A stretch of DNA of 63,234 nucleotides, filler included, from Octopus bimaculoides (Eukaryota), in NCBI RefSeq assembly GCF_001194135.2. It is 5 parts of 4 records of this genome, joined end to end, with 100 filler letters (N's around TTAATTAATTAA, not from the genome) between each part and the next. Parts side by side here need not be neighbours in the genome. Positions count along the whole stretch, not along the records: positions 10,797 to 25,749 come from NC_069009.1; positions 25,850 to 50,761 come from NC_069008.1; 3 more parts are not named here. The stretch is one strand, 5' to 3'. A program made the translations under genes and the position numbers. The notes under the pieces were generated by a model. That model had not been told where the DNA came from, searched no databases, and worked only from the letters and a program-made list of their open reading frames with translations. Positions 1 through 63,234 of the stretch are shown here, piece by piece. Numbering within the stretch: position 1 is the first letter of the stretch; each line of letters begins with the position of its first letter.

Positions 1-1268
1 GGGGGGGGGGCTAAAGAAATCTTGATTATTTAAACAAGCTTATTTTATTAAATTTAGTTTGAAATTGCACAAAAATAATTAAAATGTGCTCCTTGACATT
101 CATTTGTTCATGTACCCTTCATTGTATGTTTACATTCAGTAAGTAAAACATTTAAATATGGCAGCTAACAGGTGAAGTGAGATTGTAGCTCTGAAAATAA
201 CAGGTCATAGCACCAAAGAAGTGGTGTCAAAGGCTGGTGTTGATCCCTAAACTGTCTATAATGTCATGAAACGCTACAGTGCCACAGGTTCAACTGACGG
301 CAAGCCAATTCCTGGTTGAAAACAATCTGGAAGGAGACGAAATAATTGGTGGATGTTGTCTGAAAGAGAGTGTTGTGAAATCCATGGCAGAGCATGAGGG
401 AAAGGGCTAAAAGTTTCAATATCTCCCAGACAACCATGCAACAGGTTGGGCATGAAGACAAATTGTAAATCATTAAAATTGCAATATCAACACCTAATTT
501 TGGCCGCTTCCAAAGCAAAGTGACTGGATAGATGCAAGAAAACTACAGAGGAAATTCAGAGCACCGGTGGCAATGTCTTCATCTGGTTGGATGAAAAGAT
601 ATTCACTGTGGAAGCTGTAGTGAACACCCAGAATGATAGGATTTTGGCCATGAGGTTGGATGTTGTTCCTGAAAGCGCCTGTAAAGTTTTTTACTGAATG
701 AAACCCACTGGAGTGATGGTTTGGGTGGCATTGTTATCTGATGGTGGAACATCTCGCCTAGTGTCCATTGGTCAACTCAGCAATTTACATGAAAATGTTG
801 GAGGACAATGTTTTGCCATGGGTGACCAAAGCATTTGGAGATAATTCTGTGTTCATACATCTAATGTGACACAGCAGTGGTGCATAAGCCAATTTCAGTG
901 GGTTTTGGGACAAGAATTTGTAGGCCGTACCTCCGGCCCAGAGGTCAACCCTATGGACTTCGCTATTTGGTCCATTCTAGAAAGTGATGTTTCAAGAGTT
1001 TCCTACAAAAATATCAACGCTCTGAAGAAAGCCTAAGTCACGTTATGGAATTGTTTAAGTGAAGAAGTTGTCTGGCATTTGTGTGACTCTCTTCTCGGCT
1101 GTCTTTTGCCGATTATGAAGACTAAAAGTGAAACTATTGAATAAAACATATTGTAACATGTTACATGACCATATTTAATTAAATCCTAAAGAACTCATGT
1201 TTTTATGTCCTTTACTAAAAATTATGACTGAAAACCAATCAGGAATTCTTTATGGTGCACCATGTATA
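1..1268 (+). mobile_element. Decayed Tc1/mariner DNA transposon, probably maT (DD37D-like) group
   Basis: Broken ORF from ~159 with FIWLDEKIFTVEAVVNTQNDRIL (~578-650), VMVWVALLSDG (~714-746) and NPMDFAIWSILE (~946-982). The TIR remnant aaagaaatcttgatt at 13-27 matches the reverse complement of 1237-1266, which is followed by TA. Stops, frameshifts and a deletion near the second D prevent counting the triad spacing. Confidence 0.8.
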
Positions 1269-1274
1269 TCAACC

Positions 1275-2191
1275 TTTATAGTATACAGTATTATAGATCC
1301 ATATCAGCCAATGTTACCAATCAGTTTAACTCAGGGATCGGGAAATTAGGTGATTACATAACACAACACTCATCAGAATGGCTGGTATGGGAAAAACAGC
1401 AATGGCTCTAAAGTTACTGGAGATCAGCAAGCGTGTGTCATAAAGAGAGATTGGATGCCCTTCTTATGATATCGATCTTTCTCAAAATATGCTTGTTCAC
1501 CAGCTCAATTTCCAATTTATTTGGGTTAATCAGGTGGCACTGGGATTGGAGGCAAAGTTCGGTTTGTGATCTTTGATGGCAATAAAAGCATTTCTCATAG
1601 CTAACTGTTCCATCCTGTTGGCTATTCATAGAGTGCTAGCTGTTTGGCTTCATTGTTTATGTGTGCAGTGAAGCTCGTCTATAGTTTTGTATGATGCTGT
1701 TTTCTAACAGCCTATCATATGTGATGACATCTTTTCTATAGAGTATTTTATTTTTTTTTATCAGAGAACAGTAAAGCCCAATCTGAAATTTTAAGGAGAC
1801 ATATATAGGAAAAAAACTTGTGCCGAAAAGGGTTGGAGGACTTACAGAATCTCAGTTTGGAGTTGATACCCAGTAGATCTTCGAAGGCTTCAAGGTCTTT
1901 GATACTGGGTGGGAACCTTCTGGATCTGATGTTGTAACTGTTGACCTCCAAGGGCGGTGTTATTTGGTCACAAAAATATGCCTTCTATCTCATGCGCCTT
2001 ATTAGGTCAATAATTTTCGATAATTTTTCAGATCAACACCCGCACGATCTTCACTGGGGTTTTAGGGTCAGGGTTAGGGTTTTAGGGTTAGTTTTAGGGT
2101 TAGGGTTAGTGTTTAGGGTTACGGTTAGGTTAGGGTTAGGATTAGGGTTATGGTTAGGGATGGAATTCCCTAACCCAAACCCTAAAACCCC

Positions 2192-2224
<33 letters not shown>

Positions 2225-2400
2225 CCCTAAAACCCTAACCCTGACCCTAAAATCCCTAACACCCTAGTGAAGATCGTGCAGGGTGTTAATCTGAAAAATT
2301 ACCTAATTTTCTCAAGTAACATCCTCATATAATCCTTGTGTAGAGTTCGCTTGATGGTGTGGGTATATTAAGTAACCATGATCGTATAATTCCATGTCTG
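1275..2400 (-). mobile_element. Penelope-like retroelement RT fragment, split by the MITE at 2019-2303
   Basis: Minus-strand peptides LNIPTPS..., EKIIDLIRRMR*KAYF (joined across the MITE), RFPPSIKDLEAFEDLL, ALLFSDK and AFIAIKDHKPNFASNP..LINPNKLEI resemble the N-terminal and RT-proximal motifs I recognise from Penelope-like elements. Confidence 0.72.
2019..2303. mobile_element. Fold-back MITE, Merlin-type termini, containing (TTAGGG)n-(CCCTAA)n arrays
   Basis: Perfect 8-bp TSD TAATTTTC at 2011-2018 and 2304-2311. TIRs start G(G/A)TAATTTTTCAGAT(C/T)AACACC. The whole element is an imperfect palindrome centred on ~2158-2170. Confidence 0.82.
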
Positions 2401-2867
2401 TAAAGAGAGTATCTTTTGTGACTATATGTGCACAGCCGGCGGGGCGACACACTCTGAGACTGGTTGTCCATGAGTCCCCCAAAAAGTACATTCTATGGCC
2501 TGTCAGAAAGTGACCATTGGTTTAACGGCTATTATTGCAGTTGGCTATAATAGCGACTCATCTGACTTGCTAGGTCGAGGCACATAACCCCTTTACAAAT
2601 GGAGGTAAATATTGTATCTTGGTCAGCTTGGTGGTTTAAAAAAAACAAAAGAAGAAAAATCTCTGAAACCAAATATTTTTGAAGTGAAAACGCTTTCTGG
2701 GAAAGACGGAGTTACCTCCCTTCGAACGAAATTTAGTTCTTATTCTCATCACGTCAAACTAAAATGTACATGTACCTCGTAAACGCTTAGTCATTTTATA
2801 CTGAAACGTAAGGTTTGTGTGCATGTGTGAGAATCTCACAGACACACGCACATTGTCATTCTTAGTG

Positions 2868-4610
2868 AGTCCGTCGTTGTCGACGATGACCGAAGACATC
2901 ACGTAGGTGAAGAAGACCAGTTACTGTGTGTCCGGCTATAGCCGTTCAGTTCGATGCGTGCTGGGAAGGCTCTGTCCCAGCTCAGTTACTAATGGTCTAT
3001 TACGACTGAAAGCAAGGAGTTAGCTCTGGACTTGTGCAGTTCGCGTTTTCTTTGAGCCCCTGCAATCCAGTTTTGTTCGTAGGAGGTAGACCCTCTACTG
3101 GTGCAGTTTCGCCAGGCAGAGCGGTTTTGTCTTCGCGTTTCATAGGTGACGGAGTTAATCTCAAAATGCTTCAGAGAGACTTTGAGTGTATCCTTGAAGC
3201 GCTTTTTCTGTTCACCTTGCGTGCACTTGCCTTCTGCCAGTTCACTGCAAAACAGTCTATTTGGGAGGCATTCAAACAAGGTAGCCATGCTTGGCAGATC
3301 AACTTGAGAGGACCTCCGTGTCTGGGACCTTGTCTTGCCAAGTGATTTTCGGTGGCTTTCTTAGGCTGTTTATGTGGAAACGGTTTAACTTTTGACATGA
3401 TATTTGCAAACTGTCCAAGTCTTGCCGGCGTACAGTAGTGTAGGCAATACAACTGCTTGGCACAACAACTTGGTGGCCAGCCTAATGCCTCAACTCTCCC
3501 GTCCTGATTCACGAAACCGCTCGAATGCTGAGCTTCCCATGGCGATGTGTCGACTTTATCGTCAATGTTCACAGTTCTGGAGGGTGTGCTGCCGCACTAC
3601 GTGAACTTGTCAATAACCTTCTCGTTTTCCCCTTCGACAGTAATAGTTGGCTCCACATACGGCTTCTGCGAGGCAGGTTGTTGCATGACTTCTGTGTCGG
3701 TCAGGTGGAGGCCATCATGTTCGAATGCCTCCCCAATAGACTGCTTAACAGTGAACTGGCGGAAGGTAAGAGCTCGCAGGGTTAGTCATGGTTGTGACGT
3801 ATGCACCGATGGTCGTGATTGAGAAACACCGAAGGCAATTCAGTTCTTTGGGGAAGCTGGTTAGGTTGCTGGTAAGACTAGATGTGATGGCAAAACACGC
3901 TGCTACTTCACGACATTTGTCGCTACGACGGCCACTCCAGAGGAAGGTGTAACCGGTTTTGACCTCAGTCACTGACCTTTGTCAGCAAGCTTGATCTCGT
4001 TCAGAGCTGCTTCGGTTAGTGGGGAGCCGCCTGCGTGTAGATTTGTGACTATAACTTTCAGTGCATCTATGCCTGCTGCTTTGTCATTTTTCCATCACCA
4101 CAAGACTTGAATGTGCGTCTGGGATGGTATGATGTCTTGACTTGTGCGTCACATGGATTAAATTGAAGAAGGGATGCACAACGTCATTTGCACCACTCTC
4201 TCGCCCCTTCCTAACAGATCTCAGTGGTAGGACGAAGTCAAGACAACTAGAGATAGGTTGGGATGCAGTGGACGGCCGCAGTGTCCTTCGCATCTCCCTC
4301 TGCCCTGTGGCCAACCCCACCCCACCCACAATGCTTGCTGGTCCGCCTTCTGCTTGCTGAACCAATCTCATGGTTTCTTCCGCACACTCCGCCGGGTCCA
4401 GTCTTCACATGCATTAATAGACAAACCTTTGATTACTGATGGTCGAGAGCCGTCGGCTACCCTCACCTTGGTTTAGCCGGCCTGTGGGAAACCGTTGCCC
4501 GGGGTGTGATCGCAGTTGCATGCAGACAGCTTTGTGGAGTCACAAGTGAGAGCTAGGTGTCAGGTGAGGACCAAAGCGGACGAACTACTCTGAAGAACAC
4601 CACAAGTAAA
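2868..4610 (-). mobile_element. Internally deleted RTE-clade LINE
   Basis: APE endonuclease motif GYTFLWSGR (~3930-3960) and AYVTTMTNP (~3780-3810). RT C-terminal motifs VVLPTLLY, WQDKVPDTEVL and KKRFKDTLKVSLK...RKRELHKSRANS (2990-3700). RTE-type 3' end near 2870. The RT core is missing. Confidence 0.85.
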
Positions 4611-4766
4611 AAGTTGGTAAAAGGAAAAATATCAGAAGGCAATTTTTATAATGAAAATATTTTTTAATTAGCAAGAGCTGACAAGTAGTAAGAGTGTAAC
4701 CTGTGTGTGCGCGCGCGCGCGAGTCAGGGAACAGCTTTTATCACTTATGTTTGAAATATGGATTTA

Positions 4767-5015
4767 GTGGCAAGGCGTGAGCCGGTATAATTCAGACTTA
4801 TCTGCTCGAAGTTGATGTGCAAACGAAAAGCTGTTCATGGTATTACAAGTGGAGATGTGATACGATTCAGAGCTAGCTGACCCGTTGTTGGTGTGAAAAA
4901 TGAAGAGGCTATTCATGATGTGGCAAGTTGAGATGTAATATAATTCAGAGCTAGCAGACGCGAAGTTGGTGTGCAAAACAAAGTGGCTGTTCCATGTCGA
5001 AAGCGAGATGTTATT
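4767..5015. repeat. Degenerate tandem repeat, ~75-78 bp x 3 plus a partial copy
   Basis: The motif caag..gagatgt..ta(c/t)aattcagagctag..gttggtgtg..gct(g/a)ttcatg recurs with caag at 4771, 4846 and 4924. Confidence 0.6.
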
Positions 5016-5669
5016 CCACTATCCGCTAACTAAATTAAAATTCCCGCTTCTCTTCTTGAGAAGAGAACTACCTTTGGTATTCATAAGCGCCCAGCCCTGA
5101 TTGGCTGGAGTATGCCATAGCACAACTGTGCAATGACGCAACAAAAATATCTTTCTTGACTCGCTACAAATGTATGGAACGTGAGGAATGTTTCTGGTTG
5201 CCCACCCTCCAGGTTTCCTGTAGTGGAATTACCTGGTTAAAAGTTCATACAGTTACAGTAACACTGGAGTACATCTCGTAACTATGTTATGCGACCAACC
5301 AGCATGTTACATTGGGTGTTTAATAACTTAAAGGTGCATAAAACATCCCCACAAATACTGAAAACAAAGTGAAGATGACTCACACAAGTCTTCAACTGCT
5401 TGGGTATGCCCCCTGACGCACACATTCCCCAGCCTTTGATGACCGTGAAAGGTTGAAAGAAACTGAAGATTTTTTAAACCAAAATCCCTGAGAAACGTCA
5501 TCGATTAATATACGTCATAATCACAAAACAAGAAAAGTTTTAATTTCTTTGAAGACGAAAGATGCTTAAATCACACACATACATACACACGCACGCAAAT
5601 ACACACACACATGTATGTATGTGTGTGTGCACGCATACGTGTGTGTGATTATGTTTGTGCGTGTGCGAA

Positions 5670-5815
5670 CTTCTTTCAATTTCCGTCTATCAAATACACT
5701 CACAAGCTCACTAGGCTTTGCTTAGACTGGACCTATAGTATATGACTTACCTTAGTGCCATGCTGTGGTACTGAACTTGGGACCATGTGGTTGGGAAGCA
5801 AATCTCTCCATAGCC

Positions 5816-5818
<3 letters not shown>
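5670..5818 (-). mobile_element. SINE family A, head fragment
   Basis: Degenerate reverse complement of the head seen at 10493 and 41827. Confidence 0.65.
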
Positions 5819-5868
<50 letters not shown>

Positions 5869-5989
5869 ATCATCATCATCAAGATGAATCAGTGCAACAA
5901 AATGACGTAGACAATTACTTTTTGATAACTATCTCTCCTCCATGTGAGCTACAGGGCGTCCAGACTCTTCTTCAGTTAGATTACAGAAT

Positions 5990-6500
5990 TCATGAAAATG
6001 CGGTCTTGTAAAGCATTTCATTGAATGAAGTTAACAACTCTTATTACAATATTAAGGGATAGGCATTTTATTAACATCTCTGCAGTAGCCCCTTCGGTTC
6101 GAACCCTTTTTTCATCAATGATCACTGATCCTATCCAACCAAGTACAGTAGCCGAATTGGTTCCGATTTCGATGGAATGCATCCTCCATTTCAGGGCCAG
6201 ATTCATCTCCTTCAGCACTGCAGCCAACTCAGCAACGTTGATGTGGTTGTACTTTTCCAAGCCAGGTCGCGTCCTACACTTCGACGCCTCCGATTTCCAG
6301 TACAATCCCTATCGCTATGCTGCTAGCATTGCACCATACGGTTCCATTCTCCAATTTGGGCACGTTCCCGTTTCCTCTGACTGTAGAATCTTTCGCATCA
6401 TCGTCACTGTCTCCTCTCCCACTTTATCTCCATAATTTGCTCCATATACTCGTCTCTTAATGTAGCTGCACGCTGTTCGTAACCACCCTGTGGTTGGGTA
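5990..6500 (-). mobile_element. LTR-retrotransposon pol fragment (RT connection to RNase H, Gypsy-like)
   Basis: Minus-strand PTTGWLRTACSYIKR, VWCNASSIAIGIVLEIGG and HINVAELAAVLKEMNLALKW..IEIGTNSATV give an RNase H-like D..E..D spacing with decayed residues. Confidence 0.68.
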
Positions 6501-6532
6501 GTGTGTATATATAGTAGTGTGTATATATAGTA

Positions 6533-6576
<44 letters not shown>

Positions 6577-7686
6577 NNNNNNNNNNNNNNNNNNNNNNNN
6601 NNNNNNNNNNNNNNNNNNNNNNNNNNNNNNNNNNNNNNNNNNNNNNNNNNNNNNNNNNNNNNNNNNNNNNNNNNNNCTTTGAATTTGCTTCAGAAAGAGG
6701 TCTATGTTTGTGATGGTTAGTTGGGGCGGGGGAGCTAGGAATGTGGTCTGGGTGTCAAGTGGGCGGCAGCCCCAAAAAGTTTGGGAACCACTGATTTAGA
6801 GGCTTCCATTTCTTGCTATTTTCGCTCGATGACAACCGTGACTTCTCAGCGAGTTTAGTGTAACTGTGTAAGGGAGATAATTCTAGATTGATTGCTTGGC
6901 AGTGTTATCCCAATTTCGTGCAAAGTTGTTGTTTGTCGTAGCTGAGCGAGAAGGCCTCTGACCCTATGACCAATTGCGATCCAGACGTGACCTTCCCTCC
7001 TTTGTTTTCTTCTATACTGTCTCTGATACTGGTTCAGTGATTTAGCTGCTATTTCTACAACGTAGAATAACTTCGTAGACGCTTCCTCATTGGTTGATAT
7101 CGATGTTTGTGTGGGTGAGTGTTTTAAAAGCCAAACAACTTGTGTAGATAATAGTGAATGCATGCGTTTATGTGCGCGCGTGTGTATGGGGGGGGGCGAA
7201 GGTGGTGGATTACACTATGTAACATGATTTTTTATGCTTGGGTAGCAACTTATTTCCTATTTGTTTACCCCTACAAAGTATGAAAAATGTATAATATTTC
7301 TTTCAAACATTGCTTGTGTTACCGTATTCCTACAAACCTCAAAGAATCTCTCTCAACACATGGCTATGATGCTTCCCCACTACTCCTGCTCATCATCAAA
7401 GATGCACATATTGTCAGCAACTAAGGGTCATGTTCAAGTGGTTAAGGTCAAGCAAGTGACAAGGAAATCTATGGTATTGAGAAGAATATTTGCTATAATG
7501 ATATTCCTGCTTCAGTAATTCCATCCTGATTCTGTATGAAATGTAATGAAAAATAGGTCAATTTTAAAACATTGATGTCCAGATCACAAAAGCAAAGTTT
7601 GAAGGGAATAGTAGTTATTTCTTTTGATTTCTAGAAAGAAAGCAAATAAGAAATAACGCTTACTGACCACACACACACACATATAC

Positions 7687-7724
<38 letters not shown>

Positions 7725-7734
7725 TTGCTTCACA

Positions 7735-8145
7735 GTTTTGCTTGATGTGCTGGGATCATCCCAGAGATGTCATCAAGTGTAGAACTAACCAGGTCCACCA
7801 GTACTCCCCATTGTTGACCCCATTCCAGCCCCCTCTGCATCATCCAAGATGACATTGAGCCTTTGGAGACCTTCCTTAATCACATCCATCCATCTGATGT
7901 ATGGCCTGCGACTTGGTCTCTTCCAGCCTGCTGCTGATGCATTGAGCGAGCTTAAGGCCCTGGTAGCATGATCTGCTGTAGATAGCTAAGAGGTGGGAGG
8001 CTGCGTGCATGCATACAGCTCTTCACTGGAAACGTGATGATACTATCTGATGTCCTCGATGGCTCTCAGGGCTCTGCTATCAAAGCCATTGACCTTCTTT
8101 GCCAGGGTCTTCATGTGTGGGCGAGGGGCATGTTTCTGCTCCATA
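7735..8145 (-). mobile_element. LINE (RTE-like) RT C-terminal remnant
   Basis: Minus-strand YGAET, GFDSRALRAIEDI and WKRPSRRPYIRWMDVIKEGL. Confidence 0.6.
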
Positions 8146-8530
8146 GAAAATGGAGAGGACTGATGCATTGTAACCAAGTTGGTTAAGTCAGCTTTTACTA
8201 TGTTTTATTTCATGAGAAGCTTTGTTAAATTTTCTTTTTATGCACGTGAAGATTTAACACTTTTGTTCATCAGTAAATAACATGTCCGAAACAGCTGCAG
8301 TGAACTACAAACCACCTGTGTTTTTGTTTATACTTGAATTAACTCAGAACCTTCCATGCATTTGGATTTGGAGTCTGTAGTGACTGTGGAATGCATGTAG
8401 TGAGTGTACCCCTGTGTGACTATTCAGTCAGTACTTGTGGATGTATGCTTTACTGACAAATCCATATTTACTTTAGTAACTACAAATATGTCAGTACACA
8501 TTGTTGGTACAGAGGTGCACTATCTCTTAA

Positions 8531-8743
8531 GGCGGCGAGCTGGCAGAAATGTTAGCATGCCAGGCAAAATACTTAGCAGTATTTCATCAGTTTTTACGTT
8601 CTGAGTTCAAATTCTGCCGAGGTCGACTTTGCCTTCCATCCTTTTGAGGTCGATAAATTATGTACCAGTTGCGTACTGGAGTCGATATAATCGACTGGTC
8701 CCCTCCCCCAAAATTTCAGGCCTTGTGCCTAGAGTAGAAAAGA
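8531..8743 (+). mobile_element. SINE family B, tail type 1
   Basis: tRNA-like head ggcggcgagctggcagaa, B-box-like gagttcaaattc, central gccgaggtcgactttgcc.tcatcc.tt..ggtcgataaa (resembles the MetaSINE core from memory), and tail ...gcctagagtagaaaaga. Confidence 0.8.
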
Positions 8744-9771
8744 GGTGCACTATCCCTGACTCTACTTTGATGCTTTTACCATTTAAATATTTGCTTCTTT
8801 TGGATTCTGAAAATCTTACATATATATATATATATATATATATACATACATGCATATCCCTCACTCCCTTTCTCCCTCCCTCCACAATCAGGATGAAAGC
8901 AGTCCCTCTGACCCTTCAGAAGATTTCTGTGATAAGTGGAAGAAACCAGAGATCTATTACAAAGTTGTGACAAAGTGAACTCAGCTAAAGGTATCCAGGG
9001 TACTGGGTGGTTGTGGTAAATAGTGTAACACTTAAGTCTACCACCTCAGTTAGCCACAGTAAGATTTGAACTCATAATACAAATATTCAGAACAGATACT
9101 GCAAAGCATCCGATGTGAAAATCTTACGGTTCATCCAATGCATTGGCCTGGATAGGTAATTTCTTTTTTATTGACTTTTAAATGATGAAAGGCAAAATTG
9201 AATTTGATGAGATTTAAACTCTGAGCACCTAGCGTAAAAAAAAGTGCCTTAAAGGTAAACTGACAGGGTAGAATGACAATAACAACAATGTGTAGTAGGG
9301 TGAGGTCAAAGTCATTGGGGTATTGGGATTAGGTTTCTGTTAGTAAGTAACAAATAATAAAATCACACTAAAGTTTTACCTAACTTTCCTTTCATTGATA
9401 TACTTATGTATTAAACTTCCTCAAACAGGTTCAGTTTAAGTTATTTCTGCCAACTCCTTTATAACGCCATATCTATTAAATAGCAGTTAGCCTCTGACCC
9501 CTGTGACATGGATCACACCATTAGACTCATTACACAACATCTTACCCTCACTATTTCCCCCAGTATAATGGAAACATGATGTAAACCACAACCTGCGAAA
9601 ATTTCTCCTGAAAGTAACTTTATTTACCATAAAATGTAATACCATGGATTATAATAGCTCCTTAAAATGAAGTTCTTCCCATTCCTTACCATTTCTATTA
9701 CGTTATTTTTATTCTTATTTTACTTCATTATTTTAACTTACTTTCCCACATGCTAGTTTCCTAACATTTGG

Positions 9772-9887
9772 TCTCTCTGACGAAGCCTTGGGGCTCAACC
9801 ATTGTCCAATCCCTCTCCAATGTTTGTTCATCCCTGTATATCATTGACGTGATGAGGATAACTTAATGGTAGAAACAGTTGTAAGAG
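9772..9887 (+). ncRNA. Degenerate type I hammerhead-ribozyme-like motif, probably from a Penelope pLTR remnant
   Basis: CTGACGA at 9777-9783 and GAAA-C-agtt-G-TA at 9872-9883. Stem I is ctct (9773-9776) pairing with agag (9884-9887). The stem II region is ~88 nt, much longer than usual. Confidence 0.38.
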
Positions 9888-9978
9888 TTTAGTATTTGTA
9901 CACTCATCTGTTCTTATTCATTTATTTCTATGTATATATCTATTTTCGTATTTATTGGCTTATTTCATTTGTTTACTG

Positions 9979-10125
9979 CTTCTTTCAGTTGCCACCTACC
10001 AAATCCACTGTCAAAACTTTGCTTGGCATGAGTCTATAGTAGAAGACACTTGCCCAGGATGCCATGTAGTGAGACTGAACTGAACCATGTGGTTGGGCAA
10101 CAAGTTTCTTATCACACACCTATGT
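9979..10125 (-). mobile_element. SINE family A head
   Basis: Reverse complement of the family A head and core. Confidence 0.7.
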
Positions 10126-10492
10126 ATATGCTAGACTACCCGGGACCCGTTGGGTTATCGGGAAACTCAGTTTCCCAGCAACGGAGTTTTGTTTCGTGGT
10201 TTTTTTTTCTTTCCAGGTTATTTCGCATGCTTTCAACGAATGTGACATCGAAATCACGCGTAAACAGCTCTTTTCCCCCAGAAAAGGTAAGGTTTGGCTG
10301 CTATTTCTTGCACGCCCTACTACCACATAACAGGTATGTCGGAGCCTTTATCGCAAATAGCTGTTACGTAGTAGCAGGGTGTGGTAAAAATAGTAGCCAA
10401 ATCTTTGGAGGCGAGGTAACATTGAATGCACTTGAAAAAAAAAACCTAAGGAAAAACCATTTCATACGGAGGTTACGAAGTTCATGATATAT

Positions 10493-10696
10493 AGGAGTGG
10501 CTGTGTGTTAAGTAGCTTGCTTACGAATTGCATGGTTCCGGGTTCAGTCCCACTGCATGGCACCTTAGGCGAGCGTCTTTTACTATAGCTTCGGGCCAAC
10601 CAAAGCCTTGTGAGTGGATTTGGTAGACGGAAACTGAAAGAAGCCCGTTGTATATATGTATATATATATACATATGTATGTGTGTGGATATGTATG
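10493..10696 (+). mobile_element. SINE family A head running into a gap
   Basis: ggagtggctgtgtg.taag A-box-like start, gggttcagtccc B-box-like motif, CORE-like ggcaccttaggcgagcgtctt, then a TA/TG microsatellite. Confidence 0.8.
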
Positions 10697-11093
10697 NNNN
10701 NNNNNNNNNNNNNNNNNNNNNNNNNNNNNNNNNNNNNNNNTTAATTAATTAANNNNNNNNNNNNNNNNNNNNNNNNNNNNNNNNNNNNNNNNNNNNCCTG
10801 ATCAAGCTCTTCTTCATCTTCGTCATCAAAATCTCCAACAGGATCGTTATGCTAATCATTAAAATTATCATCATCATCACCGCCATAATTATCGTCATCA
10901 ATACCCTTATTACTGGTTACACAGTTTTCGTCATCACCACCATAATCCTTATTAGCATCATCATCATCGTTATTAACACTAACTACATTCTCGTACTCCT
11001 CCTTCTCTGCCTCGTCAACATATTCACTAACACCACCACCACCATCAACATCATCAGCAGCAGCAGAAGCAGCAGCAGCAGCNNNNNNNNNNG

Positions 11094-11125
<32 letters not shown>

Positions 11126-11327
11126 GAGGCAGCACTACTACCAGAATCACCAGCACCATGACGATCATATGCGTGTATGATTGTTCAAGCAGCACATTTT
11201 ATCTATGTGTATACATGTGTTTATGTTNNNNNNNNNNNNNNNNNNNNNNNNNNNNNNNNNNNNNNNNNNNNNNNNNNNNNNNNNNNNNNNNNNNNNNNNN
11301 NNNNNNNNNNNNNNNNNNNNNNNNNNN

Positions 11328-12844
11328 TAGGGCATTTCCTGCCTTGCCAGAGGAAGAAAATTTGGAACAATGGAGGTGCAGTGCTACTGCCACGCTGCAC
11401 TCAGCAACACCGTTGAGAACAGATCAAGTGGTGCTTCTACCCGTATACCTTGGGAGACATGCTTCCAAGGTTAGGCTAGAAGACATATCCCCAGAAGTCG
11501 ATGTAGCCTGGCTGGTGGCTGCCATACTGCTAGGCATGGAAGAGAAGGTGGTGGTCTTCCAGGCTACCAGAACACCCCACAAGAACTGGCAAGGGCAAAA
11601 CCTGGACATGGTAATACAGGTTGCCTTGGAAGATATCGAAAGTATTGTAGACGTGACTTTGAAATTCAGAGTGGAAGGGAGTATTCCATGGTGCTATAAA
11701 TGTGGCCTGAAAGGCCACATGAGAGCAGATTATCCTATGTGAAGGCTAAGGAAAAGCGAGAAAGTGGCTGGTGCTCCACTGCCTGCGGAGGCTGCGGAGA
11801 CAGAGAGTGAAGCAGCACCACAGACAAAGACCCGTACCAGCATCAAAGAGGAGATGGACAATGTATGGGAAATAGCTAGGAAAAAGAGAAGAAAAAGACA
11901 CACGCTTTAAATGACAACCCCCATCCCACCCACACCCACTTTACCCTAACCACTCCCTACAGACACCAGCCCTCTCCATGCCCCACCTGACAAAGACAAG
12001 CACACAGGAGCCTCAAATTTACCCACCCTAGCCCTGTAATGAAAAATATGTTATATTGTACAACGGATAAAATGAAGAACTTTATAATGAGATAGACTCG
12101 TGGGACAGAGCGATAAAAGTGGATGTAACAGGAGTAAGGGGCTTGCCCAAATACATTCACTGTGCAGTGGCAAACCCAGAGTATCTTTTGAGATTAAAGG
12201 ATGATGTGGAAGTCTTTGACTGTGAGTGGTGGGTCAAGAAAATAGACGCCAGCACAATGCCAGAACAGGTAAGCTATTTTGATATTTTAAAGTTAAAAAG
12301 AGACTAGAAATAGTACATTTCTAAATCTCTCTGAGAGATTTATGCAGTAGTGATACATTGAAGTAGTTGTATGCTGTCAACTTAATGTGACAGTCCCCTG
12401 AAGGGAATAATACTACTGTTGGTTAGACCTAGGAAGCTGTACCGCTTCCTGTCGGCCTTGACACATTCCCTATGTCCTTATGTTTCCCCCTTGTAAACAT
12501 AAGGACAGGTGCAGCTTCCTAGGTCTAAACAACAGTAGTATTATTCCCTTCATGGGGCTGTCACATTAAGTTGACAGCATACAGCTACTTTATAATATAG
12601 ACATTCTGCGGAAAAGTGGAGATTAGCTGTTGCAAATGGTGTTATAAATAGTGTTATAAACTAGTGTTCTAAAAAAGAAGTTGTATTAACAGGTTCAATG
12701 AAGTCACTTGGAGGTGGGGGCCGAATGGCTTCATTTCATTTTTCATTATTATCTAATTCATCTTTTCCATTGGTTTTTTTTCTTCTTTCCCCACCATGTG
12801 CTGTCCCCTCTGTGTAAGGCTGTAATAGCCAATATCATGAAATT
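11328..12844 (+). mobile_element. ORF1-only (half-LINE-like) retroposon, copy 1
   Basis: ORF1-like frame from the gap edge to 11910 with one stop at 11740-11742 and a zinc knuckle CYKCGLKGHMRADY at 11692-11733 (last C to Y, tgt>tat). The 3' UTR at ~12712-12800 is homologous to 34515-34605. The tail is at ~12802-12844. No endonuclease or RT motif lies between. Confidence 0.7.
12361..12590. mobile_element. Fold-back MITE-like element inserted in half-LINE copy 1
   Basis: Inverted arms of ~85 bp (aagtag.tgtatgctgtcaacttaatgtgacag...ctaggaagctg.acc) plus an inner hairpin tgtccttatgttt/aaacataaggaca. Confidence 0.8.
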
Positions 12845-13153
12845 AAGAAGCTTGCTTCCCAACCAGGTTCTGTTCCTCTGTACATCACCTTGGGCAAGTC
12901 TATTCTCCTATATCCTCAGACCAACAAAGCCTTGCAAGTGAATTTGGTAGGCGGAAACTGAAAGGAAGCCTGTCATGTGTGTGTGTAAGGAAATGTTCTC
13001 TATGTGGCCTGTGTGTTTTCTGTACTTTGTTTATCAATTTGTCCACGTTTTTTTTTTGCAATGTCCTGTACCGAGATATGCATCTATATATACATGTAGA
13101 TGTAGGTATGTACATACATGTACGTATATATGCATATACTCACATATTATTTG

Positions 13154-13214
<61 letters not shown>

Positions 13215-13520
13215 TAACAGGCTTCTTTATATATGTCAGTGTGTTTATGTCAAACCGTCCAACCCGTGCCAGCATGAACAACAGACGTTAAATGATAGTG
13301 TGTGTGTGTGTATGTATCTTTGTATTTGTCTCGCAACCCTCCACTTGACAACGAGTGCTGGTTTGTTTACGTTCCTGTAACGTAGCACTTCGGAAAAAGA
13401 AAGCGATAGGATAAGCACCAGGCTTTAAAAATAAATATTAGTGCTGAGGTTGATTTGTATCGGCTAAAACTCTTCAAACGGTGCACCAGCATGGCCGCAG
13501 TACAACGATTGAAACAAGTG
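12845..13520 (+). mobile_element. SINE family A lacking the first ~15 nt of its head, with microsatellite spacer and 3' body
   Basis: Starts at aagaagcttgcttcccaacc directly after the half-LINE tail. The 3' body ttgacaac..gtgctgg...cagcatggccgcagt..tgaaacaag lies at ~13340-13520. Confidence 0.7.
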
Positions 13521-14349
13521 ACGATGAAAGGTAAGCGTTTTTCATTTGTGTGTGCGCCATTTTATTTACTGTATTACGTTAACACCTGAGAGAATAATGT
13601 TTCATAGTGAGTGAGTGTGGGAGGAAAGGTGGGAGTGAAATACGTAGTTATATAGAGAGGAAGGAGGAAGGGCTATACGACGTAGGAAGACGTCATTGGA
13701 GTAGTGAATGAAATAGTCATAGAGAGAGAGAGAGTAGAGAAGGAGGAGGAGGAGACTAAAGTCAATGACACTGCGTGGGGGGAGGTAAGAGTTAAGGAGG
13801 GAGTGAATTACCTAAAAATTGAGAGAGGCGGAGGAACAGAGAGGAAGTGAAAGTCGATAATATCGTCGGAGGGGTAAGAGTCAAGGAAGGAGTAAATTAC
13901 AACTTGATATAGAGGGGTGGAAGGAGGATGAGGAGGCAAGTCATAGAAAGGGAGAGAGTTAAGTTGGAAGTAAATTCGAGAGTGATTGGGAGAGGAGAGC
14001 AAGAAAGAGAAGGTGAGAGTAAATAGTACTGTGAGAGGGGTGGGTGAGTTGCAGAGTAATATAGAGGGATAAGAAAAGGAGGAGGTAAGTTAACACAGAG
14101 GAATGAGTCAAGGGTTATATGCGTGATATAAAGAGGGGGAGAAGAAAGAAAAGGTGAAAGTCAATGAGACAGAGAAAGGCAAGGATTCAGTAGAAGTACG
14201 AAAAAGAGGGACACATATACACGCTGGCACAGATAAATAGGCATTTATACACACTTACAGAGATGAACAGACACACACACACATACAGTGAGTGAGATAT
14301 ACATACGCAGGTACAAATAAATACACAGAAAGACATACACAGAGAGAGA

Positions 14350-15065
14350 AAGAGAGGCAAAGATGTATTATAGACAGAAAGAGAGAGAAAGAAATATATT
14401 GTGAGGGAAAGCGGGAGAGAGAAGGGGAGGTTAATGAAATAGACGGAAGAAGAGAGAGCGAGAAGGAAAACTTAATGAAGTAGACGGAGGAAAAGAGATA
14501 GAAAGAGTAGAAGATTATAGCAAGCGAGAGTGATAGAGAGAGGATGTTTCAATGACTGAGGGTCGAAAGAGAGGCAAAGATATATTATAGAAAGAAAGAG
14601 AGAGAAAGAAATATATTGTGAAGGAAAGGGGGAGGTTAATGAAATAGACGGAAGAAGAGAGGGTGAGAAGGAAAACAATGAAGTCGACGGAGGAAAAGAG
14701 ATAGAAAGAGTAGAAGATTATAGCAAGCGAGAGTGATAGAGAGAGGATGTTTCAATGACTGAGGGTCGAAAGAGAGGCAAAGATATATTATAGAAAGAAA
14801 GAGAGAGAAAGAAATATATTGTGAAGGAAAGGGGGAGGTTAATGAAATAAATGGAAGAAGAGAGAGTGAGAAGGAAAACAATGAAGTAGACGGAGGAAAA
14901 GAGATAGAAAGAGTAGAAGATTATAGCAAGCGAGAGTGATAGAGAGAGGATGTTTCAATGACTGAGGGGTAGAAAGAGAGGCAAAGATATATTATAGAAA
15001 GAAAGAGTAGAAGATTATAGCAAGCGAGAGTGATAGAGAGAGAGTATGTTTCAATGACTGAGGGT
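14350..15065. repeat. Purine-rich tandem repeat, ~203-bp unit, ~3.5 copies
   Basis: gagaggcaaagat recurs at 14352, 14569, 14772 and 14976, and the later units are near-identical. Confidence 0.9.
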
Positions 15066-15396
15066 GAAACAAGGTAAAGAGTGTAAAGTGTGAGAGTCAG
15101 AATGGGGAATACAGACAGCAAACTGAATTTTAGAAAAGCTGTCATTCAACTGACTACAAAAACACAGGTATGTAGAGATTTACGGGTATATATATGGATA
15201 TATATATATATATATATGTATTAAAGGATATATATGTGTGTGTGTATGACAGATGGGTATGGCAACATATATGTGTGGGTATATATATATATATATATAT
15301 ATATACCCCAATATATATGTTATATATTCTATATATGATACAATAGTTATAGAGGTGGCTGATGCGTGTTTGTACGCACAAACATGATAGGGTACC

Positions 15397-15452
<56 letters not shown>

Positions 15453-15509
15453 CACGTGTGTTAGAACGATGTATATTTACAGAGAACTATAGTTATATAT
15501 GAGCATTGA

Positions 15510-15528
15510 CACATTTACACGTGTGTAT

Positions 15529-15566
<38 letters not shown>

Positions 15567-15585
15567 ATACACACGTGTAAATGTG
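15510..15585. repeat. Perfect 76-bp palindrome with (AT)15 centre
   Basis: cacatttacacgtgtgtatacgg (15510-15532), then (AT)15, then ccgtatacacacgtgtaaatgtg (15563-15585). Confidence 0.9.
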
Positions 15586-15870
15586 TGAATACCCATATAC
15601 ATTATAGGCTAATATACACAAAGATATCTGCCTCACTGTCAAGACGGTCAATAAGCCTGCAAGAAATAGCAGCAGTGTCTCTCTGGAACCACACCCTGTT
15701 GTTTGTATAAAAGGGAAGATATTACAGAAGGTAGCCCTAGGTATACAATAAGCTGGGATGGTCACAGTTGGATGGGACACTTTGATTACAGATTTGCAAT
15801 ATCGTGACTAACCTGGTTCTAAACAATAGAGACTCGTATATCAATAGACTTGCAGAGATCTGTGTATATG

Positions 15871-15917
<47 letters not shown>

Positions 15918-16394
15918 NNNNNNNNNNNNNNNNNNNNNNNNNNNNNNNNNNNNNNNNNNNNNNNNNNNNNNNNNNNNNNNNNNNNNNNNNNNNNNNNNNN
16001 NNNNNNNNNNNNNNNNNNNNNNNNNNNNNNNNNNNNNNNNNNNNNNNNNNNNNNNNNNNNNNNNNNNNNNNNNNNNNNNNNNNNNNNNNNNNNNNNNNNN
16101 NNNNNNNNNNNNNNNNNNNNNNNNNNNNNNNNNNNNNNNNNNNNNNNNNNNNNNNNNNNNNNNNNNNNNNNNNNNNNNNNNNNNNNNNNNNNNNNNNNNN
16201 NNNNNNNNNNNNNNNNNNNNNNNNNNNNNNNNNNNNNNNNNNNNNNNNNNNNNNNNNNNNNNNATATATATATATATATATATATATAGATATATATATA
16301 TATAGATGATTTTGTCATTTTCCTTTCTTCGCTCTCGAGTATATTATCTTCGGTTTTGGACTTATATTTTAATATGGAATATTTATGATAGATG

Positions 16395-16512
16395 AGATCG
16401 ACTTTGTCTTTCATCCTTTCGGGGTTGATAAAATAAATTCTAGTTAAACACTGGGGATCGACGTAACCCTTCATCCAAATTGCTGGCTTTGTGCCAAAAC
16501 TTGAATCGAATA
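16395..16512 (+). mobile_element. SINE family B, 5'-truncated
   Basis: gatcgactttgtctttcatcctttcggggttgataaa core. Confidence 0.65.
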
Positions 16513-16959
16513 TCTAAGATAAATAGATCGATAGACTGATAAATAGATATACGTATGTATTGACTGTATGTATACATTGTCTGTTAATGGCTAGCAAACC
16601 GAAACTTCGAAGTCACTGTAAACATTGATTAATACGTATGTACTCTACATATGTCACTGTGTTAACACACACACACACAAAATTCTATATGTACACATAA
16701 CTTCTCTGTTTCTTTCTACACACAGTATGATGCATTAAGATGTAAACATATTTTCGTACGTTTGTGTGTGGGTGGGTCAATGTATGAATGTGTAAATTGC
16801 CTGTATATATAGATATGTATATATATATATATATATAACATACGTCTGTGTGTGTGTATTGCCTTTATATATTTGAGTGCATTTTGCGTATAGCTACATA
16901 TGTTTATATTTATCGGGCGGGTAATATATGCATATGCTGTTGTGATGTGTGTCTACAAA

Positions 16960-17022
<63 letters not shown>

Positions 17023-17112
17023 CTCGCGCCCACTCGTTTCCTCTATATAGATGTGTGCGTATATGTGTGTATACATAGACACACATCTGTGTACGATTAT
17101 TATACGTGCGTT

Positions 17113-17249
17113 CAGGGCCGTCTTTTCATCTTTAGACGTCTGCAGTTTTTATTTATTAACAGAAACCCCACACCATATTTAAATTAAATACTGCCCCCTT
17201 CCGCCCACTGTGCAATTGCTTAGTAAACCCATGCCTTTTGACGGCGCTG
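17113..17249. mobile_element. Small hAT-type MITE
   Basis: TIR cagggccgtc / gacggcgctg. The 8-bp flanks cgtgcgtt and tgtacgtc differ only by transitions. Confidence 0.45.
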
Positions 17250-17807
17250 TGTACGTCTCCAATTTAAACCCCATCATGGGACGTGAGAAGTCTTTACGAC
17301 AGCCAGGAGCAAAGTGCAACCTGCAGGACTTCCTGAAAGGCACGCCAATGCAATATTATTATCCTGAATATTTTTAGTAGTGCGGCTCGTCTGCTGATGA
17401 GCCATATCTTATGCTGCCCGCTTCTTGGAAAAGGTTGCCCCTACCTGTTAAAGAGGTCACTGCACCTGCTAGAAATAACTACCGGACGTCCCTTGGAAGC
17501 ACATTTTACTTTTGTGGGATGTAGTCTAGGGCATCTTTTATCTTGTTTTAGTCATTGGGTTGTGACCATACTGGGGCATCACCTCGAATGGTTGTAGTCG
17601 AGCAAATCGACCCCCAGTACTTTTTTTTTTTTTTTTCAAGTCTGGTACTTATTCGTTTGGTGACTTTCATCGCGCTGCTAAGTTATGAGGACATAAATAA
17701 ACCAGCACCAGTTGTGAAACTGTGAGCGCGTGGGTGGGGCAAGCAAAGACACACACAAATATCATCATCATCATCATTTTTTCATGCTAGTATAGGTTGG
17801 ATGTGAA

Positions 17808-18144
17808 GGCGTATGGCTCAGTGGTTAGAGCGTCGAGCTTACGATCGTGAGGTTGTGAGTTCGAATCCCGGACCGTGCTGCGTGTTGTGTTCTTGAGCAA
17901 GACACTTTATTTCACGTTGCTCCAGTTCACTCAGCTGTAGAAATGAGTTGCGACGTCACTGGTGCCAAGCTGTATCGGCCCCTTTGCCTTTCCCTTGGGT
18001 AACACCGGTGACGTGGAGAGGGGAGGCCGGTATGCATGGGCGACTGGTAGTCTTCCACAAAAAACAACCTTGCCCGGACTTGGGCTCGGGAGGGTAACTT
18101 TCTAGGTGCAATCCCATGGTCAGTAATGACCGAAGGAAGGTCTC
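17808..18144 (+). mobile_element. SINE family C, near full length
   Basis: A-box tggctcagtgg, B-box gttcgaatcc, CORE/V-like gtgttcttgagcaagacactttatttcacgttgctccag, and 3' tail ...ttctaggtgcaatcccatggtc. Confidence 0.85.
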
Positions 18145-18528
18145 AACAATGGGTTGGATGGTTTGATATGAACTGGCGAGCCAAAAGGATTTGCTAAGCT
18201 CCAAATGTCTATTTTGGCATGATTTCTACAGCTGGATATTCATCCTAATGCCAACCACTTTGCATCAACGCTTCTATAACTTCCCAATGCAAACCCATTT
18301 TTACCTCTTTGCCTTGTTACTTGCAGCGACTTCCGTCCAGGGTGGCTTCTCACAAATGCTGACCACATGTGACAGTCGGTTCTAATGTTCCAGCAACAAA
18401 CTAATGCTTCTGCCAGTGGCTCAAAAATCCAGCTTGCAAATTTGACAAATACTTCACTGGATCCCAAGTCAGGGACTGACATGTAACACAAGGTGTTGGG
18501 TTCCTACTGGATTTTGCTGTACTGTGTG

Positions 18529-18828
18529 GAGGCGTAATGGCCCAGTGGTTAGGGCAGCGGACTCGCGGTCATAGGATCTCGGTTTCGATTCCCAGACCGG
18601 GCGTTGTGAGTGTTTATTGAGCGAAAACACCTAAAGCTCCATGAGGCTCCGGCAGGGGATGCTGGCGAACCCTGCTGTACTCTTTCACCACAACTTTCTC
18701 TCACTCTTACTTCCTGTTTCTGTTGTGCCTGTAATTCAAAGGGTCAGCCTTGTCACACTGTGTCACGCTGAATATCCCCGAGAACTACGTTAAGGGTACA
18801 TGTGTCTGTGGAGTGCTCAGCCACTTGC
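18529..18828 (+). mobile_element. tRNA-derived SINE family E, running into a gap
   Basis: tggcccagtggttag A-box and gtttcgattccc B-box followed by a distinct body. Confidence 0.7.
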
Positions 18829-19136
18829 NNNNNNNNNNNNNNNNNNNNNNNNNNNNNNNNNNNNNNNNNNNNNNNNNNNNNNNNNNNNNNNNNNNNNNNN
18901 NNNNNNNNNNNNNNNNNNNNNNNNNNNNNNNNNNNNNNNNNNNNNNNNNNNNNNNNNNNNNNNNNNNNNNNNNNNNNNNNNNNNNNNNNNNNNNNNNNNN
19001 NNNNNNNNNNNNNNNNNNNNNNNNNNNNNNNNNNNNNNNNNNNNNNNNNNNNNNNNNNNNNNNNNNNNNNNNNNNNNNNNNNNNNNNNNNNNNNNNNNNN
19101 NNNNNNNNNNNNNNNNNNNNNNNNNNNNNNNNNNNN

Positions 19137-19420
19137 NNACTTATTCTATCGGTCTCTTTTGCCGAACCGCTAAGTTACAGGGACGTAAACACACCAGCAT
19201 CGGTTGTCAAGCGATGTTAGGGGGACAAACACCGACACACAAACACACATACATATACATATATACGACGGGCTTCTTTCAGTTTCCATCTACCAAATCC
19301 ACTCACAAGGCTTTGGTCGGCCCGAGGCTATAGTAGAAGACACTTGCCCAATGTGCCACGCAGTGGGACTGAACCCGGAACCATGTGGTTGGTAAGCAAG
19401 CTACTTACCATACAGCCACT
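19137..19420 (-). mobile_element. SINE family A
   Basis: Low-divergence reverse complement of head, spacer and part of the body. Confidence 0.85.
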
Positions 19421-19805
19421 CCTGCGCCTTCTTGATTCTTGGCTATCTTTTCTGCCTCTCTCCAGTTGTATCCCTGCTTTTTCAGCTCTACCTCAGTGTC
19501 TTACATCCAGCTATTTTCAGGGTGTCCTCTCCTCCATCTCATGGATGTTGGTTGCAGCGAATGATAATCACCAGTGACCTGGTTGGCAAATCCCCTCCGA
19601 TGGTTAACAATCAATGGTAGGATAACAATCCAGTACACCAAAAAGACACGGATAAAACAAATTGAAGACCTGAAGTCACAGCACTTCACCATGGATCAGA
19701 AAGCATGCAATAACATCATCACCAGAGTCTGTCATCCAGGGGCACCCATAGCAGCATATTAGTTGAGGAGACAGCCACCCACTCCAGTTGCCAAATAGGG
19801 CATAG

Positions 19806-20040
19806 GGCGGCGAGCTGGCAGAAACGTTAGCATGCCGGGCGAAATGCTTAGCGGAATTTCATCTGCCGCTACGTTCTGAGTTCAAATTCCGCCAAGGTCG
19901 ACTTTACCTTTCATCCTTTCGGGGTCGATAAATAAAGTACCAGTTACGCACTGGGGTCGATGTAATTGACTTAATCCCTTTGTCTGTCCTTGTTTGTCCC
20001 CTCTATGTTTAGCCCCTTGTGGGCAATAAATAAATAAGAT
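19806..20040 (+). mobile_element. SINE family B, tail type 2 (half-LINE-like tail)
   Basis: Full head and core, then ttgtctgtccttgtttgtcccctctatgtttagccccttgtgggcaataaa. Confidence 0.88.
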
Positions 20041-21099
20041 AGGGGTTTTATTTACATAAGTACTTAAAACAACTAACCAGAGCAAGGTATATGTTAGTCA
20101 GGAGAAGAGCAGTGTCCATCAACCTTCACAAGTGACAGCTGGTTGAGTTTGTACTTGCAGAATGACCACCTGACCCTTGGTTGCATGGTCTTGTTTTTGT
20201 TGCATGCATTCCTGCTCTGAAGGCGACTTTCATCCTTCCGTCCACTCACAAAGCATAAGAAACCATGTGAAGGTATATGAGCTCACATCTTTTTGGATTC
20301 TTTCACAGATTTGGATATTTTAAAGTTTTGTATATTGATTGGTATATTGATGTAATTTTTCAAGCTAAATCTCAATTTGAGATTCATTTATTACCAGAAA
20401 AACTTAGAAAAAAAATTTTACAGCGGTTCAAAATTTGATCATTTTTCATCCAATCAGAAAACAGGAATCAGACTGTGTGATAGCTAGACAGAAATAACAC
20501 AGGCATAAAATGATATCACTCATTCAAACTTGAGCTGGTGATTGCAGTGGTTGAAGGTCTCACAGTCATGCAGTACAGCATCCTTGTTACAATGAAAACA
20601 AGGCAGACTACAGCTTTGGTTGTTACTATGGAAACAAGAGACCACTGTGAGATTTATGGTCATGTGTATAATTTTCATATCCTTGATTGTGAATATACGA
20701 TCTTAATGGAGCAGGGTTAAAGCAATGTAATCACAGAAATAACTTCCAACAACCAACACAAGACTCCATCGCCTTCCCCTCCTCAAACAAGACATATTAC
20801 TCTTTTTATAAGAGTTTGACGAGTCCATCTTGAAATCCCACAAGGATGTTAATGTCTATCATCACAACAATAATGGTGGCTTTTGATTGGCTAAAATCAC
20901 CCCAAATTTTCAAACTTTAAAAGCTATTACCTTTTTATTTATCAATTTAAGGCAAAAATTAATCTAATTTAATTTTAATAACAGTCATCACTCATTAGTG
21001 TTGTGTTCTTCTGACTGAACAACTTTCAGTAAGTCTGGCTTTGCTCCCGTGGGCTGATGTAATACAGTTGAACATCCAACGCACAGAGCAACAGTTTAA

Positions 21100-21321
21100 C
21101 CCTCTAGCATTTGAACCAGCCATATCCAGGCAAATTAATCTACCTATGTTATCTTTGAACCGGCCAGATCTGGTCTCTCACACTTAGCTCTACAATATTA
21201 TTCTCAAAATAAACAATCATGTCATTGAAAAGCTCAAAGCTACAAGGTAAGGCATAACTAATTAATATCAATGGGAATAATTAAGCATTACATTTGACAA
21301 AGTAACCTAATTACTAAAGGG
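21100..21321. mobile_element. piggyBac-type MITE
   Basis: TTAA at 21096-21099 and 21322-21325 flank CCCT...AGGG termini (ccctctagcatt / aattactaaaggg). Confidence 0.75.
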
Positions 21322-21599
21322 TTAAGCATGACTGAATACTGTGGTGATTTTATACCATTCCAGACATTTGGTATCCATAAAGTAACTATTTGGAGATTTG
21401 CTTGCTTCATGCTCTTGCTTGATGGGGCTGGGGGTCATCCGAGGTTACTGGTCCCAGAGACAATGCATAGAGGCCAGGTCCACCAGTGCTCTCAATCACT
21501 GGTGGTTCCGTACCATCCTCTCTGCAACCTCTAATGTAACATAAAAGTCTATTTTTACATTTCCTTCTTTCCTTTTCTAAGGACAATTGACAAGACAAC

Positions 21600-21995
21600 A
21601 TTTGACAAGTCTGTTAACCCCTTGGGGGTCGTTGGGGCAATGCAGCCATGCAGGGTATCTAGGGCAAGAAAGCCTGGTGGAGCCGATCCCTCTCCAGTCG
21701 GAACTCATTTCTACAGCTGAGTGGACTGGAGCAACATGAAATGAAGCATTTTGCTCAAGAACACAATGTATTGCCTGGTTCAGAGATCGAAACCACAATC
21801 TTATGGTCATGAATCCTACACCCTAACCACTAAGCCATGTGCCTCCACTAGGGGGACTCGTTTCTACAGCTGAATGGACTGGAACGAAGTGAAGTGTTTT
21901 GCTCAAGAACGCAATGCATTGCCTGGTCCAGGAATCGAAACCACAATCTTACAATCATGAGTCCAACACCCCTAACCACTAAGCCACGTGCCTCC
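21600..21995 (-). mobile_element. Two adjacent SINE family C copies
   Basis: Reverse-complement heads ending taaccactaagccatgtgcctcc near 21848 and 21995. Confidence 0.75.
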
Positions 21996-22006
21996 GCACA
22001 TATCCA

Positions 22007-22435
22007 CTAATACTAACTACTATACTATACATTAGATAATGTAGTCCTAGATACACAATGTCTTTATATAAGAAAGGATGTTCACAGCTGGAACATCTCT
22101 GATTGTAGGTCTGGTAGATGAGGATTGACATGGAGCTACTAATACTAACTATTATAATATACATTAGATAATGTTGTCCTAGATACACTATACCTGAATA
22201 AAAGATGAGATGGTCACAGCTGGGACATCTTTGATCATAGGTCTACTGGATCAGGACTGACCTGGGGCTAAACAACGACCATAGCCATTAATAATAACTA
22301 CAATACAACACATTAGGTAATGTCTTAGGTACACTTTGTGGTAACAGCTGGGACATATTTGATCATAGATCTGCTGGATTAAGGCTGACCTGGGGTTAAA
22401 CAATAACTATATCCTCTAATATTAACTATTATACT
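22007..22435. repeat. Three degenerate tandem units of ~130-150 bp
   Basis: taatactaacta...acattag.taatgt..c(c)tag.tacac...acagctgg.acat.t.tgat..tag.tct recurs three times. Confidence 0.7.
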
Positions 22436-22437
22436 TA

Positions 22438-22648
22438 GGGCAGTGAGCTGGCAGAACCATTAGCAGGCCAGGCAAATGCTTAGCTTAATAGTATTTCGTC
22501 TGTCTTCAAGTTCTGAGTTCAAATTCCTCCAAGGTCGACTTTGTCTTTAATCCCATTGGGGGTTGATGAAATAAGTACCAGTTGTGTACTGGGGTTGATG
22601 TATCTGACTCAACCTCACCCCCAAAATTGCTGGCCTTGTGCTAAATCA
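22438..22648 (+). mobile_element. SINE family B, tail type 1
   Basis: Head, core and tail as at 8531. Confidence 0.75.
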
Positions 22649-22679
22649 TTATTAACTAGCCTCATTTGTCTCAAGCCCT

Positions 22680-23075
22680 TGGATGTCCTTAGCATTCAGG
22701 GCCCACGTCTCTCTTCATGTAGAATTGTTGTTTGTAGACGTGCATCTTACAACCTTCTTTTCACTCGGAGAGAGAGACCTTTGGTTGTGAACAGAGGTAA
22801 AAGCTGTCTGATTTTTGCTCTATCCTATTCTTATTCTAGCTATTACACTTTCTGTACCTCCTCCCCCACTACTAATTTGGTCCACTATGCAGCAGAAATT
22901 ATCCACTACCTCTAAAGAATCTCCGGGGCATTTGACAAAATCAATTTCCCGAGTATCTGTAGCTTTTGTGGATCTTGTGCATCTTCCACATATGAACACT
23001 ACTTTCAATGATTACCTTCCTATTATTCCACTGCACCTCTTGTGTGTCCATAGCTTACACTGAGTACACCATGTA
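22680..23075 (-). mobile_element. RTE-like LINE RT C-terminal fragment with Cys-rich segment
   Basis: VVFICGRCT...LEVVDNFCCIVDQISSGGGGTESVIARIRIG. Homologous to 25849-26140. Confidence 0.7.
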
Positions 23076-23320
23076 TGGAATTCCTTCACACACACACACA
23101 CACAGAGCAAATGTAGACTGAGATACAGGGGTCCCAGACTGACAGGCAGAATTTCACATATATTATTATAGAACAGGGGCTTCTCAACCATTTCTTTTTT
23201 ATGTATGGACCCCTTTGATTACTATTTTATTCTGGTGGTGCCCTATAGCTATTCGATGTTAAAAACTAGTTTTATATAGACAGCTCTTTCAAAATTCCTA
23301 TTTTGTTTTTCACACATTAA

Positions 23321-23537
23321 CCCTTTTGTTACAATATTTCTGTTGAGATGCTCTGTGTTTCTTTCAGTTAATTTTAAATATAACAAAGAATTCAGTAAAA
23401 TAACTTAGTTATCATTAAGCTAGTGTTGGGAACATAAATTGTGACTGAGGTTTGGTGGAAGATTTTAAGTCAGAACTTTTGAAAACATTTGTACTACTGA
23501 GCCAGAGGCAGTTTCAGCTGGGTTGGTATCAAAAGGG
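23321..23537. mobile_element. piggyBac-type MITE (nested)
   Basis: ttaa-cccttttgttac ... gtatcaaaaggg-ttag. Confidence 0.7.
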
Positions 23538-23611
23538 TTAGGGTTAACTTGTGTAGGTTGAACTATGTTAAATGTTAGAGAATGAAACCTAGCTGTTTCT
23601 TGCAATACATA

Positions 23612-23865
23612 TATCATCATCATCATTATCATCGTTTAACATCCGCTTTCCATGCCAGCATGGGTTGGACGATTTGACTGAGGACTGTTGAACCAGATGG
23701 CTATACCAGGCTCCAATCTGATTTGGCAGAGTTTCTACAGCTGGATGCCCTTCCTAACGCCAACCACTCCGAGAGTGTAGTGGGTGCTTTTACATGCCAC
23801 TGGCACGAAGGTCAGTCAGGAGGTGCTGGCAACGGCCACGCTTGAAATGGTGTATTTTACGTGCC
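23612..23865 (-). mobile_element. Short retroposon family D with (GAT)n tail (nested)
   Basis: (cat)n-cgtttaac.tccgctttccatgc...gctggatgcccttcctaacgccaacc. The same family occurs at 28808 and 43672. Confidence 0.85.
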
Positions 23866-24700
23866 AAAATTTTTTCAGGGGTCCTTAAAATGCTATTGTG
23901 AATTCTCAATTTACTATTTTGTTGTGTTGACCCCACAAAATCTTATACAGACCCTCAGGGGCCATATGGATACCAATTGAGAGCCGATGTAATAAAAGAT
24001 GAGACGGTCCTTTATTTTACTGCTCTTTGTCAGATTTTGTCTTTTATCCTGTGGTGGCACCCAAAAATCACCCCCCCCTCACCTGAAGGGGCTCAGTGGG
24101 GTTGCCAGTTTAGTATACATGGTTTGACACGCCTACACACACATTATATATGAACAAGCATATATGTCCCACCCTCCTTCCATTCACTTCACATCCTACA
24201 TCTGTCGCTGAATATAAACATCTGTTGCTCAAAACAGACTCCTGTGGTTCAAAATAAACAAACTATTCGTCAGAATTGTTCAACACTTCCACCATTAATT
24301 TCTCTTTCAGTTAACATTTGGTATCCACAAACACACACTCATGCATACATACACATACATACACACACTCAAACACATTCATTCTGTCTCTCTCCCTTGC
24401 TTTCTGTATGTAGTTTAATAGTATATTAATAGTATATATTTGTATTTTGTATTGTATTTTATGTCTCTATTTTTGTATGATTACATGGTTTGAGCTCTAC
24501 ATTACAGTTTTGAGAATTTTGTATTTATTAAATACAGTTATGCTTATAGATATATTGGGAAATGTGTGTAGATATGTATGTGTGTATGTATGCATCTGTG
24601 TGTGTGTGTGTGTGTATGTATGTCTTCTACAATACCCTTCGAGTAAACCAAAGCCTTGTGAGTGGATTTGGTAGACAGAAACTGAAAGAAGCCCATCTTG

Positions 24701-25242
24701 AAGTTTGTCAATAGCCAGATGGAGGAGATGTCTTCCTGGGGCTACAAGCTACAGTAGCATCAACCCTTAAGGGTCAGCCACATTTAGGTGGCAAATATAC
24801 TTCACGTTGTTGTGCTGCTACTGTTTATACATCGTTCAGAGATTTATTATTGCTTGTTTACAATTTTTTGAGATCAGTGAATTTTCGTCACTGCAAAAAG
24901 GATATATGTATTTGCACTGGGAGCCCTTTGCATCGAAGATTGGTGATTGTCATGCGCTGACGAAGGCTAAATACCCAGAAACCTGGGTCTGTGTGTATCA
25001 CGTCAGATCGACGATGGGAAGGATGACTTCCCTTTGCAAATACCAACAGGGCACAGAAAGTGTGTCAATAGCCAGCTGGAGGAGATGTTCTCCTGGGGCT
25101 ACAAGCTACAGTAGCATTCGCCCTTAGTGGTTAGCTGCATTTAAGTGGCAAATATACTTCACAATGTCGTGCTGTTACTGTTTATACCTTGTTCAGAGAT
25201 TTATTATTGCTTGGTTCCACTTTTTTGAGATATCGGTGATTG

Positions 25243-25245
<3 letters not shown>
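24701..25245 (+). repeat. ~1.5-unit tandem repeat (period 357 bp), retrozyme or Penelope pLTR-like
   Basis: tgtcaatagccag.tggaggagatgt... starts at 24706 and 25063 with ~175 bp of clear similarity. A hammerhead-like motif lies between. Confidence 0.75.
24951..24995 (+). ncRNA. Minimal type I hammerhead-ribozyme-like motif
   Basis: catgcg-CTGACGA-aggctaaataccca-GAAA-cctgg-GTC-tgtgtg. Stem I forms 6 bp with 3 G:U pairs, and stem III is short and near-palindromic. Confidence 0.5.
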
Positions 25246-25283
<38 letters not shown>

Positions 25284-25345
25284 CATTACCGAGTGCAATA
25301 AATGGGTGCGGGTAAAACGAAATTTTACCTTTAATTTATATAGCA

Positions 25346-25586
25346 ATAAGAAAATGGAAGGGGAACATGTGGTACTCATCAACTTGCAGACATTGTATTA
25401 TGTCAATTTGCCTGTTTATTTTTCAACTAAGAGGACAGGACAATAAAAACAATATACAAACACATATGACATATGTCATATCAGTAATGTCTTGTCCTCT
25501 TAGTTGAAAAATAAACAGGTAAATTGACATAATAATACAATGTCTGCAAGTTGATGAGTACCACATATTCCCCTCCATTTTCTTAT
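25346..25586. mobile_element. Fold-back (MITE-like) element
   Basis: ~97-bp inverted arms at 25346-25442 and 25488-25586, with an inner palindrome atatgacatatgtcatat. Confidence 0.8.
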
Positions 25587-25714
25587 ATATATATAAATTT
25601 TTTTTTTTTTTTTTTATTACTGAGAACATATTTCTTTCGTGGTTAGATGATTCGGCATCTATTTCTAGCATATAGGGATCCACATTTGCTGGTCATTCCT
25701 CTTATTTTTGTATG

Positions 25715-25749
<35 letters not shown>

Positions 25750-25848
25750 NNNNNNNNNNNNNNNNNNNNNNNNNNNNNNNNNNNNNNNNNNNNTTAATTA
25801 ATTAANNNNNNNNNNNNNNNNNNNNNNNNNNNNNNNNNNNNNNNNNNN

Positions 25849-26140
25849 NAGAGGTAAGAGCTCTCTGAACTTTGCCCAGGCTATTCTTATTCTAGCAGCT
25901 ACACTTTCAGTGCACCCACCCCCACTACTAACTTGATCACCCAGATAGCGGAAGCTATCAACTACCTCTAGTTTTTCTCCCTGGAATGAGACAGAAGTTA
26001 TTTCCTGTTTGTTTACAGTGTTTATTGCGCCTGAACATCTGCCACATACAAAAACTAACTTCCTAGTTAACCTGCCTTTGATATTGCTGCACCTCTTATG
26101 TGTCTATAGCTTGCACTGGGTACATCTTATAGAGTTACTA
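25849..26140 (-). mobile_element. RTE-like LINE fragment, same region as 22680-23075
   Basis: LEVVDSFRYLGDQVSSGGGCTESVAARIRIAWAKFRELLP-like translation. Confidence 0.75.
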
Positions 26141-27077
26141 CCTACTCAGGATAAAAATTCTTAAAATATTTGAAACAAACTCAAAATAAAGAAACAGGTT
26201 AGATATTGATTGTTGTATAACAAAATAAGATAGCAGAGAGTGTAAAGTAATATTTATGTTGAATGATTTCACAGTGACAATGTGACTGACATGTCAGGTG
26301 TGGCAGTATCAGTTGACGATATGAATTTACCCCAGGTATGTCCATTCTTCTCTTCTCGTTAATTTAAGAAAAGTGATTCTGTCTAAAATTAACGATGATT
26401 ATCTTGATGGTTATGGTGGTGGTGGTGTTTTGTGCGTGTGTGTGTACTTGATATTGTTGGCGTTGTTATTGTTGTTATCCTCTCTTTCAGTTATTTGACC
26501 AAATGGCTAAATTGCAGCCACACATATATTGTCCTGGATATACATATGACTGCATCATGCTGACACCATACAGCACTGGTTTCATGTGTGTCGCATGAAA
26601 TGCGGCCACATCTACCTCTTGCGCTATCTCTAGGGAGCGCTGTAATCTCTAGCACAGACCAAAGATCCCCAAAATGTTCAATGCCATTCCCTGCATATAT
26701 TTGGTTTTATATCAGAGTGACCTTCTCCTAGAGACATGCTTCAACAAAAGCTGAGGGGCACCTCACTCCCAGTGGTCTTTCAGCACGCCGGACACCATCC
26801 CGGAATTTCTGCGTATCCGTGCTATTGCTAGATAGCCGTTGAGCCTGCACTAGGTCCATCCGAGCTTTCAACAGGTCTTGTTATTAATCCTGCTGGGTTT
26901 CTAGCAACCCTCCTCACCAGGGTGGCCTGGTGGGGGTGCCAGTTTAGTCGCCGGCAACCCGACCATGCAACAGGTTGTATTGGATTACATGTTACCAGTA
27001 GCACTTATGAGAGCCTCATACGTGACCTGACACATACATACATACATACATACATACATACATACATACATACATAC

Positions 27078-27720
27078 ATTGTAATTTTGGATAGAAAAGA
27101 GAAACTGTGTGCAGTTGTGGAAACCAGCTGCCCAGTGGATGTTAACAAAAACCTAAAGATCAGTGAAAGAGAGAATTCCTCCACTGAACTATTGAGAAAT
27201 CTGCAGTTACTCTATCAGATTACAAGTTCAGGTTTATACCTGTAATTATTGAGGCACTGGGATATGTAACGCGCTGCCTTAATATCAATCTTGAGAAATT
27301 AGGCTTCTCAAAACCAGAAAGGAGAAAGACTATAGATCCAAGTCTACAGATCCAAGACTATAGATCCAAGACTATAGATTCGAAAACTATAAATCCAAGC
27401 CTTCACTTGAACTGTAAAAATCTGCAAAATTTTCCAGAAGTTTATCATTTAAGTACATATGAGCATGTCTAGATATGCAAATATATGCATGAGAATACAT
27501 ACATAAAACAAAACATACAAATCTGCACACATACAAACATATGTACATACATACATACATACATACATACATACATAAATACATACATACATACATACAT
27601 ACATACACATAAATACCCTGCTGATGTTGTTGAAATTCCAATGAAGGAGCTTTGGATCTAGGTTAGAAACTGACTCTTTCTCTATTGACAAGAAATCTTG
27701 AAATAAACTGAATAATAACA
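27078..27720 (+). mobile_element. 5'-truncated LINE 3' end with restriction-like endonuclease (R4/Dong-like)
   Basis: IVILDRKEKLCAVVETSCPVD (the part after PD of a PD-(D/E)xK motif), then FRFIPVIIEALGYV and TVKICKIFQKFII* ending at 27452. The 3' UTR has an internal (TACA)n, and both ends abut (TACA)n. Confidence 0.78.
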
Positions 27721-27733
27721 TACATACATACAT

Positions 27734-27898
27734 GTGGCTGTGTAAAAAGTAGCTTTCTTAGCAACTACATGGTTCTGGGTTCAGTCCCACTGCATGGCAC
27801 CTTGGGCAAGTGTCTTCTACTATAGCCTCAGCCCAACCAAAGCCTCGTGAGTGGATTTGGTGGACAGAAATTGAAAGAAGCCCGTCGTATATATATAT

Positions 27899-27953
<55 letters not shown>

Positions 27954-28160
27954 TGTATCTGTGTTTGTCCCCCCAGCATCACTTGACAACCGATGCTGGT
28001 GTGTTTACATCCCCCGTAACTTAGCAGTTTGGCAAAAGAGACTGATAGAATAAGTACTAGGCTTACAAAGAATAAGTCCTGGGGTCGATTTGCTCGACTA
28101 AAGGTGGTGCTCCAGCATGGCTGCAGTTAAATGACTGAAACAAGTAAAAGAGTAAAAGAG
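27734..28160 (+). mobile_element. SINE family A, full bipartite copy
   Basis: Head, TG microsatellite, 3' body and gtaaaaga tail. Confidence 0.88.
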
Positions 28161-28683
28161 AGTAAAGAGTACATACAGACAGACAGACAGACAAACAGAC
28201 ATAGGAGAGATGTTGTTGTTTGAGACAGACAAAGTAAAGTATGTACCTGCATAGAGATCAGCTACCTTGTTGATGTGAATATCTCTTTGAAAATCAACTA
28301 CTTTGAAACCACCAGCTTCTATATTCAGATCATGAATTCTCATTTATACTAATAATAAATGGTACTTTTGATTCTGTGAGTGAATGCTTTAAGTGACAAT
28401 CCAGATAAGCTGCGATTTTCACAAAAAGAAATCAACTAGCTAATTTGCACATTACAAATACAATCTGTAAGTGGAACAGTAAAAATATGCAGGACTTTAC
28501 ACAAGTTTAAAGGGTGAATCCATTTTTGTTATCTGCATTGTAATGATGAATCTTTGTATCTTTGTTAGAAATCAGATCCTTCCACAGAGGAAGAATCTAG
28601 ATAATTAAAAACAGAAGAGAACGTACATACATATATGCATGCATGCAAGCATACATACGTACTTACATACATACCTGCAATAA

Positions 28684-29145
28684 ATTGAGTGCTAAAAAGT
28701 TCCTGACTTTAAGGGTATTGTGAAAGCCCAACCTTCTGACTTCTTTTACAGGGCTTAGAAAAACTGAAGGACAACTGCAATAAGTGTGTGAATTTGAGAG
28801 GGGAATATCATCATCATCATCATCATCGTTTAACATTTGCTTTCCATGCTAGCATGGGTTGGAAGATTTGACTGAGGACTGGTGAACCAGATGGCTGCAC
28901 CAGGCTCCAATCTGATCTGGCAGAGTTTCTACCGCTGGATGCCCTTCCTAACGCCAACCACTCCGAGAGTGTAGTGGGTGCTTTTACATGCCACTGGCAC
29001 GAAGGCCAGTCAGGCGGTATTGGCAACGGCCATGCTCAAAATGGTGTATTTTATGTGCCACCTGCACAGGAGCCAAAATTATAATTAACTGATCCTCCTG
29101 CATTTTCTTTTACCTAAAGCCAGGAACATTTCATCACCCCCTCAT
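28684..29145 (+). mobile_element. Mariner-derived MITE split by a family D retroposon
   Basis: gtgctaaaaagttcctgacttt ... aaagccaggaacatttcatcacc TIRs and a C-terminal transposase remnant GLEKLKDNCNKCVNLRGEY. Another copy lies at 42540-42715. Confidence 0.7.
28808..29075 (-). mobile_element. Short retroposon family D
   Basis: Low-divergence copy with (cat)n tail. Confidence 0.88.
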
Positions 29146-29453
29146 ACATAAACATATACATATTACGTGTGTACGTACGTACACACATAATGGACTCTCC
29201 CATTGATGGACCTGCACAAATGATTTGTTTATAGTGATCAAATGTTCATACCACACATTAGCTCACTCTCTCCATCAAATCAATGTTATCTGAACAGGTG
29301 TACTGTGTGCCACAAGTCAGGTATCAAAATGATCGCGGAGCAACATGAGTTGAAGTGTTTTTCTCAAGAACACAACACACCACCTGGTCTAGGAACTGAA
29401 ATTATGATTTAGCAATTTTGATTGCAACACCCTAACCACTAGGCCTTGCACTC

Positions 29454-29484
<31 letters not shown>

Positions 29485-29535
29485 CATACATACAAACATG
29501 CATACATGCATGCATGCATACATACATACATGCAT

Positions 29536-29573
<38 letters not shown>

Positions 29574-30077
29574 ACACAAATACAAACATGCATGCATGCA
29601 TACATCATGCACAGATGGGATGCCGAAAGCACTTTTGCCAAAGGACAAGAAGCCAAAACGAAGAAGCCAAACAGACACAATGCCAAACACCCACAAAGTT
29701 GAACAGATACTAATAAAAAAAAACATTCCAGCCTACATAGTTTAATGACTAATTCACTAATATGGCACTCAAGATTTAATGAGATTAAATTTTAATTTTC
29801 GTATGTCTTTTTGGCATCTTGTCCACTTGTGATGTTGGGCTGTTCATTGATGATGTCACAACCAGATTTCACCACTTCTCCCAGTCTTTTGTTGCCTTCT
29901 GTGAGTTGCTGAAATCAAGGACCATCCACTCAGGTGACTATTGATCCAGTATGGGCTCTGGTCTGGTTGTCACCATCATGAATGTAGTCATGGCCAAAAG
30001 TTTAGAATAAGTTTTAAAAAATTAAAATTATTGTGCCCAAGTACAATTCAATTCAAATTTATACAATGTATATAAAG

Positions 30078-30408
30078 GGTAAAGGGTAAAGACCCCACTT
30101 CAGTAATGATTGACAATGGAATTGCACCTAGAAAGTTACCCTCCAAGGCACAAGTCTGGACAAAGTTGTATATGGAAGACCAGCAATTGCCCATGCATTC
30201 CAACCTCCCCTTTCCTTGCCAACATTATCCAAGGGAAAGGCAAAGGCCAATACAACTTGGTATCAATGACATTGCAAGTCATTTCTAAAGCTGAGTGAAC
30301 TGGAACAACATGAAATAAAGTGTCTTCCTCAAGAACACAACACATACACTCCAGTCTGGGAATTGAACTGACTACCTCATGATTGTGAGCCTGACACTCT
30401 AACCACCA
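30078..30408 (-). mobile_element. SINE family C
   Basis: Reverse complement of the 17808 copy, including the tail. Confidence 0.75.
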
Positions 30409-30639
30409 TTTGGACATTTAATATAAAAATTATAATCTAATTTTCAAACCTATGTCCCAAACATTTAGCCATGACTGTAACATGGGCAAGTTAACATGGC
30501 TGCACTCATTCCTTTCCAAGTTGTAAGCCACAACCATATACTTTTACCTAGGACATGCCTTGTCCTTGAACACAAGGCTGTTGACCTGAGCAGCTTCCTC
30601 CACTTTGGTCATAATGACTCATAAGGGCTGGTTTCCTGG

Positions 30640-30835
30640 TTTCTCTAGCATATAAATTCCCCACCGGGATGGGACACCAGTCTGTCACAGGATTACTCAT
30701 TTTTTTGCCAGCTGAGTGAACTGAAGCAATGTGAAATGAAGTGATTTGCTCAAGAACACAATGCATCACCCAGTCCAGGAACTGAAACCACAATCTTACA
30801 ATCATGAATCCAACACCCTAACCACTAAGCCATGA
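30640..30835 (-). mobile_element. SINE family C variant
   Basis: Head and core in reverse complement. Confidence 0.65.
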
Positions 30836-31719
30836 AACTTGGCCAGTAACTCCTTGGAAAGCCTTACCCAGAGTCTTCCACATATTGGGTGCAGTGTTAA
30901 CATCATCCCCTCACTTAATTTAGCTCACCAACTGAAGCCATCAAGTGAGATAATAGGAGTTGAATGAGAACCAGTGATGCCTCTCCACCTGACCATCTCT
31001 AGCAAGGTGCAGCTGCCAGGCACCAAAGGTAGTACCTCTATTCAGACCCCTCCCCTCTACACCCTATGCATGAAATATGGTAGATAAAAACACTAGTGCC
31101 TCATTACTGCCTTTCTGAGCCACTTTGACAACAATGTCATCATTTTCAAGAGTTTTCCTGGTATTCATCAATTTTACATCTACATTATTTCTTTGTTAGT
31201 GAATGCATCATCAAACTGGTGGGTCACAAGAGCCTGTGCAAGGCCCCTCAGTGACAGCAGGACTTACTACAGACTCATGGTTTAGGACATCACTATAATG
31301 CTGCTGCCATCTGGCCATGATTTCATCTCTGCCTCACTCTCTCTCTCTTCGATTTTACCACCCGGTTCACCATCTCTTCCTCCCACCTTAACCCTAACTC
31401 TGTATAAACCAGCTCAATGCTCTGCTTTCCCTAACTGAGTTTGAATTCCTCTGCTGATAGAATACGAAATTCAGAAAATGAACAGATAAGAATTTTATCC
31501 TTTCAACCTCATTCATGTACTCCTGTTTTTGCAGAGATCATAACCCTATCCCCCCACCTGTTCATTCTTTATTATCTATCTATTTCTTTACCATGTAAAC
31601 ATAGCCCAATAGATTAGTCTTCCTTGTTTGTCTTAAATTCATGAATATCCGTTAATCGTCACATTTTATTTATTTTGTTTTATTCAAGTTTATCATTTCT
31701 TTAATTCATTCTCTCTAAA

Positions 31720-32124
31720 TTTGTCTACCATAGTATACAAGTGCAGAAGTGGCTCTCACCTAAACTTGCTGGCTCACGGTACGCCTGCCCTCCCACCCTC
31801 TGCACCTTCACCGGAAGTTCCTATCCTCTGTCATCCTTGGTTGTCTCCCGCGAACACATCTAAGGGCCTAATGTCATCCCAACCCCAACCCAGGATTTAT
31901 CTATCATATAGCACATAAAAATGGTGTAGTGTATGCAGGTTGTAGGCTATTGTTTGTTTATGAATTCTGCCAAATGCAAGCTTTCTTTTCAAGTACAGGA
32001 CACTGCTGTCCCTCATCCCAGAGTCTCACAGGCCCACACCTCCCACACCCTCAGAGTTGGCACTCTCAACGTCGGCACACTGAAAGGTAGGACTGGTGAG
32101 ATTGTTGAGATGCTTGAACGGAGA
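31720..32124 (+). mobile_element. 5' end of an RTE-like LINE (APE endonuclease start), running into a gap
   Basis: TLRVGTLNVGTLKGRTGEIVEMLERR matches the conserved N-terminal strand of APE domains. Confidence 0.82.
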
Positions 32125-32916
32125 NNNNNNNNNNNNNNNNNNNNNNNNNNNNNNNNNNNNNNNNNNNNNNNNNNNNNNNNNNNNNNNNNNNNNNNNNNNN
32201 NNNNNNNNNNNNNNNNNNNNNNNNNNNNNNNNNNNNNNNNNNNNNNNNNNNNNNNNNNNNNNNNNNNNNNNNNNNNNNNNNNNNNNNNNNNNNNNNNNNN
32301 NNNNNNNNNNNNNNNNNNNNNNNNNNNNNNNNNNNNNNNNNNNNNNNNNNNNNNNNNNNNNNNNNNNNNNNNNNNNNNNNNNNNNNNNNNNNNNNNNNNN
32401 NNNNNNNNNNNNNNNNNNNNNNNNNNNNNNNNNNNNNNNNNNNNNNNNNNNNNNNNNNNNNNNNNNNNNNNNNNNNNNNNNNNNNNNNNNNNNNNNNNNN
32501 NNNNNNNNNNNNNNNNNNNNNNNNNNNNNNNNNNNNNNNNNNNNNNNNNNNNNNNNNNNNNNNNNNNNNNNNNNNNNNNNNNNNNNNNNNNNNNNNNNNN
32601 NNNNNNNNNNNNNNNNNNNNNNNNNNNNNNNNNNNNNNNNNNNNNNNNNNNNNNNNNNNNNNNNNNNNNNNNNNNNNNNNNNNNNNNNNNNNNNNNNNNN
32701 NNNNNNNNNNNNNNNNNNNNNNNNNNNNNNNNNNNNNNNNNNNNNNNNNNNNNNNNNNNNNNNNNNNNNNNNNNNNNNNNNNNNNNNNNNNNNNNNNNNN
32801 NNNNNNNNNNNNNNNNNNNNNNNNNNNNNNNNNNNNNNNNNNNNNNNNNNNNNNNNNNNNNNNNNNNNNNNNNNNNNNNNNNNNNNNNNNNNNNNNNNNN
32901 NNNNNNNNNNNNNNNT

Positions 32917-33390
32917 GAAGCGCACCTCCACAGTGGCGTATTTTCTCCCTCTCGTAATGTAAGTTGTAAGTCTTTTCAATTCCTTGATACTCTCTTCTAT
33001 GGCTTCTATCAGCGCAACTTCTATTTTTCTTGTAATTGTCTTCACGGTTTTAAATATCACAGTTCTTCTTAACACAATGGCTGAAATCTCTTCAGGTGGC
33101 GTTAGTTTCAGAGTGTTACTTTCTTTGGGGATTAATTTTTCACTCTCCTTCATCTTTCGAGGCTCCACCTTTATCTTGCAGACCTCCAACTCTTGCACGT
33201 TCACTCCTCTGCTCGTTGCAGTTGCATAACTTGGGCCTCCCTCCTGCATCTTTTCCATTCTCCCACAATGGGGAACAAAACAACAATTAACAAATTAACA
33301 ACAGCAACAGTTCTAACAACAATTCAAATCAAATAACAATGGCAACAATGCAATAAATATTTCAACATAAACTCATGCACAAACTCACAG
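32917..33390 (-). mobile_element. Half-LINE-like ORF1 element, copy 2 (5' UTR and ORF1 start)
   Basis: ATG at 33258. TLKLTPPEEISAIVLRRTVIFKT...KYATVEVRF aligns to copy 3 TLKLAPPGEISAIMSGRAVIFGT...KCVTVAVHF. The rest is lost in the gap, so absence of ORF2 cannot be seen for this copy. Confidence 0.68.
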
Positions 33391-33444
33391 AGACGAAATA
33401 CTGCTTAGCATTTTGCCTGGTGTGCTAACGATTCTGCCAGCTTG
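33391..33444 (-). mobile_element. SINE family B head only
   Basis: Reverse complement reads aagctggcagaatcgttagcacaccaggcaaaatgctaagcagtatttcgtct and stops exactly where copy 2 begins. Confidence 0.8.
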
Positions 33445-34671
33445 TGCAACAGTTGGATGTCCAGGAGGTGGGGTGGATCCTCGAGGGATGAAGGAGGGTG
33501 AGGAACTCATCTCGGAAGAAGGTGGCACTCTGAAACTGGCGCCACCTGGGGAGATTTCGGCCATAATGTCCGGAAGAGCTGTGATATTTGGAACCATAAG
33601 GACGACTGCAGGAGAGGTGGAGGTTGTACTGATGAAGGCCGTGGAGGAGTGTCAGGGAGTTGAAGGGACTTACAGCTTGCATTGCGAGAGGAAGTGCGTC
33701 ACTGTGGCGGTGCACTTCAGAACAGAGGAGGAAGCAATAAAGCACTCCACAGAGGCTATAAGGTCAGAAGAATGGATGCTCCTGCCTTCGTACTGCGACA
33801 AACGTGTGGCCAAGGTGCGAGTGGGTGGGGTGCCGCCCGAATTGGGAGAGGAATGGCTGATGACAGCAGTAACATGTAGTGTGAGGGATAGGNNNNNNNN
33901 NNNNNNNNNNNNNNNNNNNNNNNNNNNNNNNNNNNNNNNNNNNNNNNNNNNNNNNNNNNNNNNNNNNNNNNNNNNNNNNNNNNNNNNNNNNNNNNNNNNN
34001 NNNNNNNNNNNNNNNNNNNNNNNNNNNNNNNNNNNNNNNNNNNNNNNNNNNNNNNNNNNNNNNNNNNNNNNNNNNNNNNNNNNNNNNNNNNNNNNNNNNN
34101 NNNNNNNNNNNNNNNNNNNNNNNNNNNNNNNNNNNNNNNNNNNNNNNNNNNNNNNNNNNNNNNNNNNNNNNNNNNNNNNNNNNNNNNNNNNNNNNNNNNN
34201 NNNNNNNNNNNNNNNNNNNNNNNNNNNNNNNNNNNNNNNNNNNNNNNNNNNNNNNNNNNNNNNNNNNNNNNNNNNNNNNNNNNNNNNNNNNNNNNNNNNN
34301 NNNNNNNNNNNNNNNNNNNNNNNNNNNNNNNNNNNNNNNNNNNNNNNNNNNNNNNNNNNNNNNNNNNNNNNNNNNNNNNNNNNNNNNNNNNNNNNNNNNN
34401 NNNNNNNNNNNNNNNNNNNNNNNNNNNNNNNNNNNNNNNNNNNNNNNNNNNGTGACAAAGTAGGAAAAAAGAACAATTGTAGATAGTATATATAATGGTT
34501 CAAAGGGTACCGCATGGGAGTGGGACCCATGTGGCTATTTTCATTTTTTTCATTATTATATAATTTCATCCCATTTACATTCGTTTTATGTTTTTTGTCC
34601 CCACTGTGGTCTTGTCTGTCCTTGTGGTGTCCGCATCTGTGTTTAGGGCTTTATGCTTAATAAAGAAATTG
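33443..34671 (+). mobile_element. Half-LINE-like ORF1 element, copy 3 (5'-truncated, gap 33893-34451)
   Basis: EAIKHSTEAIRSEEWMLLPSYCDKRVAKVRVGGVPPELGEEWLMTAV aligns to copy 1 TATLHSATPLRTDQVVLLPVYLGRHASKVRLEDISPEVDVAWLVAAI. The 3' UTR and AATAAA (34659-34664) follow the gap. Confidence 0.68.
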
Positions 34672-35039
34672 GTATTTCGTCTGCCGTTACGTTCTGAGTT
34701 CAAATTCCGCCGAAGTCGACTTTGCCTTTCATCCTTTCGGGGTCGATAAATTAAGTACCAGTTAACGCACTGGGTCGATGTAATCGACTTAATCCCTTTA
34801 TCTGTCCTTGTTTGTCCCGTCTATGTTTAGCCCCTTGTGGGCAATAAAGCAATAAGAAACGTTAGCACGCCGGGCGAAATACTTAGCGGTATTTCGTCTG
34901 TCTTTACGTTCTCAGTTTAAATTCCGCCGAGGTCAACTTTGCCTTTCATTCTTTCGAGGTCGATAAATTAAGTACCAGTTGCGTACTGGATCGATCTAAT
35001 CCAAAAAATTTCGGGCCTTGTACCTAGAGTAGAAAAGAA
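34672..35039 (+). mobile_element. Two tandem head-truncated SINE family B copies
   Basis: The first starts at gtatttcgtct (34672) and has tail type 2. The second starts at agaaacgttagc (~34855) and has tail type 1. Confidence 0.88.
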
Positions 35040-35358
35040 TGTCTTACTCCTGAAATATTCAAGGCAAGTAATATTGATGATGTTGTTCACTCCCTAACGT
35101 AAAATGACGAGAAAACTTTCAATTATAATTTAGTCGCATGGAAATATACAAATCAGTCAATTAATTAAGTACCAAAGTTATTAATTTACTGATTACTACC
35201 AGTGGAAATAACAATGACTTGGATGAACTTCTAAATGAAAACGGAGAATAATTAATAAATTACTCTTGATGTGTATTTCATAATATTCCAGTCTCTGTTA
35301 TTTATGGCTGAAAGTGATTGGGATTAATCCTTTGTTTCAGAATTTATTAAATTACGTT

Positions 35359-35423
35359 GGGGACTTTTAACGTATGTCACCGGTGTAATTGAAACGAGGA
35401 ATAATTATCAACAACACCGCCTG
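35359..35423 (+). promoter_or_regulatory. Conserved upstream block of ZNF paralogue 1 (candidate promoter or 5' UTR element)
   Basis: ggggacttttaacgtatgtcaccggtgtaattgaaacgaggaataattatcaacaacaccgcctg aligns with 46062-46127. Function is inferred only. Confidence 0.5.
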
Positions 35424-36255
35424 TGTTTTGTATGTTTCTAATTAATTGAACTGATCCAATTACATATGTAGTAATTCTCTCGTGCTAAGGTGGACGTAAG
35501 TGTTTGTAGATAAGATAGGGCGACTCGCATGTTTCAGGGTTGGTGTAAGTATTTCATTTCATCGTTAATTGGTTATTCCCTGTTTTGCGAGACAAAGGAA
35601 ATGGGAGCGATAAGTTTTCCTGACAAAACAACTTTTAACGCGTCCTTCAAACCGAAAGTAAATTTACAGATTGCTATCACAGTACACAGTTGGCATTTTA
35701 TTAACTTGTGGCGAACAAACATGACTTATCAGGACTACACGCAAAGCGCTTTGTAGGTGCAAAACCAATGGTCACTCTATGACAGGTCATAACTTCTAAG
35801 TTTCTAAATATATACACACTCACACACATTTCATTTATTTGGCACCGACACATATACGCATATTTTCTTTCTTCGAAATTTATCTTGCACTGCCATTTCT
35901 TCTTTTTTTTTTTTGCTCACAGTTTTGATAATTGAATGTTCTCTGAGAACCAGTATTAAAAAACAGTTCTATAAGAACGTCTGCTACAGGTCATATGGTA
36001 GCGCAAACTGCACCTGTTTACCATATGCTCATGTCTTCTGGAGGAATGGAAGTCTTTGTCTGCAACAATATGTATGCCTTAACTGCAGAGAGCCTTGTCA
36101 GCAACGAACATTTTAGTGGTATATAGAAAATGTATTTTCATTATATATAATTCACAAATATAAACGGAGACCCATGATGTCCGAAACGAGAAATTGAACT
36201 ATCATAGATTATACTCAGACATTTGTCAGTTTTTGAGAATTCCTCGAGAATGAAT

Positions 36256-37587
36256 ATGGAGAACGTTAACCACTCGGATACTTTAAACACAAATGTTTTT
36301 AATGACAGAGATGAGAAAACTGTGGACAAAAATGTTGCTGAATATTTCTGTGAGATTTGTAGGCAGATATTCTCTTCAGAACACGAAGTCCTCACACACA
36401 CAAAAATTCATAGTAAGGAAAAACTTTGCCAACGTGAAATCTGTGGGAAATTTAACAGTAATTTAAGGATACATGCTGGAGAAATACCCGTGTGTTGTGA
36501 AATATATGGGAACTCATTCGTCCCCAGGAGCAACATAAATTCACACAAAATATCACATGCTGCAGAAAAACTTTTCTACTGTGAAATATGTGGGAAATCT
36601 TTCATGAAGAAATCCATTCTTGTTGTTCACATTCGTAGCCACACTGGAGAAAAGCCATATCATTGTGACATCTGTGGGAAAAGTTTTGGAGATAATAGCT
36701 ATTTAACGAAACACAAAAGTTTACACACTGGAGAGAAACCTTTTCATTGTGAAATTTGTGGTAAATCGTTTATCACTCAAGGTCATTTAAAAACTCATGA
36801 AAGGATTCACACTGGAGAAAAACGGTTTCACTGTGAAATATGTGGTAAATCTTTCGTCTCTAATTGTGATTTAAACCGACATAACAGGATACATACTGGA
36901 GAGAAACCCTTCAGTTGTGAGATTTGTGGGAAATCATTCATCACTAATGGTCTTTTAAAAACACATAAAAGGATACATACTGGAGAAAAACCTTATCATT
37001 GTGCTTTATGTGGGAAATCATTTACTCAGAACTGTAACCTTGTTATCCATATAAGGAGTCACACTGGAGAGAGACCTTATCATTGTGACATCTGTGGGAA
37101 ATGTTTTGTTTATAGCAGTGATTTTAACAGACATAAAAGAATCCACACTGCAGAAAAACCCTATCACTGTGAAATATGTGGAAAATTGTTCTCTGATAAT
37201 TCTAATCTTTCAGTTCACAAAAGAACTCATACTGGAGAAAAGCCATTCCATTGTGAAATATGTGAGAAATCTTTTGTTTCTAATAGTGATCTAAGTAGAC
37301 ATAAAATAATTCACACTGGGCAAAAACCGTATCATTGTGACATATGTGGGAAAGATTTCACTCAGAATTCTAGCCTTGTAGTTCACAGGCTCATACACAC
37401 TGGAGAAAAACCTTTTGGCTGTGAGATTTGTGGGAAATGCTTTGTCAATAACAGTGATTTAAACAGACATAAACGAATTCATACTGGAGAGAAACCATTT
37501 CATTGTGAAATGTGTGGGAAGTCTTTTATCACTAATGGGCACTTAAAAAGGCATGAGACAATACATACTCGGAAAAAACTGTTTTGA
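36256..37587 (+). CDS. C2H2 zinc-finger protein, 443 aa from MENV, 13 intact plus 2 degenerate fingers, no KRAB/ZAD/SCAN domain evident
   Basis: Uninterrupted ORF with CxxC-x12-HxxxH repeats and TGEKP linkers. The start was chosen by homology with paralogue 2; an in-frame ATG at 36250 is an alternative. Confidence 0.93.
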
Positions 37588-37671
37588 TTGAAATCCATGA
37601 GGATTTTTTTGTGAATTTTTATTTTGTAGTTCATAAACATAGCCATGTTGGGAAGTGGTTTGAGAGACCAC

Positions 37672-38140
37672 CAGAAAAATTTTGTCACTGAAATATAAGG
37701 GAATCCATTTTCTGATAACTCTAAACTTGTAGTTCGTGAAAGAATACAGCCTCAGAAAAAAACTGTTTTAATTGAAATCCATGAGGATTCTTTTATTAAT
37801 CATCATTTAAAATCTGTTCTCCATGCTAGTATGGGCTGGACAGTTCAACAGAAGTTAGCATGTTGGAGGGCTGTTCCAGGTACCAGTCATGTTTTGATGT
37901 GGTTTCTAAGGCCGGATACCCTTCCTAATGGCAACCACTTAAGAAAGTTCATAAACATTGCAACATTGGTGAGTTGTTTGAGAAACGATCAGAAAATTTT
38001 TGTCACTGAAATATTCCATTCTCTGATCTTGTAGTTCCCAAAAGAATCCACACTTGGGAAATTTTTTTTATCACTTATGGTCACTTAGAAGCATGAAAGA
38101 ATCTGCACTGTTCCCCTGAAGTACATGAGGATTTTTTTTT
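37672..38140 (+). pseudogene. Decayed zinc-finger remnants downstream of the ZNF1 stop
   Basis: tgtcactgaaatataagggaatccattttctgataactctaaacttgtagttcgtgaaagaatacag reads as a decayed C-E-I-x-G-x-x-F-S-D-N-S-K-L-V-V finger followed by a repeat of the KKLF* end. A second remnant lies at ~37985-38140. Confidence 0.65.
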
Positions 38141-40010
38141 TTTTGTTGATAAATTTTGTAATTTCTCAAATTTAGTCATGTTGGGAAATGTTTGAGAAAT
38201 CATTTATTACTAACAGTCACAAATATATCTTTCACTTGTTTCAGTCCTTTGATTGTGGCCATGCTGGAGCACTGCCTTGAAAAGTTTTAGCAAAACAAAT
38301 CGAACCCAGGACTTTGAGCCTGGTACTTATTCAATCTTTTTTGCCAAACTGCTAATTTAAAGGAATGTAAACACACCAACACCAGTTGTTAATTGTGAAA
38401 CATGAGTTACACTTACAATTCTAAACTTAATGACTACCACCGATGTACACATGCACAGAACAATTATGGAGGTGATATATGTTGAAAATTTTTTTTTTTT
38501 TTTTTTTAGTTATTCTACAAATGAATTGTTATTTTAGAGAAATTGTTTTACCAAAAAAAAAACATTGGAAATATGTTATGAATATTTGTCAATAACAGTA
38601 AAATTATATCTAAGTGAAATATATTAGGAATTATTTGATGTGAAATAAGTGAGTACTTGAAATACTTGTAATTCACTGATGGAAAAACTTTATCATTTAT
38701 TTTTACGTGTTTCAGTCATTAAAATGTGGCCATGCTGGAGCACTGCCTTGAAGTGTCTAGTTGAATAATCCAAACCCAGTAGCTATTTTTTGAAGTCTGG
38801 TGCTTATTTTGTTGGTCTCTTTTCCTGAAATGCCTGGTCGTGGGAATGTAAACAAACCGACAGTGGTGGGAGACAGACACGTGTTTGTGTGTCTTCCCCC
38901 ACCTCCTGCTCCAGCAGCTCAATGCCACTTAATCTTTCTTCTGTCCTCCCCCTGTTAACCATATATTTGCTATCCAACCACCTCCTTATATACCCATGTT
39001 TGCCACTCATTGCATTCACCTTCTCCTCCCCCTCTCTTTTTGCAATCTTATGCACTCCCTCATCCCTCACTGCCCAATCCTCTGTGCCACACCATTTACA
39101 TTCACCTCCTTGTATCTTGAGTGTATGCCCTGACATGTCACCACCATCTCACCCTTTCTCTCTCTTTCCTTCTCTCGGGGTTGCCATGTATCTCCTCTGT
39201 AGCAAAACACCTGGTTATGTCCCTCTGTCATAGTTTAAGCTCTCACCACAAGACACAAAGCCACCTCCCTCAATACAACTCCCCAACTCAACAGGGGAAA
39301 TAATATTTAGGGATCTTTGTCCTGCAAATTATTTGGTGACTTCACTGGTGCTGATGTCTCATAAAAAGCACTCAGTACAGTCTGTAAAGTGGTTGACATT
39401 AGGAAGGGCATCCAGCCATAGAAACCTTGCCAAAGCAGACGGCAGAGCTTAGTGCAGTCTTCTGACTTGCCAGCTTCTGTCAGTCGGTCGCAAACGGATG
39501 TCAAATGATCCTACTTACGACAGGCTTCCACACACTTTCTGTTTACCAAATTTACTCACAAGGCTTTGGTTGGCCTGGGATGGAGTGGTGGTGGGGGGGT
39601 CTTGTAGAAGCCGCTCGCCAAAGATGTAGCGCAATGGGACTGAACCTAAAACCACGTGGTTGCAAAACGAGCTTCTTAACCACACAGCCATGCCTGTAAA
39701 ATCAAAACACTGGACAGTATATGCATGTTCATGTGCGTACAAACACCGAACAGCATCAGTTGGGATATTCTTACAAAAACTTCTCAGAGAGACACAATTA
39801 ATTCCTGCCTAGACATTAAATTGTTCAACAACAACGCCATCACAGAACCTGTTTTTCTCATTCCTATCAGAAATAGATAGCTCCGATATGAAAATATGTA
39901 TTAAGATTTAATGTAAAAAGGGACATAACACTGCCAGTAAATAATGAAATGATTACAAAAAAACTACCAATTACACCATTTAGCATATTATCCCTAATAA
40001 ATATATATGT

Positions 40011-40144
40011 ATACACACTTCAGGAAAGGAAAAATCTGCATAAATATTTTTTAATTTGGTAAAACATCGAGAGAGGTATTTATAGGAGTACTTATACAAG
40101 TTAAATATTTATATAGATTTTTTTTCCTTTCCTGAAGTGTGTAT
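40011..40144. repeat. Inverted repeat (MITE-like), ~38-bp arms
   Basis: atacacacttcaggaaaggaaaaatct..ataaatattt and aaatatttat..agatttttttcctttcctgaagtgtgtat. Confidence 0.75.
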
Positions 40145-40168
40145 TCACTTTTGTGGCAGACATTTTTC

Positions 40169-40215
<47 letters not shown>

Positions 40216-41035
40216 ATGTACACACTATACATAAAATATTAACACAACTTATATGCACGCAATTACTAAACTATATCATTATTTAATGTCTATTTTCCCT
40301 GCTGGCAAGGGTTGGACAGTTTGACAGGCTGACAAACCAGAGAGCTATACTGCTCTAGGTGTCTGTTTTGGCTTTGGTTTTTCAACTGTATGCCCTTCCT
40401 AACGCCAACCACTTTACAATGTGTCCTGGGTGCTTTTTACATAGTAGTAAGCACACGCCATATATAAAATATATTACAACTAATACTCTGTATTAAATGT
40501 TTCAACACACATATACAATTACTGTCTTCCTTGCGCATCAGACTAATAATAACTGTGGACGTCTCTTGGACTTTTCCTGCGTGTTTTTTCTTAGTTTACT
40601 TTGATTATATCTTTTGTTTCATTCATTGGATTGCGGCCATGCTGGGACACTGTCAGTAGTTCCCAAACTTTTTCAAGCTGCCAACCCCTTGACACTCAGG
40701 CCACTTTCTTAGCAAATTCTTAGCCACTCACCACTACAAACATAGACCACTTTCTGCAGCAAATTCAAAACAACTGTATTTCACAAATAGTACTTAACAT
40801 TATTTACCCATTATTTTGTTGTTTTTATATCCATCATCCTGATACTTATTTTATCAGTCTCTTTTGCCAAACTGCTAATTTATAGTGAGGTAAAAAATCC
40901 AACAGCAGTTGAGAAGCAGGATGGGTACTGACAAACACACACACGACAGGCTTCACACAGTTTCTGCTTACCAAATTCGTTCACTAGGCATTGGTCAGCA
41001 TGGGACTATAGTCAAAGGCACTACACCAAGGTGCC

Positions 41036-41086
<51 letters not shown>

Positions 41087-41826
41087 GCATGTATGTGTAT
41101 GCATATATATAATGCATGTTGGATAATTATATGGAAATGTGTACTTTTCACCCTGATAACGATTTCTCAACATCAGAAAATAAACTTAGAAGCGGTTCTC
41201 TCCCCTTATATAACGATTCCCAATAATTCTACCAAGTGTATATCAAACACTGGCCAGATCTTTTAATACGATTCTGTCCCTTTAAGTAATTTCCAGTAAA
41301 TCCACCGAAAAGAAACTTTAAAACCTCCAAAACAAAAACAAAAAAAAATTCTACATAAGTGCAGGACAATGACAATAACAGTGATAAAAACCAGAAATAC
41401 TATTGTTACCTTGCTTCCCAACATCACATTTCTACACAAAATGCATAAAAAATTCTAACACCATCTCCCATAAACATTTCATAAAAATGTAAATGACTTC
41501 AATACTACGGCAGCAACATAAACTAATAAAATGAAAATGTCTTTCACACATAGCATTGTCATCACAGTGTCTCAGTTAACATTTTTTTTTTTTTCCCTTT
41601 TTTACAGCCCCTACACAGGATCCCAAATTCCACATCAATAAAGTTAGGCAGTCCATTTCACTGTGGAGGAGTCTTTTGTAAATCCAGCTTCCAAATTATA
41701 GATGTCAGATAGATACATGAATAATATATGACTGCTCTAGGAACTTCAGCATTCAAAATAAAAACCAGTAACACAAAGCACAATAATATAACACCCTTTA
41801 TATATATATATATGTGTATATATATA

Positions 41827-42215
41827 GGTGCAGGAGTGGCCGTGTGGTAAGTAGCTTGCTTACCAACCACATGGTTCTGGGTTCAGTCCTACTGAATGGC
41901 ACCTTGAGCAAGTGTCTTCTACTATAGCTTCAGGTCAAAGCCTTCTACTATAGCCTTGGACCAAAGCCTTGTGAGTGGATTTAGAAACTGAAAGAAGCCC
42001 ATCGTATATATTATGTATATGTTTGTGTGTCTGTGTTTGCGCCATTCCCCCCCCCCCCCAACATTGCTTGATGCTGGTGTGTCTATGTCCCTGTAACATT
42101 AGCGGTTCAGCAAAAAGAGACTAGAATAAGTACTAGGCTTACAAAGAATTAGTACTGGGGTTGATTTGCTTGACTAAAGGCAGTGCTCCAGCATGGCTGC
42201 AGTCAAATGTCAAAC
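41827..42215 (+). mobile_element. SINE family A, full bipartite copy
   Basis: Head, spacer and 3' body. Confidence 0.85.
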
Positions 42216-42230
42216 AAAAAAGAAATATAA

Positions 42231-42402
42231 AAAGCAAATCAATTGCAAGGATGTCCAGGTATCAGTGCATTAATTAAATGGAGCTGCTTGAAACGGCTGT
42301 AATGCACTGATACCTGGACATTCTTGTTACTTATTTGCTTTTTATTCACCTAATTTTAAGCTAGACAGGCTTGGTGCCTCAACTTAAGTACCTAATTCAA
42401 CT
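42231..42402. mobile_element. MITE fragment with internal hairpin (Tc1/mariner-type end)
   Basis: 27-bp arms at 42246-42272 and 42300-42326. It shares aaatggag..gcttgaaacgg and ggtgcctcaacttaagtac.taattcaactg with ~51630-51766, which ends CAACTG-TA. Confidence 0.6.
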
Positions 42403-42539
42403 GAATCTTAATTATATATATTCAAATATGAACTGGAAGCAGCTCGAGGTATGTAAACAAAATCAAACGCATACACAAGGTATGTTTGTTGTTAGTTTGT
42501 GGGTCAGCTGCATTTTAGGCATAAGAGAATAGAGATAGA

Positions 42540-42715
42540 AGAAATACAGGAGGATCAGTTAATTATTTTATTCAACATTTTCCCCTTCCATATTCACAGA
42601 CTTATTGCAGTGATCCTTCAGTTTTTCTGAGCCCTATAAAAGAACTTGGAAGGTTGGGTCTCCAAAGAGGCCTTTTGCAACACCCTTAAAGCCAGGAACA
42701 TTTCAGCATCCCTTC
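42540..42715 (-). mobile_element. Mariner-derived MITE
   Basis: Reverse complement of the 28684-29145 family. Confidence 0.65.
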
Positions 42716-43671
42716 CTCTGTGTGTGTGTGTATAATGTAAGTGGGATAAAATTCATGCTGTCTCCTCTTGAAACTCTTCTGCTTATTCCAGTACGTGATT
42801 GTTGTATTGATGTGAGTTACACAGAGTTGAAAATTCTGGAAATATTGTTGGAGTTATATAAAACAGGAAGTTGAGAAATTTGGGGGTTTTATTTATCCAC
42901 CATTATACATTTCATTTGCTAATAGGAATCACAAGGAAATTTCCTATTAGAAATTTTTTCAAATAACCAAGTAGAAAATTTACATTTGGATGAAGTATTT
43001 TTATACACACACACACAAATGTTTCTCCAGGTTATATGTCCCGACTATAGTACCTTAACATTTGCCCAAAATTGCATATCATTAGCTGACATAAGTGCTC
43101 CCAAGTACATCCATCTCAGTTTTCAGTAAAGATAACACGAGGTGAAGTAATAACATTGCAACTGAACTCTCTTTGCATCCTAAACAATCCACAGCAACAC
43201 ACACAGCTCAGTGAACCAATTATGACTCCTCTTCTTCAGCCATCACATTCTACCCCACACACCTCACCACCACAACAAATAACTCTGCTTGTATGATGGT
43301 GATACTTGTTTACAACTCTCACATGACTTCAAGACAAAGAAACATGTGTATGTGTATATATATATGTAACGAAGAAATGGAATTCATGAGATTATTAATC
43401 ACAGCGATCATTTCAACCCATATTACATTGGTCCCTTGAGGATGAGATACTGTACAACTGGTTATGATTAATAAAGAATCTTGTGTCTTCCTTTTTCTCT
43501 CTCTCTCATTTGTTATATACTCAACAGACACTGAGGAATTCTTGAGGTAGATCCAGTGACATATCCATACTGTTATCAGATAGCCATAGACAGTGAAAGC
43601 ACCTTAATCGGCATACTACCAGATGTATACTAAAGTTTGAACTATATATAATGTATGTGTGTGAGCGAGAT

Positions 43672-43954
43672 CGTTGCCAGTGGCGCTGGACTGGCTCCTG
43701 TGCAGGTGGAACGTAAAATACACCATTTTGAACGTGGCCGTTGCCAGTACCGCCTACTGGCCTTTGTGCCGGTGGCACGTAAAAGCACCCACTACACTCT
43801 CGGAGTGGTTGGCGTTAGGAAGGGCATCCAGCTGTAGAAACTCTGCCAAATCAGATTGGAGCCTGGTGTAGCCACCTGGTTCATCAGTCGTCAGTCAAAT
43901 CGTCCAACCCATGCTAGCATGGAAAGCAAATGTAAAACGATGATGATGATGATG
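43672..43954 (+). mobile_element. Short retroposon family D
   Basis: ggttggcgttaggaagggcatccagctgtagaaac ... (gat)n tail. Confidence 0.88.
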
Positions 43955-43956
43955 GG

Positions 43957-44480
43957 CCTCCTTCAGTCAGAGCTGACTATGGGTAGTATCCCTGCTGTTT
44001 TCAGCTTCGCTGGAACAGTGTTTCTGGTTGCTAAACAGACCTATACATGAGTGACGGTCTCTGTCACATAGAGCACATTAGGGCTTTGGAGTTACTGCAC
44101 TCCTTTTGCATGGCTCACTTGTCTTCTGCTGTGCTCATTAACTTCTTTTCCCCTGATCTGAGGTGTTCATTCAGGGTGCTCCTCCATGCTGGTCAGTCGG
44201 CTGCGAGGCTCTCCCAGGACTCTGTATTGATGACAAGGGCCTTAATCCTTTTTTACAACTTCCCTGTATCACAGATGAGGTCAACCCGTGGCTCTTCTTC
44301 CAGATGTCAATTCCCTATAGAGAATGTTCTTTGGGATGCAGCCATCTTTCATGTGGTGGTCATGTCCTAGCCAGTACAGTCTGTGTCATCAAAGCAGGGT
44401 GAATATGCTGGGAAGGCCTACATGATTCAGGATCTCAACGTTGGATTGTCTGTTTTGCCAGGATGTGGCGTAGGCTTCTC
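43957..44480 (-). mobile_element. RTE-clade LINE 3' end
   Basis: FHLRSLRHIL, INTESWESLAADRPAWRSTLNEHLRSGEKKL and CDRDRHSCIGLFS. Confidence 0.8.
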
Positions 44481-44513
44481 AGATGAAAGTTGTTGAGTAT
44501 ATATATATACTCG

Positions 44514-44544
<31 letters not shown>

Positions 44545-45276
44545 TATATACACACATACATAACAAGTTTCTTAAATTTCCATCTACCAAATCCACTATG
44601 ACGCCTTTGGTCAGCCTATGGCTATAGTAGTAAACATTTTACCCAATGTGCTATGCACTGAGCCTGAACCAAAAGCTATATGGTTGGCCAAGAATGGAGA
44701 AAGTAGATGTTAAAACAACAAAGATGATTATTCTTGCTTTATCAAAAATCACAAACTGGAAACAACCAATTCTTTCTTTACAAGGAAAGGAATGAAAAAG
44801 CTGGGTTTTGGTAACCAGCTTAGGAATACACAGCCTTGGAGCATGTGTTTACGGGGGAAAATATTGAAAAAATCAATACATATTTGAGTGAGAAAAAAAA
44901 CGAGGGTGGTCTTGCGATGTGCTAGAAACAACAGCTAAATCTCCCTTAAATCACATTTTTTCCTCACCCCCCTCCAAATAATTTTGGTTAAAAATTTCTT
45001 TGTAATCGTAATCTACACCGTTTGAAAGGTATTTGTATAAGTATAAAATTTCATTAAAAAAATACCTATTTTCCTGAAAGTGATGAGAAAATGTCAAGTC
45101 GTGTGAATTTTCCAAAACCCCTCGGAAAATTGTCTTCTACAAATCTCTTCATACACTCAATCTACAAAATTTAAGAGATTATTTGTTGAAAGTTTCGTCA
45201 CAAAGTATCGATTCTTCTGGAAGTTAATTAGCAACTAAGTCGGGAAGGTATACATCTGTAGTTATGCCCTCTACAC

Positions 45277-46028
45277 CAGTGGTTCTCAACGATAGGCTTG
45301 AGGCCCACTAGTGGTTCTGGGAAATTTTCTGGATTGGAAACAAGCTGTTTTTAGCATTCAATTGGTAGTCTTGACCAGCGTTGCCGAGAGATTTGTTCCA
45401 AAACGTAACAAATCTAAAAGATCAAAGAGGAAGTCTCAGATAATTGCACATCAAAGTCACTGGTGTAGCTTTCAATTCACACGCAGTTTTGAATGCACTT
45501 ATGAGAAAAACATAAGAAGTGATTAAAATTTCACTTTTGTTGGTAAGTAACTAATCTCTGCTTTTTGCCAATAGATAGTTCATCATTAATACTCCATCTT
45601 ATTATCACACAGCATGGTTATGCTAACCATGAAATGTTTATGAAAAGATTGCATGATCTCCTTTTGCCATTCATTATGTAATTAACGGTAACTGTTAGTC
45701 TTACCAACCTAATTGAAAGACACCAACGGCAATGTAGCCATTAAATTGCTTCTTCATCTTTTGTATATAAAAATGTAAATATACTTTTGTTCCGTTTTTA
45801 GATTTTTTTTTTCTTTGCTTGCAAGTTCCATAAACAAGTATAACACTGGTGTATTTATTTAACGATTGTGATTATACCTGTACATGAAGCTGGCATGTGG
45901 ACACAATTACTACTTTATGGGGTTTATATTCCGGAAGAGGGTCGGATAACTGGTTTAGAGGTCAGTGGGCCTGGGATTTTTTGATCATAAAAAGTGGGCC
46001 CAAAGGTGAAAATGGTTGAGAACCACTG
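45277..46028 (+). mobile_element. Non-autonomous hAT (Charlie-type) element, 752 bp
   Basis: 14-bp TIR cagtggttctcaac / gttgagaaccactg. TSD ctctacac / ctctatac (7 of 8, close to the nTCTAGAn preference). Internal transposase C-terminal remnant NLIERHQRQCSH*. Confidence 0.88.
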
Positions 46029-46061
46029 CTCTATACTATCAAATAATTAAAACCGCTTCTC

Positions 46062-46127
46062 GGGAATTTTTAACGAATGCCACCGGTAACATTTAAACGA
46101 AGGAAATATTGTCAATGACACCGCCTG
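46062..46127 (+). promoter_or_regulatory. Conserved upstream block of ZNF paralogue 2
   Basis: gggaatttttaacgaatgccaccggtaacatttaaacgaaggaaatattgtcaatgacaccgcctg aligns with 35359-35423. Confidence 0.5.
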
Positions 46128-46255
46128 CTTATAATTTCAGCTGATTTGATTGTTGTCAAGGTAAACAGTGGTCTTTGATAATAATATTCCCGGGAGGAAA
46201 GCAAACCGTTGTTGATTATACTCAAATATTTCTTGGCTTTTCTTCTCGAATTAAT

Positions 46256-47317
46256 ATGGAAAATGTTGATTATTTGGACACTTCTAACATAACTGTTTTT
46301 AACAATATAGATGCAGTTATACAGACAAATAGAGAAGAGGAACCTGAATTTAGTGAAGCATTTACTAAAGAAAGATCGTTACAGGGAAATATTACTGAAT
46401 ATAGATCTGACGTTTGTAGGAAGTCATTCTCTTCGGAATATGAAGTCTTAAAGCATAAAGAAATACACAAAATAGAAAAAAATTGCCAGTGTGAAATATG
46501 CGGGAAATCTTTCGTCTGTAATTCAAAGCTTGCAATTCACATACGAAGACATACTGGAGAGAAACCGTTTCGTTGTGACATATGTGGGAAATCGTTTGTC
46601 GATAATAGTTATTTAACAAGGCACAAAGTAATACACACTGGCGAAAAACCGTTTCACTGTGAAATTTGTGGAGAATCTTTCATTCGGAACTCGAGTCTTG
46701 TTATCCACGTACGTAGTCACACTGGAGAGAGACCTTATCATTGTGGAGTATGTGGCAAGTATTTTGTGAGTAACAGTTATTTAACAACGCATAAACGAAT
46801 ACACTCCGGAAACAAACCCTATCATTGTGAAATATGTGGAAAATCATTTATTAATAATTCTCATCTTGTGGTACATAAAAGAATCCACACTGGAGAAAAA
46901 CCTTATCACTGTGAAATATGTGAGAAAACTTTCGTATCTAACAGCCACTTAACAACACATAGGAGAATCCATACGGGAGAAAAACCGTTTCAGTGTCAAA
47001 TATGTGGTAAATCATTCAATGAAAACTCCAGTTTGGTTATACACAAACGTAGTCACACTGGGGAAAAACCCTGTCGTTGTGACGTTTGTGGGAGATCGTT
47101 TTCTGTTAATTCTACTCTAGTAACTCACAAACGTTGTCATTCTGGGGATAAACCGTATCATTGTGAAATTTGTGGCAAATCCTTTATTAATAATTCTTCT
47201 CTTGTAGTCCATAAACGTAGACACACAGGAGAAAAGCCTTATCATTGTGAGATATGTGGAAAATCGTTTGTCAATAATAGTGATTTAGCAACGCATAAAA
47301 GAATTCACACTGGGTAA
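46256..47317 (+). CDS. C2H2 zinc-finger protein, 353 aa from MENV, 10 intact plus 1 degenerate finger
   Basis: Uninterrupted ORF with TGEKP-linked fingers. N-terminus MENVDYLDTSNITVFN is homologous to paralogue 1 [16 protein letters not shown]. Confidence 0.93.
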   Translation: MENVDYLDTSNITVFNNIDAVIQTNREEEPEFSEAFTKERSLQGNITEYRSDVCRKSFSSEYEVLKHKEIHKIEKNCQCEICGKSFVCNSKLAIHIRRHTGEKPFRCDICGKSFVDNSYLTRHKVIHTGEKPFHCEICGESFIRNSSLVIHVRSHTGERPYHCGVCGKYFVSNSYLTTHKRIHSGNKPYHCEICGKSFINNSHLVVHKRIHTGEKPYHCEICEKTFVSNSHLTTHRRIHTGEKPFQCQICGKSFNENSSLVIHKRSHTGEKPCRCDVCGRSFSVNSTLVTHKRCHSGDKPYHCEICGKSFINNSSLVVHKRRHTGEKPYHCEICGKSFVNNSDLATHKRIHTG

Positions 47318-48316
47318 AATACACTCGACTATCAATATCATGTATTCTATTTCTATTTGACTTTCGTAAAATCGAATCTGTTTCATTTCACCTCGATTAG
47401 TATGTCTCATGAACGGACGCCCTGCTGCACCTGGTTTTATGGTGAATCCCAACGAAATACTTCCAGATCAGCAGATAATCCGCAATGTGTTCCACTTCTG
47501 ATTATGAAATGTTTTATTGAAATAAATGTTTTGGTTCACTATGACTTTACGGACGTCAAATTGGAAAATACCCTATTTCTGTTTCTTCTGAAGTAAATAC
47601 AATATGTGTCACTATAGGACACTCGCACTTCTTTGTTTAGTTATTCTCCAAATGAAGTGTGTTTGGGCAAAATGAGTAATTTCTGATTTCTCGTTTTCTC
47701 TCGATCTGTTTGAAACCATTACATAGCAAGTACTGCATCATTATTTTGTACTGTTGCATCATCTTTAGGAGTGAAAATGGTCAGCATAGGTATTGTTCTT
47801 ACGGTTAGGAGTCCGAAACATAGGTGGCAGGCCCTCTTTTTCATAAAATCTTTTTCTTCAACTTTGACCCGATTGTAATTGAGGTTTCTAATAAAATATC
47901 TGGATAATTTTTGATGTTTAACAATCAATATTCTTTTCTCTGTCGGATTCCAAGTCAATTTTACCCGACACTAATGTCTAGTTTCATTTTCAAGTTTCAA
48001 AATATGTCTGAAGTGGGGTAAAATGAGTAATGTCTAATTTCAATAATTTCTATTCTTTAATTCAAGGTAAGTAAATATATCACAGAGAGGACAGTCCAGC
48101 AAGCTATAGTTAATATTTTAGGATGAGCTTTGTTTTTCATTTAGTCAAGTTTCATTAATTTCATATCATGTGCCATTTTTCCCCTTCTCATCTTTCATTT
48201 GACATTTCTGATATTTCTAATGTCTAAGGATTGATATTGATGTGCATCAGTCTGTTTTCTAGAGAATTGAAGCTACAAATTTACATTATGTCTTACTTAT
48301 TTTGCCCCAGTGAAAT

Positions 48317-48449
48317 CGGTGCTATTTTAGTGTGCAGTCTACCACAGTATCCTGTCTATGCTGTGAAATTACTTTGTGAATTACATGCTAAAAGTAATTT
48401 CACAGCATAGACTGGATACTACGGTAGACTGCACGCTAAAGTAGCACCG
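48317..48449. repeat. Long hairpin, 59-bp arms and 15-nt loop
   Basis: Arms 48317-48375 and 48391-48449 differ at 5 of 59 positions. Confidence 0.88.
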
Positions 48450-49010
48450 TGAAATTTGTCTTTTATATGCTCAAAGAGAACAGAAGATAATTTTCTGATA
48501 ATAATGATTAGATTATGTGTTATAATGCTTTTAATGCATTTAGGGAAGGCCATTTGCTTAGCTGATATAGTTCTTATAAAGTAGTGAACATTCATACAAA
48601 ATATATTCCGTCTCTATCAAAAATGCAATAAAAACTACTCATTATGCCCTCCCACTATTCTGTTTCTGTCTCTTCTAAAGAAATTGCAATGTGTCACTAC
48701 AGGACACTTGAACTTCGTTTAGTTATTCCAAATATGTTCCACACGACATTTCAACTACACAGTATTCATTTCATCCAGTGGCATAGCTAAAAGGGAGCAA
48801 CTGCTCTCCTCACCCAAGCACACTTTTCAAAATTACCACCTGTTATAAAATGTATACTCAATGAGTTAAAAATTGTTTGGTATATGGCACAGCACCTTAT
48901 TTTATTTTTTTTTTTTTGTGTTTGCTACCCCACAAACCTGGCTATGCTCTGATTTCATCCAACCATTTGGCTGAATTCTGGTCTAAGCACTCCATATAAC
49001 CCCTCATGAA

Positions 49011-49345
49011 GGCGCATGGCTCAGTAGTTAGAATGTCGGTCTCACAATCAAGAGGTAGTGAGTTTGATTCCCAGACCTGGCTGTGTGTTGTGTTCTTGAG
49101 CAAAACACTTATTTCACGTTGCTCCATTTCACTCAACTGTAGTAATGAGTTGTGACGTCACTGGTGCCAAGCTGTATCAGCCTTTGCCTTTCCCTTAAAT
49201 AACATCAGTGGTGTGGTGAGGGGAAGCTGGTATGCATGGACACTTGCTGGTTTTCCATAAACAACCTTACCTGGACTTGTGCTTCAGAGAGTTCCTTTCT
49301 AGGTGCAATCCTATGGTCATTCATGACCAAAGGGGGTCTTTACTC
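49011..49345 (+). mobile_element. SINE family C
   Basis: Head, core and tail as at 17808. Confidence 0.82.
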
Positions 49346-49424
49346 CTTTACTACAACCCCTTATAACTTTTCTTTAGTTTCTGGAATTGTCACAAAACTT
49401 TTGTGAATTTGTGTTCTATGTATA

Positions 49425-49629
49425 GGAATTCAGTCATTTGACTGCAGCCATGCTGGGGCACCACTATGAAGGGTTCTTAGTTAAACAAATCGACCCCAGG
49501 ACTTTTTACTTTCTTTTAAAGCCTTGTAATTATTCTATCAGTGCCTTTTGCCAAACCTCTAAATTACTGGCACATAAATACACTAATTGTCATGTGGCAG
49601 TGAGGAGACAAACAAAAACACACATACAT

Positions 49630-49694
<65 letters not shown>

Positions 49695-49845
49695 CAATGG
49701 GCTTCTTTCAGTCTGTCTACCAAATCCACTCAAACCTTTACTCAGCCCAACTCTACAATAGAAGACACTTGCCCAAGGTGCCACAGTGGGATTGAACCCA
49801 GAACCATACAGTTGGGAAGCAAGCTTCTTACAACACACCCACCTC
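49425..49845 (-). mobile_element. SINE family A, full bipartite copy
   Basis: Reverse complement of head, (TA)n spacer and body. Confidence 0.78.
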
Positions 49846-50861
49846 CTGTATTTTCTTTAACCCAAAGTAAAGAACTTTTCAGCACCTCCTCATATGTGTG
49901 TATTCTTATGAATGGAACTCATTTATTACTGAGTCTGCTCAAAAGACCAAAAGAAATCCTATGGTGCAACTTTTACACAGGGCAAAGCTAAAACTATAGT
50001 GGAAAAAAATTTCATACCAAGATTTAACACTAAATTAGGGATGCAACTTTATACATGAGTAAATATAGCATATTTGCAATGATGCTCTTTGGATTGTCGT
50101 TTTGCAGTTTCGTTGTGCTCTGATTTTAGAAAAATTCTTTCATTAAAATATTTGAGAAATTCTTACTTGTTAATTAAACTTGTACTTGATAAATTCATAA
50201 AGATCGAGTAACAAAAGTGTATAATTATATAAATGGGAATATCCTTGAGTATGAAGCAAGTCTACACTTGTAATCCACTACTAAATTATAGTAACTGGAG
50301 ATAGAAATAGTAATTGTCAGTTATATTCTTACCTCTTCTCGTCTGTAAAGCTCTCTCTTATTTTTCACATTATGTTAAGAAGTAAACAGCAAAATCAAAG
50401 ACCATATTTATATTATTATTCTGCTTCATTGCGTTGGTAAAGTCTTTAACAAATCTTAATATGGTGTATTTGGGAAAGAAACTATAAAAACCCCGTCTCC
50501 TAAACCCTTTCAGACTTTCTCTGGGTTTCACATCAAGTCTTGGCCATATTTTATAAGTTTTGTCTGAGCAGACGATACTTAATTCACTAATGCGCATGCG
50601 TTGCGCGAGGTGCGTTTTCAAATTAAAAAATAAAACAAAAAATAGACAAACGCTTTTCGCTTTTCCTTTCAGTAAACACAGTCTTACGCTCTCCGTCTCT
50701 CACTCTCTCTCTCTCTCACTCTCTCTCTCTCACACACATTGTCTCCCTCCCTCCCTCCTTCNNNNNNNNNNNNNNNNNNNNNNNNNNNNNNNNNNNNNNN
50801 NNNNNTTAATTAATTAANNNNNNNNNNNNNNNNNNNNNNNNNNNNNNNNNNNNNNNNNNNN

Positions 50862-51100
50862 ATATATATATGTATGTATGTGTGTGTGTTTTTGTGTCTA
50901 TGTCTGTCCCCCCAACATCGCTTGACAACCGATGGTGGTGTCTTTACGTTCCAGTAACTTAGCGGTTCGGCAAAACAGACAGATAGAATAATACCTGGCT
51001 TACAAAGAATAAGTCCTGGGGTCGATTTGCTCGACTAAAAGGTGGTGCTCCAGCATGGCCACAGTCAAAATGACTGAAACAAGTAAAAAAAGTAAAAGAG
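50862..51100 (+). mobile_element. SINE family A, 3' body
   Basis: cttgacaaccgatggtggtg...cagcatggccacagtc...gtaaaaga. Confidence 0.85.
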
Positions 51101-51380
51101 TACAAAAATAAAAGACGCAGGGTTAAACAGTCTAATGTACGAATTCATATACATGCACACAAGACACAGATACCAAAATTTAGACAGTCTCTCAGATACA
51201 GTTACAAACGCATGCGCAGATACACATTTATATCACAGAAAGACAAAAAAGGCCTGTAAGAATTGGAGACATGATGAGCAGAACTTCATTGAAGAGGTCA
51301 CAGCAAGTGTGACAAAAGGACTCTTACAAATTCACTAACAGAAATAAAGACAAAGTGAAGATCAAACAAATAGTGCGTGT

Positions 51381-51425
51381 GGATTGTGGTTCATTTCTAA
51401 TTTCATTAGAAATGAACCACAATCC
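51381..51425. repeat. Perfect 21-bp inverted repeat, 3-nt loop
   Basis: ggattgtggttcatttctaat-ttc-attagaaatgaaccacaatcc. Confidence 0.9.
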
Positions 51426-51771
51426 TTTACAAGCTATGATCCCAGTGGGCCTCATGGCATCCTTGGAAGTGTAGTTTATTCTTAGTTACAATAGCCACAA
51501 GGTGAACTTTTTCCATCTCCTTGCTCTGTTAAAGTGCTTGAGAAAAAATATATTAACGTGTCCAATTGGTTAAAATTATATTTATTTGTGCAGCTGCATT
51601 TAAATTGATGTAATGATTGCATTGTTCAATGAAATGGAGTCGCTTGAAACGGTCGTATTGCATAACGTCTTGATATCCTATTGCTTCATTTGATCTTATT
51701 CACCTTACTGTGCGGATAATAACGGATAATAACGGTGCCTCAACTTAAGTACGTAATTCAACTGTATGCCT

Positions 51772-51810
<39 letters not shown>

Positions 51811-52044
51811 TTTGTGTGTGTGGTGTGTGTCTGTGTGTATGTATGTATGTATGTATATATGTATGTAATCTGTCCAACTGTAAATCACAGTCCTTTGAAT
51901 GAGGACGAGTGCATGTGTTTGTTAGCACTACCACAAGTTGACTTATGCATGAAGCCAAACCACCGACAAATATACGACTGAAAAATCCGAAGTATGTTTA
52001 CGGCATACAGGCTTTATATATACTACATACATAAATGTTTATAT

Positions 52045-52081
<37 letters not shown>

Positions 52082-52532
52082 NNNNNNNNNNNNNNNNNNN
52101 NNNNNNNNNNNNNNNNNNNNNNNNNNNNNNNNNNNNNNNNNNATATATATTATATATTATATATTATATATTATATACATGCGTGTGTGAGTGTGTGAGT
52201 GTGTAAAGAGACACAGAGACCGATAAATGGATAGACACGGAATGACAGAGATAAAGCAAGATTGAGATAGGAGAAGAGAGGGGCGGATAGACATGCATAG
52301 TTATTACGCTATGTATGGACAAGGTCTTGAATATGTCTAAAAGTGAGAATAAATACTACGGACTCATTTCCCATTTACCGTATTATAGTCCTGGATTACT
52401 GGGAAATGTATATCATAATAACATGAAAAGATTTCAGAAATAACCTATGAATTGAGTTCCTGCACAACACAATGTTCAGAAAATAAAACGCAGAAGAGAT
52501 TAAAGAATATAAGAAGCTTGGCTGTGTTGGAT

Positions 52533-52624
52533 ATGAATAAATTAATAGTCAAATTATGAATAAATTAATAGTCAAATTATGAATAAATTAATAGTCAAAT
52601 TATGAATAAATTAATAGTCAAATT
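52533..52624. repeat. Perfect 23-bp minisatellite x4
   Basis: (atgaataaattaatagtcaaatt)4. Confidence 0.92.
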
Positions 52625-54491
52625 ATGCATTCTAGTATTGATAACAATATTCAATCTTAAAATCAATGAAGGAATTGACTACGTTGTTCATTCGTATTAT
52701 TGATGATCAGTTCCAGTACGGATAAAGAGGACCTTTGATTATGAACGTTCCAAACATGACATACCTACATTATTTTTCGAGACTAGGTTAGTATATTTAC
52801 CGAAATGTTGTACGTCTTTTTTTTTGGTGACAGGATTTCAGAACAAGCGATAAAGTGAAGGTCTCGAACCGCTCGGTCGATCTCTCTTATTATTGTAATA
52901 TGATGACATTTATGCAAAGGAATAGAACTTTGAAGTTCAATTCATTTAGTTTTAAATGTATATAGCTAACAAAACAAAAAACAACTACTTGTTTTATATG
53001 AGACAAAATTAGCCCTGTCCTGCGGATTATTAACGCCGACATTAAACCTGTTTTAGATTTTCCCTACCGTAATTTTGTTTAGGTGTCGGCTTATTGTTTT
53101 CATGTGCTTCAATTCTCAATATTCAAACTTCACTAACTAAAATAGCAAGTATTTCTATATTACTTAAAGGAAACACAGCATATAATTAACGATGCCATAC
53201 ATAATTAATATTCACCTCGTATTTATATAAAAGCTGGACTTAGAAACAATTAGAATAAGACTGTTTGAATGCTTTTAAGTGGTACACCCATCTTATCAAG
53301 TGAACATTTTATGTAGACGAATGGGCAACGTGAATCCATGGCTTTTATATTTTCCCTCTGACATACATCTGTTTTCATTTCGTTTTGTAAGGAATTAATG
53401 ATGAGCTAAAGTACACTTATGCATGCGATTGTAAAACGTTCTTTCTGTCTATTTCAATAACCACGTGTAGGGTTAATTATAAATTAGGTTTCCAAATTGA
53501 AATTTCACTTCCGTGGAATGTGAATCATAATTTGCTCATAACATTCAAGTTTCAGCCTTGAATCGAGAAGGTTCAGTCGTTTTTTAGGTAGTATGTAGCT
53601 TCATCACTCAATGTATATCTCTTACAAATTTCACCTTACTTGTGCATTTAGGATCTGCAGATTTTCAATCACCTCCAATAACTGCCCGCCGTTTCTGTAC
53701 TTTTCAACGTGTATGCAAGTTAAACCATCATTTGCGGAAAGGTATTACTCTCCGTCCCATTATGTAGCTTTGATCTAATTTTTCATAAGAAATATGCAGT
53801 TGAAACAACAAATAGTGTTTACTTTCTATTTTCTTATTTTATCCCGTTCTTGATCAACAAATCCTATAATTCACTTATACTAGTAGCGTGAGGTGTATGT
53901 TCCATACGTTCTAATAGAATTGTAATTATTTCAGTAAATATTCTGATAAATATGAGATACTGAAATATCTCACAAACAATTCACATATCAATAACACACA
54001 ACATATGTTTAAAAATAATCATTGAAACACTTTCTCTATTATCTAACATCGTAGGTGGTGGGCATTATTTGTTGCAAAATGCAGTTTGAATTATCTAAGC
54101 GTTTAAAATGAAAGCCGTTTGCAGAGAATAAACGCGAATACTTAAACGGAAGACGTCATGGGTTTGTTTAAAGAGACGCAATTGAATTAGAAAACTATGG
54201 CGGTTCTGTGGTAATTATGCTGAAACATGTATCAAAGTAATATGATACAATTCACATGCAAAGAGTTATTTAGACTTAATTGTAACAGAGACTGCAAACA
54301 TGTTAGATTCTACAAGAGGTAGTGAACCTGGAATTTTGTGAGTGGAGGCAATGCTCAATTGCTATTTATTTTATTGAAAAATGAAAGGAAATCGACCCTG
54401 GCGGAATTGAACTCAAAGCGTAAAACCGGAAGAGATGCCTGTAAGTCTTTTCTCTGGTACGCTAATAATTCTACCAGTTTGCTGCCTTAGA

Positions 54492-54660
54492 AGCATTTTT
54501 CTACTCTAGGCACAAGGCCCGTAATTTTGGGGGAGGAGGGCAGTCAATTAGATCGACGCCAGTACGCAACTGGTACTTAATTTATCGACTCTGAAAGGAT
54601 GAAAAGCAAAGTCGACCTCGGTGGAATTTGACCTCAAAACGTAAAGACAGACGAAATTGC
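54492..54660 (-). mobile_element. SINE family B, tail type 1
   Basis: Reverse complement of core and tail. A further core fragment lies at ~54385-54425. Confidence 0.8.
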
Positions 54661-56518
54661 CGCCTTAGAAGCAACTAACGTAGTGATGGTTTAGATCAAG
54701 TAACATTTAGATTTTAATAATAAATATGATCAATGATAAGTTTTTATACCTTAAGTTAATCAAAAATAAATTGCTTGACGAATGTATAAGTTGTCACATT
54801 TAATTTTACTTGAAATATAAAACTAATAAATTGAATAATGTACACGAGAAATTCTATTTAATTTCTGAAAGCAATGACTAAATATTTCATAGTAGACTAA
54901 TTGTGAACTATGTAAAAAGTGACCGTACGCCAACAAGATATAAAAACTTTTGAAGATATCCAGAGAGTATATTTTCCGGCAAATAGGGGGTATATAAAGG
55001 ATAATTGAAATAGTTGAGGTGGGGGTATAAAGACGTGGCGAGGGGTTTTTAATGATAAGGCTATGCTAGGAAATATTTTTAAAAGAATTATGCAAGTGTG
55101 GATATTGATAAATAATAATAGATATTGAGTAAGGAACTCCTATCTAAATCCTGTGGTTTTTCGACTGAGACCGGTCTTCAATAACAGGCTCTGAGTGCGT
55201 ACTACATTACATACATATTGACAATAAACCAAAATAAATATTGAAAGGTTGATTGTTAGAAAACAATGAAAGAAGTGAATTGAATATATTTTATGTGTTT
55301 AGGAGTACAAAGACAATAGAATAGTGACTTATTGATCGGGCACTATAAATTACCTGAATAAATGCAATTAGAACAACAAAGTACACAGATAAGCCACCAT
55401 AATCAAATCTAATGATATAACAATCATTCGTGATATCAGAGAGTTCCCTAAATGCAACCATATGATGGAAATTAAGATATCTCGCATTGTTGTTGGTAAG
55501 AGATAATGAAACGTCAGAGAAATAATTGAATTCGACACTTTTAGAATTCCAATTCAATACACTGCTGTTGCTAACATGCCGTACACTAACAGAGAGCAGT
55601 GTATTTTGTTTCTATGTTCTTCATCTTTAAATGAAGGGCAAGACTCGGACCATTAGGCTCCACACTCATTAGGGAAAATGAATCAATCAATTGATACATA
55701 GCAAACAACATATGCTTTTGAAATCCATGGGATTTCCTCGGATTCTGCTATTCTCCCTTAATATATAAAGCTCCGATCCATGGCGATAAATTTCAATATA
55801 CTAAATAAACTAAAATTAAAATAATATATCCGAGAAAAATGAATGTTATCAGAAGAAACAAAACCGCTAAAGATATATTCAAATATTTTGATAAAGTGTA
55901 TACAGAGTATTGTGAACGGTGATATAATCCTAGATATCATATTACAAAAACCTAACAAATGCAGAAACTAATAGTATAAAATATTCACAGGGATGATGAA
56001 ATATCATCAAATTGGGACAGAAATATATATCACTGCTCCTTCATTATTTTTTCTTATAAATAACTTTCCTTTATATAAAGCAGTTTTGTGATTTGCGATA
56101 TATGAAATTTTCTGACGAGTGTGACAGGCACTAACTAGAAACCTAATACTTCATTCGTTATCGACCTAGAACTTCTAACTAGTTTCATGACCTTAACGAT
56201 AAAACTAGCAACTTCGTATATTGGTGATAACTTCGTATATCGTATATAAATGAGGAACTTCGAATATCTACCCGCTATATTTGTGGAGTATTAGGGTTCA
56301 GTATATATATATATAACAGAAGACAGTTATGGGTAAGGCAACAACGAACAGTTTGTATTAGTTTGACGCTCAAGAAAAATGGAAATATATACCCAGCGGT
56401 GGAATACCTATTAATTATCCCTTGAGAATCATATTTACTATTGCACGCTGTATTTCCAACAAAAATTATCTATGATTTTTATCGACATTAAGCACATATT
56501 AGCTCTCTTCTCCCTCTT

Positions 56519-56586
<68 letters not shown>

Positions 56587-59500
56587 TCTCTCTTTCTCTT
56601 TCTCTCTCTCTCTAACTCTAATATTAAACGAAATTCTACCGCGCAGCTAACTTATATCCACCATCACGATGACAAAGTATATATCCTATATTTCTTGGCT
56701 TGTGATTAAAACTGGAATACTTTACCATGGAAGTCAACTATCATATAATCTATGGTGCCGAAAAACCCTAGAAGCTTTATGTGAGAATGAACGCCTTCCA
56801 ATTAACAAATTCTGTGACGTAGTTACCTTCTGCTACCATACATTTTACAAATCTTTTTATCGTTACCACAAATCAATCTGATCACATCGACAGCGATTTG
56901 TAATACTGCATCCATTTCAACGTTTGTCTTCTATTTTCTCACATATCTATTTACTCCCCAACAGCTCTTTTATTTTCTTCTGCATATCTACGTTATGTAG
57001 TTGACCTCCCTTGTTTCTTTAAACGTTATAATTAAGCTACATTTCCAAACATCTTATTTATCTCACGAATCACTTTTTCCCTTTTCTTCTGTATTTCTGT
57101 TGTCCATACACCCTGTTAGCAACTCACCATCATATTCCGTGCCTCACTATACACTCTCTATACAAAATACAAGTAGTAGGCGCGACTGCGACAATTTTAC
57201 ATTGCTTATCTCATTACAGTTTGATGGGGTTTAATATATTTGTCTTTTATTTCCTGTTCCCTCAATCGCTACCGATAATGTATTTTTTCATGAGCTGCTT
57301 AACCCTACCTTTTCAACTACTTAGTATTTAACACTTGTTTGCAGAGAGTGAACTTCTTACTCCAGCCGACTGACCTTTTCAGATTTCCTAAATTTTCTTT
57401 GCTGTGGTTTGCTTTCTCCTTATTTCTTTCCTCTTTGCATTATCACCACAGCCACTCACTTTTCTTTGAAGCCCTGCCTACCCGAAGCTGGATTTCCTTT
57501 CACGTTACTATCATACAAAACTCTCTTCTATTTTCCCGTTTTCTGACCTAATTTTATACATTTCATTACAAGTAGTCTGTTACTTCTCTCTCCTTAAACA
57601 ATTTATTACGGCTCATACTTTTTAAACAATAATTCTGTTGATACATTCAACATTAGTTTTTGAAGACAATGTTGTGAATTTGACGCTCCATGATACTCAG
57701 TTGTCTACATTCCTGATAGATGATACCATATTCGCTTATTTGTTTATGAGTAACGTTGTCTTAAAATTACACCTGTTTACATAATATGCATCGTATTACT
57801 AAATATTCAATGATAATTTGAAACAGATGTATAGAGAAGACCACTTCAGCTAAGTAAAATTTTCTTATATGAATACATTCCTTTACTTGTAATTATCCGT
57901 CGTCGTCTTTTATGTGTATACATATACAAACATACACACACATGCATATATAAGTATATGCATATACACACACATATAAATACATGTAAAAATATGTATA
58001 TATGTATGTAGTTACATATAACATCTGTGTGTTTTGTACATGCATGTATTTGTAAAACCGGTAAAATCTGGAAATTGTGAATAAAATCAGGAATTACAAC
58101 ATTGTAAAGAATCTTGCTTAAAAGCACGGACATTAGAGCAAAAAAGACATTATCTTCTGTTTTTGAATTTACAGAACATATCAATAAAAATGAATAAAAT
58201 TACGGGAGTCGCCTTATTCGGTTCTTGTGTAACTGTTGTGTCCATAGTTTGATTGGATCCTTATCTTCAGAATGAAAAAACAGCCATTTTGAAAAGTGGT
58301 AACAAAAAACATTACATTACAAACGAAGAAGACAATGGACAGCCAGTCTGATAGGATCAGTGACAGTATGTTAATAGCTATGTTAAGAGGTCAACGAAAA
58401 TGATTATTGTAATAATCTCCATACTGTGTCTATCAATTGAAACTGTGTGATTTCAAAATATAAAATGTTGTTTATTCTAACGTCGTTGCACATTATTTTG
58501 TTGAGAGAACATTATAATTGATTGCATCGAAATATTTTTTTTCTATTTTATTGGCGTCATTGAACACTAAATCATGAATAGAAATACTGTTTCCGCTCAG
58601 TTTTCTAAAAAAATACGTGTAATGTAAATAATGGATATAATCAAGACCAAGAGTTTGAAATATCATACTCCTATGGTTACCAAATATATTATCGATACAA
58701 TTTCATTTCAAAATTATTGTTTTTAACATTGCCCTCGTACATGGATTTTTTGCCATATTTNNNNNNNNNNNNNNNNNNNNNNNNNNNNNNNNNNNNNNNN
58801 NNNNNNNNNNNNNNNNNNNNNNNNNNNNNNNNNNNNNNNNNNNNNNNNNNNNNNNNNNNNNNNNNNNNNNNNNNNNNNNNNNNNNNNNNNNNNNNNNNNN
58901 NNNNNNNNNNNNNNNNNNNNNNNNNNNNNNNNNNNNNNNNNNNNNNNNNNNNNNNNNNNNNNNNNNNNNNNNNNNNNNNNNNNNNNNNNNNNNNNNNNNN
59001 NNNNNNNNNNNNNNNNNNNNNNNNNNNNNNNNNNNNNNNNNNNNNNNNNNNNNNNNNNNNNNNNNNNNNNNNNNNNNNNNNNNNNNNNNNNNNNNNNNNN
59101 NNNNNNNNNNNNNNNNNNNNNNNNNNNNNNNNNNNNNNNNNNNNNNNNNNNNNNNNNNNNNNNNNNNNNNNNNNNNNNNNNNNNNNNNNNNNNNNNNNNN
59201 NNNNNNNNNNNNNNNNNNNNNNNNNNNNNNNNNNNNNNNNNNNNNNNNNNNNNNNNNNNNNNNNNNNNNNNNNNNNNNNNNNNNNNNNNNNNNNNNNNNN
59301 NNNNNNNNNNNNNNNNNNNNNNNNNNNNNNNNNNNNNNNNNNNNNNNNNNNNNNNNNNNNNNNNNNNNNNNNNNNNNNNNNNNNNNNNNNNNNNNNNNNN
59401 NNNNNNNNNNNNNNNNNNNNNNNNNNNNNNNNNNNNNNNNNNNNNNNNNNNNNNNNNNNNNNNNNNNNNNNNNNNNNNNNNNNNNNNNNNNNNNNNNNNN

Positions 59501-59623
59501 NNNNNNNNNNNNNNNNNNNNNNNNNNNNNNNNNNNNNNNNNNNNNNNNNNNNNNNNNNNNNNNNNNNNNNNNNNNNNGTGTGTGTTCGTTTTTCCAGTAT
59601 TGCAACTGCTCTGCGTAGGTGTA

Positions 59624-59666
59624 CTTCCAAAGGTGTACTTTTCGATAAAAAGTACACCTTTGGAAG
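59624..59666. repeat. Perfect 19-bp inverted repeat, 5-nt loop
   Basis: cttccaaaggtgtactttt-cgata-aaaagtacacctttggaag. Confidence 0.9.
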
Positions 59667-59989
59667 AACTAAACAATTATCTTCTGCATGGATTGCCTTC
59701 TGCTAATTTCACACAAGTACACGCACACAGCGACTTGCTCTCACGGACACACACACATTTTATATATAATCATCATAGGTTTCAATAGGTTTTACCATCT
59801 GGAATATTTCATGTCGTGTAAAAATATAAAAATTATTTTATGACACGAACAGATATAGAAGTCGTTGTTGAGGATATATTTTTTTATTCATACATAACTT
59901 CAAAGGTAGAATATGTTTAATTCCACAAAATTAACTATGCGTATAACTCTTCGATGCGTACACGTATACACACATTTACATTTGTGTGG

Positions 59990-60031
59990 TTGTATATATG
60001 CGTGTATACGTATGTATATATATATATATGT

Positions 60032-60062
<31 letters not shown>

Positions 60063-60606
60063 CGTGCGTGTGTTTGTGTGTTTGTGCATATATGAATGAT
60101 ATATATAATTTGCATTTACACATGTATGTATATATACATATGTGAGTATATAAGTATATGTAAGTATATATTATTTGCATATATATATAAATGTGTGTGC
60201 GTATATGGGTTTGGGAATTTAGCTGATAGGAATGAAATAAGATGGTTTGCAGCTAGATAGAAATGAAAATAGAGCTGCTGATTTTACGACGATAAACGTT
60301 TGAGGAAGAAAAGTTGGGAGAAGGCAAAGGAATCGCATAGAATAACAACCTAATATAAACGAAAGAAGTTTCAAAGAATTCTATGCAAGGAAAGAAAACG
60401 AAATTGCTCTGAATCTTTATTTCACAAATATAGAAGATATAAGGAACTGATTACAGTTGTACCCATATAACAAAATTGGTTCTGGCATCATTCTATGTAA
60501 TCCTTCACAGCTACTCCATAATTTACGAAGCAATATATTTCCGTTAACGTCATCACCAATATATATATATCTGGTATAATATATTGTTATTTTATTTAGT
60601 ACATAA

Positions 60607-60640
<34 letters not shown>

Positions 60641-60740
60641 NNNNNNNNNNNNNNNNNNNNNNNNNNNNNNNNNNNNNNNNNNNNTTAATTAATTAANNNN
60701 NNNNNNNNNNNNNNNNNNNNNNNNNNNNNNNNNNNNNNNN

Positions 60741-60786
<46 letters not shown>

Positions 60787-61243
60787 TAGACTCACAGAGA
60801 CAGATACACTAACACACTGTATGAAAGATAAATGGACACGTAGCTAGACATGCATATATGTATGTATGAATGTGTGAATGTATGTATGTATGTAACTGTT
60901 TTTGTATGTATATAGGGACATATATACACACATACATTGTATGCATTCGATTATTTCGTGATTAAATTTTATCAGTATTCATTTGTGTAACTATCTAAGA
61001 ACATACACTTGAAGCACATGTGTCCACGGTCTCCACAGGCCGCATGTGCATATGTGTATGGATGTAGGTGCACATGTATGATTGTAGATTGTATACAAAT
61101 GTATGTTTGTGTATATGTATGTATACATGTTTTCTGAACACACACATACACACATACACACACACATACACACACATACACACACACACACACACACATA
61201 TACATATATATATATATTATATTATATATATAATATATATGTG

Positions 61244-61285
<42 letters not shown>

Positions 61286-61583
61286 NNNNNNNNNNNNNNN
61301 NNNNNNNNNNNNNNNNNNNNNNNNNNNNNNNNNNNNNNNNNNNNNNNNNNNNNNNNNNNNNNNNNNNNNNNNNNNNNNNNNNNNNNNNNNNNNNNNNNNN
61401 NNNNNNNNNNNNNNNNNNNNNNNNNNNNNNNNNNNNNNNNNNNNNNNNNNNNNNNNNNNNNNNNNNNNNNNNNNNNNNNNNNNNNNNNNNNNNNNNNNNN
61501 NNNNNNNNNNNNNNNNNNNNNNNNNNNNNNNNNNNNNTATATATATATATATATACCTATATATATATTTATATGCATATATG

Positions 61584-61614
<31 letters not shown>

Positions 61615-62291
61615 ATGTGTGTGTGTGTGTGTGTGTGTAAGTATACATACAGACTCACACACGCACACTCACAAACACAAACTCTCGTAGCAACACACAG
61701 ACACTTATATTTACATAAATATATATAGTTAGATATAAATAAAAGTACATAATTACATAGATAAATATATATATTTATATATATAACTATATGTATGTAT
61801 ATATATATCTATATATGTATATACATGTATCTACGCACACATTCATACGTATAAATATATAAGTATATTATATATATATATATATATGGATGGATGAATG
61901 AACTGATGGATGGATGGATGGATGGATGGATGGATGGATGGATGGATGGATGGATGGGTGGGTTTATGGATGGATATGTAACACAAGTTCACAGTCAGCT
62001 CTTAAATGATTTCGCCTCGGGCTCTTCTCTGAACGACGGTCGTGAACCCAGCCGGAGGCGAAGTCAGACTTGACTGTCAACTGTTGATATTATATATACA
62101 TATATACAAGAAGCATACATACATTTGTGTGTGTGTGTGTGTATTTATGTGTGTGTATTTATGTGTTTGTGTGTGTTTGTGTGTTCAACGTAAAATACAT
62201 TTTCATTATATTCAACGATTATCATACGATGCATTCAAATGTATCCAACGTACACGTACATTTACACAAGCACATACGCACACACACACAT

Positions 62292-62389
<98 letters not shown>

Positions 62390-62472
62390 GAAAACACCAA
62401 AACACACATACTCTCATGCACGTATAAAACACACACTCCAGTGTATATTGAGAGATAGACACATTGATAGAC

Positions 62473-62511
<39 letters not shown>

Positions 62512-62594
62512 CACTGACAGATAGACAGACAGACAGATAGATAAATAGATAGATAGGTAGAGAGAAAATTAGAGACAGGCAAATACATGTGTGT

Positions 62595-62649
<55 letters not shown>

Positions 62650-63197
62650 NNNNNNNNNNTTCAATGGATAGGAAATGTTAAGAAACTGTGAAAATCAACT
62701 GTTACTATGTGTCATCAAAAAATCATTCTCGTTGATTGCTTCCAGACAAATTTATGTGAAATGTTGATAGCGAGTGGAGGGGGGGGGAATACAAGAGTGG
62801 AAGGAGGGAAGGAAGGAAGAACAAGTTTTCATTTGTATTAAACACGTAATTGCGATAAATAATCAATTAGTTCTTTAGAGACATGCTTACATATGCAGAT
62901 TACAAACAAGCCTTTTGCGTTTACACAAGCATAGACTTATACATAGACATTTACAATTGTATGCACACACACACATACATACAAACATGTGTGTGTCTCC
63001 ATATGCATGTATATATATATAACAGATAGATATAAACATAGATAGATAGATAGATAGATAGATAGACAGATAGATAGATAGATAAGATTCTTTATTAGCC
63101 ACAAAGGGCCGAAAACAAGTGGACAAAATACAATGTAGAGCTTTTCTTTTTGAGATTAATAGATAGATATTAATTTATATATATATATATATGTATG

Positions 63198-63234
<37 letters not shown>
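59990..63234. repeat. Microsatellite-rich tract: (TA)n, (CA)n, (GGAT)n, (GATA)n
   Basis: Directly visible. It accounts for the spurious YI/HT/CV ORFs. Confidence 0.9.

Follow-up and report, generated by a model that had tools for sequence, protein, structure and literature searches.

Fixed positions in two SINE heads as landing sites of L1/Tx1-group LINEs and ORF1-only elements with the same tails in Octopus bimaculoides

In Octopus bimaculoides (GCF_001194135.2), LINE lineages of the L1/Tx1 group, together with ORF1-only elements that carry the same tails, appear to target one fixed position each in a SINE head, likely by means of their own endonucleases, a reading to which we assign a probability of roughly 85%. 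SINE-head targeting holds genome-wide in the sampled best matches of each family: the insertions are biased to the site and flanked by target-site duplications (TSDs), truncated copies lie between the head and the remainder of one SINE, and arrays grow through the regenerated TSD. The window, i.e., the whole stretch of 63,234 nucleotides that was analyzed, had been the subject of a preliminary description, which proposed that a site-preferring endonuclease/reverse transcriptase (RT) uses SINE heads for landing. RT-encoding partners are indeed found at both sites, and the TSDs and tandem arrays that it expected at the preferred site are both observed; however, not one enzyme, as it assumed for all junctions, but two or more ORF2 lineages are involved, and their sites differ.

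All four junctions of that description are present where it had located them, J1 on contig C29 and J2–J4 on C28, with a joint between two parts (25,750–25,849) falling inside the interval concerned. At J1, the tail of copy 1, a non-autonomous non-LTR element that has ORF1 only and belongs to the SINE-A-targeting group (11,328–12,844, plus strand; 5′ end lost in an N gap, ORF1 fragment at 11,329–11,739), ends at 12,844, and the window sequence continues from 12,845 with the target AAGAAGCTTGCTTCC. There begins a SINE-A remainder (12,845–12,979, plus strand), which lacks its first 22 nt rather than the ~15 nt given earlier. At J3, a minus-strand SINE-B head stub (33,444–33,391) terminates in GTATTTCGTCT, with the left TSD copy at 33,391–33,403, and is followed by copy 2 (32,916–33,390, minus strand), which comprises the 5′ UTR and ORF1 start of a ~1.7 kb ORF1-only element of family A. 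Head to head with the stub lies a piece of ORF1 from a relative that has diverged further (33,444–33,892, plus strand; 73% to copy 2); it probably does not supply the 5′ part for the element whose tail lies further on. That element, copy 3 of the preliminary description, is a family A 3′ UTR and tail (34,452–34,670, plus strand) and probably the 3′ end of copy 2; its tail occupies 34,643–34,669, and GGTATTTCGTCT follows at 34,671 (J2) as the right TSD copy, in an anticodon-arm-like region. From this point a SINE-B remainder extends to tail 2 (34,671–34,854, plus strand). At J4, tail 2 (34,827–34,853) is followed at 34,855 by AGAAACGTTAGC, with which a second SINE-B begins without its first 14 nt, ending in tail 1 (34,855–35,038, plus strand); the cut falls at SINE position 15, inside the first A-box-like motif (11–21) and not just after the A-box as had been stated. 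The element copies in the window are ORF1-only passengers. Instead of one common tail, copy 1, copies 2 and 3, and SINE-B carry three related but different tails, and the proposed tail pattern fits only two SINE-B copies, at 20,007 and 34,825. The former belongs to a solo full SINE-B with tail 2 (19,803–20,039, plus strand) that lies outside any other SINE and is a counter-example within the window.

J2 and J3 had been counted as separate insertions; both junctions exist, but they are probably the two ends of a single insertion on a 977-bp contig putatively flipped between N gaps, because the 5′ end of copy 2 (95%) and the tail at 34,452–34,668 (98%) share the same closest element, L032/L062, while the ORF1 piece at 33,444–33,892 reaches at most 80% to any other locus. 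The insertion in the window may be a duplicate, since it has variants in common with L032 as far as ~60 nt inside the SINE. Of four public DNA runs, two yield contigs that span J3 (33,347–33,433), and no bridge with 31 letters on each side was found for J2 or J4 among the public contig pieces listed.

The preliminary description had suggested inspecting the flanks downstream of the tails, and in sampled tails these are strongly enriched for the SINE sites. BLAST samples comprised the best 30 matches per family and were drawn with queries devoid of target sequence. In RT lineage 1, all 28 intact tails end at GGTATTTCGTCT in SINE-B (30 loci, two tailless); in RT lineage 2, 23 of 27 end at AAG(A/T)AGCTTGCTT in SINE-A (30 loci, three tailless). 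For family A, with 42 exact tails, the first 30 were scored, and 23 of these are on site (21 at a SINE remainder, two in tandem), as are 17 of 24 tails of the copy-1 family. By chance, with up to three mismatches and four offsets allowed, 0.18% and 0.10% of positions in 279 kb of unselected flanks match the site motifs. More than 20% of flanks in one repeat is taken as target preference in the available text of PMC4494074, a level that all four families sampled exceed. None of 16 tails of related zf-RVT LINEs lies on either site, despite their similarity. When 30 of 115 exact junctions were sorted by eye on their 30-mers, no fewer than five kinds of tail proved to share the SINE-B site (10, 11, 5, 2, 1, and 1 per type). 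Off-target insertion also occurs: L097 is complete and has a TSD of ~22 bp, but no SINE accompanies it.

Both site-targeting groups are L1/Tx1-group LINEs with endonuclease, reverse transcriptase, and zinc finger. Exo_endo_phos was detected in L368 (E 8e-10) of the SINE-A lineage, the lineage for which an endonuclease domain was scored; RVT_1 was found in four fragments from both lineages, and zf-RVT was above the cut-off in L283 and below it in L355. The closest solved structures are those of human L1 endonuclease/ORF2p (E 5e-13), and the L1-group traits of TSDs, 5′ truncation, and absence of an LTR are all seen. A CCHC zinc knuckle in ORF1 is a feature of the Tx1 clade; zf-CCHC is above the cut-off in two of five ORF1 fragments and weak in copy 1 (E 0.029, under the cut-off). 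Passenger ORF1 is homologous to ORF1 of an RT-bearing copy (E 3e-13). Membership of the Tx1 clade is likely; homologue searches and the ESM Atlas returned domain families only and no protein named Tx1. In an ORF2 tree of this genome's elements only, there is one lineage per site (support 99 and 98), and site choice follows ORF2 lineage. No intact autonomous copy was found among the sampled loci.

The fixed position is likely explained by each LINE's endonuclease nicking its SINE sequence and priming reverse transcription there. The endonuclease would carry the specificity, possibly with help from target sequence that the element RNA carries at its ends, and the ORF1-only elements and tail-2 SINE-B would be mobilized in trans via the shared tail. 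SINE heads might be favored by selection as a low-cost landing site. Alternatively, RNA–DNA pairing rather than the endonuclease could decide, with SINE-embedded donor transcripts priming at nicks in homologous SINEs and perpetuating a chance landing. The 5′ ends of the elements do carry target-like sequence common to copies (positions 39 and 51–54), and co-transcription with the target can strengthen R2 targeting, according to the available text of PMC4494074. Nevertheless, this alternative is doubtful, as the off-target elements L097 and L268 begin with partial target motifs and have normal TSDs, the several tail types converge on the same base, and the site tracks the ORF2 lineage. Pairing may therefore supplement endonuclease choice, not replace it.

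Tail-2 SINE-B runs into another SINE-B in 34 of 70 sampled copies. The upstream part of tail 2 is like the SINE-A-site LINE and its last ~30 nt like the SINE-B-site LINE, so that a 3′ tail shared between LINE and SINE is seen here as resemblance to both LINEs; at the J4 site itself, no LINE was found among the sampled loci. Classical 18-bp TSDs mark this site in L306 and L313, and of the exact doubled heads, only 23 genome-wide, at least four are classical TSD insertions there. With four loci picked for doubled heads left aside, private variants common to both dimer halves at +5 to +30 number 23 against 9.6 expected (p 0.0003, 64 dimers), and 9 against 2.6 in the 34 unbiased dimers. The first half carries T in 62 of 100 dimers if the second has T versus 6 of 24 if it has A (p 0.001), and 11 of 29 T-dimers differ at +4. 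The second half is older in T-set dimers (12.6% vs 4.5%), the age difference in unbiased dimers not being significant (8.0% vs 6.1%, p 0.12). The equal age and fixed composition of a one-master dimeric family are not seen: divergences of the two halves are not positively correlated (rho −0.24 and −0.16), and second halves include several subtypes, skewed to one (24/34), with divergence up to 31%. There is also an excess of shared variants at +60 to +90, where a short join predicts none, and a minority dimer master may exist. The linked variants are better explained by insertion in which homology makes the 5′ join seamless than by a dimer master. Tail-2 SINE-B would have a looser AGA(A) preference, its own head included. 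Since its 5′ end has homology to the target, pairing could make the join on that side and leave a seamless dimer with no doubled head.

At their 5′ ends, all 27 readable starts of family A are preceded by a SINE-B head or a tandem TSD, and truncated RT copies abut a SINE-B head (L239, L245, L233). Ten of 21 readable SINE-A 5′ edges lie directly behind the head, and ten are without one, mostly read at the edge alone. The full-length L357 is arranged as head–TSD–ORF1–RT–tail–TSD over ~5.2 kb with gaps, the 17-bp TSD of L362 repeats a variant private to its own target, and the arrays L211, L228, and L371 combine unrelated families via one TSD. Insertions are thus mostly independent, since variously truncated copies keep the upstream head, TSDs carry private variants, and arrays grow through the TSD. 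A rival account postulates composite masters, in which one landing was followed by the copying of head–element–remainder units and dimers through Pol III/Pol II read-through. Hitch-hiking does occur, because in L098 one TSD encloses a truncated element and a SINE end; a search for such a TSD around a headless element and SINE at 17 loci gave this clear case and a weak 9-bp one (L240). Ten truncated copies ending on the SINE-B site (six of family A and four of five RT copies traced) have no head within ~8 kb, and a head variant at position 39 is enriched beside family A (5/25 vs 1/152). The variants shared with L032 across the window junction, the subtype skew of dimer second halves, and the scarcity of exact doubled heads point the same way. 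However, truncation of a composite RNA would lose the head, although heads abut many truncation points; both SINE subtypes occur downstream (12:12), unclustered on element trees that are poorly resolved (6 changes vs 7.9 shuffled; 9 vs 8.5; tree A includes three tandem copies under the SINE label); and the arrays of unrelated families, the uncorrelated dimer halves, and the 31% divergence also argue against it. Composite masters are refuted as the main route for LINEs and highly improbable overall.

The SINE-B head is weakly tRNA-like: at a relaxed ARAGORN score, 61 of 165 heads were called, all in sense, compared with five shuffled and none reversed, Arg(TCG) being the commonest named call (18). 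Four of 26 SINE-A heads were called at this score versus no shuffled ones, with box-like motifs recognized by eye; for neither head was a tRNA reported by Rfam or default ARAGORN. By the consensus of the A and B boxes, a B-box-like motif of SINE-B lies at 73–85, downstream of both cut sites (15 and 47). The preliminary description had Pol III promoters placed upstream of passengers, and elements might capture them for their own transcription; head-derived bases do occur in element 5′ ends, and a whole SINE-B lies upstream in some arrays (L150, L359). Such capture is nonetheless very unlikely and was rejected: it is unsupported because the B-box ends up downstream, 3′ of every cut site; 42 of 54 5′ matches of family A passengers (overlapping loci counted) contain a T4+ run no further than 200 nt in, and the RT copy L357 has three such runs in its first 200 nt; and ORF-bearing RNA normally requires Pol II. 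Insertion parts the A-box from the B-box and therefore would break, not lend, the target's Pol III promoter. Finally, unequal crossover, gene conversion, or assembly collapse among abundant repeats, for which the gappy assembly, the probably flipped contig (32,916–33,892), and the dimer variants at +60 to +90 could be cited, is a most improbable source of junctions that are constant to a single base, carry TSDs, are absent from the 16 similar tails of related LINEs, and are bridged at J3 in independent runs.

Endonuclease-led targeting may form part of a closed LINE–SINE loop, for and against which we see the odds as evenly balanced. In a radiation of Tx1-like LINEs, each would have come to occupy a private landing site in the SINEs that are most abundant in the genome; one SINE would have taken its tail from the same LINE group and would enter its own head in about half its copies, homologous 5′ joining wiping out the insertion scar. 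If so, every SINE burst would make targets for the LINEs that move that SINE, and many of the SINE families that look dimeric could have arisen by self-targeting. Among the repeats of octopus genomes, SINEs form the largest class, as stated in the available part of PMC8967140; if about half the copies of one SINE and most copies of several LINE families do insert into SINE heads, the clustering of repeats and the landscape of their copy numbers reflect targeting by enzymes, beyond selection or chromatin, and repeat libraries can be misled by dimers. Furthermore, the sister ORF2 lineages of this one genome, whose short targets differ, provide a natural series for specificity change in apurinic-type endonucleases, which bears on tools for site-specific gene insertion.

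Our literature searches, which covered papers but not Repbase, yielded no account of targeting to SINE heads or of the targets of Tx1 elements in octopus. The OR SINEs of octopus are Arg-related; SINE-B, whose head weakly resembles tRNA-Arg(TCG) and whose copies are very numerous, may correspond to one of the known SINEs OR1, OR2, and OK. R2 is known for homologous 5′ joining and differs from the octopus LINEs in its restriction-like endonuclease and 28S rDNA target. In both, target sequence on the element RNA would aid integration, in octopus presumably for 5′ ends and dimers (available text of PMC4494074). The tRNA-derived SINEs of octopus go back to Ohshima and Okada (1994, as cited in the accessible part of PMC4758252), and the accessible parts of PMC13282606, PMC8967140, and PMC12988792 make no mention of such targets or nesting. 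In tRNA genes, Dada DNA transposons have clusters of sites at two places, the A-box and the anticodon (PMC8869645, available text), much as the octopus sites lie within an A-box-like motif and at a stretch that resembles the anticodon arm of Arg(TCG); NeSL-1_TV, LIN15_SM, and LIN25_SM also target tRNA genes (PMC4640811, available text). However, Dada uses a DDE transposase and NeSL/LIN a restriction-like endonuclease, and they all target the tRNA genes themselves rather than copies of a SINE.

The available text of PMC4494074 (Kojima 2015) records that Tx1 elements insert into other transposons, as Tx1L does into Tx1D in Xenopus, and that Keno targets U2 snRNA genes, and Kibi and Koshi microsatellites. 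These elements and the octopus LINEs have in common an apurinic-type endonuclease, sequence-specific insertion, and a multicopy target, whereas the targets themselves differ. The closest parallel in that text is with crocodilian Tx1-Mar LINEs and their SINEU passengers, which target Mariner-N4_AMi, families varying in strictness (90%, 23%, and 13%) and other crocodilian Tx1 elements using LTR elements, Harbingers, and microsatellites. In both systems, a LINE and its non-autonomous passengers share a fixed position within an abundant repeat, a TSD lies between tandem insertions, and truncated copies indicate independence. The Tx1-Mar target is a DNA transposon, whereas in octopus it is the tRNA-like head of a SINE, with three sites in two SINE families, and, relative to the Tx1-Mar system as described there, only in octopus does one SINE enter its own head.

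The targeting of SINE heads by tail-bearing LINEs is real and far stronger than the four junctions of the window alone could show. Downstream of the tails, where the preliminary description had proposed to look, the target sites are strongly enriched in two lineages of RT-bearing LINEs, with 28/28 intact tails on the SINE-B site (cut 47) in lineage 1 and 23/27 on the SINE-A site, whose motif includes AAG(A/T), in lineage 2, as well as in two families of ORF1-only passengers (23/30 and 17/24), against chance matches to the target motifs of 0.18% and 0.10%. Of the remaining four lineage 2 tails, one meets a gap once past AAGT, one enters SINE-A further along and two are off target. None of 16 tails of related zf-RVT LINEs, taken from a family search without selection, lies at either site.

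The RT-bearing elements were reached through tandem arrays at both sites (loci L211 and L228), and their tails were counted with queries that stopped short of the target sequence. The elements encode an RT, a zf-RVT and an apurinic-type endonuclease, the last identified in the SINE-A lineage; none of the copies found is intact. The SINE-B-site and SINE-A-site elements form separate lineages in an ORF2 tree of 42 segments from 90 loci, the other loci lacking a readable segment. The nearest solved structures to their proteins are of human L1, and the LINEs belong to the L1 group, probably to its Tx1 clade. Further LINE lineages with the same tail type appear to hold fixed targets of their own, around GCTACT(C/T)CAG/GCTAG at four loci (L181, L205, L198, L204) and around CCAGACC...AGCCACTGACCAC at four others with their own ORF2 lineage (L190, L191, L200, L154). 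Full-length ORF2 relatives (P0046-P0054; 35-46% identity) lie on long contigs.

All four tail/SINE junctions previously claimed are present in the window, a composite in which the junction set crosses the part joint at 25750-25849; in the 2.34-Gb genome, contig C29 holds junction 1 and contig C28 the other three. At junction 1 (12845), the copy 1 tail enters a 5′-shortened SINE-A head as described, with 22 nt missing rather than about 15, and at junction 4 (34855) one SINE-B enters another, the cut lying within an A-box-like motif rather than just after it. The single common tail was not borne out, since the compared tails are of three kinds, related yet distinct. Junctions 2 (34671) and 3 (33391) are probably the two ends of a single insertion with the TSD GTATTTCGTCT, on a small flipped contig, because the start of copy 2 (32916-33390, minus strand; 95%) and the tail at 34452 (98%) share one element (L032/L062) as nearest relative, and the ORF1 piece at 33444-33892 has at most 80% identity to any other locus. 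Junction 3 is bridged by public contigs in 2/4 runs; public contigs from the four runs do not decide the orientation of the flipped-looking contig. This small contig (32916-33892), probably flipped, is flanked by N gaps, and its head-to-head joint at 33444, between a SINE stub and the divergent ORF1 piece, is crossed in three public runs by one 335-bp contig, whose shorter flank has 28 letters. Elsewhere, the window holds two intact-looking C2H2 zinc-finger array ORFs (36208-37587 and 46145-47317; 459 and 390 aa; ~70% DNA identity) and fragments of other LINE families with endonuclease- or RT-like frames (2989-3596, 22793-23068, 25850-26124, 31930-32124), unrelated to the targeted elements.

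Family A, which includes copies 2 and 3, is a passenger of ~1.7 kb with one ORF1 bearing a CCHC knuckle and without RT. Reading the first 30 of its 42 exact tails shows 21 entering SINE-B at CGGTATTTCGTCT, two entering another element through the same motif and seven lying elsewhere. At the 5′ end, 27 of the best 30 matches were readable; 26/27 start behind a SINE-B head, the window's own included, and 1/27 behind a tandem TSD. At least five tail types occur among 30 of the 115 exact tail-target junctions, several with ORF1-like frames upstream. The copy 1 family enters the SINE-A site in 17/24 loci, and six further matches with another tail end show it in none. Such relatives with a different tail end (L161, L162, L166, L173, L174, L176; L157, L172) leave the SINE-A site unused; several are followed by sequence resembling AAAGAAAGAG, and two enter the same AAAGCAGTTCACTGTGAG motif. 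Copy 1 also holds a 230-bp palindromic, MITE-like insert (12361-12590; 76% arm identity), not found in its relatives.

SINE-B is abundant, with 12,799 exact copies of one 25-mer of its head and 7,779 of its tail 2 in the genome. At relaxed thresholds only, 61/165 SINE-B heads gave tRNA-like calls (vs 5 shuffled), most commonly Arg(TCG), which would place the main SINE-B site in an anticodon-arm-like stretch. The head carries two A-box-like motifs (positions 11-21 and about 31-41), and its tRNA-like fold can begin at the second, as though a 5′ extension had been added; short tandem repeats of its first 20-35 nt occur at several loci (L291, L293/L294, L307). The B-box-like motif, by the box consensus, occupies positions 73-85, downstream of both SINE-B cuts (15 and 47), and SINE-A is arranged likewise by the same consensus. 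Since this motif lies downstream and T runs are usual in passenger 5′ regions, the idea that Pol III promoters are placed upstream of passengers is unsupported. Beside family A elements, the head is enriched for variants at positions 39 and 51-54 (e.g., 5/25 vs 1/152), suggesting that element RNAs may start with target-like sequence.

The tail-2 SINE-B is likely a self-targeting SINE. Among its first 70 exact copies, 34 run into AGAA(A/T)CGTTAGC of another SINE-B; the other 36 mostly lie at an AGA(A) motif, with G, A and A at its three positions in 30/36, and 29 of these 36 have TSDs of 6-30 bp. Tail-2 copies also lie inside SINE-A (L008, L028, L029), once at the site of the SINE-A-targeting LINEs. 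Although ordinary joining predicts doubled heads, only 23 exact matches exist genome-wide, at least four of them tail-2 insertions into an older head (two with 18-bp TSDs). The dimers reflect either homologous 5′ joining or derivation from a master. Insertion with homologous 5′ joining is the account we favour with fair confidence. Private variants common to both halves are enriched at +5..+30: the 64 dimers show 23 where 9.6 are expected, and the unbiased set of 34 shows 9 against 2.6. The first half carries T at +4 in 62/100 dimers whose second half also does (counted by eye; 100 listed of 185 dimers), vs 6/24 of those with A in the second half (p 0.001). In the T set the second halves are the older ones (12.6% vs 4.5% divergence, n=28); in the unbiased set the difference, 8.0% vs 6.1% (n=27), is not significant, and the divergences of the two halves show no positive correlation. 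Some dimers may be master-derived or products of gene conversion, given a second-half subtype skew (one subtype in 24/34) and extra variant sharing at +60..+90.

Hitch-hiking, in which an element moves together with SINE sequence, is real but minor. Truncated copies lacking a head within ~8 kb (six of family A, four RT) speak for it, as do L098, which moved along with a SINE end, and the window insertion, which may be a duplicate of L032. Against it, SINE heads directly abut variously truncated copies at SINE-B (L239, L245, L233) and stand directly before the element at 10/21 readable SINE-A edges, and SINE subtypes downstream of elements are split 12:12 without clustering on the weakly resolved element trees. 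In the SINE-B lineage, 10 of the resolved 5′ ends follow a SINE head or a tandem TSD, whereas 4 have neither; 16 more are unresolved. At L362, a 17-bp repeat carrying a variant of the element's own target is present on both sides, and the full element at the off-target locus L097 has a ~22-bp TSD that starts like the target.

Reviews (PMC4640811, PMC8869645) name as targets the genes for rRNA, tRNA and snRNA as well as microsatellites, telomeres and transposons. We found no report of SINE-head targeting or of an octopus case in the literature outside Repbase and subscription papers. Target-specific LINEs are a known kind of element; here SINE heads are the targets, alongside a likely self-targeting SINE. 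The closest likeness is to the crocodilian Tx1-clade LINEs described in PMC4494074, which likewise insert into other repeats, are accompanied by SINE passengers and form tandems linked through TSDs, whereas in the octopus the target is the SINE head.
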